The notes below the pieces were generated by a model, which saw only the letters and a list, made by a program, of their open reading frames with translations, had not been told where the DNA came from and searched no databases. Below are positions 1 to 64,000 of a DNA stretch of 64,000 bases, one piece after another. Each line of letters opens with the position of its first letter. The first letter of the stretch is position 1. The DNA is from Escherichia phage LH01. The stretch lies in the sequence record PP434429; one strand, given 5' to 3'. The translations under genes were made by a program, and so were the position numbers.

Positions 1-2214
1 TTATTTGGCCGCTTCCACGGCCTTCATGAATTTAACGATTTGAGCGACCTGTTCTTTGGAAAGAGTACCACGTCGTCCCATGTATTCTGACACAATATGA
101 TAATTGGTTTCAAATTCAATAACCATTTTATCATCATTATCGTAAGCATTATCTTTAAGCTTATCGAAAATTTTAGCACACAATTCTAACTTCCTGTTAA
201 GGTCTCTGTTATCAGCACCTGCGAATCGATTCCATCCCCAGCGATTATTTACTGTTGAGAGTTTTGCAAAGTCTTTACTGATTTCTTTGTTCTTAGAGCT
301 AAAATACTTACTAAGGAAGTTAAGCTCTTCATTACGAGTAATATGATTCAAATAAGGCTGTGCTCTACGACTTGGTGATACATACTCATCATAATCTACT
401 TTATCGATTAGCATAATATAGTCATTAATTGATTTTTCAAACAAACATTCTACTTCACCAAGTTTACGAACTTTCTTAGCAATCTGTGGACGAACTACAG
501 TGAACTCTTTAATACCTGACAAATCAGCAATACGGGTCAAGAAATTGGAGTCATAGTTCAACCAACCTTTATCTGCGTCAAGACATTCAGCATTAGAACG
601 ATTACGAACTATAGCATAACCTTGGATTTCATCAGCTTCACTCGCTGGAATAAAGAGATCTTCCGATACCCAAACATCGTTTTCGTTCTTGAAGAAACGA
701 TGGGCACTCGGCGATTTAGGACGAGGCTCATTAGTCCGTTTCCTGACTTCAATCCATGGCTTAACGATTTGTAAAAGCTCTGAAGTCTTGTACATGTTAA
801 TGTTGTCGCCATCAAAGATAACTTTAAGGCGTTCCAGAAGTTTCATTGCATCTTCGTCTGTAGGGTCAACGAATAGTACGCTTTTACCAAAACCGCGTGG
901 AACTTTACCGGTTAATTTAACCTCGTCTTTAGACATTTCAATCGAATTAAGAGCTCGCATTAATGGAACGCGTCCCTTAACGTCGTCAATAACAATTTCA
1001 ACGTTTTTAATGTTAATGCCAATCAGGCTGTTAATTGAAATAGTTGATGATGAGCTACCACTTTCACGAATACGACGAAGACGAGGGGATTCAACGATAT
1101 CGTATACGACGCCAAGATTACACCATTCGGGCCCCATTTTAAAACGTTTGTACAACTCAGAATAAGTTAGTTGTTCTTTAGAGTATTTCAGTGATTCAAT
1201 ATTAGACCCAGCCTTTTCCATGTATTTACGAGCGGTATAGCCGAGAGAATCAATTTCACGGAATACATGACGCGGGTATTTACAATCAATCCATTTCTTA
1301 GAATCTTCAGCAAATAATTTTGCATCAATTTCTGCAACACGTTTATGGATATTTGCTACTGTACGTTTATCAAATGACAATGCTTCACGAGACGGGGCTA
1401 CATCTAGTTCACCCATAGGGAATTTAATATAAGCTGTAGTGCATCGCGTCATCATCCATGTCTGTTCTTTAATAACACTTCCGATTGGATATACAATACC
1501 ACCATAAACAGCCATGATATTACCACGTTCACCCCATGGAGCTTCCTTGGCTAAATATACATCGTCAAATTCAGGAAAGTATTTGATATCTTTAACACCA
1601 CGAACTTCTGCAATATCGCCGAGAGGACGCATAACATATGCAATTTCGGATGCGAACTTTTCAAAATCTTCCGGGTTAACCGGTACAACTACTTCTACAC
1701 CCGTACGGTCATCAGGACCCATCTTATCTACAAAGGTCGGCTTAATTTGTGGACCTGTGTCATCTTGGTAGATTACGTAACCACGAACTTCACCATTATG
1801 ATAAGACGTAAGGTTAAACGTATCAGTATATGCTAATGGAGCTTTAGAGCCGAGTCCGAATCCACCAATGAAATCGTTACTCGATGTTTTAGTTGAAGCA
1901 AAATATGAGTTATAAATTCCTGGCTCTTCGTCATTACCACGAATAGTGAAATCACTCATACCAGGTCCAAAATCACGAACTACAAAACGTGGGTCTAAAC
2001 GACCTGGAGCCTGAACAATAAACTTATCAGTGCAACCATTAAGAATTTGCCCATCAATACAGTTTGTGATTAATTCACGTACACAAGCCAATTCTTTGTT
2101 TGTATAAAGGTCATTAGACAAAATCTTATAAACTTTACTATTGCCTTGAATAGTAAATGCTGTGCTTTTACCACCAGAACCAATAATCGTTTCTTTAGCC
2201 GTTTCAATAATCAT
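1..2214 (-). CDS. rIIA: rIIA protein (lysis-inhibition/membrane-associated, GHKL-like ATPase N-terminus)
   Basis: 737-aa ORF, ATG at 2214, stop at window position 1-3; N-terminal Bergerat-fold-like motifs; sits directly upstream of the topoisomerase II gene as in T4-like genomes. Confidence 0.8.
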   Translation of the reverse strand: MIIETAKETIIGSGGKSTAFTIQGNSKVYKILSNDLYTNKELACVRELITNCIDGQILNGCTDKFIVQAPGRLDPRFVVRDFGPGMSDFTIRGNDEEPGIYNSYFASTKTSSNDFIGGFGLGSKAPLAYTDTFNLTSYHNGEVRGYVIYQDDTGPQIKPTFVDKMGPDDRTGVEVVVPVNPEDFEKFASEIAYVMRPLGDIAEVRGVKDIKYFPEFDDVYLAKEAPWGERGNIMAVYGGIVYPIGSVIKEQTWMMTRCTTAYIKFPMGELDVAPSREALSFDKRTVANIHKRVAEIDAKLFAEDSKKWIDCKYPRHVFREIDSLGYTARKYMEKAGSNIESLKYSKEQLTYSELYKRFKMGPEWCNLGVVYDIVESPRLRRIRESGSSSSTISINSLIGINIKNVEIVIDDVKGRVPLMRALNSIEMSKDEVKLTGKVPRGFGKSVLFVDPTDEDAMKLLERLKVIFDGDNINMYKTSELLQIVKPWIEVRKRTNEPRPKSPSAHRFFKNENDVWVSEDLFIPASEADEIQGYAIVRNRSNAECLDADKGWLNYDSNFLTRIADLSGIKEFTVVRPQIAKKVRKLGEVECLFEKSINDYIMLIDKVDYDEYVSPSRRAQPYLNHITRNEELNFLSKYFSSKNKEISKDFAKLSTVNNRWGWNRFAGADNRDLNRKLELCAKIFDKLKDNAYDNDDKMVIEFETNYHIVSEYMGRRGTLSKEQVAQIVKFMKAVEAAK

Positions 2215-2226
2215 ATTTTTCTCTCA

Positions 2227-2427
2227 TCACAAGTTACGTTTAAAAATTTCTGCCACTTCGAGAAGTTCTTCTTTAGTAGCTGTATCGGTTTGTATTTTAT
2301 ATCGAATTTCCTTAAAGCGTTCTTTAAAGGCTTCAGCTGATTCGATATCAAAAAATCTTTGGATAAGCCGGAATTCCCGGAGCACTGCTTTATCAAAAAG
2401 TTCCAAGTCCACGTTATATGTTCTCAT
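2227..2427 (-). CDS. small protein at the rIIA.1 position
   Basis: 66-aa ORF with ATG start immediately upstream of rIIA; assignment by synteny only. Confidence 0.45.
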   Translation of the reverse strand: MRTYNVDLELFDKAVLREFRLIQRFFDIESAEAFKERFKEIRYKIQTDTATKEELLEVAEIFKRNL

Positions 2428-2519
2428 AATATTCTCTTCAGTAGATTCCTAGGGCACTATTACTAAAGACTATATAATCTATCATCTTATGTGTAATAGT
2501 GCCTCAGGCGATTCAGGAT

Positions 2520-2840
2520 TTACGCTGTGAAGATTTTATCCCACATCGCAACAACTGCATCTCGGTTATACTTCTTCCATACCGCTTCAGCACGTTTAAC
2601 TCGAGCTTCGTATGTGTCAGTGAATTCTAATACAGCTTTTGTGTAAAGCGCAACTACTTCTTTCTTAGGAGTAGAGGAATCAATTTCTACACGCACAGTA
2701 TCTGGGTCGTATTCGAATGTCGCATGAGGATAATCCTTAAAAACTAACTGGATTACAGGGACACCTTTAGAGATGGCTTCAATAGAACTATTCTCTACCG
2801 TACCTGTGTCAGGACACGTATTGATAAGTGCTTTAGCTGT
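2520..2840 (-). pseudogene. C-terminal glycosyltransferase fragment in alternate frame (continuation of 2795..3619)
   Basis: 106 sense codons ending at TAA 2520-2522 with no ATG/GTG/TTG near the 5' end; encodes ...VENSSIEAISKGVPVIQLVF..., a GT-B C-terminal signature; overlaps the upstream ORF in a different frame over about 2798-2840. Confidence 0.5.
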
Positions 2841-3619
2841 TTAAGACGTTCCATGATTTCACTGTGTGGAGCATCAATAATAACAGGATACTTAGCCGGT
2901 GGTGCCCATTTACTAGGACAGTATCCTACACCATTTTCGCCTAGTGCTTTAATCGCTTCAAGAGCAACATCAGTACGACGCATTTTAGTGTCATAACGTT
3001 GTGCACTAATAATCAGATCAGTCGCCGGAAGAACTTCAGGTTTATCATTCAAACAAATAACCGGATAATCTTCGGCTTCAAACAACGGATTTGCTCGCCA
3101 ATAATCATAATCAATTTTGTCAGTCAGACCTGAAGTCATATAACAATATTTGCGTTCAAATTCACGGAAGGCTTTAGTAGGAGCATAACTCTTACCACCG
3201 TTCTTATGAATTTGAATAGTCTGGTCCCAAATTTGAACAATGCCACGAGACACCGGTTCAAATGGTGTTGCCATAAAATTCTTATGAACTTTAGAGAGAC
3301 CCGCGTCTTTAATTGCCTGAACGGTTAGTTTGGTCGGTTCCATTGTAACAACGAAATCGTACTCATTAATGCCGGCTAGTTCAACAATCTTACGAGCCAT
3401 AGTATAACTCATACCTAGACTGAATTTAGTCAGATGACCAACAGGATGATGATTAACCTTCCAGTCACCAAACGTGTCATTATCAAAGCCGATATAATCA
3501 ATATCAGCACCGATGGACACAAGATATTTCAATACATTTAAATGTACTGCTTCAAGACCACCTTGTACACGTTCTGGGTTAAATGGGACTGCGCGAGATG
3601 GGATAAACATAACTTTCAT
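2795..3619 (-). CDS. glycosyltransferase-like protein, N-terminal portion of a frame-interrupted gene
   Basis: 274-aa ORF, ATG at 3619; Rossmann-like half typical of GT-B enzymes; frame terminates at TAG 2795 while the C-terminal GT motif continues in another frame. Confidence 0.55.
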   Translation of the reverse strand: MKVMFIPSRAVPFNPERVQGGLEAVHLNVLKYLVSIGADIDYIGFDNDTFGDWKVNHHPVGHLTKFSLGMSYTMARKIVELAGINEYDFVVTMEPTKLTVQAIKDAGLSKVHKNFMATPFEPVSRGIVQIWDQTIQIHKNGGKSYAPTKAFREFERKYCYMTSGLTDKIDYDYWRANPLFEAEDYPVICLNDKPEVLPATDLIISAQRYDTKMRRTDVALEAIKALGENGVGYCPSKWAPPAKYPVIIDAPHSEIMERLKQLKHLSIRVLTQVR

Positions 3620-3645
3620 AATTAAGCCTTATTAAAATTAAAATG

Positions 3646-3663
3646 AAGCTCCCGAAGGAGCTT
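3646..3663 (-). terminator. C(UUCG)G tetraloop hairpin at 3' end of topoisomerase gene
   Basis: perfect 7-bp inverted repeat AAGCTCC/GGAGCTT around CGAA (UUCG on the transcript), overlapping the gene 39 stop codon. Confidence 0.4.
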
Positions 3664-5479
3664 AGGACATCCATTCTTTACGAAGTTCTGAATCATCACC
3701 CATCAGCATTTCAAAGAGTTCTTTCCAATTTTCAGGAAGTTTAACTACGTCGTACACAGGGTTCTGAATCATTTCACGATACTCTGACTTTTCAAGGGAG
3801 CCTAATCCCTTGATGTATCGAATACTATGCTTAGGCAGTGTATCTTTAACTTCTTCATACTCAGCTACAGTATAAAACCATTTTTGAGTTTTGCCAATTT
3901 GTGCAATAATTACAGGTGTTTTAACAAAGCGAATACGTCCTTGTTCAAACAATTCAGGCCAATTACTAAAGAAAGCAAGCAAAGCAGGATAAATACTTCC
4001 AAGACCGTCATGATCGGCATCAGTCATAATTGCAATATTACGATAGTTCGTATTCTCTGCCTTTTCACCAAGAATAAGACCCGTGATAGCACAGATATCA
4101 AAGAGCTCTTTGTTCTTCATCATATCAGCATATGACATACCCCAGCTATTCATCACCTTACCACGTAATGGGAATCCGCCGTGTAGTTCACGGTCACGAA
4201 CATCAATGAGATAACCAATTGCCGAATCACCTTCTGTTAAAAACAATGTCGTATCTGCATCTTTACCACATTGGTTAGCTTTAATATGCTTATGAACCTT
4301 AGCTTTAGTTGCCTTTTTAGCTGCTTTAGTTTCTGCAGCCTTTTCTGCCGCCAATTTACGAGCTAATGCTGCTTCAACAATAGGCATAATCAAGGCTTCA
4401 TTTTTAAGAAGTGCCTGAGCAATTTTCTTAGCATCTAATTGGATATGATTACGAATATCACCATACGTTGACGTTAAACGTTCTTTAGTCTGGGAATCAA
4501 AACGCATGTTGCTCATGTCTCTAATAAACATCAACATTGTGAGACATTCTTTAACACGAGCTTTAGTGACTTCAATACCCTTATATTTCTTTTTAATACC
4601 CGGCAAAAGATGTTCGCAGATATCGTCCATTACACATTCAACATGATGTCCACCATTTTTAGTATGGATGTTATTCACATAAGTTAAATGACGGAAGCCA
4701 TCTGGTGATGTTGTGAATGCTATAGAGACTTTATCATTTTCTTGAATGATGTTATCTTCACCAAATTGTTTAGCAAATCGTTTAAAATTACCATCGACCT
4801 TTTTACCATTAAATGTGAACTTGATATCAGGATAAACGACTGCCAATGTTTGAAGTCGGTCTAAAGTAATATCTAAATAAATTTGAGATAAATTATGATC
4901 TTCAAATGAAGTGAAATCAGGAGTGAAGATTACTTTAGTGCCTTTACCTTTAGATTTCTTAGAAGACCATGATTTGTTTTCCATTCCGTTTGAACAGTTA
5001 ACAGTGATTTCATTTTCGCCATCTGACGTGATGCCTGTAAACAACGTAGAGAAGATATTAGTCAAACTACTCCCGACGCCGTTCATACCACCAGTCTTGC
5101 GTTCAGAGTCATCGCCAAAGTTACCACCAGCTTTTGGAATAGTCCAGGCTGCTACAGGACCAGGAATTTGTTCACCTGTTTGGTCGGTAACTAAACCTTG
5201 AGGAATACCACGTCCGTTATCTTCCACCGAAACTTGATTATTTTTAATTTGCACATCAATTTTATTTGCAAACTTAAATGATGTACGAATAGCTTCATCA
5301 ACCGAGTTGTCAATAATCTCATCGATTAATTTAACCAGACCAGGAACATATTCAACTTGTTGATATTTACCAAACAAAAAACGCTCATGTGCTTCTTTAG
5401 CAGAAGAACCAATATACATGCCACTACGTTTCTTAATATGTTCTACATCTGACAGTACCTTAATTTCATTTTTAATCAT
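3662..5479 (-). CDS. 39: DNA topoisomerase II large subunit (GyrB-like ATPase), single continuous ORF
   Basis: 605-aa ORF; GHKL ATPase and GyrB-type motifs (DNGRGIP, GGMNGVGSS); AGGAG RBS before ATG 5479; the size equals T4 gp39 plus gp60. Confidence 0.9.
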   Translation of the reverse strand: MIKNEIKVLSDVEHIKKRSGMYIGSSAKEAHERFLFGKYQQVEYVPGLVKLIDEIIDNSVDEAIRTSFKFANKIDVQIKNNQVSVEDNGRGIPQGLVTDQTGEQIPGPVAAWTIPKAGGNFGDDSERKTGGMNGVGSSLTNIFSTLFTGITSDGENEITVNCSNGMENKSWSSKKSKGKGTKVIFTPDFTSFEDHNLSQIYLDITLDRLQTLAVVYPDIKFTFNGKKVDGNFKRFAKQFGEDNIIQENDKVSIAFTTSPDGFRHLTYVNNIHTKNGGHHVECVMDDICEHLLPGIKKKYKGIEVTKARVKECLTMLMFIRDMSNMRFDSQTKERLTSTYGDIRNHIQLDAKKIAQALLKNEALIMPIVEAALARKLAAEKAAETKAAKKATKAKVHKHIKANQCGKDADTTLFLTEGDSAIGYLIDVRDRELHGGFPLRGKVMNSWGMSYADMMKNKELFDICAITGLILGEKAENTNYRNIAIMTDADHDGLGSIYPALLAFFSNWPELFEQGRIRFVKTPVIIAQIGKTQKWFYTVAEYEEVKDTLPKHSIRYIKGLGSLEKSEYREMIQNPVYDVVKLPENWKELFEMLMGDDSELRKEWMS

Positions 5480-5501
5480 GTTGTCTCCTCGTTATGAAGG
5501 T

Positions 5502-5528
5502 ATTCTATCATCCGAAATCTAAAGCAAA
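5502..5528 (-). promoter_or_regulatory. MotA-box middle promoter candidate upstream of gene 39
   Basis: minus strand reads TTTGCTTTAG, 12 nt, TAGAAT, about 20 nt before the ATG; matches T4 middle promoter architecture. Confidence 0.4.
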
Positions 5529-5542
5529 AAGGGCCGAAGCCC
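5521..5542 (-). terminator. intrinsic terminator, GGGC(UUCG)GCCC hairpin plus U-tract
   Basis: stem-loop immediately after the stop of 5543..5965, followed on the transcript by UUUUUGCUUU. Confidence 0.6.
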
Positions 5543-5965
5543 TTATTTAAATTTAATTTTCTGAAGTGCATCAATTGCAGCCAAACGCCCTTGTTCACTT
5601 TTAACTGTAATGACCACATCGCCTGATACGATCACCGAACCATCAACAAATTCTATAGAGCCTTTTTTGAAATCGACAGCTGTATCTGGTTCCGGAACTT
5701 CTTCAAAGAATTTAAATTCTGCACCATAAAGCAGAATATCACCTTGCATACTAATGATTGTACGTCCAGGTCCATCGGTTTCAGCGGCAATCATTGAAAC
5801 ACCGTAGCCAATCATCTCTTCTACAATAAAATCTCTTGATAATAAAACCGTATGCAGAGTAGTGTTAAGACGTTTACCAGTCGTATTAAGAATTCTCAAG
5901 AAATTATCTTCCTGTCCTTTGATAATACGATATTTCTTACCAACTTCAAAACCTTTAAAAGCCAT
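5543..5965 (-). CDS. hypothetical protein (syntenic with T4 goF/comC-alpha position)
   Basis: 140-aa ORF with ATG start directly upstream of gene 39; no diagnostic motif recognised. Confidence 0.5.
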   Translation of the reverse strand: MAFKGFEVGKKYRIIKGQEDNFLRILNTTGKRLNTTLHTVLLSRDFIVEEMIGYGVSMIAAETDGPGRTIISMQGDILLYGAEFKFFEEVPEPDTAVDFKKGSIEFVDGSVIVSGDVVITVKSEQGRLAAIDALQKIKFK

Positions 5966-5967
5966 AA

Positions 5968-6147
5968 TTAACCCTTCTTAAGTAAGTCGTAAAAACCACC
6001 GTTCACATGTTTAGGAGCAGAAACCCGACGAGTAGACAGACGATGACATTCAGGGCAAACATCGTTTTCTCGTTCAGAAATCCTTTTAATTTTTTCATAT
6101 TCATGACCACAATCTTCAGATTGGCATTTATAGTCGTATAACGGCAT
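5968..6147 (-). CDS. FmdB-type zinc-ribbon small protein
   Basis: 59-aa ORF below the track threshold: MPLYDYKCQSEDCGHEYEKIK...CPECH; two CxxC pairs and the MP-x-Y-x-Y-x-C N-terminus typical of FmdB-family zinc ribbons. Confidence 0.5.
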   Translation of the reverse strand: MPLYDYKCQSEDCGHEYEKIKRISERENDVCPECHRLSTRRVSAPKHVNGGFYDLLKKG

Positions 6148-6149
6148 TA

Positions 6150-6560
6150 TTATTCCTTAAAATGTGCTTTCAACATTTGATACAAAGACCATGCCTGGTC
6201 GTTATTTTCGATAGTAATTGTCATCACCGGAAATTCAGACAATTCGCCAAGTTCACCAGAATCTTGCTCTTCGGACGCTTGATACGGATTTCCCACTTCA
6301 TCAAAAAACTCTGCTTCACTAGTAGAGAGCCAGATAAAGTTTTCATCAAGGATATCACCGCCTGTTGCGTATCCAACCATGCCAGTAGATGTCACAATTT
6401 TAGTAGGACGTCCAAGATGGTCAACATCTAATACTTTAAATGGTTCCATGCCAAGACGTCGTGCATAAATCCCATTATCAGTGTGGTCTTTAATAAACTC
6501 TTCTTGGGCACGTTTATCTTTAAATTGGTACCATGAATTAACGCGGAATTTATTAGCCAT
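6150..6560 (-). CDS. hypothetical protein
   Basis: ORF 6150..6578; ATG for MANKF at 6560 overlaps the stop of the upstream gene (TAATG). Confidence 0.5.
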
Positions 6561-6787
6561 TAGTAAGTTTCCTTCCAATAAGTTGTACCGTTTTCAGTGA
6601 TTTCACGGAAGATACCATAGATAGGCATTTCATCACCGAGTTTTTCGTAAACGTAAACCACTTCGGTGTAGCATAAAAATCCGGTCCAGTTTTTCTGTAC
6701 AACAACTAAATCAGGATTAAACAGAACATCTTCAAACTCATCGATGTTTGAATCAGTAGTTACGTTTTTAATGATTTGACGTTTCAT
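6560..6787 (-). CDS. hypothetical protein
   Basis: internal ATG (MKRQII) at 6787 preceded by AGGAG RBS and an early-type promoter; longer track ORF extends into the promoter. Confidence 0.45.
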
Positions 6788-6815
6788 AATATTCTCCTCT
6801 TGTTTTGATAGGTCT

Positions 6816-6844
6816 ATAGTATCATAGACCATAGTTGTTGTACA
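6816..6844 (-). promoter_or_regulatory. early-type promoter (-35 TGTACA, 17-nt spacer, -10 TACTAT)
   Basis: motif read on the minus strand between the 6845..7369 stop and the 6787 start. Confidence 0.45.
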
Positions 6845-7369
6845 TCATTTTAGCAAAATAAAATCAACTTGTTCTGCCAATGAACGTCTAAACATTAATT
6901 GACAACTTCCGAGGATGAAATCAGGTGCTTCATAGACCGCGATGTAGTATCCTTTAGCTTTCAAGAGTTCAACATCCACTTGGTCATCAAACCATGCATA
7001 AACCGCATCAACACTTTCAAATCCAAAATAGAACCCTTGAGCCCAATCTTCACTCAATTCAAATGTGTGCTCAATTCTATAGTATCTTAAGATATTTTGT
7101 TCAAGGAGTTTGTCTTCATTTACTGTAGGACGATTAGGGACATTATAGTTGTCGCCGTGATGGTAGAAGTTACCTGAGAGTATTCCATGTTTATCAAGGA
7201 ACTCCCATGTTTCTTCAGAGTTGTCGGTGCCTGACCAACCGTACGGCGAGCGAGGTTCTTTATTCCAAGAGGTTTCCCAAATTCTGACGGCTTTACCGTC
7301 TTCGATAGCAATTCCTGGTAATGATTCACGTTGAGTACAAAAACTACGTTCTACGCGGTAAACTAACAT
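6845..7369 (-). CDS. hypothetical protein
   Basis: 174-aa ORF, ATG at 7369 with AGGAG RBS 7 nt upstream. Confidence 0.55.
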   Translation of the reverse strand: MLVYRVERSFCTQRESLPGIAIEDGKAVRIWETSWNKEPRSPYGWSGTDNSEETWEFLDKHGILSGNFYHHGDNYNVPNRPTVNEDKLLEQNILRYYRIEHTFELSEDWAQGFYFGFESVDAVYAWFDDQVDVELLKAKGYYIAVYEAPDFILGSCQLMFRRSLAEQVDFILLK

Positions 7370-7395
7370 ATTATTCTCCTCTGGTTGATATGGTT

Positions 7396-7424
7396 ATAAT
7401 ATCAAAACCGGAGGAGAAGTAAAC
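7396..7424 (-). promoter_or_regulatory. early-type promoter (-35 GTTTAC, -10 TATTAT)
   Basis: GTTTAC, 17 nt, TATTAT on the minus strand about 25 nt upstream of the 7369 ATG. Confidence 0.45.
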
Positions 7425-7428
7425 AACT

Positions 7429-7848
7429 TTATGCGAAAGCAGCTGGGCTATATTTTTTAATTTGGAATTCAGGAACTACCATGAACTGACCAGCGAAAAC
7501 GATGTTATAAAGCTTAACACCATCTTCTACCCAACGGTCGCTAATAAATCCGGCGATTTGCTTAGTTTTCCATGGCGATCCATCAGTTGCCGCAGCAATA
7601 GTGAATTCATGGTCTTTTTCAACAGAAACTGATCTGCATAGTCCCCATTTGAACGCTTTTTCTTCTGGCTCAATGAACTGGCTTGAGACGTAGCCAATAT
7701 TACCATTAGCATCACGAACTTTAACTTGGTTACGACCAAAAACAGGATCACTCACAGAAAGAACTTCAACCAACTTCCCGGCAACTTTAGAGCGAGAAGC
7801 AACAGATACATATACGTAATCACCTGTAGAGAGATTTACAATATTCAT
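7429..7848 (-). CDS. hypothetical protein, member of a tandem paralog family (copy 1)
   Basis: 139-aa ORF; C-terminal motif GFISDRWVEDGVKLYNIVFAGQFMVVPE shared with the next two genes. Confidence 0.6.
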   Translation of the reverse strand: MNIVNLSTGDYVYVSVASRSKVAGKLVEVLSVSDPVFGRNQVKVRDANGNIGYVSSQFIEPEEKAFKWGLCRSVSVEKDHEFTIAAATDGSPWKTKQIAGFISDRWVEDGVKLYNIVFAGQFMVVPEFQIKKYSPAAFA

Positions 7849-7857
7849 AATAATTCC

Positions 7858-8313
7858 TTAAGCTTTACGAGGAGACACATAGCGAGTGATTTCAGATTCT
7901 TCAACAACTCGGAAGTCACCTAAGAATACAATATTGTATAGCTTTTTATCATCTTCAACCCATTGGTCGCTGATGAAGCCGCACATAGTATCAGTTTTGC
8001 TTGGATAACCGTATTCATCGATGAAGTCAAATTCTTTATCAGTCTGGAATTCAACACCTTTACACAAGGCCCATTTGAACTGTACATTAGGTTCAGTAGA
8101 AGCAAAATGAGCGCTCACATGAGTTTCCAAGAATTTAGGACTTACGTAAGCGTACTGAGTTTCAGTTTTTCCAGAACTAGGAATGATTCGAACTTTAACT
8201 TCTTTAACACGACCAGTACCATTAGTACGAAGTCCTACCACTTCAACTAGACGACCTGCAGCTTTAGAACGAGATGCAGACGATACACGCTTAATTTCAC
8301 CAATATTAATCAT
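7858..8313 (-). CDS. hypothetical protein, tandem paralog family (copy 2)
   Basis: start taken at internal ATG (MINIGEIKRV) with AGAG RBS; shares the SASRSKxAG..LVEV N-terminus and GFISDQWVEDDKKLYNIVFLGDF C-terminus with copy 1. Confidence 0.6.
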   Translation of the reverse strand: MINIGEIKRVSSASRSKAAGRLVEVVGLRTNGTGRVKEVKVRIIPSSGKTETQYAYVSPKFLETHVSAHFASTEPNVQFKWALCKGVEFQTDKEFDFIDEYGYPSKTDTMCGFISDQWVEDDKKLYNIVFLGDFRVVEESEITRYVSPRKA

Positions 8314-8343
8314 ATTTTTTCTCTCTTTGTTTAAGTTGAATTC

Positions 8344-8372
8344 ATTATACTCCAACCATCCTTGGTTGTACA
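8344..8372 (-). promoter_or_regulatory. promoter/stem-loop cassette, copy 1 (-35 TTGTACA, CAACCA/TGGTTG hairpin, -10 TATAAT)
   Basis: contains the 25-nt motif tatactccaaccatccttggttgta also present near 8903, 51088 and 52108. Confidence 0.5.
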
Positions 8373-8375
8373 ACA

Positions 8376-8870
8376 TTAATTAAGGATATTAACCACAGCA
8401 CTACGTGGAACTACACTAAAATCACCTGCATGAACAACGTTCAGAAGTTCAACACCGTCTTCAATCCATTGGTCAGTTACCCATCCATTTACTGGACCAG
8501 CGAATAGGCGTCGAATTGAAACATATTTACACAACAAATCAGTAGGCTCAATAGGCTTAATCAGAGTACCGTACATACAAGCGATATCCATATCAATACA
8601 GATATCTTTAACGGGTTCTACTTCTTCAATCAACAGTTCAAAGTCGGTGCTTGGAAGGGCGGTAGTAGAAATTGTACCATATGAATTTTTAATTTCTAAG
8701 AATAACCAAGGGCCTTCAACTTGTTTGATGAAGTTAACAATAGTGAAACTATTACCTTGAGTGGCACCTAAAATTTCACAAAACTTTTCATAAGCTCGCA
8801 CTGAAGCACCGTACCAGTTGATTTGTTTTTCATCTTTCAGGATGTAAGTAGCCGTGGTATTGATATTCAT
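8376..8870 (-). CDS. hypothetical protein, tandem paralog family (copy 3, divergent)
   Basis: start taken at internal ATG (MNINTTA) with RBS; C-terminal WVTDQWIEDGVELLNVVHAGDFSVVP resembles copies 1-2. Confidence 0.55.
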   Translation of the reverse strand: MNINTTATYILKDEKQINWYGASVRAYEKFCEILGATQGNSFTIVNFIKQVEGPWLFLEIKNSYGTISTTALPSTDFELLIEEVEPVKDICIDMDIACMYGTLIKPIEPTDLLCKYVSIRRLFAGPVNGWVTDQWIEDGVELLNVVHAGDFSVVPRSAVVNILN

Positions 8871-8900
8871 AATGTTTTCCTGTTTGGTTAAGATAGAAAG

Positions 8901-8930
8901 ATTATACTCCAACCATCCTTGGTTGTAAAC
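8901..8930 (-). promoter_or_regulatory. promoter/stem-loop cassette, copy 2 (-35 GTTTACA, hairpin, -10 TATAAT)
   Basis: same 25-nt core as 8346-8370, located between the dexA stop and the 8870 start. Confidence 0.5.
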
Positions 8931-8935
8931 TGGTT

Positions 8936-9613
8936 TTATCGCTGTTTTACACTTAACGGGTCAGGATTCTCAGGGACATCTTCAAGGCCAAGCGCATAAC
9001 GCTGAGCATATTTTAACATCAAAATATCTTTAGCACAATCATGAACACTATCATGGGCAATGAATCCTTTTAGCGTACCCATTGGTAACGGACACATACT
9101 TAATCCTCGTGTCAACGAGTAAGCTTCGATTGCCGTACGAATATCACGTTGAGCCCAGAATTTAACCGGTTCTAATTTATCAGTATCAATATCTGGTTCA
9201 AGAACACCTTCATCACGATAGAGGTCACGAATCAAATCGACCAAGATCGGGAAGTCAAAGCTCATACCACGGCACCACATCTGTGATTTCCATTGGTCAA
9301 CTTTATTAGCTCGACAATAATCTAAAAAGATTTTAATGCCTTCAAGCGTAGTGACATCGTCTTCAGACGGAGCCAGGTTTTTACGTGCTTCTGCAGATTG
9401 TTCTTTCCACCATTTCATAGTGGATTTAGCGAAAACTCGCTTCCCTTTCTGAGAAGCTAAATTAAATTTAATTCGCTTACCTCGTTGAACAAGTTCTTCG
9501 AATGATTCAACAATTTCAGGGTCCGAATTATATGCAATAACCGCAAGGTCAATAACAGCAGCTTTTGACGTATTGCCGAATGTTTCAAAATCTATAATAA
9601 CATCAGTGCTCAT
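8936..9613 (-). CDS. dexA: exonuclease A (DnaQ-like 3'-5' exonuclease)
   Basis: 225-aa ORF; N-terminal DFETFG exo I motif; size and position next to dda as in T4. Confidence 0.75.
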   Translation of the reverse strand: MSTDVIIDFETFGNTSKAAVIDLAVIAYNSDPEIVESFEELVQRGKRIKFNLASQKGKRVFAKSTMKWWKEQSAEARKNLAPSEDDVTTLEGIKIFLDYCRANKVDQWKSQMWCRGMSFDFPILVDLIRDLYRDEGVLEPDIDTDKLEPVKFWAQRDIRTAIEAYSLTRGLSMCPLPMGTLKGFIAHDSVHDCAKDILMLKYAQRYALGLEDVPENPDPLSVKQR

Positions 9614-9622
9614 AATTTTCTC

Positions 9623-10936
9623 TCAAATAAAATGGACGTCAAAACGACCACGAGTTGTGCCGACATATAATAACTGTTTAGCTAATTCTGAATCAGCATA
9701 ATGGATGCACGGTGTATAAACAAAGGCCGTGTCAACAGACATACCCTGAGCCTTATGGAAGGTTGATACTGGTAGTGCCTTCACCTTAGTGAACATACGT
9801 TTAGCATCCCAGAATTCACTCCATGGAGCTTTACCACCTTTATTCCAGAATTTGTATGTTTCTGCAGTCTTAGCCAAAAACAAATTGAATTTATAAAGCT
9901 CTTCTTCAGAAGAAATAACCTTTATATCTTCGCGGACGTATTCTTCATCATCGCCATATGTTTCTACTGTAAGATTCCAGTATCGTATCATATATTCGCC
10001 TGAAACACCACGTGCTTTAACAAATGTAGACGTTTCTACAGCATCTCGAATACGAACGAATTGCCCGTTATTGAAAAGCATTTCGGTCATATTTTTGCCA
10101 TCTAGCTTATATGTCTTAGTAAGTGGCTCTTGTAGAACAATGACTTCGTCTTTAATAAATGGCTTTTCTGTTTCAAAAAGTTTTCGGCGAATAATTGAAT
10201 TCAACTTGTCCACCGACTTATTTGTGAATGCCATCATTCGATTTTCGAAAAGGTCTTCAGGAGTTTTAACGATGTTAAAATAGTTCATCATATACGATTT
10301 AAGGTCTGTATATCCGTGAACACCGTGTCCATCAACTACTTTATCGTAAATCCATTTGCCATTACGAATATCAGTCGCAACATCAATAATTGGTGCATTG
10401 CTACGTTTAACTTCTGTAAGGTTGCATTGCACGAAGTCTTTGTGAGTGAAGAAAGGACTTAGATACGCAGTTGATTCGCCTGGGTCTACCGGTCGAATCT
10501 GGCATCGGTCGCCGATTCCAATTACTGTACACCATTTAGGGATACTAGCTAACATTATTTTAAACAGAGAACGGTCGCACATTGACGCTTCATCAAATAA
10601 CAGTACACGACACAAGGCTAAGTCGGGAACCTTTTTCTGTTCAAACAATACGTTTTCTTCGTATGTAGTTGGGTTGATTTTAAGAATGCTATGAATAGTC
10701 GATGCTTCTTGACCCGCAAGTTTGCTTAGAACCTTTTTAGCAGCATGTGTAGGGGCTGCTAAAATAATACCTGATTCTCCAGAAGAAATAAGGGCTTCAA
10801 CGATGAATCTAGTAAGGGTTGTTTTACCTGTACCAGCAGGCCCATTAATAGTTACGTGATGTTTCTTTTCTTTAATAGCTTTCATAACAACGTTGAAGGC
10901 GTTTTTCTGGCCTTCGGTCAAATCATCAAATGTCAT
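9623..10936 (-). CDS. dda: Dda DNA helicase (SF1B)
   Basis: 437-aa ORF; Walker A GPAGTGKTT, Walker B LLFDEASM; ATG overlaps the upstream stop (ATGA). Confidence 0.85.
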   Translation of the reverse strand: MTFDDLTEGQKNAFNVVMKAIKEKKHHVTINGPAGTGKTTLTRFIVEALISSGESGIILAAPTHAAKKVLSKLAGQEASTIHSILKINPTTYEENVLFEQKKVPDLALCRVLLFDEASMCDRSLFKIMLASIPKWCTVIGIGDRCQIRPVDPGESTAYLSPFFTHKDFVQCNLTEVKRSNAPIIDVATDIRNGKWIYDKVVDGHGVHGYTDLKSYMMNYFNIVKTPEDLFENRMMAFTNKSVDKLNSIIRRKLFETEKPFIKDEVIVLQEPLTKTYKLDGKNMTEMLFNNGQFVRIRDAVETSTFVKARGVSGEYMIRYWNLTVETYGDDEEYVREDIKVISSEEELYKFNLFLAKTAETYKFWNKGGKAPWSEFWDAKRMFTKVKALPVSTFHKAQGMSVDTAFVYTPCIHYADSELAKQLLYVGTTRGRFDVHFI

Positions 10937-11244
10937 CGTAAAGTCCCTGCAATTGGAATACTAACAATACGGCCTGTGTCCAGGATTCGTTGATACAATC
11001 TTTGCGTCTCCGCATCTAGTTTAACGTGTTTCATTTCAAGCTTATTAAACCAGAACTTACGCGGAGTTTCGACCATTCTTAGAACTCCCATTTTTAAATC
11101 TGTTTTATACTGTGTTTTCAAAGTATCGAAAACTTTATCTGCAATATCCTTTCTAAAAAATACTGCAGGACGATGCTCATCAAGTGGAACCGGGACAGTA
11201 AATCCTTCCATATCTCGATAAACTATTGCATATACATAAACCAT
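10933..11244 (-). CDS. hypothetical protein (dda.1 position)
   Basis: 103-aa ORF, ATG start; synteny only. Confidence 0.5.
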   Translation of the reverse strand: MVYVYAIVYRDMEGFTVPVPLDEHRPAVFFRKDIADKVFDTLKTQYKTDLKMGVLRMVETPRKFWFNKLEMKHVKLDAETQRLYQRILDTGRIVSIPIAGTLR

Positions 11245-11246
11245 AA

Positions 11247-11993
11247 TTAACCTTTAATCAGTTGGAATAATGATGCGCTAAGTGGTAAGCCACGTTTCAA
11301 TTTTAATTTACCAATGAAACCAATCTTTTCAAAACGTTGCAGACCTTGGATAACTTTATCATATGTATCGAAAAGCGATTCAGCGTCAGTTAATTTAGTT
11401 TTAGTTTTCCAGTCAGAGCCTTTAAGAAGAACGTTGAGTTTAGTAAGTTCATGGCCTTCTGCTTGATGTGAGCCATTAATGCGTGCTTTCAAAGCAACAA
11501 TTCTAAGTTTAGATTCGTTAGATAAAGGTTGATTTTTCATCATGTTCGCCATATGCTTAACACGATTTTCACGTTTTGCTCGGATTTTTAAAATAGTATC
11601 ATAAACCTTTTTGATTTGGGCCCATTTCTTCTCGTCGAGATTAAGTTTCTCTACTTTACGGACAGAAGGATTAGCGATACGTCTTGCAATGGCATCACGT
11701 TTCTCAATAAGTTCTTCTAATGTTAAATCAGAACGAGCCGTGTTATATTTTTTCTTAACTGGGATAACATTACCTTTAATGTAGCCTATATCGTTATTAA
11801 AACGTTCTAAGGATAATTTCTCACCTTCAACAGAGTTATTGAAAGATTCACCTGAGTAAGCGCAGACCTTTTGATCAAGAACGTTTTTAAGGTAATTAAA
11901 GTCTAAGTTAAAATCCTTAGAGCGTCTCTTCGCAGAAGCTCTAGTGTGGTCAAGACGACGATTGATTTTGTTAATTTTATTATTTGATAACAT
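11247..11993 (-). CDS. hypothetical basic protein (position of T4 srd)
   Basis: 248-aa ORF, ATG at 11993; Lys/Arg-rich; a CAYSGE...NDIGYIKGNV segment vaguely resembles HNH/AP2-type DNA-binding modules but lacks clear catalytic residues. Confidence 0.5.
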   Translation of the reverse strand: MLSNNKINKINRRLDHTRASAKRRSKDFNLDFNYLKNVLDQKVCAYSGESFNNSVEGEKLSLERFNNDIGYIKGNVIPVKKKYNTARSDLTLEELIEKRDAIARRIANPSVRKVEKLNLDEKKWAQIKKVYDTILKIRAKRENRVKHMANMMKNQPLSNESKLRIVALKARINGSHQAEGHELTKLNVLLKGSDWKTKTKLTDAESLFDTYDKVIQGLQRFEKIGFIGKLKLKRGLPLSASLFQLIKG

Positions 11994-12042
11994 AATATTT
12001 TCCTCTGTCTTACGGACGTTAGGTCATTTAGCTGATAGGCCT

Positions 12043-12070
12043 ATAATATCATGCCCTCAGGTAGTGTACA
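12043..12070 (-). promoter_or_regulatory. early-type promoter (-35 TGTACA, -10 TATTAT)
   Basis: minus-strand motif about 50 nt upstream of the 11993 ATG. Confidence 0.4.
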
Positions 12071-12145
12071 CTCTTTTTTCATAAAATGCTTTAATTTTTT
12101 ATGTGTTATAATGGTTCTGAGTTCCATCCGGTTATTCCAATCCAG

Positions 12146-12754
12146 TCAGTAACCGACAATAGACAGATTCCAGATTGTATAACGTCCATCTTGAATAATA
12201 GAATCTACACGCAGTGTAGTCCCTATAGGGAGCATAAATTCACATTCGTCAGATATAAGTCTAGCATTAGACCGTCTTGTCGCTTCAGGGAAAGCTCCAT
12301 TGAACTCACAAGATGGCGCAGCCAGAATCATGTTAAGCATATGTTCACGGAAGTTGAAAGCAAATGGTGCATCTTTGATGCAGAACATATTAAATGTTCC
12401 ATAAAAATTATATGAAGCGAAGTTACGTGCTACACCAAACACCGGACTAAAGCTCATTACTCTGTCAAATTTAATAATACTACCAATGCCTTTATCATCG
12501 AGTGTGGCCATAGTTTTCTTAGAGATTCCACGATACATTGTCTCAGGAACTGAAGACGTCCAATTTCTACGAACGATTGAACTTAACTCCTGTTGAATAC
12601 AGTCTGGCTTGTTTTCCATACACTGCCAAAGGATGCTTTGTTCATTATCGTTGAATTGACTATCAATTTCGTACTGCAATTCATCTTGATATTCGGGGCA
12701 TTGAGCACGGCGAACCATTTCCTCAATTTCACATTCATTATACGGCATAAACAT
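12146..12754 (-). CDS. ModA/ModB-family ADP-ribosyltransferase
   Basis: 202-aa ORF; R-S-E triad pattern: MYRG (Arg), SFSPVFG (S-x-S), DECEFMLP (E-x-E); AGGAG RBS. Confidence 0.7.
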   Translation of the reverse strand: MFMPYNECEIEEMVRRAQCPEYQDELQYEIDSQFNDNEQSILWQCMENKPDCIQQELSSIVRRNWTSSVPETMYRGISKKTMATLDDKGIGSIIKFDRVMSFSPVFGVARNFASYNFYGTFNMFCIKDAPFAFNFREHMLNMILAAPSCEFNGAFPEATRRSNARLISDECEFMLPIGTTLRVDSIIQDGRYTIWNLSIVGY

Positions 12755-12782
12755 TTAGGTTTCTCCTGTGGTTGATAAAGGT

Positions 12783-12811
12783 ATAGTATCATCGTCGGTA
12801 GAGTTTGTACA
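12783..12811 (-). promoter_or_regulatory. early-type promoter (-35 TGTACA, -10 TACTAT)
   Basis: TGTACA, 17 nt, TACTAT in the 57-nt gap between the two ART genes. Confidence 0.4.
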
Positions 12812-13393
12812 CTAAAAATTCAACATTTTTAAATGAATGATTTTGTATAATCGAGATAAAGGGTCATATTCTAAGTCTTCAATTTCCACAATCTCAAATC
12901 GAGAGATGCCTGAGACCATGTACTCTTGTTCAGATTCAATCATATCTAGGACGTCAACACGCGTTTCTTCCATAACATGCTTAGGATTCTTTCCGGCGAG
13001 TACAATGTTAACCATGTTTTGGTAGTAATCAAAAATGAATGGAGCATTCCTGAGACTAAGAATAGTGTACGTCTGATATTCCCATCTCCCAGAGAATTGA
13101 CGAGCTGTACTGAAATCAGTTGTGAACGATGTTACTCGTCCAGGAGACCAATGACATCCAACAGAAAGAAGGGAAAGACGTTCTACTTCTTCTGGAGTTA
13201 CACCACGGTAGAGTTCTACTGGTACTGCAGAAGTCATATGCTTACGAACAAGATGGTCTAATTCATAGTGGAAATCCGGGTCTTCCTTAGAATCAGTGCA
13301 AGCCCAGAGAATGTTTTGTTCTTGGCGGGTGAATTTGCTATCAATCAGATTTGTTAGGTATTCGCGTTCTTGAAGTTCAGATTGACATGTCAT
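12812..13393 (-). CDS. ModA/ModB-family ADP-ribosyltransferase (second copy)
   Basis: 193-aa ORF; LYRGV, SFTTDFSTA, ESEQEYMVSG (R-S-EXE); GGAGG RBS before ATG 13393. Confidence 0.7.
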   Translation of the reverse strand: MTCQSELQEREYLTNLIDSKFTRQEQNILWACTDSKEDPDFHYELDHLVRKHMTSAVPVELYRGVTPEEVERLSLLSVGCHWSPGRVTSFTTDFSTARQFSGRWEYQTYTILSLRNAPFIFDYYQNMVNIVLAGKNPKHVMEETRVDVLDMIESEQEYMVSGISRFEIVEIEDLEYDPLSRLYKIIHLKMLNF

Positions 13394-13420
13394 GATAGAC
13401 CTCCATTTAAAGATAAGCCT

Positions 13421-13449
13421 ATCATAACACGAGAGGAGGGAATGTAAAC
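13421..13449 (-). promoter_or_regulatory. early-type promoter (-35 GTTTAC, -10 TATGAT)
   Basis: GTTTAC, 17 nt, TATGAT about 28 nt upstream of ATG 13393. Confidence 0.4.
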
Positions 13450-13609
13450 TACTTTTTAAGCTTTCCTACTAAAGGACCATCAGGACCGGGTTGTTCTAAC
13501 ATGAATAAAGATGCTTTAAAAAGCAATGTCAACCCTTTCACCATTCGATACCATGTCTCAAAGTCTTTTTCCTTGATTTCTAGTAAGAATTTCTCTTTAA
13601 ATTTCTCTT

Positions 13610-13798
13610 TCATTTCCAAGGACTCCATGGTGGAGGGTCGTCATAATAAGAGGCTAGGTCTTTCAGGACTTCTAATGGTAAACTAAAACCGTGACGTTGT
13701 ATAATACTATCAATTTCATCAACAAGCTCGCCACGTTGTTCTTTAGGAGCCTTGACTTCAGGCTCATCAAACATACTCATCAAGTCCATATTATTCAC
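13610..13798 (-). CDS. hypothetical small acidic protein
   Basis: 62-aa ORF from the track; no motif. Confidence 0.3.
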   Translation of the reverse strand: MNNMDLMSMFDEPEVKAPKEQRGELVDEIDSIIQRHGFSLPLEVLKDLASYYDDPPPWSPWK

Positions 13799-14255
13799 CG
13801 AGATAAAAACTAGCCGGTTCAGAGAATGTTTCTAGCGCTACACCTTTTGTCTTAAAAAATTTCCAAATAGCTCGTTGCAAATGGACTAAATCTGCTAATG
13901 TTGTAATAAAGTATTTCTTGGCAAAATACTTATGGTCCCGCTTTTCAAACAGGTCTAAACGCTTTTCAGGATTCACATAAACAGCATTTTCTGTAGATTC
14001 GTACCCTAAATCCTTTATGCCTTCTTCAAGACTAAACGGAGAATTTTTAGAACGAGTAATAGCTCCAACTCGCTCTACACGAATTTTGTAACCTTTAGGA
14101 ATCTGCAATTTGCAGAATTCTTCTACGATATATTGTGGATTATTTAGACTTTTGTTAATGAGAATAGCTATTTCTAGTGGAGTCTTATCTTCTACTGGTA
14201 TATGTTTAAATGACTTGGCTTCAAGCAAATACATTTTAAATAGCATAGCATCCAT
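13791..14255 (-). CDS. hypothetical protein
   Basis: 154-aa ORF from the track; no motif recognised. Confidence 0.45.
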   Translation of the reverse strand: MDAMLFKMYLLEAKSFKHIPVEDKTPLEIAILINKSLNNPQYIVEEFCKLQIPKGYKIRVERVGAITRSKNSPFSLEEGIKDLGYESTENAVYVNPEKRLDLFEKRDHKYFAKKYFITTLADLVHLQRAIWKFFKTKGVALETFSEPASFYLGE

Positions 14256-14461
14256 TATAATTTCCTCGATGGTTCACCCATATAAAGTTTTACAATACGT
14301 TCGCCTTCATCTTCGACGAGCTTTTCTTCATGTTTCTGGAATTCTTTAGCCATATTCTCTTCAAGAACATCCAGCCAATCTTCTGGACCGACACCATCGT
14401 CCCAGCTTTTAAACCATTTAACTATCTTGTTCATTCGCAGCTCCCTGAGCTTGAACCACAA
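14255..14461 (-). CDS. hypothetical small protein
   Basis: 68-aa ORF; start overlaps the upstream gene. Confidence 0.35.
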   Translation of the reverse strand: MWFKLRELRMNKIVKWFKSWDDGVGPEDWLDVLEENMAKEFQKHEEKLVEDEGERIVKLYMGEPSRKL

Positions 14462-14619
14462 TCAGAATAACTTGACCCGGAATCACCAGGCCAAGACGAT
14501 ACGTATGAATGATTATAACTTGAAGAGCTTGAAGCAGACTTAGGACGAACAACTTCTTCCATCATGCCGTCACCAATGTATTCCCAACTTTTTTCGTGTG
14601 TATCAGGAATAGGCATCAT
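14431..14619 (-). CDS. hypothetical Ser-rich small protein
   Basis: internal ATG pair (MMPIPD) preceded by GAAGG; the longer track ORF overlaps its neighbour in another frame. Confidence 0.3.
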   Translation of the reverse strand: MMPIPDTHEKSWEYIGDGMMEEVVRPKSASSSSSYNHSYVSSWPGDSGSSYSDCGSSSGSCE

Positions 14620-14632
14620 ACCTTCGCCTGGT

Positions 14633-14860
14633 TTAACAGCAAATAACTTCTTCAGTATCGTAAGCATTAATTGTTCCTCGAACAAAACGAACACCACCAT
14701 CATCCCAACGGATTTCGGCATTAAATTTGACGTCTTCACCATCCATCATGAATGAGTGTACGACTACATCATCGTAATATCCAAGACCGTATTTCAACGA
14801 AACTTCTTGAGCAATCAAAGCACCTAATGTGTTATTAGGTTTAATCCAACGATTTAACAT
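14633..14860 (-). CDS. hypothetical small protein
   Basis: internal ATG (MLNRWIKP) with GAGGAG RBS; the upstream extension of the track ORF looks non-coding. Confidence 0.35.
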   Translation of the reverse strand: MLNRWIKPNNTLGALIAQEVSLKYGLGYYDDVVVHSFMMDGEDVKFNAEIRWDDGGVRFVRGTINAYDTEEVICC

Positions 14861-14922
14861 ATTGTTCTCCTCTTGAGTAAGTAAGAATATCTTAACACAG
14901 TTTTTAGTGGTTGTAAACTGTA

Positions 14923-14952
14923 GAAACAAAAAAAGGAATCCCGAAGGATTCC
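14923..14952 (-). terminator. intrinsic terminator, GGAAUCC(UUCG)GGAUUCC hairpin plus U-tract
   Basis: perfect 7-bp stem with UUCG loop about 10 nt after the soc stop, followed by a U7 run on the transcript. Confidence 0.6.
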
Positions 14953-14961
14953 TTAAATTAT

Positions 14962-15198
14962 TTAACCACTTACTGGTGTAGGGGTAAACATTGCAGCGTT
15001 CTTAGTTTTCCAGTCAGCTGCATCAGAAACTACAGTAGAATAAGCTGCCTTTTCTGATGGAAAGATTTGGTAATGAGAATCTGCAATCCGATGTTCGTTT
15101 GAATAAATCTCAAACGGCACAGAAACTTCCATACCTTTAACTTCTTTACCTTCACCAGCAGGATGCGTAAAGGTTTTGATGTTTACATAACCACCCAT
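14962..15198 (-). CDS. soc: small outer capsid protein Soc
   Basis: 78-aa ORF; GYVNIKTF...HYQIFPSEKAAYSTV matches the Soc family as I recall it; AGGAG RBS; late promoter upstream. Confidence 0.8.
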   Translation of the reverse strand: MGGYVNIKTFTHPAGEGKEVKGMEVSVPFEIYSNEHRIADSHYQIFPSEKAAYSTVVSDAADWKTKNAAMFTPTPVSG

Positions 15199-15200
15199 AA

Positions 15201-15425
15201 TTAACTCCTTTGTTGTTTAATTACAGGTGTATTTATAATGAATTTCTTCGGGACAATAAAATATCCGAATTTAGCTAATATAACAACACCACCGTTAATT
15301 ATTACCGGAGAATAATCATCTGGAGTATTAAATTTCCAGTGGAGTCTAGTATTATATCCATCAGAGCCGAATGCTTTATTAGCCGGTCTCCCGGCTTTTT
15401 GCCATGCATAAAAATCAAGTTTCAT
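15201..15425 (-). CDS. hypothetical small protein
   Basis: start at internal ATG (MKLDFYAWQ); the longer track ORF 15201..15539 overlaps a coupled small ORF in another frame. Confidence 0.35.
   Translation of the reverse strand: MKLDFYAWQKAGRPANKAFGSDGYNTRLHWKFNTPDDYSPVIINGGVVILAKFGYFIVPKKFIINTPVIKQQRS
15230..15237 (-). promoter_or_regulatory. late promoter TATAAATA upstream of soc
   Basis: exact TATAAATA on the minus strand about 30 nt upstream of the soc ATG. Confidence 0.55.
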
Positions 15426-15588
15426 TTGCAACCCAATCAACCATATGTAGATGGTCTGATAATTGACTAACATGCTGAAGCTGATTAGACAGGAGTTTAC
15501 AAATAAGCTCACTGTTATCATTTTTAAATAGTTGGTCAATACGTTTCTTATGAGCTTTCTTAAGCTGACGTTTATTTAAACGAGCCAT
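15415..15588 (-). CDS. hypothetical small basic protein
   Basis: 57-aa ORF (MARLNKRQLKKAHKK...) below the track threshold; its ATG overlaps the stop of gene 56 (TAATG). Confidence 0.35.
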   Translation of the reverse strand: MARLNKRQLKKAHKKRIDQLFKNDNSELICKLLSNQLQHVSQLSDHLHMVDWVANET

Positions 15589-16109
15589 TAATAACCTCGG
15601 TCTTGACGTGCGAAATTTTCAGCATTTTTCAGGTAATAAAGTTTAAAGATTTCTTCTGCTGTAAGACCAAGACCTTGGAACATGTTCAGAACGAAATGGA
15701 GAATATCAATCATTTCAAACTTAATTTCCAGTTGGTCTTCAGGAGACAGTTCATCGATACGACGATTTCGATATTCAGCATGTTGTGCTTTCCATGGCTT
15801 CCATACAGAGCTAGCGGCTTTTTCACCATTGCTCATACCACCAAGTGAAGTCAGCAGTTCACGGAATTCATCATCAATATAATCTTTCTGATTACGCAGC
15901 CAATCAACAACATCACCAGCAGTAGCCAATTCATCAGGATGTTTGTTATGTTCAGGCTTGTCATTTGCCAGACGAACTTGTAAAGATTTCTGCATATCAA
16001 GCATTACCTGCAGTGGGTCTTTATCTTCGTGAATCAGAGCATTAAAATAAGCTTCTTCTGCTTTATCAACACCAGAAATAAGTTGTGAACATTCGTTAAA
16101 GTGTGCCAT
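15588..16109 (-). CDS. 56: dCTP pyrophosphatase (MazG-like)
   Basis: start at ATG for MAHFNECSQL with AAAGGA RBS; MazG-like helical NTP-PPase pattern; position adjacent to gene 61. Confidence 0.75.
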   Translation of the reverse strand: MAHFNECSQLISGVDKAEEAYFNALIHEDKDPLQVMLDMQKSLQVRLANDKPEHNKHPDELATAGDVVDWLRNQKDYIDDEFRELLTSLGGMSNGEKAASSVWKPWKAQHAEYRNRRIDELSPEDQLEIKFEMIDILHFVLNMFQGLGLTAEEIFKLYYLKNAENFARQDRGY

Positions 16110-16197
16110 TATTTTTCCTTTCAATTCAGTATAAGAGAGTTAATTCTAACATTAATTTTATAAAGCGTAATAAATAATAGGTAACTAAGGAGATATT

Positions 16198-16395
16198 ATG
16201 TTTAAACTTCCATCGTTAATCAACGCTATTAAAGGCAATAAAAAGAAAACTGCTATCGCTGCAATAGTTGTAGGCGGCATTATTTCATGGAACTTCGGGA
16301 TTGCACCATTGTTAGTTGCCCATGGTATTATAGTTCCTTCTGTTCCATTGGATACTGTAGTTGATTTGGCCTTTGCTATTATAGGACTTGTTTAA
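16198..16395 (+). CDS. small hydrophobic membrane protein (plus strand)
   Basis: 65-aa ORF with strong AAGGAG RBS 5 nt before the ATG; two predicted TM segments; one of the very few plus-strand genes here, convergent with gene 61. Confidence 0.5.
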   Translation: MFKLPSLINAIKGNKKKTAIAAIVVGGIISWNFGIAPLLVAHGIIVPSVPLDTVVDLAFAIIGLV

Positions 16396-17414
16396 ATCTT
16401 CGAATAACGAGATAATCTCATTTTAGCATGCAACCCACTTGAAATATTCTGTTTCATATATTCTAAAATTTCTTGTGGTGTTGCATTTTCTTTCATTACC
16501 ATATCATTCACATCCTTTGATCTCCATGGAGCTCGGTCCCAGAACATGACACGTTCGCCTGCATCAACTAATCGCTTCATACGAGCTATAGTATCCGGAT
16601 GCCTAGGTTCATTATCCATTACCCATACCCGACGTTCTTTAAATGGTACCACATCTAAATCTATTGAGCCGCCTGTAATAGCGATTGCATTGGGTATGAA
16701 TAAACTATCAATAGGGCCTTCCATTACCCAGACGTCTCCTTCCTTAACACGTTCAACACCATAAATTTTTGTTGCAGACTCAAACGCTTTAATAGTGATA
16801 TATTTCTGAGGAGCATCTTTACGAAGTGCACGTCCTTGGAATGACTCGGCCTTCCCATCTTTATTAAAAATAGGAATCACTAAACGCGGTTCAGGAATCT
16901 CTTTCTTATACGTACCAGGTTGAATCTTGTTGACCAATTTGGGCCATTCTAATGTGAACCATAATCTGTTCCATGATTCTTTAGGAATACACCGAGACTT
17001 AACATATTTCACAATAGGATGCTCTTCAGGCAACTTGTCCAGACGAGAACAAGACGGCAAAGAATTTATAGTCTTTTTCTCTGGCTCCGGCTTAGCTTCA
17101 GGAACCTTTTCAATCTTTGGTTCCATTCTAGCTTTTTCTTTACGAACTTCCATTAGATACTCGCGATAAAGCTCTTCATCGTACTCTTTTAAGTATCCAG
17201 AAATTGTATTATGATATTGACAGTTATAGCAATGCACATTACCTGGAGTACCGCCATAATACCATCCGCGGGCTTTCATTGCATCTGTCTGAGAGTCGCC
17301 ACAAACTGGGCATCGAAATGTTAATTTAAATGTGCTTGAATTATTGATTTGTCTAAAACGAGGTAGGTGAGAAAACGCACGATAAGCAAATTCATTATCT
17401 ATCCATTCAGCCAT
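16392..17414 (-). CDS. 61: DNA primase
   Basis: 340-aa ORF; N-terminal zinc ribbon CPVCGDS...CYNC followed by a Toprim region (VWVMEGPID). Confidence 0.85.
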   Translation of the reverse strand: MAEWIDNEFAYRAFSHLPRFRQINNSSTFKLTFRCPVCGDSQTDAMKARGWYYGGTPGNVHCYNCQYHNTISGYLKEYDEELYREYLMEVRKEKARMEPKIEKVPEAKPEPEKKTINSLPSCSRLDKLPEEHPIVKYVKSRCIPKESWNRLWFTLEWPKLVNKIQPGTYKKEIPEPRLVIPIFNKDGKAESFQGRALRKDAPQKYITIKAFESATKIYGVERVKEGDVWVMEGPIDSLFIPNAIAITGGSIDLDVVPFKERRVWVMDNEPRHPDTIARMKRLVDAGERVMFWDRAPWRSKDVNDMVMKENATPQEILEYMKQNISSGLHAKMRLSRYSKI

Positions 17415-17453
17415 AGTATTCTCCAGAGGCCTTAAATTAATAAGGCCATCTTA

Positions 17454-17921
17454 TCACAACTTATTAATATTTACTTTAATTCGCTTTCTTTTCTTGGAAG
17501 GAATTTGTTCTGGACCTTTATTTACGACTGCACCTGTAGTTGTTCCTGATGCAATAGCTTGAGGACTGCCACCTGAATCACCAGCAACCATATCCTCAAA
17601 TAAAGGGAGTTCTTTAAATATTTCTTTCTGTTGTTCTTCAGTAATGTTATAGCGTGAAGCTACAGCACTCCAGGCAGACATCATTGAGGCCATTCCATTA
17701 AGACCTGGAACAGTACTCATCATTCGCTTCATTGAACGAACTGAAGCATGAAAAGGTGTATAAGCCGCTTTCTCTTCGGGAGTAGAAGGACGTTTAAGAA
17801 CACTTCCACGTTCGTCGATTATTTTGGCTTCGTACGCTTTCCATTCGGTAAAAGGTTTTTGCATTAGTCGAATAAACTTATATGCGTAAACAGAATCTAT
17901 TGCAGTGTTAATAATACCCAT
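17454..17921 (-). CDS. hypothetical protein (61.1 position)
   Basis: start at internal ATG (MGIINTA) with GGAGG RBS; the track ORF begins at an upstream TTG. Confidence 0.5.
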   Translation of the reverse strand: MGIINTAIDSVYAYKFIRLMQKPFTEWKAYEAKIIDERGSVLKRPSTPEEKAAYTPFHASVRSMKRMMSTVPGLNGMASMMSAWSAVASRYNITEEQQKEIFKELPLFEDMVAGDSGGSPQAIASGTTTGAVVNKGPEQIPSKKRKRIKVNINKL

Positions 17922-17940
17922 AGGTACCTCCTGAGTATAT

Positions 17941-18138
17941 TTAATCAATCACAAAGATCGCTTTATCACCGTTCGCATCTGTGACTTCATATGTAGTGTC
18001 TTCATAGTGTGGAATATTCCAAATTACACCATCATTAGCTTTTACGCTAATATTGTATTGGTGTTTTGAAACAACTTCATAATCTTCAAAACTTGTAAAA
18101 ACACTAATTTTAGAACCAGTGCAAATTGCAGTAGTCAT
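17941..18138 (-). CDS. hypothetical small protein
   Basis: 65-aa ORF from the track. Confidence 0.35.
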   Translation of the reverse strand: MTTAICTGSKISVFTSFEDYEVVSKHQYNISVKANDGVIWNIPHYEDTTYEVTDANGDKAIFVID

Positions 18139-18139
18139 T

Positions 18140-18790
18140 TTAACCTCGATTCATAAATGCATTAAATATTTGGTCATCAACAGAAATTTCTAATTCGACT
18201 TCAATTGCTTCAACCTTTTCTTCAGGTGGTAATTCGTATCCACACACTACAATTTTTTCATCGATATCAAAATATACAGAAGCAATACGATTAATGTTAC
18301 TTTCAGTTAAGTCTAAATCAACATCAACATCTTTTTGACCTACACTTAAAGGATAACTAATACGAGTTATTTTATTATCTTTAACAAAGAGTCCACCAAC
18401 ATACTCTGTACTACGTTTGAAGTTTACACGTTTCCGAATTGAAAGATATGATACATCTTTACCGTGAGCTCGGCTCATAGGACATAATGAATAACTAGAA
18501 TAAGAGATGTCAAATCCTACGCCTTCAACATGTGCTAGAGTATCATGAGTAAACCAATTATAGTCGTATGCTAAATCCATTAAATTATAATATGTGAAAG
18601 GCACTGGATTAACATCATATGTTGTACCTTTAAAATCTGCCCAGGCAACAATTTCGTTATCTTTAACAATTACAAAAATTACACCAATATGGTATCCGTT
18701 ATTATTTTCATTCGGCGTTATATTATAACATTGTGCATTAGGAAATTTACCATATTTAAATGGTGCGTTTTTGTGCATATAATAAATCAT
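18140..18790 (-). CDS. hypothetical protein
   Basis: about 216 aa; track ORF starts at GTG 18799, the first ATG is at 18790. Confidence 0.5.
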   Translation of the reverse strand: MIYYMHKNAPFKYGKFPNAQCYNITPNENNNGYHIGVIFVIVKDNEIVAWADFKGTTYDVNPVPFTYYNLMDLAYDYNWFTHDTLAHVEGVGFDISYSSYSLCPMSRAHGKDVSYLSIRKRVNFKRSTEYVGGLFVKDNKITRISYPLSVGQKDVDVDLDLTESNINRIASVYFDIDEKIVVCGYELPPEEKVEAIEVELEISVDDQIFNAFMNRG

Positions 18791-18791
18791 A

Positions 18792-19085
18792 TTATTCACC
18801 TGTGATTTCGGTTACGATATCTTTGTTATCGAAATTAGGGTCACAATACAAAACATAGTTGTACTGCATGATACCGCCAGACTTAAGTTGTTCAACAACT
18901 TTATTAACCATATTAGGACGGTCTCGTTTAGTGATGTTCATGATATCAGAGAAGATTTGTTGTTCAACCTCTTCTTGATTTGCAGTCATTGACCACTCAC
19001 AGAGGTCTTTATCATAACCTGCTGTAACTGGAGCCGGTGCACATGATACTGCAAGTAAGATTGCTGCCAATGATAACTTTTTCAT
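18792..19085 (-). CDS. secreted periplasmic protein, Sp (spackle)-like by size and position
   Basis: 97-aa ORF with an N-terminal signal peptide (MKKLSLAAILLAVSCAPAPVTAG); T4 Sp is a similar-size periplasmic preprotein in the 61-41 interval. Confidence 0.5.
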   Translation of the reverse strand: MKKLSLAAILLAVSCAPAPVTAGYDKDLCEWSMTANQEEVEQQIFSDIMNITKRDRPNMVNKVVEQLKSGGIMQYNYVLYCDPNFDNKDIVTEITGE

Positions 19086-19114
19086 TTTAACTCCTTAGTT
19101 GATTTGATAGGACT

Positions 19115-19144
19115 ACTATACTATAGACCATCTATAATGTAAAC
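19115..19144 (-). promoter_or_regulatory. early-type promoter (-35 GTTTAC, -10 TATAGT)
   Basis: minus-strand motif upstream of the 19085 ATG. Confidence 0.4.
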
Positions 19145-19148
19145 AAGT

Positions 19149-19397
19149 TTATTCTTTTTCGCGAATAATAATTACTTGTTGAGGCTGCTGAGCAGATTTC
19201 TTTTCGGCGACGATAGACCAAATTAAAGTTCCAATCCAACCAATCATCGTCCAGTTAAAGAGTAAAGATACAAAGAAGATTGCTGTTGTGCTTTTTGTGC
19301 CACGAATAAGTGCGATTACCCAAGGCAACATGTAAATGATGATTGAACCAATACCTGCGATTAAAACTGCTACTGAACTAGCTACGAATAATTCCAT
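19149..19397 (-). CDS. small inner-membrane protein
   Basis: 82-aa ORF; two hydrophobic helices with GWIGTLIW segment, polar C-terminus. Confidence 0.5.
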   Translation of the reverse strand: MELFVASSVAVLIAGIGSIIIYMLPWVIALIRGTKSTTAIFFVSLLFNWTMIGWIGTLIWSIVAEKKSAQQPQQVIIIREKE

Positions 19398-19458
19398 GTT
19401 AATTTCCTCTTGATTTGTTATGTTTATAGTATCTTGGTTTAACTTTGGTGTAAACCAA

Positions 19459-19827
19459 TTAATTAAATTTGTTTAAACGTTCAATACACTGGACGTAGTT
19501 ATTCGCGATTTGTTTCTGGGTAGGCTCTTTACCAGTTGTTTCAACATAGCGAATAAATGCGATTTCAGTAGCCTGTAGACAATGTTCTTTAACGCGTTGT
19601 TCTTTTGACATAGCTACAGTATCAGAGTCACGATAACGTTGAGCATGAGCATCAGCTTGAATCATTCGATTACCTACAGTAACCGGGTCTTCCACTTCAA
19701 CTTTAGGTTGGTTGTACTGTTTAACATTCGGATTGTAAATCAGTTGGCCAACGTTATTAGGGATAAAACCATGAGCACCACATCCGGTTAATCCAAATAC
19801 CATTGCTAAAGCGATTAATTTTTTCAT
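19459..19827 (-). CDS. lipoprotein
   Basis: start at ATG for MKKLIALAMVFGLTGC (lipobox LTGC) with GAGGAA RBS. Confidence 0.55.
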   Translation of the reverse strand: MKKLIALAMVFGLTGCGAHGFIPNNVGQLIYNPNVKQYNQPKVEVEDPVTVGNRMIQADAHAQRYRDSDTVAMSKEQRVKEHCLQATEIAFIRYVETTGKEPTQKQIANNYVQCIERLNKFN

Positions 19828-19855
19828 TTCAATTTCCTCTATAGTTGATAGGTCT

Positions 19856-19885
19856 ATAGTATCACTACCATAGACCCCTGTAAAC
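19856..19885 (-). promoter_or_regulatory. early-type promoter (-35 GTTTAC, -10 TACTAT)
   Basis: GTTTAC, about 18 nt, TACTAT upstream of the lipoprotein gene. Confidence 0.45.
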
Positions 19886-19897
19886 AATTATTTTATT

Positions 19898-20038
19898 TTA
19901 TTCCTCGTCTTCATGCTCGTAAGCATGTTCTTCAGATTCACGGTCGCAGTCTAAACAAGTCGCATTATCATATGCATCGAAAACAGCTTCGTCTTCATAG
20001 ACGCTACAACCACACACTACACATTCTACTTCTTCCAT
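19898..20038 (-). CDS. small acidic Cys-rich (zinc-ribbon-like) protein
   Basis: 46 aa from internal ATG (MEEVECVVCGC...CLDCD); RBS and spacer nearly identical to the next gene. Confidence 0.4.
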   Translation of the reverse strand: MEEVECVVCGCSVYEDEAVFDAYDNATCLDCDRESEEHAYEHEDEE

Positions 20039-20039
20039 T

Positions 20040-20243
20040 TTAGATTTCCTCTTTACGCCAATCGGATTCAAAAACTTTCTTATCATCAACAAATGCTTCA
20101 ACTAAAGCTTTATTTACTTCAGCAAATTGAGAAGTGGCCCGTAGGATTTGGTCTTTATCAGACACGTCCATGGTAACTTCTTTGGTAAACATATTCCCAT
20201 TTTCAAACCAACCAATAAACAACACTTTAGCCATATTTTCCAT
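20040..20243 (-). CDS. Dmd-like antitoxin candidate
   Basis: 67 aa from ATG for MENMAKVLFIGWF...EVNKALVEAFVDDKKV; size, composition and location between 61 and 41 fit T4 Dmd as I recall it. Confidence 0.45.
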   Translation of the reverse strand: MENMAKVLFIGWFENGNMFTKEVTMDVSDKDQILRATSQFAEVNKALVEAFVDDKKVFESDWRKEEI

Positions 20244-20244
20244 T

Positions 20245-20562
20245 TTAGATTTCCTCACAGAAGGCCCATTCAGCGTGATAAACTGTAGCACCTTTAGTAT
20301 CATTCATTTGAACTACGTCTACCGGAGAAATTACTCGATAGAGACGTGGTTCACCTCCATAAGAGCGTGCTGCTCGTCCTGCATAAATCTTTGCTAAACC
20401 GATATCTTCAGTAAAGAATACACGATCCAAGTTTTTCTTACGTCCAGTTTCAGACAGAACTCCTGTTTCTTCAGGAGGACAAAGCATGTTTTCGATGTTA
20501 GCTGAACTACTTGAACCGTGATAAAAAATCTTAAATTCTGCTTTACAATCGATGGTTTTCAT
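20245..20562 (-). CDS. hypothetical protein with HGS/FFT/E motifs
   Basis: 105-aa ORF; FYHGSSS, RVFFTED and YHAEW segments loosely reminiscent of minimal ART/2'-phosphotransferase-type NAD-binding folds. Confidence 0.5.
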   Translation of the reverse strand: MKTIDCKAEFKIFYHGSSSSANIENMLCPPEETGVLSETGRKKNLDRVFFTEDIGLAKIYAGRAARSYGGEPRLYRVISPVDVVQMNDTKGATVYHAEWAFCEEI

Positions 20563-20588
20563 TTTGTTCTCCAGTAGTTGATAGGTCT

Positions 20589-20617
20589 ATAATAACACAA
20601 CTACTGGAGAAGTAAAC
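20589..20617 (-). promoter_or_regulatory. early-type promoter (-35 GTTTAC, -10 TATTAT)
   Basis: minus-strand motif about 27 nt upstream of ATG 20562. Confidence 0.4.
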
Positions 20618-20992
20618 TTAAAAACGTAATTTAGATATATCTGCGTTGATTTCGTTTTGGTTTGCGTCGTATGCAATTAAACGAACCGCTTTAGATGGGT
20701 CATTCAATGCATAGAAATGATGGAACATTGCTCGAACGATATCACCATTTACGAGTTCTACCTGGATAGGAGAACCTTTTTCGAGTTGGAAATGTTCATA
20801 AGCTTTGATGGTTCGCAGATAATCAAGTTTTTGATTTCCGGCTCCGACAATTTGTACGATACGTTTGCCCATGTTTTCCATACGAGATACAATAGTTTTA
20901 GGGGCAAGAATAACGTAGGTTGCCAGTGGAGAAACTACTTCAACAGTTGTGTTTTCTGTGATTGCAGTAAAAATTGCTTGAGACATATTCAT
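20618..20992 (-). CDS. hypothetical protein
   Basis: 124-aa ORF with ATG start. Confidence 0.5.
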   Translation of the reverse strand: MNMSQAIFTAITENTTVEVVSPLATYVILAPKTIVSRMENMGKRIVQIVGAGNQKLDYLRTIKAYEHFQLEKGSPIQVELVNGDIVRAMFHHFYALNDPSKAVRLIAYDANQNEINADISKLRF

Positions 20993-21021
20993 AATGTTTT
21001 CCTCTTGGTTGGTGTAAGTTC

Positions 21022-21051
21022 ATCATATCATGCCTAGAGGAAGATGTAAAC
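21022..21051 (-). promoter_or_regulatory. early-type promoter (-35 GTTTAC, -10 TATGAT)
   Basis: motif between the gene 41 terminator hairpin and ATG 20992. Confidence 0.4.
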
Positions 21052-21058
21052 CCCGAAA

Positions 21059-21074
21059 GGAGACCGAAGTCTCC
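21059..21074 (-). terminator. GGAGAC(UUCG)GUCUCC hairpin after gene 41
   Basis: perfect 6-bp stem with UUCG loop 7 nt downstream of the gene 41 stop. Confidence 0.35.
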
Positions 21075-21080
21075 TTTTTA

Positions 21081-22523
21081 TTAAAATTTTAGCTCATTGG
21101 CTAAGCTATCTAGGTCAGCACGTGTTGCTTTGGCTTTACCTACGCGTTCCGTACGATTCACCTCTGCCTGACGCATCTGAGCACCTGCGTTTTCATTTAC
21201 GGTGTTAGGTGTGTTCATGCCTTCTTGCTCAATCTCAATCCATTTCTGGTTGCCTTTACGTACACCCATCAGGAATTTATTCCACTTATTCTTATCACCA
21301 TATCGTGATTTGATTTGTTTGATAAGTTGTTGTTCAGCTTGTGCAAGTTCTTCGGTTTCAATTACGGCCAACATGAAATCTGCCGTTGCTGGTAAACCTG
21401 CTGATTCTGCAATATCACTCATGTTCATATCCGAAGCATCCCATGCTGCACGTCCTACTTGAGCTGCAGTCCATAGAACTGTTTCAGATTCTACTGCTAA
21501 TGCACGAAGTTCTTCTGCGATAGCTTTAACTAATGTGTAGCTATTTTCAGTGTAAACTCTGATACGACAAGACCCACAAATACCTAAGTAATCAACCATG
21601 ATTACAGATGGCACAAAGTTCTTCTTGAGTTTCAATTCATTAAGCAATGCACGGAATGTATTAGCATTAGCTCCGCCGGTAGGATACTGTTTAACTACTA
21701 AACGTCCTAATGTGGATTTTGAACGCCATTTTTCCATCTTGGCTTTATATTCAGCATAAGATACGTTACCATCATCAATATCATCAAGTGATACATCAAG
21801 CATGTTTGCATCTATACGCTTAGCGCAAACTTCTTCGGCCATTTCCATGGAAATATAAAGAACATTATGACCTGTTTGAAGATAATCTGCAGCAAGTGAA
21901 CAAAGGCCTAAAGATTTACCAACGTTAACACCCGCCATTAAAACGTTTAGTGTACCGGTTTCGGCACCACCTTTGGTGATTTTATTCAAAATGTTTAATT
22001 TGAACGGGACCTTACGTGCTTTATTTAGATAAGAAAGCCAGCGTGCTTCGTAGTCTTCCATCCAGTCATGTCCAACATAACTATCGAACGAAATTGAAAG
22101 CGCTTGACGCATAATATCAGGAATAGCTCCTACGTCAGGCATTTTCTTGTTACGTTGTTCTGGAGGTAGTTCAGCATTAGACTGAATCTCAATGATTTTG
22201 GATGTAGCATTATACATCGCTTTTTGCTGGACATATTTCTCAGTTTCTTTAACCAGCCATTCATGGTCTTCAGGAGTATCAGCCAATTTTTCAATTAGGT
22301 CTGAAGTTCCTTTATATTCAGCTTCAGTTAAAGAACTGTTATCTAAAGCCACCTTTAATGCATTGATAGATGGCATTGCATTATATTCGTTAACGTGGCT
22401 CTTTATAATTTTAAAGACGTTTTTTGCCGGTCCACGCTCAAAGTAATCAGAATCCATATAAGGCCAGACCTTAGAAAAATAAGCCTGGTCGTATACTAGA
22501 TGAGACAAAATAATTTCTACCAC
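21081..22523 (-). CDS. 41: replicative DNA helicase (DnaB-like)
   Basis: 480-aa ORF; Walker A GVNVGKS, RecA-like core; GTG start preceded by TAAGGAG. Confidence 0.9.
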   Translation of the reverse strand: MVEIILSHLVYDQAYFSKVWPYMDSDYFERGPAKNVFKIIKSHVNEYNAMPSINALKVALDNSSLTEAEYKGTSDLIEKLADTPEDHEWLVKETEKYVQQKAMYNATSKIIEIQSNAELPPEQRNKKMPDVGAIPDIMRQALSISFDSYVGHDWMEDYEARWLSYLNKARKVPFKLNILNKITKGGAETGTLNVLMAGVNVGKSLGLCSLAADYLQTGHNVLYISMEMAEEVCAKRIDANMLDVSLDDIDDGNVSYAEYKAKMEKWRSKSTLGRLVVKQYPTGGANANTFRALLNELKLKKNFVPSVIMVDYLGICGSCRIRVYTENSYTLVKAIAEELRALAVESETVLWTAAQVGRAAWDASDMNMSDIAESAGLPATADFMLAVIETEELAQAEQQLIKQIKSRYGDKNKWNKFLMGVRKGNQKWIEIEQEGMNTPNTVNENAGAQMRQAEVNRTERVGKAKATRADLDSLANELKF

Positions 22524-22532
22524 GATAACTCC

Positions 22533-22895
22533 TTAAAAGAATTTAAATTTTTTCTTGGTTCGTTCATTAAAAGCTTGTTGTACTTGCATTGTAACACATT
22601 TTTCAACGTGTGGTGCAAGTTCTGCTTTTCTGTCCTGGTCAAGAACTGCAAAGTCCATTACGATTTTACCATCAACCCAGTCTAGTTTTGTAATATAGAC
22701 TATATGATGGGAACCGTCTTCAAGTGTAATCAGAATCTCTTGAATGACATTTTCCATTGCTGAACGGACAATTTTAAGAGATTCATTAAACACTCGTTCT
22801 TTGCGAATGTCCTCCCCTTCCAAAGAAGGGGATTCATCAACGATTTCTAGATTTAAATCATCGAGATTATTCATCGAAATCTTCCATTTCGTCAA
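22533..22895 (-). CDS. hypothetical protein at the T4 gene 40 position
   Basis: 120-aa ORF between 41 and uvsX; synteny only. Confidence 0.4.
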   Translation of the reverse strand: MTKWKISMNNLDDLNLEIVDESPSLEGEDIRKERVFNESLKIVRSAMENVIQEILITLEDGSHHIVYITKLDWVDGKIVMDFAVLDQDRKAELAPHVEKCVTMQVQQAFNERTKKKFKFF

Positions 22896-24039
22896 GGTCG
22901 TTTTCTATATCTGCTGCAGACGGAGCATCAGAAGTTTTAACCGGAACTTTAGTTGTTGCTTTGCAATTAATAAGGTCGTTAACAGCGTCATCAACTTCTT
23001 TAATAGACGAGATGGCGCCTAGCTTATATTTCATTTCAATCGCATCACGGAAAGGTTTGTGTTTAAACAAAGGTCCCCAGAATTCTACACAATCAGTAGC
23101 TTTAGCACGCCACGATTTCTCTTCACGAATCATTTCACCTGTTTCTTCGTCAAGGAATTCGCGAGCATACCAACCGGCTTTAGGCTTAACAACAAATCCA
23201 ATTTCAGTTGCCATTTCTAACAAGCCACTGAATGGATCAATACCGCCATCAAAATTAACCGTGATTGGGAAAGTAGATTTCTCTTTAACTGTACGAGATT
23301 TTTCTGCTTTCAACGTGAAGTCATAACCGGTCAATTCTGTACCTTCTTTAACCTGACGTTTAGAGATAAAGAATACAGTGTTAGCAGAGTAAAGAATACC
23401 TGTACCACCACCCATAATCTCTTTAGGATATAGTCCGCCGATTTCCATTGCTGTATGGTTGATTGCAACACATGGAATATCTTTAATAGTCAGATAAGGA
23501 GTCACAATACGGAACAGAGATTTAAGTGCCTTAGCACGAGACATATCACCTACGACTTTCTCGTTCAATGCATCTTCGGTTTCTTTCTTAGATGCAGTAT
23601 TACCGATTGAATCGATAAAGATAATAACTTTATCACCGCGTTCAATAGCGTCAAGCTGATTAGTCATATCAACTTTAAGTTGTTCGACAGATTGAATCGG
23701 AGTATGAACTACACGGTCTAAATCAACACCCATTGAACGAAAATAAGATTCTGAAGCACCGAATTCTGAGTCATAAAACAAACAGATTGCATCTTTATAT
23801 TTCTTCATATACGCTGCAACCATAGTTAGCCCAAACAATGTTTTAAAATGTTTAGAAGGTGCAGCAAAAATAGTCAAGCCTGATTGCAATCCTGCATTCA
23901 GAGCACCACCTAGTGCGATATTCAACATCGGAATACGAGTAGGGACTTCATCACGATTATTAAACAGCTTAGACTTAGTCAAGTCTGCAGTCATTTTAGA
24001 AGTAGAAGCTTTAATCAGACGAGATTTTAAATCAGACAT
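22867..24039 (-). CDS. uvsX: UvsX recombinase (RecA-like)
   Basis: 390-aa ORF; RecA-fold P-loop region and acidic C-terminal tail. Confidence 0.9.
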   Translation of the reverse strand: MSDLKSRLIKASTSKMTADLTKSKLFNNRDEVPTRIPMLNIALGGALNAGLQSGLTIFAAPSKHFKTLFGLTMVAAYMKKYKDAICLFYDSEFGASESYFRSMGVDLDRVVHTPIQSVEQLKVDMTNQLDAIERGDKVIIFIDSIGNTASKKETEDALNEKVVGDMSRAKALKSLFRIVTPYLTIKDIPCVAINHTAMEIGGLYPKEIMGGGTGILYSANTVFFISKRQVKEGTELTGYDFTLKAEKSRTVKEKSTFPITVNFDGGIDPFSGLLEMATEIGFVVKPKAGWYAREFLDEETGEMIREEKSWRAKATDCVEFWGPLFKHKPFRDAIEMKYKLGAISSIKEVDDAVNDLINCKATTKVPVKTSDAPSAADIENDLDEMEDFDE

Positions 24040-24137
24040 TGTATTTTTCCATAGGCATCATTATATTTTACTCATGTTTAAAAGATAAGACGATTATATA
24101 TTAAGGGTTATACAGCATTTAAAACTTTAAATGGCTC

Positions 24138-24686
24138 TTAACGAGCCCATTTGATGATTTCTGTAATCAAACCATTACGTTCGCTTGCATTAAATCCTAT
24201 AACTTTGTTAGCACCATCATGATTAAGTAATTGATATGTTTGGATTTTGTTATGAATTGCAAACTCTTCAAAATGTGAAATGACTGTATTAAAACCGAAT
24301 GAAGACAAAGTAATAAGGTCGTCTTCAAAACTTTCAGTCATTTCGTTACGTGTTAAAATAATTGTGAACACATCATGGTTTTGGCAAAGACGAACATAGT
24401 CCTGTTCATAAACGTCAAGAACCGAGTCCGCATCTTGTCGAATACGCCCATAAACCCAGTTACTAATATATCCACGGTCTAACAGATAAATCTTAGTAGG
24501 GTCTAAATAATTCAACATCGTTTCGAAACAGCCAACTTCATTTCGAGACTTAACATCGAAACGCCCATCAACTGTTCGTTTAGGGAAATCAATCTTTACA
24601 TATCTTTCACTAATTTCCATTATGTCATTAATGAAAGTTGTTTTACCAGCATTATCTGGGCCGTCTACTAAAATAATTTTAGCCAT
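24138..24686 (-). CDS. P-loop nucleoside-monophosphate kinase, thymidylate-kinase-like
   Basis: 182-aa ORF; Walker A GPDNAGKTT and a DRGYIS segment resembling the TMPK DRY motif; ATG lies 1 nt after the upstream stop. Confidence 0.6.
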   Translation of the reverse strand: MAKIILVDGPDNAGKTTFINDIMEISERYVKIDFPKRTVDGRFDVKSRNEVGCFETMLNYLDPTKIYLLDRGYISNWVYGRIRQDADSVLDVYEQDYVRLCQNHDVFTIILTRNEMTESFEDDLITLSSFGFNTVISHFEEFAIHNKIQTYQLLNHDGANKVIGFNASERNGLITEIIKWAR

Positions 24687-24687
24687 T

Positions 24688-25587
24688 TTATTCCTCGATT
24701 ACGACATCTTCGTATTTAGGTATATTATACGGTGAAGAAATTAAAGCATTAAAGTAGATGAACTCACCAAGACCTGGATGGAATACTTCTTCAGGATTTT
24801 CGAAATATTGAATTTTCGGACGTCCTTTAAGAATTTGATAGTACTCAGTTTTAGTTGGTTTAAAAATTCGAATCAGCGCTTCTTCAGGATACTTATTTCT
24901 GTCGAAGCTATTATTTGGATCGGTTATATAAAGCGGTTGACCTAATTGAATTGCACATTCAACCACTTGTTCAAAACGATAACATGGGTCACTAATTCGA
25001 AATGGATGAAAAATACCATCTAGATGAATAGGAGCCAAATCACCTACAAGACGCTGCATGATGGAAGGACGTATAACTTTCTGAGTTACGATAATCTTAT
25101 TACCATCTGCACCGGCGTTAACCAGCACTTCTTTTTGACGTTCATTCAACACAGTAGTTTGAAGTGAACGATTAACCGACAACATATCGGTTTTTAAGAA
25201 TTCGTCAATATAAAAACGTGGTTTATTAGGGTCTGCCGTGATATTGAAATTGAATTCTACATCAAAAGCGCCGTCATATCCAGTGATATCTGTTATTAGA
25301 AAATCACAATCATAATAAGCAATTAATGAATCAACCACAAATTCATTTTCAGACCAGAAATATTTACGAGTGTTATACGCGTTATCTTTATACCATAATG
25401 GAACAAACTTAAATTCTGGGAAAAGACGTTCACATTCTTTAATATCAGATGCATTACGTGGATATGTAATCACATCACCCGGATTAGCACGGTGCAAATG
25501 AAGTTGGAAGTTGCCATCCTTAAGGATAGCATACTGTCCAGTTTCATAAGACCGCATACTCAAGATAGGTACGCGGAAAATAGCCAT
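24688..25587 (-). CDS. hypothetical protein translationally coupled to gene 42 (candidate DNA-modification enzyme)
   Basis: 299-aa ORF whose ATG overlaps the gene 42 stop (TAATG); occupies the locus where T4 has beta-gt; no recognisable motif. Confidence 0.55.
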   Translation of the reverse strand: MAIFRVPILSMRSYETGQYAILKDGNFQLHLHRANPGDVITYPRNASDIKECERLFPEFKFVPLWYKDNAYNTRKYFWSENEFVVDSLIAYYDCDFLITDITGYDGAFDVEFNFNITADPNKPRFYIDEFLKTDMLSVNRSLQTTVLNERQKEVLVNAGADGNKIIVTQKVIRPSIMQRLVGDLAPIHLDGIFHPFRISDPCYRFEQVVECAIQLGQPLYITDPNNSFDRNKYPEEALIRIFKPTKTEYYQILKGRPKIQYFENPEEVFHPGLGEFIYFNALISSPYNIPKYEDVVIEE

Positions 25588-26303
25588 TAGTCAAGGAATC
25601 CTTTAACATAATCAAAATCACGTTCAAACACATGGGCACTTACCATGGTATGAGTATAATCACCAACTTCTACACCACATTCGTTAGCGATATAATGAAG
25701 TAATTTTCCTTGGAGATAAAAATCCAACTGCATAACAACAGCACAGTTCTGAGAACGCATATGACAGTGGGTATAAAGCTTACCATCACGAATATAATAA
25801 GTTACTGAGTCAGTACATGGATATTCAAGTGTTTCGTCCGAATCAAGCAAAGCCTGATCAGAACTTTCTAGAATTTGGAACACAACTCTTCGGGAGTTAG
25901 GCTTCTCTTTAAGTTCTTTTAGAAGAGCTGGTAATTGGGCCGCAATGCGAGGACCATAGAAAGTGTTGAAGTTCGCCGGCAAAACATCTGATTTTGGTTT
26001 AGAAATAAATTTAGCGACATTAGGATATGCCTTAAACGCTTCTTCTGCGTTGGTACCACCAGAAATCATAAACTTCCAGAAGTCTTCGGCATATTCATAA
26101 GAGATGCGGTTAATACGTGGGTCGGTCATTTTGAATGATGATGGAGTGTCAACAACTACTGTCATAGACCCAATTTCATTACAACGTCCAATACGAGAAT
26201 CAGTTACGAATTCGGGGTTTTCTAAAATTTCACGATTGACTGCTTTAAATGCGGTTTGAAAATCTGCGGCTTTGATATATTTCATTGTGTTATGTTTTCC
26301 CAT
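25587..26303 (-). CDS. 42: dCMP hydroxymethylase (thymidylate-synthase fold)
   Basis: 238-aa ORF; TS-like catalytic region EYPCTDS...HMRSQN with Asp where TS has Asn (QLDFY) by my alignment; position between uvsX and 43. Confidence 0.65.
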   Translation of the reverse strand: MGKHNTMKYIKAADFQTAFKAVNREILENPEFVTDSRIGRCNEIGSMTVVVDTPSSFKMTDPRINRISYEYAEDFWKFMISGGTNAEEAFKAYPNVAKFISKPKSDVLPANFNTFYGPRIAAQLPALLKELKEKPNSRRVVFQILESSDQALLDSDETLEYPCTDSVTYYIRDGKLYTHCHMRSQNCAVVMQLDFYLQGKLLHYIANECGVEVGDYTHTMVSAHVFERDFDYVKGFLD

Positions 26304-26345
26304 GTTTACCTCAATACAATTTATTATATACTCAATTCATAAAGC

Positions 26346-26585
26346 TTATTTGAATTTCTTGGCAATGTTGATATAACGTAAAGCTTCAGAATCTATACTT
26401 CCAAGAACACTATGAAGGAATGCATCAGTGTAGTATTCCAATTGAACAGGTTCTTTAATCACTTTAGCCGCTTTGGTTTCAAACAGGCCCATAAGGGCCT
26501 TTTTAAGAATTTGTTCGTTAGTGTTCAGTTTCATAGTCAAAATCTCTTTGTTAAGTTTATAATTAAAACTTTTTCTAGAAATCAT
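26346..26585 (-). CDS. hypothetical small protein
   Basis: 79-aa ORF from the track. Confidence 0.35.
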   Translation of the reverse strand: MISRKSFNYKLNKEILTMKLNTNEQILKKALMGLFETKAAKVIKEPVQLEYYTDAFLHSVLGSIDSEALRYINIAKKFK

Positions 26586-27751
26586 TCCGGGTACCTCAAA
26601 GCGTCATCAGAGTTAGTTATATCAATAATAGATATGGAGTTTTCTGCTAACCCGTTTTTAGATAATTGACGTTTATAATACCTTTCACAATATGTACACG
26701 TTGACCCACAGATTTCATTAGCACAATCAAAATCTGGATGTCTGAACCACCTTTTTTCTAAAAAGCCATCTAACAAAGAGGTTTCAATATTTACTGTATG
26801 TGAAAACTCAGTCTCATTTTCAAGAGTGAAAATAGTCTCTAAAGGCTTCCACAGTTCTAACAAATTACCTTCAAACTTTTCAGAAGCGTATGCTTCAAGA
26901 ACTTTCAAAATGTAGTCTGTGCTACCTGTACGTCCTGAAACTTTGAATTGAGTGATACCAATATCATTATAAAGTTTCAAATCTTGAGGACGAACAAAAC
27001 GAGTTCTCAACCAGTTAAATGGGTCTGTATCACGAGCTTTAATGCAGTGTTGCATTGGATATCCATTTAAGGATTTAGCATCATCAGCTGTAACATCAGT
27101 ACTATGGAAAATATAGCAAGAGTCACGATAACTGCAATGTGTTGTATACCCTTTACCAGCATTAGAACAGAACTCATTTACAAGAACTTCAAATATTATA
27201 TTGTTCTTATTGCAAAACTCTGCTGCACGCTTCAGGAAAGAAACTGAACGGTTCTTATGAATTCCACAGCAGACCTTTTTGATATTGTATTGGTCATGTA
27301 AGTATTTTATTTGAGTTACAGCATCGACATGTAGAATTGTTGAAACTTCAATCTCAATGTCTTTATTGACTTCACGAACAATTTCCATAACAACAGGGTT
27401 AGCGATAGTAATACGCCATACGCCTATTGACCAAAGATACTGAACATAATCCTGAATAGCTTTCTTCTTCCACTCGACTAGTTCTCTTTTTGAACCAGGA
27501 TTTATCGTGTTGAGTGTATAGTTAAAGCAAATACCTAATTCGTTACAACGTTTAACGTAATCTTCTAACATCTTTTTGTCAACGTCAGGAAGCCTAAAAT
27601 CAGGTCTGGCTGCTACAAAAGCCATTTCTCTTGTAGAGCCGTATACTTCGTTTATCAAGCTGTTAGGATAAGTTTTATTGAGCTCTACGATTTTATCAAG
27701 AAGAGCTAAATCAAAATTCGTTCCGATTTTAAAAGTATTCATTTTTTGCAT
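26582..27751 (-). CDS. Cys-rich protein of unknown function (candidate modification enzyme)
   Basis: 389-aa ORF; C-terminal CGSTCTYC (CxxxCxxC) plus further conserved-looking Cys; no confident family call. Confidence 0.55.
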   Translation of the reverse strand: MQKMNTFKIGTNFDLALLDKIVELNKTYPNSLINEVYGSTREMAFVAARPDFRLPDVDKKMLEDYVKRCNELGICFNYTLNTINPGSKRELVEWKKKAIQDYVQYLWSIGVWRITIANPVVMEIVREVNKDIEIEVSTILHVDAVTQIKYLHDQYNIKKVCCGIHKNRSVSFLKRAAEFCNKNNIIFEVLVNEFCSNAGKGYTTHCSYRDSCYIFHSTDVTADDAKSLNGYPMQHCIKARDTDPFNWLRTRFVRPQDLKLYNDIGITQFKVSGRTGSTDYILKVLEAYASEKFEGNLLELWKPLETIFTLENETEFSHTVNIETSLLDGFLEKRWFRHPDFDCANEICGSTCTYCERYYKRQLSKNGLAENSISIIDITNSDDALRYPE

Positions 27752-27797
27752 CTCGCGTTAATTGATGCGATGGTTTTTGCAGGTCTTACTTAAATTA

Positions 27798-28184
27798 TTA
27801 TAGATTCGGTTTATATGATTTAAATGTTTCGAATTCGCCTTTATTCATAAGAGCTTTGAATTCGTCAGGACGCATAGCTTTGTCGTCGATAATCCAATCA
27901 TATACTGGTTTATGTGTTAGCAAATTATGGTACTTCAAGCCAATGTTTGCCAAGTTCTGAATCAGACTTGGGAGAATGTCAATTGCTATACGACCAGGAC
28001 CTACTGACTTCATACCACGAGCAGTGTAAAGCGTTATGGTATGCCCTGCATCATACAGGGCATTAATGGCAGACACCATTTCGACGTCTGGTTTGAAGTT
28101 CACGTAATCACGATTGTTATTCCACTCTGTTATACAATCATCGACATCAAAACAAAGATTAAGCATGTTTTCTACACGGTGCAT
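27798..28184 (-). CDS. HAD-superfamily phosphatase (small, KdsC-like size)
   Basis: start at ATG for MHRVENMLNLCFDVDDCIT (HAD motif I DxDx[T/C]); later LYTARG and DWIIDDKA motifs; ATG overlaps the upstream stop. Confidence 0.6.
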   Translation of the reverse strand: MHRVENMLNLCFDVDDCITEWNNNRDYVNFKPDVEMVSAINALYDAGHTITLYTARGMKSVGPGRIAIDILPSLIQNLANIGLKYHNLLTHKPVYDWIIDDKAMRPDEFKALMNKGEFETFKSYKPNL

Positions 28185-29869
28185 TAGATTCGTTCCCATT
28201 GATGAGTGATATCGCCACCGATTGGACGATAGGAAACACCAGTTTCTTTATCAGTTAGTACCCATTTACCAGGATTTTTTGTAATCAGAGTAGCCGTTAC
28301 AGGTTCTGCTACGTCATAACTAATAGAGCCGTCTTGAAGTACACGGCCCATGTTGCGTAATTGCTTAGTCAGAAGTTCCATACCTTTATAATATGCGGCT
28401 ACCGCTTTAAGTGGATTATTCTTGAAATAACCACCTAATGCAATCCAGATAATTGCCACCGCCAAATGATGATACTCGTTAAACGAACTCATCTTTCCAT
28501 ATTTGTAAATTAATGGATTGATGTTAATAGTCACATTACAAGTTGTTTCATCAATAGTAAACTGTCCCCAGGTCGGATTAGCATTGAATTCATCATAACC
28601 TGAAACGGCATAAAGCACTTTAGCTTCATCATACAATTTTGGCCCGTAAATCTTGGTTTCGCCAAAATATCCACGAGGGTCGATAAACTTGACTTCGCCG
28701 TTATCAGTAATCATAGTATTACTGAAGTTCGGGTCACCATGAATAACAGAGTACTGTCCCTGAGAACGATTATGATAACGAATAAGGTGTTCTAAAGCTT
28801 GTTTCAGCATTGGCTTCAGACGTCCAATCTTAGTGTAGTTCACATGTGTGATTTTACCAAATGAATCAATCAATGGTTGAATACTTTCACAACGATCAAT
28901 AACTTTCGTATAGAATTCTTTAGTGAAATCACGACGAACAGTTTCAGGACTTACAAAATACGTGTCTGTGCTGAATTTCAGTGCATCTAAAATTGCATCA
29001 ACAATTTGTGGACGAGCAAGACTTGATTTGGATTTAATATATTCAAATGCCGGCTTACCTTTAATGCGTTCCATTTCAAAGTTATTTTCATTAACAGAAA
29101 CTAACTGAGGAACTGAATCTGATTTCACTTTCAAATACCACGAAATCTCATCTTTCTGAAGAGCTCGTCCCTGTTCGGTTAATGCGAATTTAGTTACAGT
29201 TTCTTCACCAATTTCAACTGCATTAAAACTACGATTAAGTTCACGAACTTCATGAGCTTTTTCAAGTTTAGGCATATCACCTAAATCAATTAGATTCATA
29301 AGCTCTGATTTATTGAATGCGCCGCTGTAAAGGAATTCTACGAAATCACGTCCTTTGCAGTATTCATGAATTTCCTCATCGGTAGAACCCATATAGAATT
29401 CCCAGTCTTTGAACTGATAAATTCCTACAACATTACCACCTGTTGAACCTACGTTAGTGATATTTTCACCGTCGAAATTATACCGACATTCGTCACCCTT
29501 AACATAGATTGCGTTAACATTCCAAGACCATGAACCAAAATCAGGAATAATATCACACCAGTTAACAATTACATTATGGCCATCTAAATCTTTGTGTAAT
29601 TTAGCAAGAGCATAAGCAGAACCATACGCTTCATCAACTGTACGAATAGTCACATTGAACCCTTCTTGCTCACAATAAGCTCGAACAGTTTCAGCAAATT
29701 TTGAATGAACTACTACAATAATTTCATCTGCGCCAAGGTCAGAATAAATTGTATACAAATTGCTCAGAATAGTGTCTTGTTTATAGTTAACAAGCACCTT
29801 AGGAATATGATGCGTTATTGGATACAAACGAGTTGCCAGTCCAGCACCAAGAATAACAGCTTTTTTCAT
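28184..29869 (-). CDS. bifunctional sugar-1-phosphate nucleotidyltransferase / sugar kinase (APH-ChoK-like)
   Basis: 561-aa ORF; N-terminus ILGAGLATRLYPIT...PKVLV (NTP-transferase signature); C-terminus VIHGDPNFSNTMI...FIDPRGYFG (Brenner HGD-N and DFG-like motifs of APH/choline-kinase fold). Confidence 0.75.
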   Translation of the reverse strand: MKKAVILGAGLATRLYPITHHIPKVLVNYKQDTILSNLYTIYSDLGADEIIVVVHSKFAETVRAYCEQEGFNVTIRTVDEAYGSAYALAKLHKDLDGHNVIVNWCDIIPDFGSWSWNVNAIYVKGDECRYNFDGENITNVGSTGGNVVGIYQFKDWEFYMGSTDEEIHEYCKGRDFVEFLYSGAFNKSELMNLIDLGDMPKLEKAHEVRELNRSFNAVEIGEETVTKFALTEQGRALQKDEISWYLKVKSDSVPQLVSVNENNFEMERIKGKPAFEYIKSKSSLARPQIVDAILDALKFSTDTYFVSPETVRRDFTKEFYTKVIDRCESIQPLIDSFGKITHVNYTKIGRLKPMLKQALEHLIRYHNRSQGQYSVIHGDPNFSNTMITDNGEVKFIDPRGYFGETKIYGPKLYDEAKVLYAVSGYDEFNANPTWGQFTIDETTCNVTININPLIYKYGKMSSFNEYHHLAVAIIWIALGGYFKNNPLKAVAAYYKGMELLTKQLRNMGRVLQDGSISYDVAEPVTATLITKNPGKWVLTDKETGVSYRPIGGDITHQWERI

Positions 29870-29910
29870 GTTGTGGTCCTCATTGGTAAGTAGGAGTATT
29901 GTACACTATT

Positions 29911-30054
29911 CTAGTTAAAGCATTCATACTTTGCTTGTAGTCCAATCATAGTCCATCCGATTATAAGAGTCGGAATCATTACTGGAGCCGTTAAGCTCCA
30001 GTAGATAGTCATGACAAGCATCAATAGTAAAAGTCCTATTGTTATTGCTTTCAT
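29911..30054 (-). CDS. small membrane protein
   Basis: 47-aa ORF below the track threshold (MKAITIGLLLLMLVMTIYW...); ATG overlaps the SIS gene stop (ATGA). Confidence 0.35.
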   Translation of the reverse strand: MKAITIGLLLLMLVMTIYWSLTAPVMIPTLIIGWTMIGLQAKYECFN

Positions 30055-30686
30055 TGCTCGCCTCGTAACATGGCACCTAGTGCACCGCCTGGATGGAACT
30101 TAAGGAAATCATTAGAGGTAAATCCACGTTCAGACGAAAGGTTGATAGCAAAAGTATCGATAAGCGCTAACAATAATGTAGTGGACATAGTCGGAGCCAG
30201 AGAATTCTCATCAACCTCTACTGCGATGCCTGTACAGAACGTATAATCAAAAAGAGCTTCGTATTCTTGTGGAATGTCTGGGTTACAATGCAACAGAATC
30301 TGTTTGACGTTCGGACGAATCATTTTAAGATGCTTAGCCACGCCTATCATTTCTTCAGTTTTACCAGAACGACTAATATGAATCAACACATCATTAGGCG
30401 CAATGAATCCTGCATCACCGTGAGAATAATGCCCAGTGTTCAAGTACATACTCGGGATACCGAGTGAAGCAAATGTCTCAGAAGCTTTAGTTGCAATATT
30501 AGCATTCTTACCAACACCTGTAATAATTACTCGGCTTTCATAATTACTAAGTCCAGGGCGTCGAAGAGTTTCTAGAATAGCATTATAACGAGCAGGGTTT
30601 TGACTAATTACTTTGGCCATAGCGGCCAAAGAAGAAGCTTGTTTTATGATTGCGTCAATAGCGATATTAATAGGAGTAGTTTTCAT
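30051..30686 (-). CDS. SIS-domain sugar-phosphate isomerase, KdsD/GutQ-type (single domain)
   Basis: 211-aa ORF; ITGVGKNANIATKA...HGDAG...ISRSGKTEE...APTMSTT...HPGGALG matches the arabinose-5-phosphate isomerase SIS pattern; no CBS domains. Confidence 0.75.
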   Translation of the reverse strand: MKTTPINIAIDAIIKQASSLAAMAKVISQNPARYNAILETLRRPGLSNYESRVIITGVGKNANIATKASETFASLGIPSMYLNTGHYSHGDAGFIAPNDVLIHISRSGKTEEMIGVAKHLKMIRPNVKQILLHCNPDIPQEYEALFDYTFCTGIAVEVDENSLAPTMSTTLLLALIDTFAINLSSERGFTSNDFLKFHPGGALGAMLRGEQ

Positions 30687-30726
30687 ATTTCTCTCATTTA
30701 ATTAGTTTACCGTCCATGGCATTATA

Positions 30727-33438
30727 TCAAAAATCGAACATATCGAAGAGAGATGCTTTCTTCTCGTAATCGAGTTTCGCTGCTGATGTGAATCCTTCAA
30801 GTGGTTTAATAAATGTCTTCTCAAGGAGAACAGTGTAGTCCATCCAATGAAGTACGTCGTCTTTAATTAAATCTGTGATTTCAGTACCAGAAGGCCATGC
30901 GATACATTTATCACCGAATGGGTTTCCTTCACGTAAAGGCAGAACATATACTTTTTCACCTTCTACAACTTGTGGAGCATCAATATTACCTTTGATAGCT
31001 CGGTTATATGTCAGAATTCCACGAATATGGAACGGACATTTAGGACCAGGGAATCCACCAACGTCATATTTAGCAATGTTATTCGCAGAAGATACCGACG
31101 CGATGCTAATATAATTCAATTGACGGAATTCTTTTTCAAACTCTTTAAAATATTCTTGTAATGATTCTTCACCTTCTTGAAGCATACGGCGAATACATTC
31201 TTTAAGAGCTTTCTGTACTGCTTTAGGGGTCGAAGATTTCTGTGTTTCGAGACCCATGATTTTGAGTTTAGGCTCAGCGTATCTGGTTCCTTCCATATCC
31301 CACACGTTTAATGCATAACGTTTCTTACCAGTCCAGAATCCGCCAATACCTTTAGAACCGAGTGGAGGACCAGCGATAGCTTCTCGGTCCATGAACATTA
31401 AGTGTTGTTTATTGTTCATGTATTCACACATTTCACGGAAACCTCTATCAATAGCCGGTTCCATACGTTCACGAGCGAACTTATCTAAGAAGTCTACCCA
31501 ATGGTTGGTATCACGGAATTTAGATTCACCAACCTTATCAATAATTTTATCTGCAGATACGTAAATAGAGTCTGTATCACCATAAAGAACGAAAGCTTCA
31601 CCTTCTGTACCACAAACTTCGTTCAGATATTCATTAACTTTACGTTCAATCCACTGTAAAGCCATTTGCCCGAATGTTGTGATTGCAGTAGCATTACGCA
31701 AATCATAATAACGGAACCAAACGTTGCCAAGTGCACCATAAAGTGAGTTGATAAGCAATTTACGGTTAATTTGTGCAGTCATACCTGCAACTTCAGTACG
31801 TTGAGCTCTAAACAACATTTCATTAAGAGATTTAGCAGACAACTTTTTAATCTTTTCTTTAATCTCATCGCTGAAGTCGAAACGATAATCAACATCTAAT
31901 GGTTCGTCAACAGAAAGATTAGGATTATGCAATGCCTCTTTAATTATTTCACCATTACGTTGAGCAGCAAGCATATAACCTTTATGTTCTTTACGTTGAT
32001 TAAAGACTTTAGTGATTTCGGTTGGAACTACACCATCACGGTCTTTATAATACATCATGCCGTTAGGAGAACAACTGTACACATCTGAAGGACGTTCAGC
32101 GATTGCGTTAATATAATCATGCAGTGGAGCTACTTTAAACGTTCCTGCTATTGTTTCCGGGCTAATATTCACTTGGCGAATAATACTTGGATACAGGGAT
32201 GTAAGGTCGAAACTCATTACATATTTGTATCGATTTGGAATAGGTTCCTTAACAAAAGCACCGGGATAAGGTTGAACCGGGTGAGAACGACCTTGTGGAA
32301 TCACCTTGCTCTGCTCTTTAAGGCTATTAAAAATAATAGCATCCCATGTTTTAATTGGGCTAAACACAGATTGAATCTGTATCTTAGCATAATAACCCAT
32401 GTCCAAACTCAAGTTGATGAACTGACGCTTAGCATCAATTTGCAATACACGATACACGTCGATAATGTTATAAGAAATATACCGTTGGTGATTGCTTTCA
32501 CGAAGCTTAGAAATAGGGCCGTCATATTTCAGTTTACCAACGTTCAATTCAAATTCTGAAATGTAATCCAGAGAATACGACGGTTGATTGGTAAAAGAGA
32601 ATTTTTTGTAAAGGTCGATATAATCAAGAACAGAGATACCGAACAATGTAATGATTTCACGAGAACCATACATGTTTTCGATAACTTTAACACGAGTTTT
32701 ACGATGTGGTGATAAACGTTTCGCAGTAGATTCGCCAAAAATATTCTTGATTCGGTTATACACATATGGAATATCAAATGACTCAACGTTCCATCCAGTC
32801 AAAATGACAGGAGTTTTCTGTTGCCAGAAGTTGAGATATTCCATCAACAATTCTTTTTCGTTATCGAACGGCATATAAATGATTTTATCGATAATTTCGG
32901 ATGGAACTTCATCACCACCTTGTTCTTGAAGCTTAGCCGCAATTTCGATAGACCATTCTTCTACATTACCGTATGGAGAATTCAAAAGGTCAAATACATA
33001 AAACCTGTCATCAATTGAGTCATAATGGGTGATAGCATCAATCGGATGTTTTGCTTGTGACGGCTCAGGGAACCCGTCCGGAGATGTTACTTCGATGTCG
33101 AAGTTAGCCACACGAATTTTTGTATGGTCGTATTTGATTTCATAGTTATAAGTGTCAGACAAATACGCCAATTTGAAATCGTCCATGCCAAGTGCTTCAA
33201 GTCCGATATCTTCCATGCGTTTAATCCATTGGGAGGCATCACGCATATTAGCGAACAACTTACGAGTGCACGGCTTACCGTAGATATCGAAATATTTCGT
33301 AGCCTGACTTTCTGGACAATGAGCAAACAGTGATGGTTTATATTCTACTTCACGAGTACGTTCACGGCCATTAGAATCGATGTAACGTTCAAAAATTGAA
33401 TCACCAATCTGTTCAACCGTTAGGTAAAATTCTTTCAT
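30727..33438 (-). CDS. 43: DNA polymerase (family B) with 3'-5' exonuclease
   Basis: 903-aa ORF; exo motifs (FDIEV, YNIIDV), pol motifs DLTSLYPSII, KxxxNSLYG, YGDTDS; sequence reads like RB69 gp43 from memory. Confidence 0.95.
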   Translation of the reverse strand: MKEFYLTVEQIGDSIFERYIDSNGRERTREVEYKPSLFAHCPESQATKYFDIYGKPCTRKLFANMRDASQWIKRMEDIGLEALGMDDFKLAYLSDTYNYEIKYDHTKIRVANFDIEVTSPDGFPEPSQAKHPIDAITHYDSIDDRFYVFDLLNSPYGNVEEWSIEIAAKLQEQGGDEVPSEIIDKIIYMPFDNEKELLMEYLNFWQQKTPVILTGWNVESFDIPYVYNRIKNIFGESTAKRLSPHRKTRVKVIENMYGSREIITLFGISVLDYIDLYKKFSFTNQPSYSLDYISEFELNVGKLKYDGPISKLRESNHQRYISYNIIDVYRVLQIDAKRQFINLSLDMGYYAKIQIQSVFSPIKTWDAIIFNSLKEQSKVIPQGRSHPVQPYPGAFVKEPIPNRYKYVMSFDLTSLYPSIIRQVNISPETIAGTFKVAPLHDYINAIAERPSDVYSCSPNGMMYYKDRDGVVPTEITKVFNQRKEHKGYMLAAQRNGEIIKEALHNPNLSVDEPLDVDYRFDFSDEIKEKIKKLSAKSLNEMLFRAQRTEVAGMTAQINRKLLINSLYGALGNVWFRYYDLRNATAITTFGQMALQWIERKVNEYLNEVCGTEGEAFVLYGDTDSIYVSADKIIDKVGESKFRDTNHWVDFLDKFARERMEPAIDRGFREMCEYMNNKQHLMFMDREAIAGPPLGSKGIGGFWTGKKRYALNVWDMEGTRYAEPKLKIMGLETQKSSTPKAVQKALKECIRRMLQEGEESLQEYFKEFEKEFRQLNYISIASVSSANNIAKYDVGGFPGPKCPFHIRGILTYNRAIKGNIDAPQVVEGEKVYVLPLREGNPFGDKCIAWPSGTEITDLIKDDVLHWMDYTVLLEKTFIKPLEGFTSAAKLDYEKKASLFDMFDF

Positions 33439-33485
33439 TTAATTTCCTTTAGACGAGTTATTGTCTTTTGTTTGTTTATGAACTT

Positions 33486-33515
33486 ATTATACTCCAAATG
33501 GGACCGAAGTCCCAT
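33486..33515 (-). promoter_or_regulatory. -10 TATAAT element preceded by C(UUCG)G hairpin upstream of gene 43
   Basis: ATGGGAC(UUCG)GUCCCAT hairpin immediately upstream of TATAAT, about 48 nt before ATG 33438. Confidence 0.35.
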
Positions 33516-33519
33516 TGCT

Positions 33520-33888
33520 TTAATTACCAATTGTATATTTTGCTTTCAAAGTCCAGTCATCTTTCTGTTTAAAAGAGATAACACGGAAGTTATTAGTCAG
33601 GCTAAATAGATCTTCACGAGCAGAGTCTTCAATAATAATTAACCCCCAGTCTTCAAGCAACTGAGCAATCGAATCACGTCGCTGATAGTCTTCACCGTCG
33701 ATATCAACCTGACGTCCGTCCATACGCAGCATTTCTTTAAAGTGGACGATGTAATATTTACCTTGCTTTTGGAGGATATGACAAGACTGGTAAAGGACTT
33801 TATCCTTGTTATTAGCGATGCCCATACGGGTCAAAGTCTCTTTGACTTTCAGAAAATCTTCAGGGTTCTTCAATTTAATTTCAATCAT
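33520..33888 (-). CDS. regA: RegA translational repressor
   Basis: start at ATG for MIEIKLKNPEDFLKVKETLTRMGIANNKDKVLYQSCHILQK...; strongly conserved RegA sequence and position after 62. Confidence 0.85.
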   Translation of the reverse strand: MIEIKLKNPEDFLKVKETLTRMGIANNKDKVLYQSCHILQKQGKYYIVHFKEMLRMDGRQVDIDGEDYQRRDSIAQLLEDWGLIIIEDSAREDLFSLTNNFRVISFKQKDDWTLKAKYTIGN

Positions 33889-33890
33889 TT

Positions 33891-34454
33891 TTACCATTCC
33901 AATGCTAATTTTTTAAATTGTTTTTGTTCTTTTACGTTTTTAGTAACTTCTTTGAGAAACTCATCAGTGACCATGGCCTTCAGTTCTTTAAGGACTATTG
34001 GCAACTTGTTATTTTTTTCAAGGAGCCGCTTATACTCGGTAGCATCATTCATGTTGATTGTGTAATGTTTCATCAACAGTTTGATAACTAGTAACTCTGA
34101 AGTGTCTTCGACTAGTTTAGCCCATTTAGAGAATCGACGACCACGCGGAATTGCCGCCATCATATAGTTGAAGTGCGCTTCATCACTTAATTCAGAACCG
34201 ACTAAGTTCATCATGTAAACAGCTGGCATACATTCTGGGAACTGGGATAATGAGTTCTCAACCATAAATTTTGAGTAGTCGACCTGAGCAATTGACATAG
34301 GTTTCTTTTCATTAATAGCATTAATGATTTTAAAGAATTCGTTCTCAGGTTTTTCTTTAAACATATCAGCACATTTTTGAATCGCATCAGCGTCATTAGA
34401 CTTCCATGCAATTTGGTGCTCGTTAAGCTGGACGTCATCATCGAATAAGTTCAT
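33891..34454 (-). CDS. 62: clamp-loader small subunit
   Basis: 187-aa ORF; conserved ...[11 protein letters not shown]...LKKLALEW as recalled for T4 gp62; upstream of regA. Confidence 0.85.
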
Positions 34455-34455
34455 A

Positions 34456-35418
34456 TTATTTCCAAGTCAGTTCGCAGGTCAGTTGAAGAAGCATATACAT
34501 AACATGTAATTCAATATTACTTGCTAGTCCATGAAACTTATTGTTTTCGCCTGCAATTTCGTAAAGCGAAATAATACTTTTACCAGGTGCAACTTGGTCA
34601 TAACATTCTGAAACTAATTTATCGATGAACCATGAATAATCTGCAGCATATTTTGGAGCTAATGCACGAAGCTGTTTAATATCTTTGTTCTTCATTGCTT
34701 CGATAACATCAGAGACTGTGCCACGGTCATTAGTTACGATAGACAAAATACCTGCATCAAGAACACCTTTAGACGAGTATTGGTCTAATTGTCCAATTGT
34801 ACGACGAAAGTCCGGGAAGTTCTTTTTAACCAGAGCTGCAACAACTTTCATATCAGCGATTTCGATATTTTCGTTCTTACAGATTTCAACCATACGATGA
34901 ATCATTTTCTTCATCATCGAGATTTTATCTTCTTCGGTTGGACGTCCGAATTCGATAACTCGACAACGGCTACGTAATGGTTCAATAATTCCATCAATAT
35001 TGTTAGCAGTGATAATAATAGAGCAGTTACTAGAGAATTCTTCCATGAATGTACGAAGGTGACGTTGTGATTCGGCGAGGCCACTACGGTCAAATTCATC
35101 AATAACAATAACTTTAGGCTTGCCTTCCATTGAGACTGAACGAGCGAATGCAGTTAACGGACCACGCACAAAATCAATCTTACAATCAGAACCGTTGACG
35201 AACATCATTTCGGCATTGATATCATTACATAATGCTTTTGCCACGGTTGTTTTACCTGTACCAGGAGAAGGAGAGTGCAAAATAATATGAGGAAGTTTTC
35301 CTTTAGATACTAAAGACTTGAACGTTTCATGGTCATACGCAGGCAGAATACATTCGTCAATGGAAGAAGGACGATATTTCTGTTCTAGAATGTGTTCTTT
35401 GGAATTGATAGTAATCAT
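34456..35418 (-). CDS. 44: clamp-loader large subunit (AAA+ ATPase)
   Basis: 320-aa ORF; Walker A SPGTGKTT, Walker [12 protein letters not shown]-like LRSRC. Confidence 0.9.
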
Positions 35419-35493
35419 GTAATTTTCCTCATTATCATTAATCTGGAGGATTTCTCCTCCATAATCATACTACATTAAACGTAAAGCTTTGTC

Positions 35494-36180
35494 TTAGAAG
35501 TCGTGAGTAGAATCGGCTTCCATTGCAATAACATAACTTACTTGAGAGCTTTCAAACTTGGCTGCAACTTTATCACCAGCTCCCCACAACATTACTTTAT
35601 AGTTACCTGGCTGGATTTTCATATTAGCCATATTGATTACGAAGTTAAAGTTGTTAGAACCGTCATAATCGGTAAGAGTCAAAGAATACTTAGGACGAGT
35701 TAGTCCAGAATCTTCAACTTTATTGTAACCATTGATAACAATTTTACCATCTTTATTTGTAATAGCAATTGTATCAATCTGGAGACCACGTGAAACTCGA
35801 AGCAATTGTTGAAGGTCTTCAGCTTTAATTTCAGTAATCACAGAAGCCACTGGGAATTGAATTGGCTTATTAGGAAAAACAATGGTGCTCTTGTCGGCAG
35901 CAGGCCAATAAACTGTGGAACGTGTATCTGCAATTTTAATATTGCCATCAGTGTGCATTGAAATTTCAGCATCATCAGACACTAGACTCAAAATGCTTAA
36001 GAAGCTATTCAAATCATAAAGTGCTACGTCAAAATCAATTTCATCAGAGATATTTGCTTCCGCATAAGTGGTGCCATTAACTGCACGGGTCATAATAAAT
36101 TTACCTTGACTCAGCAGAATACCGGAGTTAATAGAGGCAAAGTTTTTCAGAATAGCGATAGTATCTTTAGACAGTTTCAT
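35494..36180 (-). CDS. 45: sliding clamp
   Basis: start at ATG for MKLSKDTIAILKNFASINSGILL; about 228 aa; position upstream of 44. Confidence 0.9.
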   Translation of the reverse strand: MKLSKDTIAILKNFASINSGILLSQGKFIMTRAVNGTTYAEANISDEIDFDVALYDLNSFLSILSLVSDDAEISMHTDGNIKIADTRSTVYWPAADKSTIVFPNKPIQFPVASVITEIKAEDLQQLLRVSRGLQIDTIAITNKDGKIVINGYNKVEDSGLTRPKYSLTLTDYDGSNNFNFVINMANMKIQPGNYKVMLWGAGDKVAAKFESSQVSYVIAMEADSTHDF

Positions 36181-36222
36181 TTTATTTCCTTTCAAGACAA
36201 TTCAAAGTTTATAACAAATTTA

Positions 36223-36639
36223 TTACGCAGCAACCATCTGCTTTTTAATAGCTTCAGGTAGTGATTCAATATATTCTGGAATTTTAGAAGCAACAATTTC
36301 GCCGGCTGCAATTAATTGTTCGTCGGCATCAACACAGTAGAAATCTTCCAGACGCTCAGAACCATCTTTATCAAGAACGATTTTTCCACCGGCTTCAATA
36401 GAATCTTTATAGTGCTTACGCATCAGATGAATCCACATATCAGATACATCGTTGTCGATAAAACCATAAATCATAAAACGAGTTTCTTGTGGCAAAGATT
36501 GAAGCTTTTTAGCACTCGCGTCATCACAATGCAGGACCCATGCTTTACGAACACGATTATGGTTATGCGGGTTAGCGTCAGTACGGATAGAAGTAACTTT
36601 CAGATCAGCAGCAGTGAAACCTTTAGCAGTAGTAAACAT
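36223..36639 (-). CDS. hypothetical protein at the rpbA position
   Basis: 138-aa ORF between 45 and 46; synteny only. Confidence 0.45.
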   Translation of the reverse strand: MFTTAKGFTAADLKVTSIRTDANPHNHNRVRKAWVLHCDDASAKKLQSLPQETRFMIYGFIDNDVSDMWIHLMRKHYKDSIEAGGKIVLDKDGSERLEDFYCVDADEQLIAAGEIVASKIPEYIESLPEAIKKQMVAA

Positions 36640-36651
36640 ATTATTTCTCTC

Positions 36652-36852
36652 TTATTCGTAGAAGTCAGTAACTGTCCATGCGGAATTGCGATTAGACATT
36701 ATTTTATTATACTCATCTTTAAAAGCAGATTTGAGCATTTGTTCAGTAACAATATGTTCTTCACCTGAAAACGTATTGGTCAAAACATATTTTTTAATTT
36801 CAGGGACAACGAGAAGATGTTGTCCGGTTGAATACTCCATGTTGTTCTCCAT
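36652..36852 (-). CDS. hypothetical small protein (45.2 position)
   Basis: 66-aa ORF from the track. Confidence 0.4.
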   Translation of the reverse strand: MENNMEYSTGQHLLVVPEIKKYVLTNTFSGEEHIVTEQMLKSAFKDEYNKIMSNRNSAWTVTDFYE

Positions 36853-36894
36853 TTAATTTGATGTGGTCATTATAACCACATCGTGTTAAAGCGT

Positions 36895-38583
36895 TTATGA
36901 AACAGTCATCACAGTAAATCGTCCAACTTTGCTCATTTGAAGATGTTGTCCATAAGCTTGTGGGTCATGGTCTCTGTGACTAATTATAAACACGTTTGCA
37001 TCGGTTAGAGAGTTAAGAATTGTTGAAATAGCTTTAATACCTTCAGAATCAGTCGCGGAATCCATGACTTCGTCCATAATTAATGTATTGATTCTAACAC
37101 CAGAGACCTTTTCAGCAATATCTCGCCATGTAAACAACAATGCGATATCGATACGTGCCTTTTCACCTTGACTAAATGAAGCATAACTGAACTCTTCACG
37201 GCCACGTGATTTTATAGATTCATTGAATTCTTCATCAATAGAAAACACGTAATCAGCTTCCATGATTTTAAGGTAATGGTTAATCTGCTTGTTGAACAGA
37301 GGCACATATTTTTTAATGATAGCACCTTTAATACCAGAATCTTTTAACATATCTGTTATAATACCACGATGGTATTTTTCAAGAACGATATCCGATTTTG
37401 TTTTAATGATTTTATCAAGTTCTTTTTGAAGCAAAGCTATCTCATCGGCATGGTCGATAAATTCCGCCGAGGCTTGTTCTATTGCAGCTTTAACTTTCTT
37501 AGCTTTATCAATAGTGGCAATCATTGCTTGTTTCTTGGTACGAATATCAGATGCAAGGTCCTGTTTAGTCTTAACATTAGCTCTATATTCGTCCACTAGG
37601 ACACTCAGATTATCTCTGTGACAGGTAAGTTGCTCGAATGAGTGATTACATTCATGAAGCTTATCGGTAATCTTAGAGACAATAGGGTCACCCTGGTGCA
37701 ACTGTGATGCGCAAGTAGGACATGTACCGCCATCATGATACATCTTAATAACTTTGTTATATGAGTCGATTTTAGATTTAATCAAGAATGCTTCTTGTCC
37801 GATCTTGTTGAATGCCTCAGTAGGGTCTTCGTCAAGAACGATATTAAGTAGACGCTCATTAGCTTCTTCAATTTCTGCTTTTAATGAACGAGCTTCTTTG
37901 GCTAGGTCGTCATACATATTCTGTAGACGTGCTACATTATCGCCAGATAATTTCTTTTGGCGTTCGATATTCTCGTTATAAATCTTAATTTGTTGGATAA
38001 TACCATCTTTCTTGGCATCGAGAACTTGCCCCTGGGAATTAAGTTCTCGAACTTGAGACTTATTGATTTTATCCATTTCAGCGAGTGTGCCGACTTCTAA
38101 AAGGTCTTCGACAAGTTTTCTACGAGCAGGGGTGCTAAGAGCCATGAAAGGGGTATACCCTGCCGTCCCAAGCACAACGATCTGTTTAAAAGACGCGTAT
38201 GACATTCCGATGCTACGTTCAAATTCTTCTTGGAAGTCACGACTGCTGGCAGATTCATCAAGACGAACACCGTCAACGGAGATTTCGAAAATATTGGGCT
38301 TTTGGCCACGTTTAATGAAGTATTTTTTATCATCGAATTCCATCCAAAGCTCAACTAAGAGCTCTTTCTTGTTCGTGCTATTAATGATTTGTCCTTTCTT
38401 AACATCACGAAATGGTTTACCGAAAAGTCCGAAAGTAATGGCTTCTAACATCGTAGATTTACCACCACCATTTTTACCAGTGATTAATGTCTTTTGGACT
38501 TTATCTAATTGGATATCAATAGGATTCCCACCTACCGACATGATGTTTTGATAACGAACACGATTTAATTTAAATGATTTCAT
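36895..38583 (-). CDS. 46: recombination endonuclease subunit (Rad50/SbcC-like ATPase)
   Basis: 562-aa ORF; Walker A GKNGGGKST, central coiled coil with CPTC zinc hook, C-terminal ABC signature/D-loop region. Confidence 0.85.
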   Translation of the reverse strand: MKSFKLNRVRYQNIMSVGGNPIDIQLDKVQKTLITGKNGGGKSTMLEAITFGLFGKPFRDVKKGQIINSTNKKELLVELWMEFDDKKYFIKRGQKPNIFEISVDGVRLDESASSRDFQEEFERSIGMSYASFKQIVVLGTAGYTPFMALSTPARRKLVEDLLEVGTLAEMDKINKSQVRELNSQGQVLDAKKDGIIQQIKIYNENIERQKKLSGDNVARLQNMYDDLAKEARSLKAEIEEANERLLNIVLDEDPTEAFNKIGQEAFLIKSKIDSYNKVIKMYHDGGTCPTCASQLHQGDPIVSKITDKLHECNHSFEQLTCHRDNLSVLVDEYRANVKTKQDLASDIRTKKQAMIATIDKAKKVKAAIEQASAEFIDHADEIALLQKELDKIIKTKSDIVLEKYHRGIITDMLKDSGIKGAIIKKYVPLFNKQINHYLKIMEADYVFSIDEEFNESIKSRGREEFSYASFSQGEKARIDIALLFTWRDIAEKVSGVRINTLIMDEVMDSATDSEGIKAISTILNSLTDANVFIISHRDHDPQAYGQHLQMSKVGRFTVMTVS

Positions 38584-38828
38584 ATGTATTCTCTTCGAAT
38601 GAAGTCCTCTACATATTTTAACATGTCATCCCTATCAGCAAAATATTCATCTAGTTCTGCATACATAACAACACCCGGTGCGTACTCACAGGTAACATAC
38701 ATTGTTCCAAAGAAACGAGGAGTTGTCTCCTCGTAATTCTCAGTCCATTCAACGATACCAATATAACCGTCACCAATACTAAATTCATGACGATGGATTT
38801 CATAATCAGTCTTCGTCATTATACGCAT
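38580..38828 (-). CDS. hypothetical small protein (46.1 position)
   Basis: 82-aa ORF; start overlaps the upstream gene. Confidence 0.4.
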   Translation of the reverse strand: MRIMTKTDYEIHRHEFSIGDGYIGIVEWTENYEETTPRFFGTMYVTCEYAPGVVMYAELDEYFADRDDMLKYVEDFIRREYI

Positions 38829-39063
38829 CCTTGATACATGCTTCAGCCATTTTAAGAATAGAGCCAGGAGTATCGTTGTCCATTATATTAAAGCTAAATT
38901 CAATAGCCCAGTCGGTGTAGACATGAACTGCTTTAACTTCATTGCCTTCAACGCGTAATGGCTCAATCCAATACTTGATAGTGTTCTCGAATCCATCATC
39001 ATCTTTAACGTCCATTTCAACTTCAAGCCCGAGCCCAGCATTATTAAATTCATCTAAAGTCAT
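38806..39063 (-). CDS. hypothetical small protein (46.2 position)
   Basis: 85-aa ORF from the track. Confidence 0.4.
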   Translation of the reverse strand: MTLDEFNNAGLGLEVEMDVKDDDGFENTIKYWIEPLRVEGNEVKAVHVYTDWAIEFSFNIMDNDTPGSILKMAEACIKDAYNDED

Positions 39064-40079
39064 TGTGTTGCCTCAATATAAAGTTCGTTGGAATATTTGA
39101 CCAGCGCTTCTCTGTCTTCGTCTGAGATATCTGGAATCGCGTCAATATATTCTTTAATGATATCTTGAAGTGATTTAATCTCGATTTCCTGGTCGTCATC
39201 AGATTCAACACTGTTATCAACTTTAGAAACCATACGAAGAGAGTGAACTACTTTTTCAAGTTCAGATTCAAACTTAGTCAACTCTGAATCAATTTCTGAT
39301 ACTATAACACGTACGGCTAGATTGGTATAATCAGAATAATTGATTTTGCCTTTAAACGGATAAGTGATTCGTCGATGCCATGTTGTTTCATTAGGAATAA
39401 ATTCCATACGTTCAACATCAGTGTCAAATACCCAGAACCCGCGCGGGTCGTTCTCATCACCTGCAGTAAGGGTCCATGGTGTCCCAATATATTTGACGTT
39501 AGCAGCTTCAGAGATTGTGTGGAAGTGGCCAGACCAGACTTGTTTATAAGTCTTTAAGAAATCAGGTTCAAGCCCATGAGACTTCATCCCTTTATAGAAA
39601 TAAAAGCCGTTCAGTTCCCAGTGCCCAACACAATACGCAGCAGAAGAAGTCTTGATGTGCTCTAAGATTTCACCTGTATTTTCTTCACACATCCATGGAA
39701 CGATATCAATCAGACATCCGTCAAAATCTACAGTAGTTGGATGTTCGTAAATAGTAAAGTTTTCAAATTGAGTTAACAATTCAGAAACAGTGTTAGGTGT
39801 TATTGTATTCTTAAACGCCATGTCATGGTTTCCTATCGTGACATGAACGTGAATGCCTGCTTTAGAAATCATATCAACTATTTCACGATTGAATTCCATT
39901 GTACGATGTGTTATTGCTTTACGGACGTCGAACCAATCACCGTACTGAATCCAAGTTTTAATCCCGTGTTTCTTAGAGTATTCAATTGCTTGACGAATAC
40001 CATCGCGTTGAATATCTTGAACCCATGGGTCGTCTTGTTTGACTCCGATATGGAAGTCGCCTAAGTGCAAAATTTTCAT
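39060..40079 (-). CDS. 47: recombination nuclease subunit (Mre11/SbcD-like phosphoesterase)
   Basis: 339-aa ORF; N-terminal MKILHLGDFHIG, later GNHD and GHWE/GHFH metallophosphatase motifs. Confidence 0.85.
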   Translation of the reverse strand: MKILHLGDFHIGVKQDDPWVQDIQRDGIRQAIEYSKKHGIKTWIQYGDWFDVRKAITHRTMEFNREIVDMISKAGIHVHVTIGNHDMAFKNTITPNTVSELLTQFENFTIYEHPTTVDFDGCLIDIVPWMCEENTGEILEHIKTSSAAYCVGHWELNGFYFYKGMKSHGLEPDFLKTYKQVWSGHFHTISEAANVKYIGTPWTLTAGDENDPRGFWVFDTDVERMEFIPNETTWHRRITYPFKGKINYSDYTNLAVRVIVSEIDSELTKFESELEKVVHSLRMVSKVDNSVESDDDQEIEIKSLQDIIKEYIDAIPDISDEDREALVKYSNELYIEATQ

Positions 40080-40102
40080 ATTATTTCCTCATTAGTTAAT
40101 TC

Positions 40103-40126
40103 ATTCTATCATCCGTTTATAAAGCA
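40103..40126 (-). promoter_or_regulatory. MotA-box middle promoter candidate upstream of gene 47
   Basis: TTTTGCTTTAT, 11 nt, TAGAAT about 25 nt upstream of ATG 40079; shares GGATGATAGAAT with the gene 39 promoter. Confidence 0.45.
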
Positions 40127-40149
40127 AAAAAGGAACTCCGAAGAGTTCC
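40121..40149 (-). terminator. intrinsic terminator, GGAACUC(UUCG)GAGUUCC hairpin plus U-tract
   Basis: perfect 7-bp stem, UUCG loop, followed on the transcript by UUUUUUGCUUU. Confidence 0.55.
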
Positions 40150-40322
40150 TATCCACATAGTACACCGTACAGAGGCTCATTTGAACTTTTAAATCGAATG
40201 GGCTTGTACGTAATAGTTCCTTCGGCTTTAGCTTTATCATAAGACTCTTTAAAACGTCTCATTCTTTCTGCTTTGCCTTTACGGATTTTATCGAAATTTT
40301 CAGAAGTCGGGATGTTCGTCAT
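40149..40322 (-). CDS. hypothetical small protein
   Basis: 57-aa ORF below the track threshold (MTNIPTSENFDKIRKGKAERMRRFK...), ATG start. Confidence 0.35.
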   Translation of the reverse strand: MTNIPTSENFDKIRKGKAERMRRFKESYDKAKAEGTITYKPIRFKSSNEPLYGVLCG

Positions 40323-40361
40323 GCATAAGCACCTCTCAGAAAATGCCTAAATCGATTTCTC

Positions 40362-40568
40362 TCATCGTTTCCACCATTTCTTAACTTGAAATGAATCAAC
40401 CCACACGAGTTGTTTTGGGTCTGCCTTTACAATAGGCGGACAAATTTCTGTAATAGAACCGTCGTGATATTCCTTTTCAGAAATTTTAACACAAAGAGGA
40501 CCACCCAATTTAATGGTGAACCCTGCGTTCAGCTTCAGACGTTTAAACTTTGTTTGAACTAGCGCCAT
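40362..40568 (-). CDS. hypothetical small protein
   Basis: track ORF 40362..40583 trimmed to internal ATG; weak. Confidence 0.25.
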   Translation of the reverse strand: MALVQTKFKRLKLNAGFTIKLGGPLCVKISEKEYHDGSITEICPPIVKADPKQLVWVDSFQVKKWWKR

Positions 40569-40866
40569 TAATGATGTCCTCAATAGCCTGACGAGTAGTA
40601 ATCCACTGGATTTTAATTAACTTGTCATTATATGGTTGTCGTAGAATATCCCGAGATTTCTTAATAGCATATTCGTAAGCTTCGAAGTTGTTTTGAATTG
40701 CTGCTTCTTGAGCATGAGCATAAAGTCGATTTAGTTCGAAACGATTCTTTTTAAGAATCTTTTCAGATTTTTTACGTGCTTCTGCTTCATTTTTCTTTTG
40801 TATTTCTTGTAGCATTTTAGCTACTGCATCTTCTGCTTCTTTATTTTCAATAATCTCGGTAGTCAT
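40543..40866 (-). CDS. hypothetical protein (Lys/Glu-rich helical)
   Basis: 107-aa ORF from the track. Confidence 0.45.
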   Translation of the reverse strand: MTTEIIENKEAEDAVAKMLQEIQKKNEAEARKKSEKILKKNRFELNRLYAHAQEAAIQNNFEAYEYAIKKSRDILRQPYNDKLIKIQWITTRQAIEDIINGASSNKV

Positions 40867-40867
40867 A

Positions 40868-41083
40868 TTATCTCATTAAATTAAAATAAAAACGTCCGTC
40901 CTCTTCAATGCAGAACTCGTACTCAACTGGAGTCCCATTTATCGAAAATGACACGTCATGTGGGTTCAAAGGGTCGATGTCAAAATTAATTTTAAATTCT
41001 CGACCCAACAGTTTTACCAAATAAGGGATTGCTTCGTCAAAAGGTTCTTCTAAGTAGTTAGAGATATCAATTGTCATCCTCAT
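40868..41083 (-). CDS. hypothetical small protein
   Basis: track ORF trimmed to an internal ATG just downstream of the gene 55 stop. Confidence 0.3.
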
Positions 41084-41624
41084 ATAAAAAATCCAAACTA
41101 GGCGAATCGCTAACAACTTCCTTCTTTTCAGCCCCAGGAGCTTTATAAGCGGATTCTTCATAATGCGTCATTTTATCGTAGATGTCTTGAATAAACGTTT
41201 CATCTACCAACGCTACCATATCATCGTCATGACTGTCGTAGACATTATGAACGAAGTAACTATATTTCTTTGCAACTTCCTTACGTTCTTTTTTGATACG
41301 TTGGACAAAAGCATTAAAACAAGCTCGAGTTATGTATGCATGTGGGTTATTGTACTTAGTTTCGTCGAAATTATGAAGTCCCTTAATAGAGGCTTCAATC
41401 CCATCTGCAATCATCTCCTGCTTCCAAGACTGGGTATATCCTGAAAAGTTGAAACGTTTGGACAGGCCTTCGGCGATAAGCATAATTGCTAAACCGATGG
41501 TATCATTCTGACGAATAATTTTGTTTGGGTCTTTATTATTTAAGAGCTCCTTTTTCCACTCGATTATAGCGGCGAGAAGCTCTTTATTATTCACATAGTT
41601 ATTTTTAGGTTTTTGTTCAGTCAT
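41067..41624 (-). CDS. 55: late sigma factor gp55
   Basis: start at ATG for [17 protein letters not shown] with AAGAGG RBS; sequence closely follows T4 gp55 as I recall it. Confidence 0.85.
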
Positions 41625-41696
41625 AAGTACCTCTTGGCTCAATTCATAGGTCTATTATATCATAATATTTAGAGACCTATCTTAAAGCACGAGATA

Positions 41697-41966
41697 CTAT
41701 CGGAGCAAACAATAAGCCTGAAACACTTTTTCCATTAAACGTTTGAACTCATGGATATCGATATAAAGCTCAGTAAGACCGGCGTTATAAAGAAAATCTA
41801 AAAAGTTCTCATGTGTTTCGTTATAGTCGCCTTCGTTTAATTGAGATACATGAGTTTCCCAAAAACCGACACCTTTAACAAATGGAAAATACGTAACTTT
41901 CATAAAGTTGTCGACGTAAAATTCGCCCAGCTTTTCTTCAGTTATACTGATTCGAGTTAATTTCAT
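41697..41966 (-). CDS. hypothetical small protein
   Basis: 89-aa ORF from the track. Confidence 0.4.
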   Translation of the reverse strand: MKLTRISITEEKLGEFYVDNFMKVTYFPFVKGVGFWETHVSQLNEGDYNETHENFLDFLYNAGLTELYIDIHEFKRLMEKVFQAYCLLR

Positions 41967-42190
41967 TCTAGTTCCTTTGCTGCAAATAAGGCAGCATCCA
42001 ATGAATCAAATTGGTCAACGAAATCAATATTCAACGCATCGTCAACCGTAGCATATAACCACCATTGTTTGAATTCGTATTCTAGAATAAATCCAGGACC
42101 TTCAATCTGAGGAAGACCTAGGCTATTTGTACCAACTTCGTAACCAGCTAGACGCAGGTCATTAATCAAAGTTTCTGTTAATACGCTCAT
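41963..42190 (-). CDS. hypothetical small protein
   Basis: 75-aa ORF from the track. Confidence 0.4.
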   Translation of the reverse strand: MSVLTETLINDLRLAGYEVGTNSLGLPQIEGPGFILEYEFKQWWLYATVDDALNIDFVDQFDSLDAALFAAKELE

Positions 42191-42519
42191 TTTACCGCCT
42201 TAACAATTTTCAGGTCAACGAATTTTTTCTTACGTTGGTTTTTCATACGACGGATAGTCTTTTCAGAGATTTCATGTTTCTGATAAGCTTTAGATTCAAC
42301 ACCAAATGCAGCAACGTCAAATTCAGAAAGAATATATTGCACTAGAATTTCACGAATAGAATTACGTCCAATTTTCTGGTTGTGTTTTTGCATGATTTCA
42401 TAAAGACGGAATTCCCACGCGTCAAGAACTTGAGGAGTAACAATATTGCCGGATTCCAGAAGAGCAACAACTTTATCGAAAGCGAAAGAATTAACTACGT
42501 TTTTGATTTTAGTAGACAT
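42187..42519 (-). CDS. hypothetical protein
   Basis: start at internal ATG (MSTKIKNV) with GAGGAA RBS. Confidence 0.45.
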   Translation of the reverse strand: MSTKIKNVVNSFAFDKVVALLESGNIVTPQVLDAWEFRLYEIMQKHNQKIGRNSIREILVQYILSEFDVAAFGVESKAYQKHEISEKTIRRMKNQRKKKFVDLKIVKAVK

Positions 42520-42585
42520 ATTATTTTCCTCGGTTATTTTATTATCCAACGAGAGAATTATACTCATCTCTCAAGAGTTTGTATA

Positions 42586-42825
42586 TTATTTTTTAAGCAT
42601 GAAAAGTAAGTAATTTGTATCACGTGGAGTAATATCAACACCCATATCAAAGATGCCTTTATAGATTGGGTATTTGTTTTCGGTTGTATCGAAGCTGAAA
42701 CTATTTCCATCACAACTAACAGTAATAGCATCTGTTAAAATGTCATACTCAATCCTAACAATTGAATTCCCAATTTTAACGTCGAGGTGTTTTTTGAATT
42801 TGATAAAATCTAATTCTTGGGCCAT
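42586..42825 (-). CDS. hypothetical small protein
   Basis: 79-aa ORF; early-type promoter (TGTACA ... TATTAT) about 35 nt upstream. Confidence 0.4.
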   Translation of the reverse strand: MAQELDFIKFKKHLDVKIGNSIVRIEYDILTDAITVSCDGNSFSFDTTENKYPIYKGIFDMGVDITPRDTNYLLFMLKK

Positions 42826-42888
42826 GATATTTTCCTCATTTTAAGACGATAGGAAGATAATAACATGTCTTCCTATCGTTGTACATTA

Positions 42889-43101
42889 TTAACCGAACTT
42901 TTTAGCGCCTTTCCAGCCTTCGTACATAGCTGCACAAGTCAATAGTACAGCGTGCTGGCATTCTTTGTATTTGTAAATCCAGAACCAGCGTAAAAAGTCT
43001 TCATCCTCAACACCATTGAGTTTCATGTTGGCAAAGAATTCGGCACGTTCTTCACGAAGTTGCCATGACACAATATTTTCAGGATTCATTTTGTGTTCCA
43101 C
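42889..43101 (-). CDS. hypothetical small protein
   Basis: 70-aa ORF from the track. Confidence 0.4.
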   Translation of the reverse strand: MEHKMNPENIVSWQLREERAEFFANMKLNGVEDEDFLRWFWIYKYKECQHAVLLTCAAMYEGWKGAKKFG

Positions 43102-43313
43102 GCCCCATTTTCATCGATGAACTTAATCCAGTCATTTACAGACCATTTAGTTGTATCACCCTTTGGATTAACATTTAAAGTATATAATCCCTGCTTAAAA
43201 AGCATTCGTTTGATATTCATAATTTCCTCAACTGTAACGATAACATTCGTTAGCTTTACGTTTGGCTTCAGTATGAGAAGTATTATAATCATACTCTTCT
43301 TTACTGTAAACAT
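43086..43313 (-). CDS. hypothetical small protein
   Basis: 75-aa ORF from the track; N-terminal hydrophobic segment. Confidence 0.35.
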   Translation of the reverse strand: MFTVKKSMIIILLILKPNVKLTNVIVTVEEIMNIKRMLFKQGLYTLNVNPKGDTTKWSVNDWIKFIDENGAWNTK

Positions 43314-43548
43314 CTTTTTTCAACTTACGAACTTCTTTGCGGAGTTGTCGATTCATTTCATTCTTGACTTCAGAATCAACTCCTTTCATACGTTTCCATT
43401 TATCTGAGCGGAAAATGTTTTCAACCATGTCTTTGTGGCTAACACCGTCAGGAGCTTTACGCTTACCAAAATAGTCATAATCGCGAACTTTCAAATCTTT
43501 ACGACGATATGTTTTACCCATAAGTACCTCAGAGGTTGATTGATACAA
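43228..43548 (-). CDS. hypothetical basic protein
   Basis: 106-aa Lys/Arg-rich ORF; overlaps its neighbour, start uncertain. Confidence 0.4.
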   Translation of the reverse strand: MYQSTSEVLMGKTYRRKDLKVRDYDYFGKRKAPDGVSHKDMVENIFRSDKWKRMKGVDSEVKNEMNRQLRKEVRKLKKDVYSKEEYDYNTSHTEAKRKANECYRYS

Positions 43549-43777
43549 TGCGTTTGATAAAATTCACTTCACTTACTGAAAGGTCTTTAAGACCGATTGA
43601 TTCTAAACGCTGAGTAAGCGTCAACATCGGGATATAATCCCAATGAGTTTTATTTGCTTGATAAGTACGAACGCCATTAGCAATTTCAACATGCAAATCT
43701 GAAATGGTAACGAATACCAGACGCTCATCATTAACTTTAAGGGTTAGAACAACTTTCTTTGAATCTAAACTAATCAT
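43529..43777 (-). CDS. hypothetical small protein
   Basis: 82-aa ORF from the track. Confidence 0.35.
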   Translation of the reverse strand: MISLDSKKVVLTLKVNDERLVFVTISDLHVEIANGVRTYQANKTHWDYIPMLTLTQRLESIGLKDLSVSEVNFIKRIVSINL

Positions 43778-44049
43778 AGTTTAATTTCCTTCGCGATTGA
43801 ACAGAAGATACCACGGTCACAAAGCATTTCACCAATTTCTGGATATTTGATTGAACGATACCAAACATCCAGGCTTGAAATTCTGGTTATCCGTACTGCA
43901 TTACCATTGACAGAATAATACTGGTCAACCTTAATTTCTTTATCTTCAATTTTCATTTTGTTTTCCTCTATAGCAGATGGTTTAATCTTAACACATCTAT
44001 TGAGGATGTAAACTGTTTTATGAAAATATTTTCGATTTGAGAGGGGCAC
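43774..44049 (-). CDS. hypothetical small protein
   Basis: 91-aa ORF from the track. Confidence 0.4.
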   Translation of the reverse strand: MPLSNRKYFHKTVYILNRCVKIKPSAIEENKMKIEDKEIKVDQYYSVNGNAVRITRISSLDVWYRSIKYPEIGEMLCDRGIFCSIAKEIKL

Positions 44050-44118
44050 AAGGAGATAGTGAAGTGAAGATTCTAATGGATTATATTAGAAATAGGATAA
44101 AGAAGACCAGGCACCTGG

Positions 44119-44442
44119 TCAATCTTCTATGATATCAGAGTCGTATCCTAATGAAATCAAGGACTTTTTAAACTCTGCAATATTCTTTTGTTTCTTATCA
44201 TTTAAAAATATGACAGGATAACGAATATTAAGTGAAGTGAATCCTGCACGTTTAGCAAGAGATACGATTAAAGGACGATCATATTCAATCTTACCATTAT
44301 TAGTGAGGACTTTATAAAATGTATAAGGAGCATTGAGCTCCTTTAAAAGTTTTGTAACAGTATAACATCCTGGACAACGTCCAACTTCTTCAGGGATGCC
44401 ATAAATTTCAATCTTGTTCTTTAAGTTCGAGTTTTGTTCCAC
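44119..44442 (-). CDS. thioredoxin-fold redoxin (NrdH/glutaredoxin-like), probable GTG start
   Basis: IEIYGIPEEVGRCPGC active-site region; no in-frame ATG upstream; GTG at 44442 preceded by AAGGA is the most plausible start. Confidence 0.5.
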   Translation of the reverse strand: MEQNSNLKNKIEIYGIPEEVGRCPGCYTVTKLLKELNAPYTFYKVLTNNGKIEYDRPLIVSLAKRAGFTSLNIRYPVIFLNDKKQKNIAEFKKSLISLGYDSDIIED

Positions 44443-44725
44443 GAGAAATAATTCCTTGATAAGCCCAATAAGGAGGATTAACAGAATCCTCACCAGAGTT
44501 TTCTTCAGGAAAATAAACCTGGATAACAAATCCGGATGCATCAAATGTAAAATAAACTGTAGGCAGTTCACCTAACAATTCGGCACGAGCATTAATTTCT
44601 TCGAGATCTCGTTCACGTCCAGCCCAAAAACTAGGATTTAGATTACATTCGTAAAAATAATAGTCATTACCGAACATATCAAACCCCTTCCAACTCTCTA
44701 CCACATACCGCTCAAAACTAATCAT
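44408..44725 (-). CDS. hypothetical protein
   Basis: 105-aa ORF; its 3' end overlaps the redoxin start region. Confidence 0.45.
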   Translation of the reverse strand: MISFERYVVESWKGFDMFGNDYYFYECNLNPSFWAGRERDLEEINARAELLGELPTVYFTFDASGFVIQVYFPEENSGEDSVNPPYWAYQGIISRGTKLELKEQD

Positions 44726-44727
44726 AA

Positions 44728-44943
44728 TTAAGCCTTTTTATCAAGAACAGAATTCAGTTTGTTAGTAATTTTATCCAGACGCTCATTGAACTCATTAGAA
44801 GATAAGCCCTTTTCTGGAGAAATTAAACTAATCACGAAAAATACACCAGTAAAAGGAATAAGAAAAATAGCTCCAACTGCCATAAACAGAAAGAATGTTA
44901 CAGTTGTAAGAAAATCAGCTAAACCTTTACGAAATTTATACAT
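44728..44943 (-). CDS. small membrane protein
   Basis: 71-aa ORF with two hydrophobic helices. Confidence 0.4.
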   Translation of the reverse strand: MYKFRKGLADFLTTVTFFLFMAVGAIFLIPFTGVFFVISLISPEKGLSSNEFNERLDKITNKLNSVLDKKA

Positions 44944-45050
44944 ATTTACCCTTAATTAACCAAGCGTTGATAAGCAAACCATATTGCGAATAAAATTCTG
45001 GACCAAAATGAAAAATCATATCATTTATAGTATCCATAATGTAATTCAAT

Positions 45051-45521
45051 TTAATCATGTTTCCACACCCCATCGGTATTTGACCAAAGTCGCTGATTAT
45101 CTGATCCTCGCCACAACTTTTTGGTCGGAAGATTTTTCTCATACTTCCCATCAATAATAACATCAACATATTTAAGCATTTCTAGCTGTTTAATATCTTC
45201 AAACTTATATCCTGTCCACAACCAAATGCTTTTATTGGGATAAAGATTTTTAATAGTTTGAACTACAGAGCGAATAACATCTCGGTTATCAGGATAGAGA
45301 GGGTCTCCTCCGGTTATAGTTAATCCTTCTATATAATCATTATTCAAGCATTCAATTAATTGTTCTAGTGTCTCTCCAGTGAATGGAATACCATTTCTAG
45401 CGTTCCATGTTGATTTATTATAACACCCTTCACATTTATGCAAACAACCTGTAACGAAAAGAACGACCCTGCAACCAGGGCCATTCACAAAATCGCAAGG
45501 ATAAAATCTATCATAATTCAT
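45051..45521 (-). CDS. nrdG: anaerobic ribonucleotide reductase activating protein (radical SAM)
   Basis: 156-aa ORF; CDFVNGPGCR and CxxxCxxC (CLHKCEGC); ATG overlaps the nrdD stop (ATGA). Confidence 0.85.
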   Translation of the reverse strand: MNYDRFYPCDFVNGPGCRVVLFVTGCLHKCEGCYNKSTWNARNGIPFTGETLEQLIECLNNDYIEGLTITGGDPLYPDNRDVIRSVVQTIKNLYPNKSIWLWTGYKFEDIKQLEMLKYVDVIIDGKYEKNLPTKKLWRGSDNQRLWSNTDGVWKHD

Positions 45522-47335
45522 TGGTGTTTAACTCTATGCATGATTTCTTTATTTTTACCGAGATTAAATCCGCGTTCGTTCGGATTTCCCAAATAACCGC
45601 ATGTTCTTCTTATGGTGTTCATCTTTTTAGGATCAGTTTCTCCGCAAACTGAACAAACAAATCCGTTTTCAGTAGGAGTCATTTCATGAGTACTTCCACA
45701 TGTAAAACATTTATCTACTGGCATATTAACACCAAAATAATCTAAATGTTGTGCAGCATAATCCCAGACAGCCTCAAGTCCCTTTAAATTGTTTTTCATA
45801 TCTGGAAGTTCAACATAAGAAATGTGACCACCTGTCGCAATGAAATGATATGGCGCTTCACGAGAAATCTTTTCAAACGGAGTAATATTTTCTTCTACTG
45901 AAACGTGGAAACTATTAGTGTACCAGCCTTTATCGGTAACATCTTTTACGCTTCCATATTTTTCTGTATCAAGTTTACAGAAACGATAACACAAGTTTTC
46001 AGCAGGAGTAGAATATAAACTAAAAGCAAATCCAGTTCTTTCGGTCCACTGTTTAAGATGAGCATTCATTTTAGTTAAAATTTCTTGCCCAATATCACGA
46101 CCGACAAGAATATTCAATTCGTGAATACCAATGTATCCCAAAGACACTGAACTTCTACCGTTTTTAAATAACTCAATTATGTCGTCATCAGGTTTAAGAC
46201 GGGCCCCGAATGCACCTTCTTGGTAAAGAATAGGAGCAACAGTCGCTTTAACTCCTTTTAAGGAACTAATTCTACACATCAAAGCTTCAAAACACAGGTC
46301 CATTCGTTCGTTAAATAGCTCAACAAATTTCTGTTCATTGAACTGTGTTCCAATATAAGAATCTAACGCAATACGAGGAAGATTCAGTGTTACAACACCA
46401 AGATTATTACGTCCATCAAGAATTTCATTACCAGTCGAATCTTTCCATACGCTCAAGAAACTACGGCAACCCATCGGAGAAACAGGAACTGAAGAACCGG
46501 TAATAGCTTTATTATTCTTAACCGAAATAATGTCAGGATACATTCTTTTGCTTGCACATTCTAACGCAAGTTGTTTAATATCATAGTTTGGATCATCTTT
46601 ATAAAGATTAACACCTTCTTCAACAAACATAACAAGTTTAGGAAAAATAGGAGTTATCCCATCACGTCCAAGACCTTTAATACGATTTTTCAGAATTGCT
46701 TTCTGAATCATTCGTTCAGTCCAGTCAGTTCCCGTACCAAATGTAATTGTTACAAAAGGCGTTTGCCCGTTTGAACTAAAGAGAGTATTTACTTCATATT
46801 CGTAAGCTTGGAATGCGTCATAGACATCTTTTTCTGTTTTAGATTGAGCATAATTCAACGCATCAGTGATTTGCCATTTTTCTGCATCCTCAATATGTTT
46901 TGCATAGGTGCGTTTAACATAAGGAGAAAGTACTTTATCTACATTAGCAAAAGTCGTTCCGCCGTATTGATGGGAAGCAACTTGTGCAGTAATTTGTGCC
47001 ATAATTGCAGTAGCAACACCAATCGATTTAGGCGTTTCAATTTGAGCATTGCCTAATTTAAATCCGTTCTCAAGCATCCCCTTTAAATCGACTAAACAGC
47101 AATTAGTAAATGGAAGAGCAGGGGAATAATCAATATCGTGGAAATGGATAATTCCGCTTTCATGTGCTTTCATAATAAAAGACGGGACCATATTTTTGGC
47201 AATGTGTTTAGACACAATACCGGCCATAAGGTCCCGTTGAGTTGGAAAAACACGAGAATCTTTATTAGCATTCTCGTTTAAAAGGTCTTTATTAGTTTTA
47301 TGAATCAATCCTTCAATTTCTTTTTCAATTGTCAT
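45518..47335 (-). CDS. nrdD: anaerobic ribonucleoside-triphosphate reductase (class III), uninterrupted
   Basis: 605-aa ORF; C-terminal zinc ribbon CFTCGS...CSVCGE and glycyl-radical segment RRTCGYLG. Confidence 0.9.
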   Translation of the reverse strand: MTIEKEIEGLIHKTNKDLLNENANKDSRVFPTQRDLMAGIVSKHIAKNMVPSFIMKAHESGIIHFHDIDYSPALPFTNCCLVDLKGMLENGFKLGNAQIETPKSIGVATAIMAQITAQVASHQYGGTTFANVDKVLSPYVKRTYAKHIEDAEKWQITDALNYAQSKTEKDVYDAFQAYEYEVNTLFSSNGQTPFVTITFGTGTDWTERMIQKAILKNRIKGLGRDGITPIFPKLVMFVEEGVNLYKDDPNYDIKQLALECASKRMYPDIISVKNNKAITGSSVPVSPMGCRSFLSVWKDSTGNEILDGRNNLGVVTLNLPRIALDSYIGTQFNEQKFVELFNERMDLCFEALMCRISSLKGVKATVAPILYQEGAFGARLKPDDDIIELFKNGRSSVSLGYIGIHELNILVGRDIGQEILTKMNAHLKQWTERTGFAFSLYSTPAENLCYRFCKLDTEKYGSVKDVTDKGWYTNSFHVSVEENITPFEKISREAPYHFIATGGHISYVELPDMKNNLKGLEAVWDYAAQHLDYFGVNMPVDKCFTCGSTHEMTPTENGFVCSVCGETDPKKMNTIRRTCGYLGNPNERGFNLGKNKEIMHRVKHQ

Positions 47336-47805
47336 TTTAAACTCTTTTTAAGCTGCTTTTTGAATGAAGCTATTAATTGTGTTTTAGTATCAGATTTATT
47401 ATATTCAAATCCTCTTTGAAGCATCTCAGCCATCATTTCCTCTTTACCTAGTCTTGAGAACTCTTTAGTTTTGTCTGGAACAAAATTAGGATGGATATTA
47501 TTATCAGAATAATCTTGTTTCAAATAAGCAAGAAGAGCTTCAAGCCATTCGAGGTAATCAACGTTTTGACCTTTAAGACCAGAACGGTTGAACTTATGCT
47601 TCATTTGACCTTCTGCTGCATTGCACAGATTACAGAGTAATCCACGAACTCTACCGGCTTTTGGCCCGTTTAATTCATGGTCGTGGTCAAGATGGTTACC
47701 TTGAACATCAGGGTCTAATTCACGGTGGCAAATAGGACACTTACCGTTCTGTGCATCATAAAATTTTTGTTTTTCTTCTTTGTATTTTGCGCCTGATAAT
47801 AACAT
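47332..47805 (-). CDS. 49: endonuclease VII (Holliday junction resolvase)
   Basis: 157-aa ORF; zinc/His-Me finger region CPICHREL...HLDHDH...CNLCN; late promoter upstream. Confidence 0.85.
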   Translation of the reverse strand: MLLSGAKYKEEKQKFYDAQNGKCPICHRELDPDVQGNHLDHDHELNGPKAGRVRGLLCNLCNAAEGQMKHKFNRSGLKGQNVDYLEWLEALLAYLKQDYSDNNIHPNFVPDKTKEFSRLGKEEMMAEMLQRGFEYNKSDTKTQLIASFKKQLKKSLK

Positions 47806-47834
47806 GATAAACCCTTACCTTAAATAGATAAGGG

Positions 47835-47842
47835 TATTTATA
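47835..47842 (-). promoter_or_regulatory. late promoter TATAAATA upstream of gene 49
   Basis: exact TATAAATA about 30 nt upstream of ATG 47805. Confidence 0.5.
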
Positions 47843-47844
47843 AT

Positions 47845-48024
47845 TTAGTAAACGTTATAAAAGTCTCGATGGAAACGCTTATACTGACGAATCATTCTTT
47901 TAGTAGGACGAGTTTCTGAAATAATTGAAGTCCTCATATTTGGATTGTTTGGGGCCCCAATCATAATAAATTTCCAAGATTTTTGACCGTTTGTTCTTTC
48001 GCCAAAAAATAATGCAGTTTTCAT
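47845..48024 (-). CDS. small basic protein, RPTKR paralog family (copy 1)
   Basis: 59-aa ORF below the track threshold; ...TRPTKRMIRQYKRFHRDFYNVY C-terminus resembles 48449..48619. Confidence 0.35.
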   Translation of the reverse strand: MKTALFFGERTNGQKSWKFIMIGAPNNPNMRTSIISETRPTKRMIRQYKRFHRDFYNVY

Positions 48025-48033
48025 AATAAGCCC

Positions 48034-48447
48034 TTAACTTAAACGTCTTTCTAAATATTCAATGTATTCCGCTGCGGCTTGCATCAGATTACCTTCATAA
48101 CCGTCATTATTTTCTTGACCGGCTAATTTAGCTAAAGCATAAGAAATACGTTCACCTTCGAATTCGCCAAGTCCACCATCACAAACTACCTGGTCAATTT
48201 CTTCGAGTTCATCTATTGAATGGGATTCCCAGAAGCACCAAAGAGAAGTATCACGGTCATAGATGCAAAGTTTCTCACCTGTGTTCAACATCACTTCGAT
48301 AATGCCATGGTCGCCATAACCATCTTCGGTAGTAGTACCAATTACCTTGATGATTGTTCCTTTCTTTAATTCAGGAAACTTGACTTGTAGTTCTTCATCT
48401 TCTTTAACAATCTTGAACCATTTACCGCGAGTTTCAGAAATATTCAT
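48034..48447 (-). CDS. hypothetical acidic protein
   Basis: start at internal ATG (MNISETRG); the upstream part of the track ORF is a hydrophobic read-through of the intergenic region. Confidence 0.45.
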   Translation of the reverse strand: MNISETRGKWFKIVKEDEELQVKFPELKKGTIIKVIGTTTEDGYGDHGIIEVMLNTGEKLCIYDRDTSLWCFWESHSIDELEEIDQVVCDGGLGEFEGERISYALAKLAGQENNDGYEGNLMQAAAEYIEYLERRLS

Positions 48448-48448
48448 A

Positions 48449-48619
48449 TCAATATTCTCTATAAAAGTTACGATGAGAACGTTTAGCTTTGCGAAGCTGA
48501 CGTTTAGTAGGACGAACTGTAAATGGTTGTCCAGAGAAAAAATTAGGATCGGTTTTAATAAGCAAATACCAATCATGCTTGTCATTTTTTAATAAACGGT
48601 ACAATAATTTAACTTGCAT
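48449..48619 (-). CDS. small basic protein, RPTKR paralog family (copy 2)
   Basis: start at internal ATG (MQVKLLY) with GGAAGAG RBS; ...TVRPTKRQLRKAKRSHRNFYREY C-terminus. Confidence 0.35.
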   Translation of the reverse strand: MQVKLLYRLLKNDKHDWYLLIKTDPNFFSGQPFTVRPTKRQLRKAKRSHRNFYREY

Positions 48620-48920
48620 AATAATCTCTTCCCATTTCCATATCAATTAATTCATTTATTGAAGGTTCATCATAACACGTTTCTTCGTCGTTGTAAACTG
48701 TTTCAACGTCTGGCTCGACAGTCTCCCATCGAGCGACATACCATGGCTTAACCGCGGAGCTTATTGAGCTCTTCATAATCAACCCAGGATTCTAGCCCAG
48801 ATGGCAAATCAGATTCAATTTCCCAAAGAAGCTCTTCAATTTTCTGAAGACGATCTAATTCTTCAACAGGAATAGTAACCATTGATGGAGCTCTTGCTGC
48901 ACTAATATCGTAAATCATAT

Positions 48921-49136
48921 TTACCCCAGTTTAACCATGCAATCGCCGTATTTCCATTTAGAAATAGACTTTTCGCCATTAGAATAATAAACTTCGAGTT
49001 TAGCACGATTATTTTTAATTTGAATAACCTTGGATGTCATCAAAGTTCCATACCCATAGTAAACTGCAACTTCATCACCTACATATACCGCGTTTCCACG
49101 GTAGTCGTGGATATAATCAGTTCCTTCAAGCATCAT
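48921..49136 (-). CDS. hypothetical small protein
   Basis: 71-aa ORF from the track. Confidence 0.4.
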   Translation of the reverse strand: MMLEGTDYIHDYRGNAVYVGDEVAVYYGYGTLMTSKVIQIKNNRAKLEVYYSNGEKSISKWKYGDCMVKLG

Positions 49137-49396
49137 TTAAAATATTCTCGCAGTTGATCAAATCCACCAATGTGACTTCCGTCAGGAGCAAACACTTGAG
49201 GCATAGTCAATCCAACTTGTGATTCGCGTCCAAGCTTAACAAGAAGCTCAGTAATTTTCTCATCGTCGAACACACCTTTTTCTGGCATAACATTAATGAA
49301 TTCGAATGGCTGTTTCTTAACAGTCAGCAATCGTTTCGCATTATCACAATAAATGCATTTATGAATAGTAGAGTCATACCCGTACACTTTAAACAT
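49133..49396 (-). CDS. nrdC: thioredoxin/glutaredoxin-like protein
   Basis: start at ATG for MFKVYGYDSTIHKCIYCDNAKRL (CxxC active site); about 87 aa. Confidence 0.75.
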   Translation of the reverse strand: MFKVYGYDSTIHKCIYCDNAKRLLTVKKQPFEFINVMPEKGVFDDEKITELLVKLGRESQVGLTMPQVFAPDGSHIGGFDQLREYFK

Positions 49397-49802
49397 TATT
49401 TTTCCTTTCATCGATTAAATATGCAACGCCAAATACAATACATGTAATAAAACCTGTGATACAGATAGAAACCAACAACACTGTACCAAAGAACCAAATC
49501 AGGTTATCTTTAGTAGTTTGTTTTATATCCATCTCACGAATTTCTATAGCTATAGTATCACCTTTATTCAGAAGCGTATAAAACGACGGTGATACATGCC
49601 TGTCAAAAACTCGTCCTTGCTCATCTTTATAGATGGCAATAAATTCTAATTTAGAATATTTTCCTGTAGATTGACCTGAGATTAATTCCACTACCTCCAC
49701 AGGAATTACTTTAGTTTCCATGTAAGTATTTTGACTGTTCCAAATGAATGGAATAATAGCAAAAACTAAAGCTGCGATAAAACAACGAAGGCTATATCTC
49801 AT
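49389..49802 (-). CDS. membrane protein
   Basis: 137-aa ORF with N- and C-terminal hydrophobic helices. Confidence 0.45.
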   Translation of the reverse strand: MRYSLRCFIAALVFAIIPFIWNSQNTYMETKVIPVEVVELISGQSTGKYSKLEFIAIYKDEQGRVFDRHVSPSFYTLLNKGDTIAIEIREMDIKQTTKDNLIWFFGTVLLVSICITGFITCIVFGVAYLIDERKNNV

Positions 49803-50107
49803 TATAATGTTCTCTCAAATTTGTGGAAGCATTTACGGCATTTCAATTTCAAGTTATCACTGGTCCAGTTAACCAGTTGGACTTGGATAGTTCCACATTC
49901 CGGACATGGATGTTTTGCTGCCGATTTGGCAGCATTTTCACGTCGTTCAACCATTTTCATTATTTCGTTCCATGCTGGAGGAACGAACTCTTCTTCACCA
50001 TGAATTTTATCTCGCTGAACAAATTCAATCTTTGAACTATCATCAATAAACTTAACCAAGCCATGATTAGTGCTCATATCAATATCCTCTAGAAGACGTA
50101 GGTTCAT
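49802..50107 (-). CDS. zinc-ribbon protein
   Basis: 101-aa ORF; CPECG...CRKC pairs near the C-terminus. Confidence 0.45.
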   Translation of the reverse strand: MNLRLLEDIDMSTNHGLVKFIDDSSKIEFVQRDKIHGEEEFVPPAWNEIMKMVERRENAAKSAAKHPCPECGTIQVQLVNWTSDNLKLKCRKCFHKFERTL

Positions 50108-51057
50108 TATAACACCTCAATGGCATTTCGTAAACCGTCCGCTTTCGCATTCAGAGCTTTTAACGATTTAGTTTGTTCTGCAATCTGGGCTTCGACTTCT
50201 TTCAGACGAGATTTGAGGTACTCACGTTCTTCAGCCATGATATCAACCTTTTCTGCTTTAGGTTCTTTAATAAGCTTAGGTTTATACGTATTAGGGTTCT
50301 TCAGCTTAATTCGGGTACGAGAACTGTATAACATTGAACCGTTATCTTCGGATTCGTCGAACGTTTCAACAACATCCATAGTCTCTAACAATGTAATAAG
50401 TTTATAAGACAATGAACGAACGGTTTTGTTGTGCTTATTAATTTCTTCGGCTTTCATAGTACCGAGATTACGTGAGTAGTAATAAGGAACCTGGATATCA
50501 ATTGATAATGATGCGTTACCATTACCTGTTGGTTTGAATACTGCAGTAACCCAATCTTTAACATGAACTTTATTTGTACGACCATCACCGCCAGTGAATA
50601 ATTTACGAGAATGTTTAAAAAGCATATTCACTTGGTTATTGAATTCACAAGCAAATTTATCAGCAAATTTAGTTTCAGGAATGGTAGATAACCAATCAGC
50701 CAAATGAGCCTTTTTAACATCATTAACAATAGTGAATTCAACCAAATCGGTTTTAGATGTCACAGATTTAATAAAGCTCGGCTTCATAAAGTTTTTAATA
50801 TTATCGCGAGCTACAGTAGAAGATAATAAACGAGAACGTTTGAACCATTGAAGCAGTGTCCCTAATGAATGAGAATACGCATTCTGAGTATCTTTACAGA
50901 TATGATTTTCTTGGCCTGTGTATGTACCAAAATCGCGAAGAATACCACTTACTACATCTCGGTGTGGAACATCAAATCCTAGTGCACCAGAAGCACGTTG
51001 GGCATGAACGTTAGCGATAAGACCTGCAAAGTATTCAATGTAATGTGAACGTGTCAT
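50107..51057 (-). CDS. hypothetical protein with C-terminal coiled coil
   Basis: 316-aa ORF; heptad-rich C-terminus; preceded by promoter/stem-loop cassette copy 3. Confidence 0.55.
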   Translation of the reverse strand: MTRSHYIEYFAGLIANVHAQRASGALGFDVPHRDVVSGILRDFGTYTGQENHICKDTQNAYSHSLGTLLQWFKRSRLLSSTVARDNIKNFMKPSFIKSVTSKTDLVEFTIVNDVKKAHLADWLSTIPETKFADKFACEFNNQVNMLFKHSRKLFTGGDGRTNKVHVKDWVTAVFKPTGNGNASLSIDIQVPYYYSRNLGTMKAEEINKHNKTVRSLSYKLITLLETMDVVETFDESEDNGSMLYSSRTRIKLKNPNTYKPKLIKEPKAEKVDIMAEEREYLKSRLKEVEAQIAEQTKSLKALNAKADGLRNAIEVL

Positions 51058-51085
51058 AATATTTTCCTCTCGTTAAGATAGATTC

Positions 51086-51115
51086 ATTATACTCCAACCA
51101 TCCTTGGTTGTAAAC
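51086..51115 (-). promoter_or_regulatory. promoter/stem-loop cassette, copy 3
   Basis: identical 25-nt core tatactccaaccatccttggttgta; -35 TTTACA, -10 TATAAT. Confidence 0.5.
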
Positions 51116-51119
51116 TATT

Positions 51120-52079
51120 TTATGATTTTAATGCATTCATTGCGTTAAAAAGTTTAGAATACTGCAACTGGAGATTCGTTACAACACTTTGAGCATCACG
51201 AAGCTTAGCTTGTGCTTTGTCAAGTTCAACAGACAGTTGGTCCATAGTGGCCTTGATTTGATTGTAATGGTAATCTTCGGCAGGAAGAAGGTCATTAGAA
51301 ACATTTAGTTTTACTGCCGACAGTTTGCACACATTTGGCAAACCTTTAAACATTGATTTACCCGAAGTAGAATATGCACCTAGAACTTCAGCATTGCCAA
51401 TTGGGGTTGCAGTAATTGACGCTTCGAACGTTGCATTTTCCTTTTTAAGATTTTGATAGTATTCAGAGTCTTTGTGCCACCATGGCGCAGGAACCTTTTT
51501 ACCAATAGATACACGAGCCTGGATAGCGATATGGCCCTTATTCTTGATAGGGTCGATAATATTAAGCTCACGAGAATAAATTGCTTTAATCTGGTGGATA
51601 TTATCACCTAAAACTTCCAACGCTTGGTGGAATACACGAGCAACGTTATCATTCTTAGGTTTATACGTAAGAGTGAACTCGTTCTCACTGATAACCATGA
51701 TTTCTAACTTATCGTAAGTATATTTCAAATGTTTCATGTTAATTGCTTGAGGACGAATACGAGAAGCAATGGCCATCAGATTGTTAAGGTTATTCCGGAA
51801 CTGCTTAGCGAAATATTGACCTTCACCGCCAATACAAAAATTACGAAGTTTCTGTTTGGCCAATAAACGGCTGAACTCACCATTTTTAATGAACTCTTTA
51901 ACGGGTGTGTTAGTAACGCATTCAAATTGGGTAAACATACGAGAAGTAATCCCATAATACGAACAGACTTCCTCAATCTCTTCAGGAGTCTTTACAGGCA
52001 TACGGATAGGATTAGGTCCTGGAGTATATGCGTTCGAGGTAAATTCTTTGATAAGTTCTCTACGTGTAATAAAAGCCAT
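51120..52079 (-). CDS. hypothetical protein with C-terminal coiled coil
   Basis: 319-aa ORF; preceded by cassette copy 4. Confidence 0.55.
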   Translation of the reverse strand: MAFITRRELIKEFTSNAYTPGPNPIRMPVKTPEEIEEVCSYYGITSRMFTQFECVTNTPVKEFIKNGEFSRLLAKQKLRNFCIGGEGQYFAKQFRNNLNNLMAIASRIRPQAINMKHLKYTYDKLEIMVISENEFTLTYKPKNDNVARVFHQALEVLGDNIHQIKAIYSRELNIIDPIKNKGHIAIQARVSIGKKVPAPWWHKDSEYYQNLKKENATFEASITATPIGNAEVLGAYSTSGKSMFKGLPNVCKLSAVKLNVSNDLLPAEDYHYNQIKATMDQLSVELDKAQAKLRDAQSVVTNLQLQYSKLFNAMNALKS

Positions 52080-52105
52080 TTTATATTCCTCATGTTGAAA
52101 AATTT

Positions 52106-52134
52106 ATTATACTCCAACCATCCTTGGTTGTACA
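52106..52134 (-). promoter_or_regulatory. promoter/stem-loop cassette, copy 4
   Basis: identical 25-nt core; -35 TGTACA, -10 TATAAT. Confidence 0.5.
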
Positions 52135-53130
52135 TCATTCCTTAAGAAGTTTTACTACTTGAATAAGATTAGCTCGTTCTGTTTTATTTTTACCGTTTAA
52201 GCCTGCTAATCGTGAGATTTCATCGTCAGTCTGTTGAATAGTTACATTAAGTTCGTTAATCAAAGCTTCAAAGTATTTAATTTGCTCAGCATGTTTTGAT
52301 TCAAATTTCTGAACCGGAATAACGTCTTGGTTCAGTTCATCAATAAGGTCTTTAAGAGCATCTTCTTGGTTGATATCATATTCAACTTCTTTTATTTCTT
52401 CAACGAGCTCGTCTTTATATCTAACGTCTTTTAGTCCTGGTGCTGGTCCTGAAATCTCTTCTTTAAGAGTACAAACATACCCAATACGGTATCCAATGCC
52501 GTCTCGCTTGATATCAACTTCGTCGATAAATCCGCAATGTTTAAGACCAGAGCCAATTAGGTCAAAATATCCTTGACGTCGTCCTTCAAACGTTACACGA
52601 ACTACTAAGAAAGTTTTGCCTGCAACCTTTTGAAGCTCACATTTATAAAAGTCTGTTGAACCTGAATAACGTGGATGAGTTTTAAAGTTCATCTGACGAT
52701 CTAGGCCCATTTGTAAACGTGCTGTTACGGCCATAAAACGTGTTTGGTTCTCGTTAAGATGAGCAACAATCCATTTCAAAGGCATTTTACACTGTTCACG
52801 ACCGAACAAATCAGTACGTCCTAGATTACGCAGGATGTTGTTAGAGTTAATCATCGACAGAACGTTAAGTTTATTCAGCGCGCTGAAGATTCCGTCAGCC
52901 ATTGATTTTCCATAACCTTTACACGCTTTAATAAGTGCTCGCGGCAGATTAGTATAGATTTCAGACGGCATATGAAAATCAAATTTACTAGTCAGTAATT
53001 GATGAACTTGGATAGCAATTTGCTCATAATTAAGTGCTCTGCGATCGTTATGGTCTTTAAACCACACTTTAATCTGTGAAGCACATAAACCGTTAATTTC
53101 ATGTTTTACCGCATCAGATGTAATGCTCAT
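52135..53130 (-). CDS. hypothetical protein with C-terminal coiled coil
   Basis: 331-aa ORF from the track. Confidence 0.55.
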   Translation of the reverse strand: MSITSDAVKHEINGLCASQIKVWFKDHNDRRALNYEQIAIQVHQLLTSKFDFHMPSEIYTNLPRALIKACKGYGKSMADGIFSALNKLNVLSMINSNNILRNLGRTDLFGREQCKMPLKWIVAHLNENQTRFMAVTARLQMGLDRQMNFKTHPRYSGSTDFYKCELQKVAGKTFLVVRVTFEGRRQGYFDLIGSGLKHCGFIDEVDIKRDGIGYRIGYVCTLKEEISGPAPGLKDVRYKDELVEEIKEVEYDINQEDALKDLIDELNQDVIPVQKFESKHAEQIKYFEALINELNVTIQQTDDEISRLAGLNGKNKTERANLIQVVKLLKE

Positions 53131-53192
53131 AACTATTTCCTCAGATTGAATTGGAACTCAAAACCATTATAACCCGTCCTTGGGTAAAGCGT

Positions 53193-53720
53193 TTATGCGT
53201 GAACCGTCTTTAAACGTTCTTCAAATTTCCGAAGAGTACTAATACGTTCTGCTTTCTGTTTTGTATAGTTTGCAATACGTTCTGAAGTGAGAGCGTATCG
53301 TTCGTTTACTGTTTCTTTCATGAAGTCAGGGATTTCACGAGAAGCTTTAATTTCATCAAACTTATCGAGTACTGCCTGGTCTTCAGCGATTAAATTTTCG
53401 TACATCTCGATATCTTTCTTAATGAAGTCGATATCTTCCTGGGTTACTTTGGATAAACGAGATGCTTTATCCTTTTTGTACTGCTCGTTAGTTTCACGAG
53501 ACCAGAATAATGTACGTTTTTTGTTAGTGTTTTTGTAGACTTCCACAATTCCAACTGAATCGATGATAACAATCCAATTCCAGCGAGATTTGAAAATCTG
53601 ACCTCCATCTACGGTAATCTCGTTACCATAAGCAACGTCATTAAAGAACTTGCTCTGTGCTTCAGATTTAAATTTACCGTCGTTATAATTTACCAGGTTG
53701 AAAATATCTTTAGCGTTCAT
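53193..53720 (-). CDS. hypothetical protein
   Basis: 175-aa ORF with ATG start; helical Lys/Glu-rich C-terminus. Confidence 0.5.
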   Translation of the reverse strand: MNAKDIFNLVNYNDGKFKSEAQSKFFNDVAYGNEITVDGGQIFKSRWNWIVIIDSVGIVEVYKNTNKKRTLFWSRETNEQYKKDKASRLSKVTQEDIDFIKKDIEMYENLIAEDQAVLDKFDEIKASREIPDFMKETVNERYALTSERIANYTKQKAERISTLRKFEERLKTVHA

Positions 53721-53747
53721 GTTTTACCTCCAGTAGTTGATAGGTCT

Positions 53748-53776
53748 ATAATAACATAACCATAGACCTTGTAAAC
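53748..53776 (-). promoter_or_regulatory. early-type promoter (-35 GTTTAC, -10 TATTAT)
   Basis: motif about 28 nt upstream of ATG 53720. Confidence 0.45.
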
Positions 53777-53778
53777 AA

Positions 53779-54066
53779 CTAAAAGAAACTTTTTTCGGTA
53801 TTTTTTCCACTGAACCAAACAGACTTCGGGATTTTTTGTAATTTTTCAGATTTAAGTTTCTCTTCCTGTTCTTTCTTATATACACTCTTGTCGTACTGGA
53901 GCATCTCTATGGCATTCTTTTGCAAATGATCTAAGGTAATTAAGGCTTTAGTTTTTCCTTTCAAGGAAGAGTCCTGGCGAACTTCCTCGCTATATTGCAT
54001 CGTAGAACTAACCATACGATGTGCATAGAGTTCGACTGCGGCTTTAATTTTTTGCATAAAATCCAT
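53779..54066 (-). CDS. hypothetical small protein
   Basis: 95-aa ORF from the track. Confidence 0.4.
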   Translation of the reverse strand: MDFMQKIKAAVELYAHRMVSSTMQYSEEVRQDSSLKGKTKALITLDHLQKNAIEMLQYDKSVYKKEQEEKLKSEKLQKIPKSVWFSGKNTEKSFF

Positions 54067-54204
54067 AACATATCCTCTTTGATTTGTACATCATTATTTT
54101 TAAATATTTCTATGCCCTCAGTAGGTTCCTGGTGTCCTTCTTTGAGGTAAGCCATATGATTATTCATCTTTATGGCTTTTGTTACCTCAGAACTTCCTAT
54201 AAGC

Positions 54205-55206
54205 TTATTTCAGTAAAGTAACTTCCGAGATTTCTTCCCAACCATCTTTATCAGTTGAAATAAAATCTGCTACATAAAGAGCCGTACGTAATGATACATT
54301 GCGAAGACGAGATACGTTAGCCTTCATCCAGGACAATGCTTTATACGTTTCTGCATCCGTCAAGCCACGTTTCTGCATCATGTCAGTAGATAATATTACA
54401 TCTTCAACTCGAACCATAATCTCTTCATTAGAGTGTACTCCAAGGTCGAGATACACTGAACGAGATACTAAAGCTTGAAGGTGTGGAGCAAGTTTCGAAC
54501 CCCGTTCTAACTCTTTATCGATATCAACGTTTGTAATGAAAACGATAGTACCTTCAAACTCAAATTCTTTATCAATACCCTTATCCTCGAGATAAGATGA
54601 CGCAGTGCTCCAACAAACTTTGCGTTTATCTCCGGTATCTAATGCTGCTTTAAGAAGGTTCAGGATGTCCATATCTGAGAATACGTCAACGTCATCGATT
54701 AAGAGAACGCTGTCTGCATCACGGTTGAGCCAAAGTTGTTCGTAAAGGCCAATACCAGAGATTTTACCATTAATGCTTTTGTATTTGATGAAACCATTAT
54801 CATTAGCATTACTAAGTGCTTTATCCAGAGAATACGTCTTACCAATACCAGCTGCACCTGAAATAATGAGTGAACGAATTTTGCCATCGATAATGCCATT
54901 CGTCATCATGTTCATTACTTTAAAGCGTTTGTTGATACGAGTTTTCATATCTTCAGTGCTTTCAACAACTGCAACTGGTGACGTCTCAACTCCTTCCATT
55001 ACGATGTCTGATTTGAAGACCCATACTCCACGTTCAGAACCATCAATCATAACGAAAATTTTACCATCACCTAAGTGGGAACATTCAGGATTAAGCTTTG
55101 CCGGGAACCATGTCTTTGTGGCAACATAAGAACCAGAGATTTCGTTATTACGATAGATACCTTTTTTGATTTGAACGTTGAACATTTTATTCTCCAATTT
55201 ACTCAT
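54205..55206 (-). CDS. P-loop NTPase (AAA-like ATPase)
   Basis: 333-aa ORF; Walker A SGAAGIGKTYS and Walker B VLLIDDVD after an N-terminal domain of about 110 aa. Confidence 0.6.
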   Translation of the reverse strand: MSKLENKMFNVQIKKGIYRNNEISGSYVATKTWFPAKLNPECSHLGDGKIFVMIDGSERGVWVFKSDIVMEGVETSPVAVVESTEDMKTRINKRFKVMNMMTNGIIDGKIRSLIISGAAGIGKTYSLDKALSNANDNGFIKYKSINGKISGIGLYEQLWLNRDADSVLLIDDVDVFSDMDILNLLKAALDTGDKRKVCWSTASSYLEDKGIDKEFEFEGTIVFITNVDIDKELERGSKLAPHLQALVSRSVYLDLGVHSNEEIMVRVEDVILSTDMMQKRGLTDAETYKALSWMKANVSRLRNVSLRTALYVADFISTDKDGWEEISEVTLLK

Positions 55207-55223
55207 TTCGTTTCGATAGGTCT

Positions 55224-55251
55224 ATAGTATCATATCCTAAAAGCATGTACA
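55224..55251 (-). promoter_or_regulatory. early-type promoter (-35 TGTACA, -10 TACTAT)
   Basis: motif upstream of ATG 55206. Confidence 0.4.
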
Positions 55252-55282
55252 CTACTTTTTAAAAATATTTTGACCCCCTAAA

Positions 55283-55298
55283 GGGACCCGAAGGTCCC
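55283..55298 (-). terminator. GGGACC(UUCG)GGUCCC hairpin
   Basis: perfect 6-bp stem with UUCG loop just downstream of the 55304..55564 stop. Confidence 0.4.
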
Positions 55299-55303
55299 CA
55301 CAT

Positions 55304-55564
55304 TTACTTATCGCACTTAGCAACATAATTAGGCATATCACAGAATACGGAGCGTGTAACTACTCGACCCTTTGACCATGCTTCAGTTGCTTGTCCGGCA
55401 GTGCTATTAATATAGCTCGATTTGATATTCTCAATACCCTGAGAATGTGATGCATTTACCGAACCGTTGGAAGGCCCAGAAGACTGGTTACCACCAGCTC
55501 CTGTGGTAGCACCAACAGAGAATGCCATCATTACTGCGAATAAACCAATTGCTAATTTTTTCAT
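55304..55564 (-). CDS. small secreted protein
   Basis: 86-aa ORF; signal peptide MKKLAIGLFAVMMAFSVGA; two C-terminal Cys; late promoter upstream. Confidence 0.45.
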   Translation of the reverse strand: MKKLAIGLFAVMMAFSVGATTGAGGNQSSGPSNGSVNASHSQGIENIKSSYINSTAGQATEAWSKGRVVTRSVFCDMPNYVAKCDK

Positions 55565-55595
55565 ATTTACCTCAAGTTAAGGGTTATTTATCTAC

Positions 55596-56585
55596 TTATT
55601 TATAGTAAGAATTATGATTTTCGAGATAGACTTGCTCAAGGAAATCATCCCAGAAACTCATATCTACTTTTTGTTGCATACCATTCTTGGCAGCTTGTTC
55701 TGACGCATGTTCAACTTGGTCAACGATATCTTCTAGGAATTCTTGTACAGTTTTAAACGTATGTTTACCAAGCTTAACATCGAGAATAAATGGAGCATCC
55801 TGAAGTGGGTAAACCAGGTCGCCGGTTTTGTAAATTTCCAATAATTGAAGTCCACCACGACATGCATGACTCAATGCTTTCCAGTCAATACCTTCGTTAG
55901 CTTCTGCTTTACGAGCACGTTCACCATAGTTCTCTTCCAGTTTAACCAGGATAGCATTGAACTCTTTATTGGTTAACGTGTCTTGGAATTTACGGTCTAA
56001 CAGACTATAGAATGTTTGCTTACCTGTTTTCTCGTTTTCGGTTTCAACCCACGAAGCAAATTCACCTACAGGCAGAACATTCTTCATATGTGATAAACGA
56101 ATTACTGCACCATTATCAAAGTATTGTCCCCATTCATTAGAACGTTTAAGGGCTTGACGAAGAACAGCCAGTCGAGAACCCTTGACACCGTATTTAGAAG
56201 CTTGCTTACGGACATACCCTAAATAAGATTTCATGTTAGTGGTATAGAAACGAGACCTGTTATCTTGAATATACTTCCATACATCAGGCAAATCAGATTT
56301 AACTATTAGACTTGGTGGAGTGTGAAGCATATCTAATGCGACAGTTTCACCATCTGCAGCTAGTTTAAAGAAATATTTGAGACTATATAACTCATGGTCC
56401 ACATCGTCTTTTGTGTTCTTAGAAGATGTGTTATTCGTGTTCTTGCTCATATGTTCTTTAACGTTACCGGTCAAAATATCACGAGCATGAGGGACATAAA
56501 TTTCTTTAAAATCGACGTCAGATTCAGGAGTAGACGTTCCATAAAGGTGGCTACCAAAGTAGCTTTTCATAATTGTTTTCATCAT
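55596..56585 (-). CDS. Pol-beta-superfamily nucleotidyltransferase
   Basis: 329-aa ORF; N-terminal FGSHLYGTSTPESDVDF (GS ... D-x-D nucleotidyltransferase signature) followed by a helical domain. Confidence 0.6.
   Translation of the reverse strand: MMKTIMKSYFGSHLYGTSTPESDVDFKEIYVPHARDILTGNVKEHMSKNTNNTSSKNTKDDVDHELYSLKYFFKLAADGETVALDMLHTPPSLIVKSDLPDVWKYIQDNRSRFYTTNMKSYLGYVRKQASKYGVKGSRLAVLRQALKRSNEWGQYFDNGAVIRLSHMKNVLPVGEFASWVETENEKTGKQTFYSLLDRKFQDTLTNKEFNAILVKLEENYGERARKAEANEGIDWKALSHACRGGLQLLEIYKTGDLVYPLQDAPFILDVKLGKHTFKTVQEFLEDIVDQVEHASEQAAKNGMQQKVDMSFWDDFLEQVYLENHNSYYK
55597..55604 (-). promoter_or_regulatory. late promoter TATAAATA
   Basis: exact TATAAATA about 33 nt upstream of ATG 55564, within the 3' end of the nucleotidyltransferase gene. 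Confidence 0.4.
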
Positions 56586-57055
56586 TTAGCCTTATATTCA
56601 AGAGTAGGACAGACTTTTTCTTTACGAGCTTTAAGGTATTCACCTATTAATGATTTCTTACGTTCAATAGGCTCAAGTCCATTTTTAATTCGTTCTTGGT
56701 TTTGCGCAATGAGCTCAATTTCTTTATAATATTTTCTGTCGTTATATTTGTCTAACAACCAAGACGGACCAATTACTAACCCGGTAGCAATAAAAGCCAT
56801 GACTGCTACAATTAAAATGCCTACACCAATTGAGGCTGGAACTAATGTCCATAGACTGCTAAAAACAAAGAATTTAGTTAAAATTTCGTGGCCAAAGATT
56901 GTGACTGCTGCTAAAATCGCAAATCCAATAATTGAAACAGCCAATACCGGGATTAACGTTTTCCAAAAATAAGCACACAACGTTTTCGGACGATTCCATG
57001 TACTATTGAACGCGGCATAAATTTTAAAGTGCCAAGAGTTTTCATTGATAATCAT
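56582..57055 (-). CDS. membrane protein
   Basis: 157-aa ORF with several hydrophobic helices. Confidence 0.5.
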   Translation of the reverse strand: MIINENSWHFKIYAAFNSTWNRPKTLCAYFWKTLIPVLAVSIIGFAILAAVTIFGHEILTKFFVFSSLWTLVPASIGVGILIVAVMAFIATGLVIGPSWLLDKYNDRKYYKEIELIAQNQERIKNGLEPIERKKSLIGEYLKARKEKVCPTLEYKAK

Positions 57056-57064
57056 AATAATTCC

Positions 57065-57595
57065 TTATTTCAAAGTTGGGATAATAGAATCGAGATAAGC
57101 TTTAAGAGCAACTGCTTCATCTTTGTCTAATGTAACGATATGTTGACGAAGGTCATCAATTTGACGAATAACTACAACATCGCCATCTTCATAAGAAGGA
57201 TTAACGCCTAGGACTGTTGTATAGTCAGGGCGGTCCTGATTTGTAATAAAAGCATTACGGCATTTAGCCCATTGAAGTTTGGCCTTTTTGGCTATTTCAG
57301 ATTCCATTAATTCTTTCACCTTAGTGACGAATGTTTTCCAATTATTGATAGAAAGGCATTCATCTTCTGTTTCGATATTAACCCCACTATAAAGACCGTG
57401 ATAAAAACGAACTTGAAGGTCTTCATCGATGTTAATTACAGATGCATGGCCTGGCGGATTGAGTTTCAAAATCTTGTCCAGTTCCATAGGAAGAATAGTA
57501 ACAGAATCATCTTCTTGTGTCAGAACGTAAGCATAACCACGTTTTTCGATACATAAATCACCAAACAACTCGGTTGTTTCAATTACAATTTTCAT
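57065..57595 (-). CDS. hypothetical protein
   Basis: start at first ATG (MKIVIETTE); the track ORF begins at an upstream TTG. Confidence 0.5.
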   Translation of the reverse strand: MKIVIETTELFGDLCIEKRGYAYVLTQEDDSVTILPMELDKILKLNPPGHASVINIDEDLQVRFYHGLYSGVNIETEDECLSINNWKTFVTKVKELMESEIAKKAKLQWAKCRNAFITNQDRPDYTTVLGVNPSYEDGDVVVIRQIDDLRQHIVTLDKDEAVALKAYLDSIIPTLK

Positions 57596-57596
57596 A

Positions 57597-57776
57597 TTAT
57601 TCACCAATTAAAGTTTCAACAAAATTCACCAAAGCATTCTGGCACGCATCAACCTGATTTTCATAAAAGTCTCCGTTATCATTTACCGCGTGATAAGCTA
57701 CATCATTCAAATCTGAATCGGCTTCACGTAGGTCACGGATAAGGTCCATCAATTTATTAGCTTGTTCACGGGTCAT
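57597..57776 (-). CDS. hypothetical small protein (MTR paralog, copy 1)
   Basis: about 59 aa, below the track threshold (MTREQANKLMDLIRDL...); ATG overlaps the stop of an upstream mini-ORF. Confidence 0.3.
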   Translation of the reverse strand: MTREQANKLMDLIRDLREADSDLNDVAYHAVNDNGDFYENQVDACQNALVNFVETLIGE

Positions 57777-57911
57777 TTTACCATACTCGTTTCAATAAGA
57801 TTCACTATGCCGTTTACCATGTTATAAGTAAACATCGGATAATTGTATTGTACTACAACATAAGCGATAAGCAAAAGTTTCATTTTGTTCTCCGTTTGTT
57901 TTGGTAGGACT

Positions 57912-57941
57912 ACTATAACATAGTCCTACCAAGATGTAAAC
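57912..57941 (-). promoter_or_regulatory. early-type promoter (-35 GTTTAC, -10 TATAGT)
   Basis: motif upstream of the small ORFs at 57600-57885. Confidence 0.35.
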
Positions 57942-58147
57942 TACCGATTGTGTTTTAAATGTTGATAAAGTTCTTCAACTTGTTTTGGGTCTAAAACAAT
58001 TAGGTCATTTTCTTGACGAAGATAAATCCATCCCTTATCCCCAGGACCATTTTTACAAAACATTGCCACCATATCATCATCTTCAGCGCTTTCAGGTAAA
58101 AGTTCAACCACACCGTCTTCAGATTTTCCGGTATAATCGTAAAGCAT
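57941..58147 (-). CDS. hypothetical small protein
   Basis: track ORF trimmed to internal ATG (MLYDYTGK). Confidence 0.35.
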   Translation of the reverse strand: MLYDYTGKSEDGVVELLPESAEDDDMVAMFCKNGPGDKGWIYLRQENDLIVLDPKQVEELYQHLKHNR

Positions 58148-58154
58148 AATATCC

Positions 58155-58334
58155 TCACATAATCTCGTTAACATACATTTGCAATTCAGTGTGGGCGTCG
58201 GCCATCTTTTTCATAGCTCTGTTAATGTCGATGTCTCCATCTTCGCACCCGTGAGCATTTTCCCAATCAGATACCGCATTAGCATACTCTTCAATCAAAA
58301 ACATCAACTTAGAAATCTTTTCTTTACGTGTCAT
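58155..58334 (-). CDS. hypothetical small protein (MTR paralog, copy 2)
   Basis: about 59 aa, below the track threshold (MTRKEKISKLMFLIEEY...); N-terminus similar to 57597..57776. Confidence 0.3.
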   Translation of the reverse strand: MTRKEKISKLMFLIEEYANAVSDWENAHGCEDGDIDINRAMKKMADAHTELQMYVNEIM

Positions 58335-58361
58335 AGCGTTCTCCTATAGTAAGTAAGGACT

Positions 58362-58390
58362 ACTATAACACAACCTGAGGAGAAGTAAAC
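58362..58390 (-). promoter_or_regulatory. early-type promoter (-35 GTTTAC, -10 TATAGT)
   Basis: GTTTAC, 17 nt, TATAGT about 28 nt upstream of ATG 58334. Confidence 0.4.
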
Positions 58391-58401
58391 TGATAGATGC
58401 C

Positions 58402-58428
58402 AAAAAGCCCCAACCATAAGGAAGGGGC
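58402..58428 (-). terminator. intrinsic terminator (GCCCC stem, 12-nt loop, U-tract)
   Basis: GCCCC/GGGGC inverted repeat followed on the transcript by UUUUUGG, just downstream of the 58436..58738 stop. Confidence 0.5.
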
Positions 58429-58435
58429 TAGTAAA

Positions 58436-58738
58436 TTAGATAGATGTAGGCTCTAATTTTATTTTCATGAACTCAGCAAATTGTCTGGCAGTTTTTATGC
58501 CTTGTTCATGACATTCAAATGCATCATCACAGGGGCTATTTTTGTAATGCTTTGCCATATACTTATAGAATTTTTCAGAATTCTCGACATTTTGAATTTC
58601 AAACAAAGTATATACGTTTTTAATCCCTGATTCCATAAAGTTATCAAAATATGGGTCAATATGTGCAGTACCAACGATAGGAGTTGTTGCTGCAAAAAAC
58701 CCCAGCATCGCCATGACAGCTATCGCTCTTAAGGCCAT
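58436..58738 (-). CDS. periplasmic protein with signal-anchor, rI-like by size and position
   Basis: 100-aa ORF; N-terminal hydrophobic segment MALRAIAVMAMLGFFAATTPIVG; lies next to tk, as T4 rI does. Confidence 0.45.
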   Translation of the reverse strand: MALRAIAVMAMLGFFAATTPIVGTAHIDPYFDNFMESGIKNVYTLFEIQNVENSEKFYKYMAKHYKNSPCDDAFECHEQGIKTARQFAEFMKIKLEPTSI

Positions 58739-58750
58739 ATAGGCCTCCTG

Positions 58751-58963
58751 TTAATTTTGGCCAGTATTTATTTTTCGCCTTTGGACGGCCTTAACATCTG
58801 CGAGGTATTTTTCCAGCTTGCGCTTGCGTGTATAATCAGCTTTAGAACCAGTTTGACGGATATCCTCGTTTAAATGAGAAATAGAATGTCCTAATTCTCT
58901 TCGGATTTCATCCAATTGGGTTACAGTAAGATTACGAAGTTGTCTTTCGTTTAATTGCTGCAT
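58751..58963 (-). CDS. hypothetical small basic protein
   Basis: 70-aa ORF from the track. Confidence 0.4.
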
Positions 58964-58990
58964 ATATACCTCTTGGTTAGATATTAGTAT

Positions 58991-59572
58991 TTATAACAAC
59001 CCTGTCAAATCATTCCAATGCTTCCGGCATAATGACACATATCTATCGGTATCACCAATTTCAATTTGACTGCCATCTGTAATTGGAAGTCCGTCTTCCG
59101 TGACTCTAGCTACCATTGTGGCCTTTTTACCGCAATGACAGACACCTTTAAGTTCAACAAGCTTATCGGCAATAGCCATTAATGCTTGAGAACCTTCAAA
59201 TAGATTACCTTTAAAATCTGTTCGTAGTCCATATGCCATTACCGGCACATTGTATACGTCAACAATACGACTAAGTTGATACACCTTTTCAGTAGTTAAG
59301 AACTGAGCTTCGTCAACAAATACACAGTGAATATCCTTTTGTGCTGCAGCCCATTTATAGAATTCAAAGATATCCATGTCTTTTGTAATTATATTGGCAT
59401 CCTGACGAATACCAATACGAGAGACTATTTCACCTTTTGAATCACGAGTATCAATAGCCGGTTTAAGAACTAATACACCCATGCCACGTTCTTTATAGTT
59501 ATGTGCGGCAGTAAGTAATGAAGCAGACTTACCAGCGTTCATAGCGGCATATGTAAAAATTAAACTAGCCAT
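58991..59572 (-). CDS. tk: thymidine kinase
   Basis: 193-aa ORF; P-loop AMNAGKS, VDEAQF, C-terminal zinc site CHCGKKA. Confidence 0.9.
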   Translation of the reverse strand: MASLIFTYAAMNAGKSASLLTAAHNYKERGMGVLVLKPAIDTRDSKGEIVSRIGIRQDANIITKDMDIFEFYKWAAAQKDIHCVFVDEAQFLTTEKVYQLSRIVDVYNVPVMAYGLRTDFKGNLFEGSQALMAIADKLVELKGVCHCGKKATMVARVTEDGLPITDGSQIEIGDTDRYVSLCRKHWNDLTGLL

Positions 59573-59581
59573 AAGAGTCCC

Positions 59582-59764
59582 TTATAGTGAATTCACGTAG
59601 TCAATGAGTTCTTGTTCTTTCCTGTCAAATGATTCCAACAATGCTTGATATTCTTCATCTGTTAAAGGAGCATATTCATCGTACGCATTGGTGGCTGCTT
59701 GCTCATCCAATAGGTCATGGATAAGTTCGAACAGTTTAGTTTTCTCTTCTTTAGTCAATTTCAT
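59582..59764 (-). CDS. hypothetical small acidic protein
   Basis: 60-aa ORF from the track. Confidence 0.4.
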   Translation of the reverse strand: MKLTKEEKTKLFELIHDLLDEQAATNAYDEYAPLTDEEYQALLESFDRKEQELIDYVNSL

Positions 59765-59988
59765 TTAGGTTCACCTTCTTTAACGAAATCTGGGTAAGGG
59801 TAAAATCCTGAGTAAAACCCTTCACCTTTATGATTGCTACAACCTTTGTTCGAACAGTAACACCAATAATCAAAATCACAGGCCATTTCGTCATTGCATA
59901 GAGCAAAAACTACAGGCCATTCGCATTTTTCGCATTTAGCACCTGTAAGAATTTTTGTTTGACTCATAACCACGTCACCTGCATGCAA
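59761..59988 (-). CDS. Cys-rich small protein
   Basis: 75-aa ORF with multiple Cys pairs (CEKCEW...CYCSNKGC). Confidence 0.4.
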   Translation of the reverse strand: MHAGDVVMSQTKILTGAKCEKCEWPVVFALCNDEMACDFDYWCYCSNKGCSNHKGEGFYSGFYPYPDFVKEGEPK

Positions 59989-60191
59989 TATTCTTCGACA
60001 TGCTTTTTACGACCTTTCTTATCGATAAAGGTGTATTCCATAAAGCGTCCATGATAACGACGTTCAACATCGTGAGGGGTGTTAATAGGACACTTAGTCT
60101 GACGAATTTCTTCCCATTCACGAATAATAACTGCTTTATTCTTTGGGTCATATGGGTGCGGATAGTGTACATTCATAACAATGGTTCCCAA
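59964..60191 (-). CDS. hypothetical small protein
   Basis: 75-aa ORF from the track; start uncertain. Confidence 0.35.
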   Translation of the reverse strand: MGTIVMNVHYPHPYDPKNKAVIIREWEEIRQTKCPINTPHDVERRYHGRFMEYTFIDKKGRKKHVEEYCMQVTWL

Positions 60192-60640
60192 TCAACAATC
60201 ACAATTTCTAGTTTAGTGGAATACGTATCCAGAATCTCTTCGATAATATCCCAGTTTCCACCGCCTATACCTGCACCAATTCTTGGCATGTAAATCACAG
60301 GCTTTGTTATCTTATTCTTTCCGAATTCATTTAATTCTATTATACAATTCATTAAAGCAGAGTACTCAAAATTAGGTCCCGGCTCAAACTGCGTATAAAG
60401 ATTAAAGCAATAAGCTTTATGGGTCTTAAAATATTTTTCATAAACCGAATAAGTCCCGAGTTTAGACTCGTCTCCGAATTCGGTTTGAAGTTTATCGGCT
60501 TCCAGAATTTTTGGATAAGCCTTTGCTAATTGTCCTGCCACACCGGCGCCCATTGTATGAAAACAATTACACCCATGAGCAATATTATTACCTTTAGAAA
60601 ACAGGGCGACAATATCGCCCTTGATATAGTTTTTAATCAC
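60173..60640 (-). CDS. macro-domain protein (ADP-ribose binding/processing)
   Basis: N-terminal NNIAHGCNCFHTMGAGVAGQL and C-terminal PRIGAGIGGG match the two macro-domain glycine-rich motifs; no ATG start, so GTG at 60640 or TTG at 60670. Confidence 0.6.
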   Translation of the reverse strand: MIKNYIKGDIVALFSKGNNIAHGCNCFHTMGAGVAGQLAKAYPKILEADKLQTEFGDESKLGTYSVYEKYFKTHKAYCFNLYTQFEPGPNFEYSALMNCIIELNEFGKNKITKPVIYMPRIGAGIGGGNWDIIEEILDTYSTKLEIVIVDWEPLL

Positions 60641-60980
60641 TTGCTGCAAGTCCTCTAGTATAAGAGTCAACTAGGCGGTCCACCATAGAATTGCATGCTG
60701 CCTTATCTTTAGGTTCCGCCACCGAGCATTCTAATATTTGCCATTTTTTATAGTATCTTTTAATTAAGGTAGACGCCTTGAACCTACTAGACGCCCCATC
60801 TTTTTCTCCGTCTTTATACGCATATAACAATTTTTGTGAAAAATCTACTTTACACTCTTGACTTTTACCACAATAATCAGACGCCGTTCTGTTTGTATAC
60901 TCCGTTACATCAGTATATGTAGTATTAGCAAGAGCGTTAAATGAAACCAAGCCAACTATTAAAGCTAACATTTTGGTCAT
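60633..60980 (-). CDS. secreted protein
   Basis: 115-aa ORF; signal peptide MTKMLALIVGLVSFNALA; four Cys; ATG overlaps the upstream stop. Confidence 0.45.
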   Translation of the reverse strand: MTKMLALIVGLVSFNALANTTYTDVTEYTNRTASDYCGKSQECKVDFSQKLLYAYKDGEKDGASSRFKASTLIKRYYKKWQILECSVAEPKDKAACNSMVDRLVDSYTRGLAASD

Positions 60981-61519
60981 TCTTTTATTTCCAGTAGTTT
61001 ATTTGATTTAAGGTAATTAGCCTTTTCTAGGACTTCAGAAGCATATTTACTTCCAGCACCTGTCTTCCATCCCGCATTATATGAGGATACAGCTTTTCTT
61101 ATATCCCCGTTATGTATATTTAACCAATAAGAAAATTCGATATAAGCCCATCTGGCTGAATTAGACCGCTTAGATAGCATTTTCTTAATTTGGGCATCAG
61201 TCATATTATAACCAAGCTGGTTAATTCTTGCCCTCATTGTCGGTAGATAATTTTGGAACATTCCATACGCATGGTGACCTTTCTTATCTTTAAGATTAAT
61301 ACCGGCAGATGATTCCTGCCATAGTATTGCGGCCATTATGTATCCAAGTCCTTTCTTATGCATATTTTCATGCGTTTTAAATTTTCCATCCTTAGAAAAC
61401 TGTTCCCCAAACTGATAAGCATAATTCAAGTTATCGAGTTGGACATTACTAAAAGTATGCTCGGAGCTATGTGCTGATAACGAAAGAGCAAATAGACCAG
61501 CGAGTAGTGCTTTTCTCAT
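60977..61519 (-). CDS. secreted lytic-transglycosylase-like protein (SLT/lysozyme fold)
   Basis: 180-aa ORF; signal peptide MRKALLAGLFALSLSAHS; ILWQESS...YGMFQ resembles the SLT catalytic Glu-Ser and GLMQ motifs. Confidence 0.5.
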   Translation of the reverse strand: MRKALLAGLFALSLSAHSSEHTFSNVQLDNLNYAYQFGEQFSKDGKFKTHENMHKKGLGYIMAAILWQESSAGINLKDKKGHHAYGMFQNYLPTMRARINQLGYNMTDAQIKKMLSKRSNSARWAYIEFSYWLNIHNGDIRKAVSSYNAGWKTGAGSKYASEVLEKANYLKSNKLLEIKE

Positions 61520-61527
61520 GTTTACCT

Positions 61528-61986
61528 CTAGATTTTAATCACTGCTTTAGAAGCTTTTCCTGGTAGCCGTTTACTGTTAATAATAGCCATTCTGCATTGA
61601 AGAGTCTTCATTTTGAATGCTGGATTTTCGCGACAAACTGTAAGTCCTAACCAAAGATTTCCATCAGTTATTTCTAAACGGCCTGGGCGATATTCGACAC
61701 CTTCGACAAAATCTTCATCAACATCTGGACGTGCCGGCATTGATAAAAATTCTGCAACTTCTTTAACATGATTTTTTACTTTATGAAATAATTCAAAAAC
61801 GTAATTCTCATCTATTTCTCTCTGGATGGCACGATCTAAGAGATGTTGAGAATACTTGATATGAAAGCCTGGTAGTCCAAGAGACTTTGCAGCATCTTTT
61901 ATACCGGCATTTATTTTGCGGAACTCCGTTTCAAAGATTCGACGGAGTTTATTACGGCGGATAAAAACTTCCGAATTGATAGTCAT
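61528..61986 (-). CDS. hypothetical protein at the regB (endoribonuclease) position
   Basis: 152 aa from ATG for MTINSEVFIRRNKLRR; size and location fit T4 RegB; GAGGAG RBS and early promoter upstream. Confidence 0.5.
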   Translation of the reverse strand: MTINSEVFIRRNKLRRIFETEFRKINAGIKDAAKSLGLPGFHIKYSQHLLDRAIQREIDENYVFELFHKVKNHVKEVAEFLSMPARPDVDEDFVEGVEYRPGRLEITDGNLWLGLTVCRENPAFKMKTLQCRMAIINSKRLPGKASKAVIKI

Positions 61987-62014
61987 TTTGATTTCTCCTC
62001 TAGTTGACAAGTCT

Positions 62015-62043
62015 ATAGTAACACAACTAGAGGAGAAGTAAAC
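62015..62043 (-). promoter_or_regulatory. early-type promoter (-35 GTTTAC, -10 TACTAT)
   Basis: GTTTAC, 17 nt, TACTAT about 29 nt upstream of ATG 61986. Confidence 0.45.
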
Positions 62044-62342
62044 TACTCTTTGAAAGGAATTAACTTTTTAACTGCTTTAGATACTTCGTCACGAACCTGA
62101 TGGAAGTTCTTGAGCTGTTCAAGGCGTTGTTCGTAATACGCAATCTCATCTTCTTCAAGACAATCGTCAGCGTCTTCTTTCAGATATGCCTTGTACTCAT
62201 TAAAGAGGACCCATAGGCGGTTCTCAAAGTCATCAAGGCTTTGAATTTTCTTGTGCTTCGGAACAAGGCCAAAAGGATTGCTTTCAGTTATGCGTCTAGA
62301 CGCTTCATAATGAGTTCCAAAGCCTGATAGGATTTGAGCCAT
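62043..62342 (-). CDS. hypothetical protein
   Basis: 99 aa from ATG for MAQILSG; ATG overlaps the upstream stop (TAATG). Confidence 0.45.
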
Positions 62343-62587
62343 TAGTATTTTTCCTCTGGTTGAAATACCGCACGACAAGCCCACATACTAGCTTCCTTTA
62401 GGCGTTCTTTAGCACAGTTCAATTGGGACAAAGCTGTCAAAGCTTCAGGAGTATTCGCAGACAACGCTTCTTCCGCCAAGGCATCGAAAATAAGCCCTAA
62501 TCGAACTTCTGCATCTTTAATAGCGTTCACTTTACCGATTTTATCATCGGTATGCGGCTTGTAGCCTTTGATGTCTTCAATCGACAT
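62342..62587 (-). CDS. hypothetical small protein
   Basis: track ORF trimmed to internal ATG (MSIEDIKG); overlaps a neighbour, weak. Confidence 0.3.
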
Positions 62588-62801
62588 AAGGAATTTCCTC
62601 ATCGGTGGCAAGGTCATATTCGACCAATTGGATAGGCTCATTAATACCATATCCACGTACAGTGATATCAGTTGCCGGATAGTTTCCAGTAATATCACCC
62701 ATTCTAAATGCTTCAATGAATGATTGCTCGCCTGAGCAACTAAACCAGGCGGCAAAACATTTTAAAACATCTTCAGACCCTTCTATAATCAATTTAGCCA
62801 T
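62577..62801 (-). CDS. hypothetical small acidic protein
   Basis: 74-aa ORF; ATG overlaps the stop of the GrcA-like gene (TAATG). Confidence 0.35.
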   Translation of the reverse strand: MAKLIIEGSEDVLKCFAAWFSCSGEQSFIEAFRMGDITGNYPATDITVRGYGINEPIQLVEYDLATDEEIPYVD

Positions 62802-63163
62802 TATAGACTCTCAGTAAAGGTACGAGCGATAACGTCACGCTGCTGTTCCGGAGTCAGAGAGTTAAAGCGAACTGCATAACCGGATACACGGATGGTCAAC
62901 TGCGGATATTTTTCTGGATGCTTAACTGCATCTTCCAGAGTTTCACGACGCAGAACATTAACGTTCAGGTGTTGACCACCTTCAATTTTAACTTTAGGTT
63001 GATGTTCAATTTCAATTTCACGGGCATTCAAACCGTAGAAAATTTCCGGGTCTACAATAGCGTCTTCTTTAAAAGTCTTAGAGACAATAATCCGGGCTTG
63101 AGTACCGTCTTCAAAATAAATAGTGCCTTTATGTGCACCTTCAAGAATTTGATATGCTTTCAT
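62801..63163 (-). CDS. grcA: autonomous glycyl-radical cofactor (GrcA/YfiD-like)
   Basis: 120-aa ORF; C-terminal ...[59 protein letters not shown] carries the RVSGY glycyl-radical motif and reads like enterobacterial GrcA. Confidence 0.85.
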
Positions 63164-63169
63164 ATAACC

Positions 63170-63526
63170 TCAATTAGAAAATAAATTTATCCAAGTTTTT
63201 TCTTTAATCAAAAATGGGTCGGAATTAAACGCCATTAAACTTTGAGTGATTAATCCCTTAAATGGTCCATCAATAAATTCCATTTTGAAATGCGGAATAC
63301 TAGTCATCAACCGTGCATTAGGAGCAGTACAAAGAACCTGCTGCCCCGCGAACGGACCTTTAGTCAAACGGTATCGTTTAGGTTTAAAATGGTAAATCTC
63401 GTAATTTTCTACAAGAGCCCTTTTATTGCATACTGGGCTGTTATAACAATATTCAAAAACTTCAATAGTGGTCATCATTGCATTCCAATCACAAAAAATT
63501 GAGGACGAGCATTGCCGCCGATGCAA
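63170..63526 (-). CDS. hypothetical protein
   Basis: 118-aa ORF from the track; start uncertain. Confidence 0.4.
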   Translation of the reverse strand: MHRRQCSSSIFCDWNAMMTTIEVFEYCYNSPVCNKRALVENYEIYHFKPKRYRLTKGPFAGQQVLCTAPNARLMTSIPHFKMEFIDGPFKGLITQSLMAFNSDPFLIKEKTWINLFSN

Positions 63527-63978
63527 TATTTGCTTTTGCAGCAGTACTGTACTGTTTTAATATGGACATTGTAAATCTTATCCATATCAGGAGCTTTAAT
63601 AGGCTCGTCAATTATATACAGAATACGAGAAAGCGTTAATCCACGGAATTTAGAACCTTCATTGCCAATAAAACTACGAACAGAATCAGTAAATAAACGG
63701 AATCGAATATCGTCGCTAGAATAACGAGAAAATTCTTTTTCAATATTGTCAGCAGAAATTTTAGCATAAGCTGAAGTATTGGAAAGAACAATAATTGTTC
63801 CACCATCATACAGCCAATTAGCAGCAAAGTTAGTCACAGCAATTGATTTACCTGATTGTCGGCCGCCGTCTAAACGAAGTGTACAGTACTGCTTGAGTAC
63901 GTCTTCAAACGGTGGGATATAACCGTTCTTACAAATTTCTTCTACTCTAGCATCAGAATGGTGTGTAAAAGCATTCAT
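63475..63978 (-). CDS. P-loop NTPase of unknown function
   Basis: 167-aa ORF; Walker A DGGRQSGKS and Walker B-like ILYIIDEP. Confidence 0.45.
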   Translation of the reverse strand: MNAFTHHSDARVEEICKNGYIPPFEDVLKQYCTLRLDGGRQSGKSIAVTNFAANWLYDGGTIIVLSNTSAYAKISADNIEKEFSRYSSDDIRFRLFTDSVRSFIGNEGSKFRGLTLSRILYIIDEPIKAPDMDKIYNVHIKTVQYCCKSKYCIGGNARPQFFVIGMQ

Positions 63979-64000
63979 CAGGGATAGATAAGGTCCAGTT

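Follow-up and report, generated by a model that had tools for sequence, protein, structure and literature searches.

In the deposited genome of Escherichia phage LH01, a glycosyltransferase gene beside rIIA is broken by the loss of a single A. We analysed a window of 64,000 nucleotides of this genome, in which the gene appears as two reading frames; that these are halves of one gene is beyond doubt, the agreement being far beyond chance. Judged by sequence, the locus is the ortholog of RB69 ORF003c/gp3, present either as a pseudogene or as a mis-sequenced copy. Of the two, we slightly favour a genuine strain-specific mutation of very recent date over an error in the record, giving it about an even chance. 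Programmed frameshifting and a two-gene arrangement are both very unlikely.

LH01 (169,367 bp) is a Mosigvirus, an RB69-like T-even phage. The transferase locus (Table 1) is flanked by rIIA/rIIA.1 (1..2427) and by a fused gene 60+39 topoisomerase subunit (3662..5479). The frame A product consists of 259 native residues and, following ...MERLK, 15 out-of-frame residues (QLKHLSIRVLTQVR) ahead of the TAG; it covers the N-terminal Rossmann domain but, of the C-terminal domain, no more than the first half. In GenBank it is lh_004 (WWS22714.1), annotated 'hypothetical protein', and the adjoining gp39 and rIIA products were traced to LH01 as well. Relative to frame A, frame B lies in the -1 register; it is closed just upstream by a TAA at 2843-2841 and encodes native residues 261-366, among them SSIEAISKGVPVI, although as written this stretch would not be read in frame. 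When the repaired 366-aa protein was compared with the window by tblastn, residues 1-265 matched in one frame with 98.9% identity and residues 261-366 in the other with 100% identity (E = 0 for each). The same type of search found no second, compensating copy of the transferase in the 64-kb window (tblastn, E <= 10).

Table 1. Coordinates of the transferase locus and associated features in the LH01 window
Feature	Position	Strand	Remarks
Transferase locus, whole	2520..3619	-	1100 nt in LH01, 1101 nt in relatives
Frame A ORF, 274 aa	2795..3619	-	ATG 3619 to TAG 2797-2795
Frame B open stretch, 106 codons	2523..2840	-	From ACA 2840 onward; TAA at 2522-2520
Sole frame B ORF having a start codon, 58 aa	2520..2696	-	GTG 2696
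Lesion site	2840..2842	-	A3 run in LH01, A4 in all inspected relatives
Terminator-like hairpin	3646..3663	-	Between gene 39 stop and transferase start; context only
First DNA arabinosyltransferase (proposed), ortholog of RB69 gp46:47, intact	24688..25587	-	Positions match LF82-41 and Shf125875 CDSs
Arabinosylation cluster, intact	about 24138..30686		Contains 24688..25587; roles from PMC13326640

Upstream of the locus, the topoisomerase II large subunit (3662-5479, minus strand) is a single 605-aa product of the fused 60+39 gene, as in RB69; neither a gene 60 split in the manner of T4 nor a translational bypass is therefore present beside the transferase. The terminator-like hairpin, a GC hairpin followed by a T-run, sits immediately past the stop of gene 39, with 27 nt separating it from the transferase start codon. 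It was the only such hairpin found, against 1.0 expected, and is not significant alone; some related records have a terminator annotated in this neighbourhood.

Alignment with pEB20, RB69 and 308Ecol101PP places the lesion exactly. At 2842-2840 the relatives read CTTAAAACAG and LH01 reads CTTAAACAG, one A having been lost; in the longer context the difference is still a single gap, between CGTCTTAAAACAGCTAAAGC in the relatives and CGTCTTAAACAGCTAAAGC in LH01, and it falls at codons Lys259/Thr260. The deletion is seen also against Shf125875 and LF82-41. Putting the missing A back yields ...MERLKTAKALINTCPDTGTVENSSIEA... and the 366-aa ORF. The original prediction, made from the sequence of this stretch, had described two frames separated by a single-base event, the second of them a 106-codon C-terminal half with a donor-binding motif. 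Both frames, their coordinates and the motif-bearing half were recovered on the minus strand, as was the overlap between the frames (about 2840-2798), and the event can now be pinned to the one A lost. Because the lesion is placed exactly, the overlap is to be seen as a by-product of where the next stops fall and not as a designed shift zone. Loss from an A-run is the classic replication-slippage frameshift, and A-run contractions are typical of the spontaneous frameshifts known in T-even phages from rII genetics.

The identity of the gene follows from its intact counterparts. RB69 (NC_004928) has 2520..3620 annotated as one CDS, ORF003c, of 366 aa, and one 1101-nt ORF is likewise found in pEB20, 308Ecol101PP, Shf125875, LF82-41 and JK45. 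The position between rIIA.1 and gene 39 is conserved, and the arabinosylation cluster is present too. Over its full length the repaired LH01 protein is 98.6% identical to the RB69 ortholog, with which it shares map position and, once repaired, length, and 97.5% identical to that of HY126, a Mosigvirus-type phage in which the gene is a single in-frame piece. The LH01 copy as written differs from both in not being one intact ORF of about 366 codons: minus one A, it stops at 274 aa, of which only the first 259 residues are native.

Both the gene and the structure of its product have been described before. Across the whole 366 residues, the repaired protein is 98% identical to PDB entries 9IQZ and 9IR0, which carry the Foldseek label 'phage HY126 glycosyltransferase' (9IR0 '... 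with UDP', 9IQZ being the apo form); the solved chain of 9IQZ is titled 'Glycosyltransferase subfamily 4-like N-terminal domain-containing protein'. These structures are said to come from the work of He et al. (reportedly in Nat Chem Biol, 2026) on cytosine hydroxylation and arabinofuranosylation in phages. Thomas et al. 2018 (PMC6024577) were the first to propose ORF003c, with a GT-B fold, as the enzyme that arabinosylates RB69 DNA; they relied on HHpred to detect the fold and aligned Glu281 with the conserved ribose-binding Glu of T4 alpha-gt; in LH01 the Glu281 region falls downstream of the frameshift. RB69 cytosines carry two sugars, as beta-D-Araf-(1-3)-alpha-D-Araf-5-hydroxy-dC, and gp46:47 has been assigned as the first transferase, with gp3 (ORF003c) as 'beta-arabinosyltransferase 2' (PMC13326640). 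Transfer of the second arabinose to 5-hydroxycytosine in DNA has been proposed for this Mosigvirus gene (PMC13326640, PMC13390438), and we extend that proposed role to the LH01 gene by orthology; for RB69 gp3 itself the biochemical role is still a proposal. Besides the first transferase, the cluster in LH01 has a thymidylate-synthase-like 5-hydroxy-dCMP synthase, a U32-like protein, an NTP-transferase/kinase and a SIS-domain isomerase.

The transferase has a GT-B fold (GT4-like), with two Rossmann-like domains. A Foldseek search with a model of a 99%-identical ortholog (P0001) returned 9ir0/9iqz at E of about 1e-49, followed by PimA, BshA, WaaG, PglA and further enzymes of the GT-B type, with E from 1e-8 to 1e-5. 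The query model, built with AlphaFold2 from a five-sequence alignment, is poor (pLDDT 58), so the assignment of the fold rests mainly on the solved, near-identical structure; we used the model for a rough map of secondary structure. The family is too diverged for curated sequence models: the repaired protein matched nothing in Pfam-A at E <= 1, Glycos_transf_1 and Glyco_trans_4 included, and its only match among PHROGs was phrog_8302, function not known. A profile HMM of five homologs found the HY126 chain alone in the PDB, with no HMMER similarity detectable to other PDB chains, the T4 glucosyltransferases included. The alpha- and beta-glucosyltransferases of T4 are nonetheless the functional parallel, being post-replicative GT-B transferases that use a UDP-sugar to decorate a modified cytosine against host nucleases; the acceptor is 5-hydroxymethylcytosine there and arabinosyl-5-hydroxycytosine here, and the sugar and the genomic location differ as well. 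The original prediction that this was a GT-B glycosyltransferase is borne out by the Foldseek result together with the identity to the HY126 structures, and its suggestion of a second DNA sugar transferase was right, in that it matches the gene proposed for that role in Mosigvirus (PMC13326640, PMC13390438).

The break lies inside the C-terminal Rossmann domain, after the helix at 252-260 and before the strand at 262-268 of the secondary-structure map, and not at a domain boundary. In a comparison of Escherichia and Acinetobacter phage homologs, which are 42% identical, the most conserved segment falls in frame B (AKxLxNTCxxTGTVENxSxEAISxGxPVxQL...HATFEYDP), where A262, K263, N267-C269, T272-N277, E281-S284, G286, P288-V289 and H299-P306 are invariant. 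From its donor-binding Rossmann domain the 274-aa product (31 kDa, against about 42 kDa at full length) has lost three strands and the closing helices, and with them this most conserved motif. The half of the C-terminal domain that binds the donor is missing, as are the helices at the C-terminus, so the stump should be inactive.

Three explanations had been offered for the two frames: a programmed frameshift, a strain-specific pseudogene and a sequencing error. The second and third still stand. The first shares with known programmed -1 frameshifts (E. coli dnaX, the phage tail chaperone G/GT) only its geometry, a -1 frame with a short overlap; LH01 has none of the slippery heptamer, the stimulator or the split conserved among relatives. 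A search of the overlap in the zero frame (2860 to 2795) found no heptamer of the form X XXY YYZ. Folds computed for 79-146 nt of downstream RNA were no more stable than dinucleotide-preserving shuffles (z = -1.73, -1.05 and 0.07), so that neither the slippery site nor the stimulatory structure that had been suggested as signs of recoding was seen. The suggested comparison with orthologs gave single intact ORFs among those inspected, and the two-frame layout is not conserved. With no heptamer, no significant structure and no conservation, a programmed -1 frameshift was rejected. Transcriptional slippage was also rejected, an A3 run being too short.

A leaky or regulated gene, in which a -1 slip in the overlap yields some full-length or near-native enzyme, we regard as highly improbable. 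Single-tRNA slippage of tRNA-Lys could occur, for example, at CUA-AAG (2836-2831) or at AAA-C (2842-2839), and the trans-frame peptide would be ...MERLKQLKALINTCPD or ...MERLKTAKALINT. A-AAG, which stands isolated and is the sole such element, is a shift-prone motif for E. coli tRNA-Lys, as in dnaX-type slippage; frame B is in the required -1 register, and a -1 slip at A-AAG would leave a product two residues off wild type (QL for TA). However, the heptamer for tandem slippage is absent, no Shine-Dalgarno-like stimulator is visible upstream, and the downstream structure does not rise above the shuffled controls. The arrangement also occurs in one genome only, with single-frame genes in the inspected relatives, and the shift site is thus without evolutionary conservation. 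At best there would be an unprogrammed leak, which from general knowledge is expected to be low.

The remaining possibility of this kind, two separately expressed polypeptides that assemble into an active enzyme, has a negligible probability in our estimate. GT-B enzymes do have two domains, and the diverged homolog of Acinetobacter phage Acj9 lies in two ORFs (PMC6024577), but the LH01 break is within the C-terminal Rossmann domain instead of between domains, and the HY126 ortholog was crystallised as a single chain. Orthologs with two independently initiated genes had been named as one finding that would overturn the idea of a broken gene. Frame B offers no ATG, GTG or TTG until 2696, downstream of the invariant TGTVEN..EAIS..G.PV (in our ORF listing, starts were taken at the first of these codons after a stop). 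With its first start past the conserved donor-binding residues, an independent C-terminal gene was rejected.

Among the records inspected, the deleted allele is seen in LH01 only. Megablast returned 163 phage records, nearly all Mosigvirus, at 90-99% identity, and the best 40 of these all span 1302 nt against the 1301-nt query. A 55-mer across the junction matched 104 records, none at 99% identity or better, and 60 of 60 among the matches listed span 56 nt. By tblastn, 155 records have the protein at 90% identity or more; in a spread sample of these matches, 43 of the 44 Mosigvirus-type records carry it as a single in-frame piece, the exception being JK45. None of the relatives inspected from the approximately 155 Mosigvirus records has the deletion, and other breaks were met only in two poor or duplicated records. 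The mutant 23-mer had no matches in IMG/VR or in JGI metagenome contigs, with three occurrences in IMG/VR for the wild-type 24-mer, and complete E. coli genomes gave no match whatever to the junction 55-mer. Looking up the exact 274-aa protein led to the NCBI record only, with no independent assembly of LH01, and our literature search found no paper on the phage. In a phage collection without LH01, the closest match over 25 kb was 97.8%. Selection on the gene is strongly purifying (pN/pS about 0-0.2). Frame B differs from most relatives by synonymous changes only, as a recent loss would leave it.

The two exceptional records have their own peculiarities. In Shigella phage JK45 (NC_054940.1), 2520..4123 holds an intact copy (3023..4123) and then a 411-nt duplicate of the 3' end (2520..2930), which the record lists as a hypothetical protein of its own; either part of the gene is duplicated in tandem or the assembly is at fault. 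In vB_EcoP_EP32B (OR544955.1), the transferase at 137729..138813 is split elsewhere, into ORFs of 196 aa and 154 aa. Fragmentation affects many further genes in the record (156.7 kb), among them tail fibres, dCTPase and soc, and points to an assembly of low quality. The rIIA proteins of EP32B and LH01 are identical.

Whether the phage itself lacks the A is decided less easily. A deposited consensus that dropped one A, from a phage having AAAA and an intact 366-aa transferase, is a serious contender to which we give a little under an even chance. It is a homopolymer contraction in otherwise perfectly conserved surroundings, with the frame B protein 100% identical to relatives, and one-base homopolymer deletions are the commonest type of sequencing and assembly error. 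The allele is seen nowhere else, while the inspected relatives, records of adequate quality, have an intact gene on which purifying selection acts, so that a true knockout would be unusual. There are precedents: the splits of RB69 gp46/47 and gp52/53, single genes of the arabinosylation pathway that the deposited genome shows as two ORFs each, were attributed to sequencing errors (PMC13326640), whereas for LH01 the choice is between mutation and error. The EP32B transferase, split in a generally fragmented assembly, is another.

Against an error of the record stands the quality of the rest of the window. A scan for indels across all of it found the transferase deletion to be the sole frame-breaking coding indel common to comparisons with Shf125875 and LF82-41. 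Gene by gene, over about 125 genes in the 64 kb, the transferase is the one annotated gene broken against both references. More traces would be expected from a platform prone to errors, and a run of four A is short for a platform error. One length difference in a long homopolymer was seen in the window, A7 against A8, and it is intergenic. With one broken gene across 64 kb the consensus looks clean and the assembly not error-prone. The absence of secondary decay fits an artefact as well as a very recent mutation.

The same comparisons turned up other differences. Shf125875 (KM407600.1) has single-base T-run indels relative to LH01 and LF82-41 at about 18262-18300 and 20155-20604, which shorten 61.2 and alter the ORF adjoining dmd. 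LH01 is thus not the only Mosigvirus record with singleton indels that affect a reading frame. At 62455-62464, in a small vs.4-like ORF, LH01 has a net in-frame deletion of 21 nt relative to both references. A stretch of about 245 nt (48888-49132) aligns to neither reference; it is a variable part of the gene 49.x / nrdC region, and LF82-41 has about 530 nt in its place.

If the deletion is a real mutation, as we slightly favour, one A would have been lost by replication slippage from the four-A run, very recently and in the stock that was sequenced. The ribosome would then read 259 native codons, 15 nonsense codons and the TAG, leaving a presumably inactive stump of 274 aa; the shift would not be programmed, nor the downstream half separately expressed. 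Such a loss is probably tolerable, as a deletion of an arabinosyltransferase (Aat) of Mosigvirus Bas46 gives a phage that is viable but sensitive to a defence system, according to a passage of PMC13216743 that quotes Mahler et al. 2025. Since LH01 retains an intact first transferase and UDP-arabinose pathway, the 5-hydroxycytosine of its DNA would be mono-arabinosylated rather than di-arabinosylated; in phage NP and RB69 the mono- and di-arabinosyl forms stand at about 1:4. That prediction follows from the loss of the second transferase in a pathway (PMC13326640) that is otherwise intact.

Whether a lesion found once or an artefact, the interruption opens no new mechanistic question. Entry lh_004 (WWS22714.1) represents neither a new short protein nor a case of recoding, and should be relabelled as a frameshifted DNA arabinosyltransferase, or else corrected. 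More speculatively, and in our estimate improbably, LH01 would be a true knockout of the second arabinosyltransferase, arisen in nature or selected in the laboratory, whose DNA has mono-arabinosyl-5-hydroxycytosine only, selected perhaps by a defence that recognises the di-arabinosylated base, and possibly making a trace of near-native enzyme by a -1 slip at CUA-AAG. Were this true, LH01 would be a ready-made isogenic tool for studying the purpose of the second sugar. Given a real deletion, the phage would be a spontaneous mutant in which mono- and di-arabinosylation may be compared for their effect against restriction, CRISPR-Cas and modification-dependent nucleases.

Follow-up and report, generated by a model that had tools for sequence, protein, structure and literature searches.

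Upstream of genes 39 and 47 of Escherichia phage LH01 (PP434429), the T-run following an intergenic hairpin merges into a sequence resembling the Mot box of T4 middle promoters. This raises the question of whether the overlap links the ending of early transcription to the start of middle transcription, as a preliminary description proposed, or whether it merely accompanies a compact arrangement of two known types of element. We address this for the 64,000-nt stretch of the genome analysed here (the window) and its counterparts in related phages. The elements reported at 5502-5542 and 40103-40149, a terminator U-tract running into TGCTTTA, are present and lie on the minus strand, which had been left unstated; TAGAAT follows TGCTTTA at the spacing of 11-12 nt given earlier, with 12 nt at site 1 (upstream of gene 39) and 11 nt at site 2 (upstream of gene 47).

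Organization of the two intergenic cassettes

The two sites are organized alike (Table 1) and occupy intergenic spacers of 63 nt at site 1 and 69 nt at site 2. The 5' arm of the hairpin overlaps the stop codon of the upstream gene in each case, the TAA of the RB69 ORF005c homologue at site 1 and the TAG of the a-gt.2 homologue at site 2, and the ATG codons of genes 39 and 47 lie 22-23 nt past TAGAAT. The unit downstream of site 2 (36895-40090, minus strand) contains genes 47, 46.2, 46.1 and 46 (36895-38583).

Table 1. Coordinates of the gene 39 and gene 47 cassettes and of related elements in the window.
Feature	Position	Strand	Remarks
Site 1, upstream stop codon TAA	5545-5543	minus	ORF 5543-5965, RB69 ORF005c homologue
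Site 1, UUCG-loop hairpin AAGGGC-TTCG-GCCCTT	5544-5529	minus	RB69 counterpart called by TransTerm
Site 1, segment TTTTTGCTTTA	5520-5530	minus	common to site 2
Site 1, T-run	5530-5526	minus	encodes the U-tract; A/T-rich 5' part of the Mot box
Site 1, Mot box core TGCTTTA	5526-5520	minus	Mot sub-score 11.0 bits
Site 1, extended -10 (TG-a-TAGAAT)	TG 5510-5509, TAGAAT 5507-5502	minus	
Site 1, predicted transcription start	near 5495	minus	from T4 spacing
Gene 39 Shine-Dalgarno GAGGAG	5490-5485	minus	
Gene 39	3662-5490 including Shine-Dalgarno, ATG at 5479	minus	605 aa; unsplit topoisomerase II large subunit
Further UUCG hairpin 3' of gene 39	3663-3646	minus	
Site 2, upstream stop codon TAG	40151-40149	minus	a-gt.2 homologue 40149-40322
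Site 2, hairpin AGGAACTC-TTCG-GAGTTCCT	40150-40131	minus	RB69 counterpart called by TransTerm
Site 2, segment TTTTTGCTTTA	40120-40130	minus	common to site 1
Site 2, T-run	40130-40126	minus	
Site 2, Mot box core TGCTTTA	40126-40120	minus	Mot sub-score 11.0 bits
Site 2, extended -10 (TG-a-TAGAAT)	TG 40111-40110, TAGAAT 40108-40103	minus	
Site 2, predicted transcription start	near 40096	minus	
Gene 47 Shine-Dalgarno GAGG	40090-40087	minus	
Gene 47 (nuclease gene)	39060-40079, ATG at 40079	minus	
regA-43 hairpin	33516-33497	minus	ends 5 nt before TATAAT 33491-33486; T4 P43 mapped
uvsX-type middle promoter AAATGCTGTA-12-TATAAT	24093-24147	minus	hairpin 24147-24133, 12 nt upstream
11-bp hairpin + TTTTCGTT	45417-45486	minus	15 nt upstream of Mot-type promoter GTTTGCATAA-13-TATAAT

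The window derives from an RB69-like Mosigvirus, an isolate other than RB69 itself, and both sites have positional orthologues in T4, site 1 corresponding to P39 and site 2 to P47/PmobB. In T4, P39, P47 and PmobB (P-alpha-gt.1) are mapped MotA-dependent middle promoters (Guild et al. 1988; Hsu & Karam 1990, in Hinton 2010, PMC2988021) with start sites at 5349, 36576 and 38682, respectively, 6-7 nt past the -10 box (PMC2988021). They precede the same genes and share the order of stop codon, UUCG hairpin, T-run, GCTTTA, 11-12 nt and -10 box. T4 P39 reads AAAGGCC-TTCG-GGCCTTT-AGCTTTA-12-TATAAT, its start at 5349 lying 7 nt after TATAAT, and the left flank and TGCTTTATAAA are common to window site 2 and PmobB. 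The T4 sequences differ in having A for T before GCTTTA (TTTAGCTTTA) and in their -10 boxes, which are TATAAT or TAAAAT rather than the TAGAAT of the window. T4 also has two cassettes around mobB and a-gt, together with the small ORF 47.1, whereas the window lacks both of these and has a single cassette.

The relationship with RB69 is closer, in that site 1 is identical and site 2 is one base off, in the -10 box. Additional files 4 and 6 of Nolan et al. 2006 (PMC1524935) give Pm:5538 and Pm:40046 as predicted middle promoters and place TransTerm terminators at 5535-5546 and 40044-40061, such that terminator and promoter coordinates overlap by 3-4 nt at both sites; the portions of that paper covered here contain no discussion of the overlap. 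Early promoters are predicted upstream (Pe:6863, and Pe:42515 to Pe:43945) in the same source. Counting from the published coordinates, approximately 11 of the 24 minus-strand terminators of RB69 have a predicted promoter within 25 nt downstream. The terminator and middle-promoter elements at genes 39 and 47 are thus already known, mapped in T4 and predicted in RB69, which the preliminary description missed, and because both sites match them the finding is real but ordinary.

Units of a stem-loop and a Mot box have been named PmSL (Comeau et al. 2014, PMC4122927), and PeSL and PmSL are established concepts, with PeSL terminator and promoter activities both having been tested (PMC2839356; PMC4122927). 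Both window sites fit the definition, with an intergenic stem-loop and promoter placed between a stop codon and the Shine-Dalgarno sequence and ATG of the next gene. The parts come in the same order (upstream stop codon, stem-loop, promoter, Shine-Dalgarno, downstream ATG), the stem-loop and promoter adjoin or overlap, and the PmSL variant likewise has a TGCTT Mot box and a -10 box. The description of PmSLs comes from vibriophage nt-1, and that of PeSLs concerns mainly hyperplastic regions beside ORFans (Arbiol et al. 2010, PMC2839356; PMC4122927), whereas the two cassettes here lie ahead of conserved core genes for replication and recombination.

The gene 39 cassette is kept in Tequatrovirus, Mosigvirus, Dhakavirus and Winklervirus. 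Its 13 sequence variants, which include those of T4, RB69, JS98 (Dhakavirus) and CHI14 (Winklervirus), have five different stems with compensatory changes, as read from each hairpin detected singly (a MAFFT alignment puts the longer stems out of register), and at least five different genes precede it. We note that the two window cassettes have an 11-mer and a 13-mer in common, and that the genes adjoining the gene 39 cassette upstream differ.

Predicted middle promoters and their regulators

The proposal that these are MotA-type middle promoters holds up well. Using a scoring matrix built from 52 mapped T4 middle promoters, sites 1 and 2 score 20.9 and 19.5 bits, and both are within the top six of 31 minus-strand matches; the plus strand has six matches, and shuffled sequences 4.2. 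The Mot box TTTTGCTTTA at both sites fits the T4 consensus (a/t)(a/t)(a/t)TGCTTtA, centred near -30, and TAGAAT conforms to TAnnnT at 12 +/- 1 bp from the Mot box, with a TG at -15/-14. Neither site is among the matches listed in a scan for sigma70 -35/-10 promoters, and at site 1 the hexamer lying 17 nt upstream, TTTTTG, by reading agrees with TTGACA at two of six positions.

The arrangement is also enriched over chance. There are 10 matches to TGCTTTA-N11-13-TAnnnT in the window compared to 0.86 expected, and the complete arrangement of hairpin, T-run, GCT[T/G]T, 10-14 nt and TAnnnT is seen three times against an expected 0.26 +/- 0.51, a number reached in none of 200 dinucleotide shuffles. 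The segment TTTTTGCTTTA has two exact copies in the window, both at these sites (0.21 expected; 3 of 100 shuffles reach two).

The second sequence reported as common to both sites, GGATGATAGAAT, likewise has two exact copies, but the true common run is 13 nt, CGGATGATAGAAT, and the RB69 P47 -10 box is TAAAAT, so that the 12-mer is not kept in RB69. Its TG-n-TA..AT portion is an ordinary extended -10 consensus. We did not retain GGATGATAGAAT as a special motif, as it is absent as such in RB69 and consists largely of that consensus.

The TG at -15/-14 and the good -10 box at both sites would equally suit plain TG-extended -10 sigma70 promoters that operate without MotA, with GCTTTA being incidental. 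The same TG is present in 24 of the 52 aligned T4 middle promoters, and an extended -10 box of this kind could allow some activity without MotA. As a full account, however, it is very improbable: GCTTT is unchanged in all 12 of the gene 39 variants that were aligned, whereas the spacer beside it varies, and the T4 counterparts are tabulated as middle promoters dependent on MotA (PMC2988021). Moreover, RB43, which lacks motA (Nolan et al. 2006, PMC1524935), keeps the hairpin, T-tract and -10 box at gene 39 and has lost GCTT at the same place.

The genes for MotA and AsiA would lie beyond the 64-kb window, and both are present in RB69, motA at 162001-162633 and asiA at 159866-160138, and in close relatives of the window. 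A MotA of at least 95% identity is encoded in 153 phage records, one of them that of pEK20, a relative matching the window at 99.3% identity over site 1. Judged by proxy from RB69 and these close relatives, LH01 probably encodes both proteins, and MotA-dependent initiation at the two predicted starts would be expected.

Hairpins and termination

At both sites a co-oriented gene is followed directly by a stable GC-rich hairpin, with a U-rich tract, UUUUUGCUUUA (five T plus GCTTT), immediately 3' of the stem, as is typical of intrinsic terminators. Hairpins with C(UUCG)G tetraloops reportedly serve as intrinsic terminators in T4 intercistronic regions, and the window hairpins resemble these in their GC-rich stem, UUCG loop, U-rich tail and position directly after a stop codon. 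They differ in that the U-tract of these predicted terminators is broken by GC after five U, because the tract runs into the Mot box.

Terminator strength was judged by hairpin energies and relative T-tail scores. The site 1 hairpin has a short stem of four G-C and two A-U pairs, and folds with -9.3 kcal/mol for the centroid and -9.4 kcal/mol for the minimum free energy structure (z -1.24); the site 2 hairpin is at -13.9 kcal/mol (z -3.25). The T-tail score is about 4.3 at both sites. The T4 orthologues score approximately 2.9, and the A before GCTTTA gives T4 the poorer U-tract. Termination at both window sites may be weak or partial, as the U-tracts of the T4 orthologues are poor.

An alternative scenario is that the hairpins contribute little to termination in vivo and act mainly as stabilisers of 3' ends or barriers to processing, as boundaries of recombining cassettes, or as both, with mostly read-through into genes 39 and 47. 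The short stems and interrupted U-tracts are in accord with this, as are the 30-50% of transcripts terminated by the T4 mobE hairpin with its short poly(U) (Gibb and Edgell 2009) and the known transcription of middle genes by read-through as well. A role as cassette boundary would also suit a cassette that stays with gene 39 while the upstream gene varies, and the two cassettes flanking mobB and a-gt in T4 versus one in the window. Nonetheless, the RB69 counterparts of both hairpins are called as terminators by TransTerm with a score of 100 (Nolan et al. 2006, PMC1524935), although these are themselves predictions; the T-runs are on a par with the one at 14954, a strong terminator (4.55); and in a reporter, a PeSL stem-loop of like style was as efficient a terminator as rrnB T1 (PMC2839356; PMC4122927). 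We therefore regard this scenario as rather unlikely, and the hairpins as probable terminators, in agreement with the preliminary description.

Overlap of hairpin and Mot box

The most probable scenario, to which we assign a probability of about 0.75, is that each site is a compact PmSL-type cassette in which a UUCG terminator-type hairpin is abutted by a MotA/AsiA-dependent middle promoter, with the sharing of the T-run as a by-product. The hairpin at site 1 would close the upstream early unit cef-goF-39.2-ORF005c, and that at site 2 the early unit extending through 55 and a-gt.5 to a-gt.2. In the RNA, the hairpin and UUUUUGCUU (5530-5522 and 40130-40122) would terminate or attenuate RNA polymerase coming from early promoters upstream, and would probably stabilise the 3' ends of the early transcripts. 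On the DNA, the same T-run would make up the A/T-rich 5' part of the Mot box, where AsiA-remodelled sigma70 holoenzyme would be positioned with MotA on TTTTGCTTTA and region 2 on TG-n-TAGAAT. The start would lie roughly 7 nt past the -10 box, and transcription would proceed into gene 39, or into genes 47-46.2-46.1-46.

That the T-run is shared is explained most simply by the shortness of the spacers together with the range of sequences that the Mot box tolerates; it is a by-product and not a coupling device. With spacers of just 63 and 69 nt, and approximately 66-77 nt needed for hairpin, promoter and leader together, hairpin and Mot box have to overlap. Furthermore, MotA reads -33 and -32 through the minor groove (Hinton 2010, PMC2988021), such that A and T are interchangeable there, and the first three positions of the Mot box have A and T about equally often in the 52 aligned T4 middle promoters.

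The coupling put forward earlier would require the overlap to be a selected switch linking the delayed-early read-through and middle promoter-initiated modes. MotA/AsiA-RNA polymerase bound to the U-tract DNA might alter early termination by roadblock or anti-termination, or termination exactly at the Mot box might be needed to keep the promoter clear of occluding polymerases. The hairpin does abut the Mot box (0-6 nt) in 12 of the 13 gene 39 variants, representing four genera, a like design is seen at P47 and PmobB, and delayed-early RNA upstream of gene 32 is missing in a motA- infection (Hinton 2010, PMC2988021). That the two elements abut in four genera could be due to selection for the overlap as such, or equally to shared inheritance. 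However, the hairpin and promoter are 12 nt apart in one relative (L042), the promoter is kept without a hairpin in others (L050-52 and L055/56/60), the U-tract is weak at the same promoters in T4 (TTTAGCTTTA), and 55 of 58 mapped T4 middle promoters have no abutting hairpin; the 63-69 nt spacers compel an overlap in any event. A selected switch is thus improbable, and we consider it just as improbable that occupancy of the Mot box changes termination efficiency, or the reverse, with the shift between read-through and middle modes set at one 11-nt element in several Tevenvirinae genera. The terminator and middle-promoter anatomy of the preliminary description therefore stands, while its coupling is not supported.

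The compact-cassette reading is of value mainly for annotation, in that the control regions of genes 39 and 47 in this Mosigvirus follow the T4 model, with UUCG hairpins closing early units and MotA-dependent promoters opening replication and recombination units. It is mildly useful that the gene 39 hairpin-Mot box junction is kept with compensatory stems in at least four genera. With a motA-less relative that keeps the hairpin and -10 box without GCTT, the junction provides a clean natural test bed for effects of the overlap.

Among the other candidates in the window, a plus-strand composite at 33497-33539 was rejected as an antisense promoter, being the mirror image of the regA stop codon and the regA-43 hairpin, and a hairpin beside a Mot-like match (28063-28009), which falls within coding sequence and has a poor -10 (TATGAA), was put down to chance. 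On the minus strand, the regA-43 hairpin ends so close to TATAAT that the stem-loop fills the position of a Mot box. The hairpin and uvsX-type promoter are paralleled in RB69 by a terminator at 24042-24056 and Pm:24034 (Nolan et al. 2006, PMC1524935), and the Mot-type promoter within 45417-45486 is the orthologue of T4 P55.8.

Anatomy and identity of the two elements

Site 1, the predicted terminator/middle-promoter element 5' of gene 39, and site 2, its counterpart 5' of gene 47, lie on the minus strand, as do all of the genes in their part of the window. Both had been located and read correctly in the preliminary description, as confirmed by re-reading the window sequence and folding the hairpins (-9.3 kcal/mol, centroid, for site 1 and -13.9 kcal/mol for site 2). 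The spacers are 63 nt and 69 nt long respectively, with the stop codons inside the stems. Many Escherichia and Shigella phages of the RB69 group (genus Mosigvirus) match both regions at 99% identity, and from rIIA onward the window runs colinearly with RB69, so that the downstream genes are gene 39 and gene 47, the latter followed by 46.2, 46.1 and 46. Gene 39 (3662-5479) is unsplit and encodes 605 aa, whereas T4 has a 39/60 pair.

Features of site 1, site 2 and the corresponding T4 elements
Feature	Coordinates	Strand	Sequence or remark
Site 1, full (5' to 3')		-	TAAATAAGGGCTTCGGCCCTTTTTGCTTTAGATTTCGGATGATAGAATACCTTCATAACGAGGAGACAACATG
Site 1 upstream stop	5545-5543	-	TAA; end of ORF 5543-5965
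Site 1 hairpin	5544-5529	-	AAGGGC-TTCG-GCCCTT
Site 1 T-run	5530-5526	-	continuous with TGCTTTA, 5526-5520
Site 1 TG-a-TAGAAT	5510-5502	-	12 nt past TGCTTTA
Gene 39 start	5479	-	ATG
Site 2, full		-	GGATAGGAACTCTTCGGAGTTCCTTTTTTGCTTTATAAACGGATGATAGAATGAATTAACTAATGAGGAAATAATATG
Site 2 upstream stop	40151-40149	-	TAG
Site 2 hairpin	40150-40131	-
Site 2 T-run	40130-40126	-	TGCTTTA, 40126-40120
Site 2 TG-a-TAGAAT	40111-40103	-	11-nt spacer from TGCTTTA
Gene 47 start	40079	-	ATG
T4, 5' of gene 39			TAAAAGGCCTTCGGGCCTTTAGCTTTATGATTACCGGAGTATAAT
T4, 5' of 47.1/47			TAAAGGGCTTCGGCCCTTTAGCTTTATACGGAGTTTGATATAAT
T4 PmobB (third example)	start 38682		ATAGGAGCTTCGGCTCCTATATTGCTTTATAAATTTTTTGGTAAAAT; just past a-gt.2

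Among the RB69 predictions of Nolan et al. (2006, PMC1524935) are middle promoters Pm:5538 (5498-5538) and Pm:40046 (40007-40046) and TransTerm terminators at 5535-5546 ('60plus39<--ORF005c') and 40044-40061 ('47<--a-gt.2'). RB69 site 1 is identical in sequence to that of the window, and the sole difference at site 2 is the -10 box, TAAAAT in RB69. The same set places early promoters 5' of site 1 (Pe:6863) and 5' of site 2 (Pe:42515, 42816, 43242 and 43945), and the early units that these predict would finish at the two hairpins. That source also reports motA and asiA in RB69 (162001-162633 and 159866-160138 in the RB69 record), and 153 phage records carry a MotA at least 95% identical, one of them from a relative that shares 99.3% identity with the window across site 1.

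The layout at the gene 39 and gene 47 loci is the same in T4, where transcription starts at 5349 (P39) and 36576 (P47) (Table 1 of the Hinton 2010 review, PMC2988021), exactly 7 nt past the -10 boxes of the tabulated sequences. The T4 PmobB element has its left flank and TGCTTTATAAA in common with site 2. RB69-type phages are without mobB and a-gt, and a-gt.2 is therefore followed directly by gene 47. T4 has two hairpin and Mot-box (MotA-binding element) cassettes, PmobB (38688-38734) and P47 (36583-36626), flanking mobB and a-gt, whereas the window (40103-40150) and RB69 have one between a-gt.2 and gene 47 and lack mobB, a-gt and 47.1; as a sequence comparison, this contrast would fit cassette-mediated insertion or deletion.

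The string TTTTTGCTTTA occurs twice in the window, at site 1 and site 2 only (0.21 expected), and TGCTTTA-N11-13-TAnnnT has 10 matches against 0.86 expected. The full composite, defined as hairpin, T-run, GCT[T/G]T, 10-14 nt and TAnnnT, is present three times, compared with 0.26 +/- 0.51 in 200 dinucleotide shuffles. Scanning with a weight matrix derived from 52 of the 58 T4 middle promoters that have been mapped yields 31 minus-strand and 6 plus-strand matches scoring 12 bits or more (shuffles, 4.2 +/- 2.2), with site 1 at 20.9 bits and site 2 at 19.5 bits. There are four hairpins in the window, and three in T4, whose 3' end comes within 6 nt of a Mot 10-mer, the background being about 1 per 20 nt.

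Conservation among T4-like relatives

The gene 39 cassette is found in 13 distinct sequence variants at loci encoding gp39 relatives, each with a hairpin, T-run, GCTTT(A/T), about 12 nt and a -10 box. JS98 (Dhakavirus; TAAGGGCTTCGGCCCTTTTATGCTTTA...) and Serratia phage CHI14 (Winklervirus; TAAGGGCTTCGGCCCTTTTTGCTTTTT...) are confirmed by name as carrying it 5' of gene 39. GCTTT is invariant among the variants, and the stems show compensatory changes (GGGC/GCCC, GGCC/GGCC, GGAGC/GCTCC, GGAGCC/GGCTCC and AGAGCC/GGCTCT). At least five different upstream genes adjoin the cassette, which argues that it belongs with gene 39. The hairpin-promoter arrangement is not obligatory: in contig L042 12 nt separate the two, and in more distant relatives, with gp39 identity of 67-69%, the Mot promoter persists and no hairpin is present. 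In some of these relatives (contigs L050-L052) the upstream TAA stop lies within the A/T-rich flank of the Mot box.

RB43 presents a different picture 5' of gene 39 (2010-2055, minus strand), with a hairpin (ACCCC-GAAA-GGGGT), TTTCTTTTTC and then TATATAAT; hairpin, T-tract and -10 box are retained, and the GCTT core is absent from this segment. RB43 lacks motA (Nolan et al. 2006, PMC1524935). This suggests that the terminator-promoter junction predates the Mot box or does not depend on it.

The gene 47 cassette is less widely conserved than that of gene 39. In contig L011 (1400-1500) the final part of the upstream gene contains the Mot promoter, with the hairpin in the gene 47 5' leader, and in L012 (697-742) a cassette lies about 760 nt 5' of gene 47. 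Contigs L042 and L049 have, just 3' of gene 39 (about 3230-3290), a 10-bp hairpin, TTTTT, GCTTTA, 12 nt and TATATT.

Juxtaposition and the question of coupling

At the RNA level the hairpin and UUUUUGCUU would end or attenuate early transcripts, and at the DNA level the T-run would supply the three A/T positions of the Mot box and the T preceding GCTT. In T4 promoters A and T are about equally frequent at these three positions, and MotA reads -33 and -32 via the minor groove (Hinton 2010, PMC2988021), which accounts for T4 being able to carry A where the window phage has T; the U-tract of the T4 orthologues is much poorer than that of the window.

The preliminary description had proposed that a U-tract doubling as a MotA box couples early termination to middle transcription. 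The middle-promoter reading stands, resting on orthology, in position and in sequence, to MotA-dependent T4 promoters that were mapped experimentally, and the predicted terminators are probably real, but the coupling is unsupported, and no evidence for it was found in the window sequence, in T4 and the relatives compared, or in the literature consulted. The requirements are 16-20 nt for a hairpin, about 35 nt for a promoter (Mot box to start) and 15-22 nt for a leader including the Shine-Dalgarno sequence, and spacers of 63 and 69 nt cannot hold all three without overlap. In T4, termination at a comparable hairpin followed by a short poly(U) reaches only 30-50%, with a downstream middle promoter compensating (Gibb and Edgell 2009), and middle genes are expressed both by read-through and from promoters of their own (Hinton 2010, PMC2988021). 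None of these, nor the weak T4 U-tract, calls for coupling, and simple juxtaposition of terminator and promoter is the best-supported reading.

The elements are already known: they have been mapped in T4, RB69 predictions place them at the same coordinates, and the composite has a name in the literature. PeSL cassettes are intergenic, with an upstream stop codon, stem-loop, early promoter and downstream Shine-Dalgarno sequence and ATG; in some subclasses the stem-loop and the -35 or -10 box overlap, and reporter assays demonstrated terminator as well as promoter activity (Arbiol et al. 2010, PMC2839356). PmSL, with a stem-loop, TGCTT Mot box and -10 box, extends this class (Comeau et al. 2014, PMC4122927). 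By our count from the published RB69 coordinates, about 11 of 24 minus-strand terminators have a predicted promoter no more than 25 nt downstream (8 early, 3 middle), and both sites therefore exemplify, with a middle promoter, a general rule of organisation. The window has a PeSL-type cassette downstream of soc (14889-14954, minus strand), with a strong terminator (AAGGAATCC-TTCG-GGATTCCTT and 7 T), 10 nt and an early-type TTTACA-17-TAAGAT; at the matching position the RB69 predictions include a terminator (14953-14970) and Pe:14950 (Nolan et al. 2006, PMC1524935).

Other elements in the window

The best Mot-type match of the whole window (23.6 bits; AAATGCTTTA-13-TATAAT with TG) is at 12084-12112 on the plus strand, within the srd-modA spacer and antisense to every gene there; 'Pm:12081 +' is also among the RB69 entries (Nolan et al. 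2006, PMC1524935). At the regA-43 junction (33486-33516, minus strand) a hairpin, AATGGGAC-TTCG-GTCCCATT, ends 5 nt before TATAAT, so that the Mot-box position falls on its 5' arm and loop and reads GACTTCG, with an ACTT core as in T4 P46; T4 P43, a mapped middle promoter, has the same layout. A chance-looking plus-strand composite at 33497-33539, considered as an antisense promoter, was rejected as the mirror image of the regA stop codon and this hairpin. In the long gene 56-soc spacer, where T4 has the homing endonuclease gene segF, a hairpin (AGCCGG-GAGA-CCGGCT; 15351-15396, minus strand) directly adjoins TAAAGCATTC, a weak Mot-like box with TATAAT 12 nt further on. Between a dCMP hydroxymethylase-like gene (25587-26303) and gene 43 is a block of sugar-nucleotide genes (26582-30686), homologues of RB69 ORF050-055 that include arabinose-5-phosphate isomerase-like and guanylyltransferase-like genes, and whose predicted products would fit a DNA sugar modification unlike that of T4.

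What the first reader, a model, noticed from the sequence alone, without database searches (positions are those of the whole stretch)
7429..8870. Tandem triplication of a small gene family, each copy with its own promoter
Three consecutive genes (139, about 151 and about 164 aa) share a C-terminal block (GFISD[RQ]WVEDG.KLYNIVF.G.F.VVPE), and copies 1-2 also share an N-terminal SASRSK.AG.LVEV block. Copy 3 has diverged in its N-terminal two thirds. Such tandem paralog arrays in T4-type hyperplastic regions often encode host-takeover or anti-defence factors.
Basis: seen in the sequence. Interest (0 to 1): 0.5.

Follow-up and report, generated by a model that had tools for sequence, protein, structure and literature searches.

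The report
Known MotB/MotB.1 early-gene cluster
The three neighbouring genes are the already described motB.1, motB and second-motB genes of an RB69-like T4-type phage; they encode small early proteins built around a shared C-terminal domain, so the finding is real but ordinary.

Summary
Three adjacent minus-strand genes share a C-terminal block far beyond chance: 7429-7848 (139 aa), 7858-8313 (151 aa) and 8376-8870 (164 aa). Shuffle z-scores are 14-43, and all three pass Pfam PF17613 "motB".

The window is a Mosigvirus, 97-98% identical to sequenced RB69-like phages. Copy 2 is the ortholog of T4 MotB. In T4, MotB is an abundant, toxic, non-specific DNA-binding early protein that alters H-NS binding. 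Copy 1 is a second MotB found in about 207 of the 759 matching phage records. Copy 3 is the ortholog of T4 MotB.1. Its N-terminal domain is unrelated to that of copies 1 and 2, not a diverged version of it, and it is fused to the MotB-type C-terminal domain.

Patterson-West et al. 2021 already reported this arrangement for RB69: two motB, one motB.1 and a shared C-terminal domain.

"Each copy with its own promoter" is only partly right. Copies 3 and 2 have near-identical early promoters. Copy 1 starts 9 nt after copy 2's stop and has none.

By-products:
- The 119-aa T4 reference MotB.1 and the RB69 motB.1 plus 29-aa peptide are frameshift-broken versions of the intact gene seen here.
- The shared domain looks SH3/Tudor-like and is not basic.

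The parts
8376..8870 (-). Copy 3 = motB.1 ortholog, intact 164-aa form. It has an acidic (pI 4.5) alpha/beta-barrel N-terminal domain (LSm-like per Kim 2025), a disordered linker (residues 86-107) and a MotB-type C-terminal domain.
   Evidence: ORF. PHROG 2333 E 1e-80. PF17613 37 bits against a cut-off of 25. 37% identity to T4 MotB.1 and 97% to RB69 motB.1. AlphaFold2 pLDDT 78.8, C-terminal domain >90. pI. dN/dS 0.08-0.13.
7858..8313 (-). Copy 2 = motB ortholog (151 aa). It has a basic KOW/SH3-like N-terminal domain (net +6), a linker and an acidic C-terminal domain (net -5).
7429..7848 (-). Copy 1 = second MotB paralog (139 aa, RB69 ORF010 type). It has a shorter, uncharged N-terminal domain and linker, and is probably co-transcribed with copy 2.
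   Evidence: PF17613 E 5e-21 and PHROG 1671 E 1e-50. 43% identity to copy 2 and 94% to RB69p010. 9-nt gap with an AAGGA ribosome-binding site. 207 phage records at >=80% identity; every such record among the 45 listed has two places. dN/dS 0.04-0.29.
8379..8549 (-). Shared C-terminal domain of copy 3 (residues 108-164).
   Evidence: hhalign probability 98%, E 6e-14. Cross-profile hits. Alignment A5.
7861..8079 (-). Shared C-terminal domain of copy 2 (residues 79-151). It carries a ~13-residue insertion relative to MotB.1.
   Evidence: Five strands with a short helix before the last strand, pLDDT >90.
7432..7662 (-). Shared C-terminal domain of copy 1 (residues 63-139).
8901..8929 (-). Early-type promoter of copy 3 (TTTACA, 17 nt, TATAAT).
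   Evidence: 11/12 matches. Annotated as a promoter in phage SA79RD. Sequence.
8344..8372 (-). Early-type promoter of copies 2 and 1 (TGTACA, 17 nt, TATAAT). Its spacer is identical to that of the copy 3 promoter.
   Evidence: 10/12 matches..
8307..8370 (.). Direct repeat, first copy (promoter, 5'UTR and start codon). The partner is at 8864-8927, 80% identical over 64 nt and sharing an exactly identical stretch of about 27 nt. The two copies flank gene copy 3.
   Evidence: family D1.
8864..8927 (.). Direct repeat, second copy.
7374..7418 (-). Stable hairpin after copy 1 that overlaps the next promoter (7423-7396). Its 3' arm holds the ribosome-binding site GAGGAG of the downstream motB.2-like gene. 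It is the likely end of the copy 2 - copy 1 transcription unit or an RBS-masking element.
   Evidence: Free energy -19.2 kcal/mol, z -5.0, 0 of 200 shuffles as stable. Annotated as a terminator in SA79RD. Promoter 9/12 with an extended TG.
6845..7369 (-). Downstream neighbour: motB.2-like gene (174 aa). It is not a member of the paralog family.
   Evidence: 34% identity to T4 MotB.2. PHROG 1106. No hit with the C-terminal-domain profiles.
8936..9613 (-). Upstream neighbour: dexA exonuclease.

Best explanation
The locus is the motB.1 - motB - second-motB early-gene cluster of an RB69-like Mosigvirus. It lies between dexA and motB.2/cef.

Shown here:
- All three proteins have two domains: a small beta-barrel N-terminal domain, a flexible linker and a conserved ~55-75-residue all-beta C-terminal domain.
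- Copies 1 and 2 have a KOW/SH3-like N-terminal domain carrying the SRSKxAGxLVEV motif.
- Copy 3 has the unrelated MotB.1-type N-terminal domain.
- Two near-identical T4-early-type promoters drive copy 3 alone and copies 2 and 1 together. This predicts expression within the first minute of infection by unmodified host RNA polymerase.
- All three genes are under purifying selection.

Inferred from the T4 ortholog (literature):
- The MotB-type proteins accumulate to high levels and coat host and phage DNA without sequence specificity.
- They change how H-NS/StpA sit on DNA and so de-repress H-NS-silenced genes and compact the nucleoid. This makes the cell a better host, with about a 2-fold gain in burst size.

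My own inference:
- The basic N-terminal domain is the main DNA-contacting part. It has net charge +6 in copy 2 and +5 in T4 MotB.
- The shared C-terminal domain is neutral to acidic in every paralog and has SH3/Tudor-like strand order. It is more likely a common self-association or partner-binding module than a DNA-binding OB fold.
- Copy 1 has an uncharged N-terminal domain and copy 3 is acidic with a different N-terminal domain. They are sub-functionalised relatives that use the same module.
For: Identity:
- PF17613 scores are above the cut-off for all three genes; PHROG 1671 and 2333 also match.
- Orthology to T4 MotB, T4 MotB.1 and RB69 genes p010, p011 and p013.
- The window is 97-98% identical to annotated Mosigviruses with the same gene order.

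Architecture:
- AlphaFold2 models show two confident domains and a disordered linker.
- Homology of the C-terminal domain: probability 98%.

Expression.

Selection: dN/dS 0.04-0.29.

Charges.

Function of T4 MotB: PMC6070864 (toxicity, burst size, non-specific DNA binding, co-purification with H-NS/StpA) and PMC7827196 (H-NS footprint change, 75 host genes up-regulated, shared C-terminal domain with MotB.1, RB69 with two motB copies). The title of Son et al. 2021 (NAR 49:9229) is cited in PMC12152347.
Against: - No protein from this phage or from RB69 has been tested. Copy 2 is only 48% identical to T4 MotB and is much less basic overall (pI 7.7 against 9.2).
- Copy 1 has no net charge in its N-terminal domain, so DNA binding is not assured.
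- The function of MotB.1 is unknown. T4 motB.1 knock-outs had no phenotype, and MotB.1 had no effect in an RNA reporter assay (PMC12152347). However, the plasmid-expressed protein in that work was the truncated 119-aa form.
- Promoters are consensus matches, not mapped transcription starts.
Confidence: 0.85

Rival explanations
1. One reading: a recent tandem triplication of one gene, in which copy 3 later diverged in its N-terminal two thirds and each copy kept its own promoter.
For: - The genes are tandem, on the same strand and share a C-terminal block.
- A 64-nt promoter/5'UTR repeat with a period of 557 nt flanks copy 3.
Against: - The N-terminal domain of copy 3 is orthologous to that of T4 MotB.1 (E 3e-22). 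It has no residual similarity to copies 1 and 2 (z < 0; hhalign aligns only the C-terminal domain).
- T4 has the same MotB/MotB.1 pair, so the split is older than the genera.
- Copies 1 and 2 are only 43% identical.
- Copy 1 has no promoter.
Confidence: 0.05
2. The shared C-terminal domain is an OB-fold nucleic-acid-binding domain, as proposed from HHpred in Patterson-West 2021. All three proteins would then be DNA/RNA binders through that domain, and the N-terminal domains would add specificity.
For: - PMC7827196 reports HHpred hits of the MotB C-terminal domain to the eIF5A C-terminal OB fold.
- The domain is the most conserved part of the family.
Against: - Net charge of the C-terminal domain is -5 (copy 2), +1 (copy 1), -2 (copy 3) and -3 (T4 MotB.1).
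- DSSP shows five strands with a one-turn helix between strands 4 and 5, as in SH3/Tudor barrels.
Confidence: 0.25
3. The array is an anti-defence set. The paralogs would each neutralise a different host nucleoid or defence protein (H-NS, StpA, Hha or a defence system), and the duplication would be driven by an arms race.
For: - The locus is in a dispensable early region.
- MotB counteracts H-NS, a xenogeneic silencer (PMC7827196).
- Natural mosaics between the paralogs exist.
- Copy 2 has a somewhat higher dN/dS (~0.2) than dda (~0.03).
Against: - No direct MotB-H-NS contact was found without DNA (PMC7827196).
- dN/dS is well below 1 for all copies.
- The copy-1-type gene is 88-99% conserved across ~207 genomes, so it is not hypervariable.
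- I did not scan the proteins against PADLOC or any anti-defence library, and no member has a known anti-defence phenotype.
Confidence: 0.15
4. The shared blocks are chance or low-complexity matches.
For: None.
Against: Shuffle z-scores are 14-43. Profile E-values range from 5e-9 to 2e-29 against E > 0.3 for every other ORF in the window. Pfam scores are above the gathering cut-off.
Confidence: 0

Closest known systems
T4 MotB (NP_049626, Pfam PF17613; Patterson-West 2018, 2021; Son 2021)
   Same: - Copy 2 is 48% identical over its full length and copy 1 is 37% identical.
- Both share the KOW-like N-terminal domain with the SRSKAAGKLVEV motif and the same C-terminal domain.
- Both sit in the same early region next to dexA/cef behind an early promoter.
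   Different: - This phage has two MotB-type genes in tandem where T4 has one.
- Copy 2 is near-neutral overall (pI 7.7 against 9.2).
- Copy 1 lacks about 25 residues of the N-terminal domain and linker and has no net positive charge.
- The gene order differs. Here it is dexA - motB.1 - motB - motB' - motB.2. In T4 it is dexA - motB.2 - motB.1 - motB.
T4 MotB.1 (NP_049627 / P39415; PHROG 2333; LSm-like fold family of Kim et al. 2025)
   Same: - Copy 3 shares the N-terminal domain (37% identity) and the MotB-type C-terminal domain.
- Both proteins are acidic and are encoded immediately upstream of motB.
   Different: - Copy 3 is 164 aa, with a 21-residue insert (DICIDMDIACMYGTLIKP...) in the linker.
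- The T4 reference entry is a 119-aa truncation caused by one extra G. Re-sequenced T4 genomes encode 143 aa with the full C-terminal domain.
RB69 genes RB69p010, p011 (motB), p012 (29-aa ORF) and p013 (motB.1)
   Same: Same genus and same gene order. Identity is 93-97% for each gene. This arrangement was reported in Patterson-West 2021 as two motB, one motB.1 and a 29-aa peptide.
   Different: In the RB69 reference, motB.1 is split by two 1-nt insertions into a 132-aa ORF and the 29-aa ORF. The window and phages mobillu and SA79RD carry the uninterrupted 164-aa gene.
PeSL cassettes (promoter-early stem-loops; Arbiol 2010, Comeau 2014)
   Same: Near-identical early promoters are repeated on both sides of a small dispensable gene in a plastic early region. 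The sequence identity is long enough for T4-type homologous recombination.
   Different: The small hairpin in the spacer of the two repeated promoters is no more stable than in shuffled sequence (z -0.3 and -1.3). No upstream terminator-like stem-loop was seen there. Only the third promoter (7423-7396) overlaps a strong hairpin.

Membership tests
MotB family (Pfam PF17613) | Score above the Pfam gathering cut-off (25 bits) | tested here: met
   Copy 1 scores 75.6 bits, copy 2 scores 132.4 bits and copy 3 scores 37.0 bits, the last over the C-terminal part only.
MotB family (Pfam PF17613) | Conserved C-terminal core G[WFY][IV][ST]DQW[VI]E.G..L.N[IV]V..G...V | tested here: met
   Alignments A1 and A5. 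hhalign probability 98%.
MotB proper (Category 1 of Patterson-West 2021) | KOW-like N-terminal domain homologous to that of T4 MotB | tested here: met
MotB proper | Tight non-specific DNA binding, toxicity in E. coli and altered H-NS footprint | not testable with these tools
   Known only for T4 MotB (PMC6070864, PMC7827196).
MotB proper | Early gene behind a sigma-70-type early promoter in the dexA-cef region of Tevenvirinae | tested here: met
   Synteny. Promoter at 8372-8344. The evidence is a consensus match only; no transcript data are available.
MotB.1 (PHROG 2333; Categories 2/4 of Patterson-West 2021) | MotB.1-type N-terminal domain plus MotB-type C-terminal domain, encoded next to motB | tested here: met
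   Copy 3 matches PHROG 2333 at E 1e-80 and T4 MotB.1 at E 3e-22. BFVD Foldseek finds T4 P39415 at E 2e-9.
LSm-like fold family (GoF / MotB.1 / Frd.2; Kim 2025) | N-terminal five-stranded bent antiparallel sheet resembling Sm/Hfq | tested here: inconclusive
PeSL regulatory cassettes | Conserved early promoter joined to a stable stem-loop terminator, repeated around dispensable ORFs | tested here: not met
   The promoter repeat is present, but the stem-loops at the two repeated promoters are not significant. The resemblance is limited to repeated promoters.

The most novel reading that the evidence does not exclude
The conserved C-terminal domain is not a DNA-binding OB fold. It is an SH3/Tudor-like association module through which MotB, the second MotB and the acidic MotB.1 form homo- and hetero-oligomers, or dock on one common host partner. 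MotB.1 and the second MotB would then tune how MotB coats and bridges DNA.

Heterologous tests of T4 MotB.1 so far used the 119-aa reference-sequence form, which lacks most of this domain. Such a role would therefore have been missed.
Probability: 0.2. Interest if true: 0.4.

Novelty: already known. Interest (0 to 1): 0.15.

Why it matters
For the scan, this is a correct detection of a real paralog family that is already in Pfam and PHROGs and is described in the literature for RB69 itself. It adds little new.

Two by-products have practical value for people working on T4 early proteins.
- The reference T4 MotB.1 (119 aa) and the RB69 "29-aa Category 3 peptide" are products of single-base frameshifts in the reference records. 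The natural protein carries a complete MotB-type C-terminal domain.
- The shared domain is acidic to neutral and looks SH3-like. This argues for re-testing which domain of MotB binds DNA and whether the paralogs interact.

Tried and rejected
- **PDB sequence search with copy 2.** No meaningful hit; the best was E 1.1.
- **Profile search of the C-terminal domain against 1.84 billion representatives.** Only 36 hits. About 25 are family members of 100-250 aa, and the rest are multi-stretch matches in long proteins that look spurious. No relative with a known function appeared, so this gave no new functional lead.
- **Promoter for copy 1.** I searched for a MotA box (TGCTTtA) and for the late promoter TATAAATA upstream of copy 1 and found none.
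- **PeSL-type terminator in the promoter spacers.** The hairpins are no better than in shuffled sequence.
- **dN/dS between the paralogs.** Not attempted, because 43% identity is saturated. I computed ortholog dN/dS instead.
- **Son et al. 2021 (PMC8450097).** The paper is not held in the library.
- **ORF 5549-5974 as a MotB.1-type N-terminal-domain relative.** The HMM E-value was 0.03 but hhalign probability was only 2.6%, so this was rejected. It is instead a GoF-family paralog (PHROG 622).
- **Domain-level fold assignment.** Fold searches take whole models and do not report the aligned residues, so I could not assign hits to the N- or C-terminal domain.
Full report
**Where the window comes from**

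The stretch 6800-11000 is 97-98% identical over its full length to many sequenced Mosigvirus genomes (RB69-like T4-type phages). Examples are TH12, LF82-4, mobillu and SA79RD. Their annotation gives the same gene order on the minus strand: modA, srd, dda.1, dda (9623-10936), dexA (8936-9613), three "MotB-like / transcriptional regulator" genes, a motB.2-like gene (6845-7369), cef, goF, 39.2 and 39.

**Observation check**

All three genes are on the minus strand:
- Copy 1: 7429-7848, 139 aa.
- Copy 2: 7858-8313, 151 aa from MINIGEIK. A longer 172-aa ORF reaches 8376.
- Copy 3: 8376-8870, 164 aa.

Similarity between them:
- Copies 1 and 2 align end to end at 43% identity over 145 residues (E 3e-27 at a database size of 1e6). 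The Smith-Waterman score is 240 against 28.9 +/- 5.0 in 2000 shuffles.
- Copy 3 shares only the C-terminal ~30-50 residues. Scores are 100 and 90 against ~28 +/- 4.6, z 16 and 14, and no shuffle does as well.
- Profile-profile comparison of the two families gives probability 98%, E 6e-14 over 49 columns.
- The block has 15-17 distinct residues in 29, so it is not low-complexity.
- HMMs of the C-terminal domain find exactly these three ORFs among 1266 six-frame ORFs of the 64-kb window. The next best hit has E > 0.3.

The N-terminal parts of copy 3 and copies 1 and 2 show no similarity at all (z -0.6 and -1.2).

**Promoters**

- Two strong sigma-70/T4-early-type promoters lie on the minus strand. 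One is at 8929-8901 (TTTACA-17-TATAAT, 11/12) before copy 3. The other is at 8372-8344 (TGTACA-17-TATAAT, 10/12) before the 151-aa start of copy 2.
- They belong to a 64-nt direct repeat (8307-8370 and 8864-8927). The repeat is 80% identical, shares an exactly identical stretch of about 27 nt that covers the whole promoter spacer, and spans promoter, 5'UTR and start codon.
- The second promoter lies inside the 172-aa version of copy 2. The N-terminus MINIGEIK also aligns with the T4 MotB N-terminus MIINIGEL. I therefore take 8313 as the start.
- Copy 1 begins 9 nt after the stop of copy 2 with only an AAGGA ribosome-binding site. No sigma-70-like, MotA-box or late-promoter match precedes it. 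It is most likely co-transcribed with copy 2.
- After copy 1 there is a stable hairpin at 7374-7418 (-19.2 kcal/mol, z -5.0). It overlaps a weaker promoter at 7423-7396. SA79RD annotates the equivalent site as a terminator.
- "Each copy with its own promoter" is thus true for two of the three genes.

**What the genes are**

- All three pass the Pfam gathering cut-off for PF17613 "motB" with 75.6, 132.4 and 37.0 bits against a cut-off of 25.
- Copies 1 and 2 belong to PHROG 1671 "MotB-like transcriptional regulator". Copy 3 belongs to PHROG 2333 (E 1e-80).
- Copy 2 is 48% identical to T4 MotB and 93% to RB69 MotB.
- Copy 1 is 94% identical to RB69p010 and 37% to T4 MotB.
- Copy 3 is 37% identical over 134 residues to T4 MotB.1 (E 3e-22) and 97% to RB69 motB.1.

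The MotB/MotB.1 pair is therefore shared with T4 and predates the genera. Copy 3 is not a diverged MotB. It is a different N-terminal domain joined to the same C-terminal domain.

The copy 1/copy 2 duplication is confined to one clade. tblastn with copy 1 finds 207 phage records at >=80% identity, and every such record among the 45 listed has two matching places. No record falls in the 60-80% band. The other 552 records match at <60%, and nearly all of those listed have a single place.

The family is narrow. A profile of the C-terminal domain finds only 36 cluster representatives in 1.84 billion, about 25 of them credible.

**Already published**

Patterson-West et al. 2021 (PMC7827196) describe the following:
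- MotB and MotB.1 share a conserved C-terminal domain with different N-terminal domains, possibly through duplication.
- 40 genomes carry both genes.

Kim et al. 2025 (PMC12152347) assign the MotB.1 N-terminal domain to an LSm-like fold family with GoF and Frd.2. The finding is therefore a rediscovery.

**Structure**

- AlphaFold2 on family alignments gives two confident domains joined by a disordered linker in both models. Copy 2 has pLDDT 84.8 with the linker at residues 66-75. Copy 3 has pLDDT 78.8 with the linker at residues 86-107. The C-terminal domains are above 90.
- In both models the C-terminal domain has five strands with a one-turn helix between the fourth and fifth. This is the SH3/Tudor order. 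It is an inference, because the tool does not report which residues were aligned.
- Net charges: copy 2 N-terminal domain +6 and C-terminal domain -5; T4 MotB +5 and +1; copy 1 0 and +1; copy 3 -7 and -2 (pI 4.5).
- The shared domain is thus not basic in any paralog. This argues that DNA binding by MotB resides mainly in the basic KOW-like N-terminal domain, and that the common domain serves association or partner binding. That departs from the OB-fold/DNA-binding suggestion in the literature and remains untested.

**Selection and recombination**

- Ortholog comparisons (window, mobillu, SA79RD, RB69) give dN/dS of 0.04-0.29 for copy 1, 0.17-0.27 for copy 2 and 0.08-0.13 for copy 3. For comparison, dda gives 0.02-0.05. 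All three genes are maintained by purifying selection, with copy 2 the most relaxed.
- Database proteins include natural mosaics:
  - copy-2 sequence switching to copy-1 sequence inside the conserved WVEDG block (P0147);
  - copy-2 N-terminal domain with copy-1 C-terminal domain (P0155);
  - T4-type N-terminal domain with copy-1-type C-terminal domain (P0223).
- Some of these mosaics come from short metagenomic contigs and could be assembly chimeras.

**Mechanism**

Shown: the family membership, the domain architecture, the promoter arrangement and purifying selection.

Inferred from T4 (PMC6070864, PMC7827196; Son 2021 by title only):
- MotB-type proteins are made from the first minute of infection, become abundant and bind host and phage DNA non-specifically.
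- They alter H-NS/StpA-DNA complexes, de-repress part of the H-NS regulon, are toxic when expressed alone and roughly double burst size.
- The role of MotB.1 is unknown.

**By-products**

1. The T4 reference (NC_000866.4 / AF158101.6) has one extra G in motB.1: GGATTGGAAGATGG against GGATT-GAAGATGG in T4T. This ends the ORF at 119 aa (...GWVTDQWIGRWR*). The next frame continues EDGVELLNVVHAGEYSVVPRSAVVAILN.
   - Thirteen other T4, RB55 and RB59 records encode an uninterrupted 143-aa protein. Only the two reference records need two tblastn pieces.
   - The 143-aa protein is seen on 256 contigs (P0011).
   - Kim et al. had motB.1 synthesised and cite NC_000866.4 as their T4 sequence; they report a 13.8-kDa protein, the size of the 119-aa form. 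Their expressed MotB.1 therefore lacked most of the shared domain.
2. The RB69 reference motB.1 (132 aa) plus the 29-aa ORF p012, called the "Category 3 peptide", is the same 164-aa gene broken by two single-base insertions. It is intact in the window and in two other Mosigviruses.

**Verdict**

This is a real feature with correct coordinates. It was partly mis-described, being neither a simple triplication nor three promoters. It is already known, so interest is low.

Noticed in passing
L003 (T4 NC_000866.4) 2640-2860 minus strand, compared with window 8376-8530: The T4 reference motB.1 (119 aa) is truncated by a single extra G inside the conserved WIEDG block. Thirteen re-sequenced T4, RB55 and RB59 genomes encode an intact 143-aa protein with the full MotB-type C-terminal domain. 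Published heterologous tests of MotB.1 used the synthesised 119-aa form.
   Followed up: yes
L004 (RB69 NC_004928) 3870-4373 minus strand, compared with window 8376-8870: RB69 motB.1 (132 aa) and the 29-aa ORF RB69p012, treated in the literature as a separate "Category 3" peptide, are one 164-aa gene interrupted by two 1-nt insertions. The gene is intact in the window, mobillu and SA79RD.
   Followed up: yes
window 7374-7423 (-): A strong hairpin (-19.2 kcal/mol, z -5) lies between copy 1 and the motB.2-like gene. Its 3' arm contains that gene's ribosome-binding site GAGGAG, and the -10 box (TATTAT) of the local promoter lies in the hairpin's apical part (inner stem and loop). Read-through RNA would mask the ribosome-binding site, while promoter-initiated RNA would not. 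From my own knowledge, this resembles the classic T4 arrangement described for genes e, soc and 49.
   Followed up: partly
window 8307-8370 and 8864-8927: A 64-nt direct repeat (80% identical, with an exactly identical stretch of about 27 nt covering the promoter spacer) flanks copy 3. It is long enough for T4-type homologous recombination to delete or amplify motB.1. It is reminiscent of PeSL cassettes, but the stem-loop is not significant.
   Followed up: partly
proteins P0147, P0155, P0223, P0153: Natural mosaic MotB proteins exist: copy-2 front with copy-1 tail, with a crossover in the conserved block, and T4-type N-terminal domain with copy-1-type C-terminal domain. This suggests recombination between the tandem paralogs. 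Some come from short contigs and may be assembly chimeras.
   Followed up: partly
window 5549-5974 (-) and 6150-6560 (-): The hypothetical 142-aa ORF next to gene 39 (RB69p005 type) falls in the same PHROG (622) as goF (E 1e-18 and 2e-38). The window therefore holds a second pair of paralogs, two GoF-family genes separated by the zinc-ribbon gene 39.2. Similarity to the MotB.1 N-terminal domain was not significant (hhalign probability 2.6%).
   Followed up: partly
proteins P0032, P0033, P0048, P0053 (241-252 aa): Some MotB.1-family proteins carry two N-terminal domains in tandem before the shared C-terminal domain. The domains are joined by a DxDVASMYGTLIKP linker motif that also occurs as the 21-residue insert in copy 3.
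   Followed up: no
window 7858-8376 (-): Many database entries annotate copy 2 as 172 aa, starting at an ATG that overlaps the stop of copy 3 (TAATG). The extra 21 codons are the promoter sequence itself, so the 151-aa start is more likely.
   Followed up: partly
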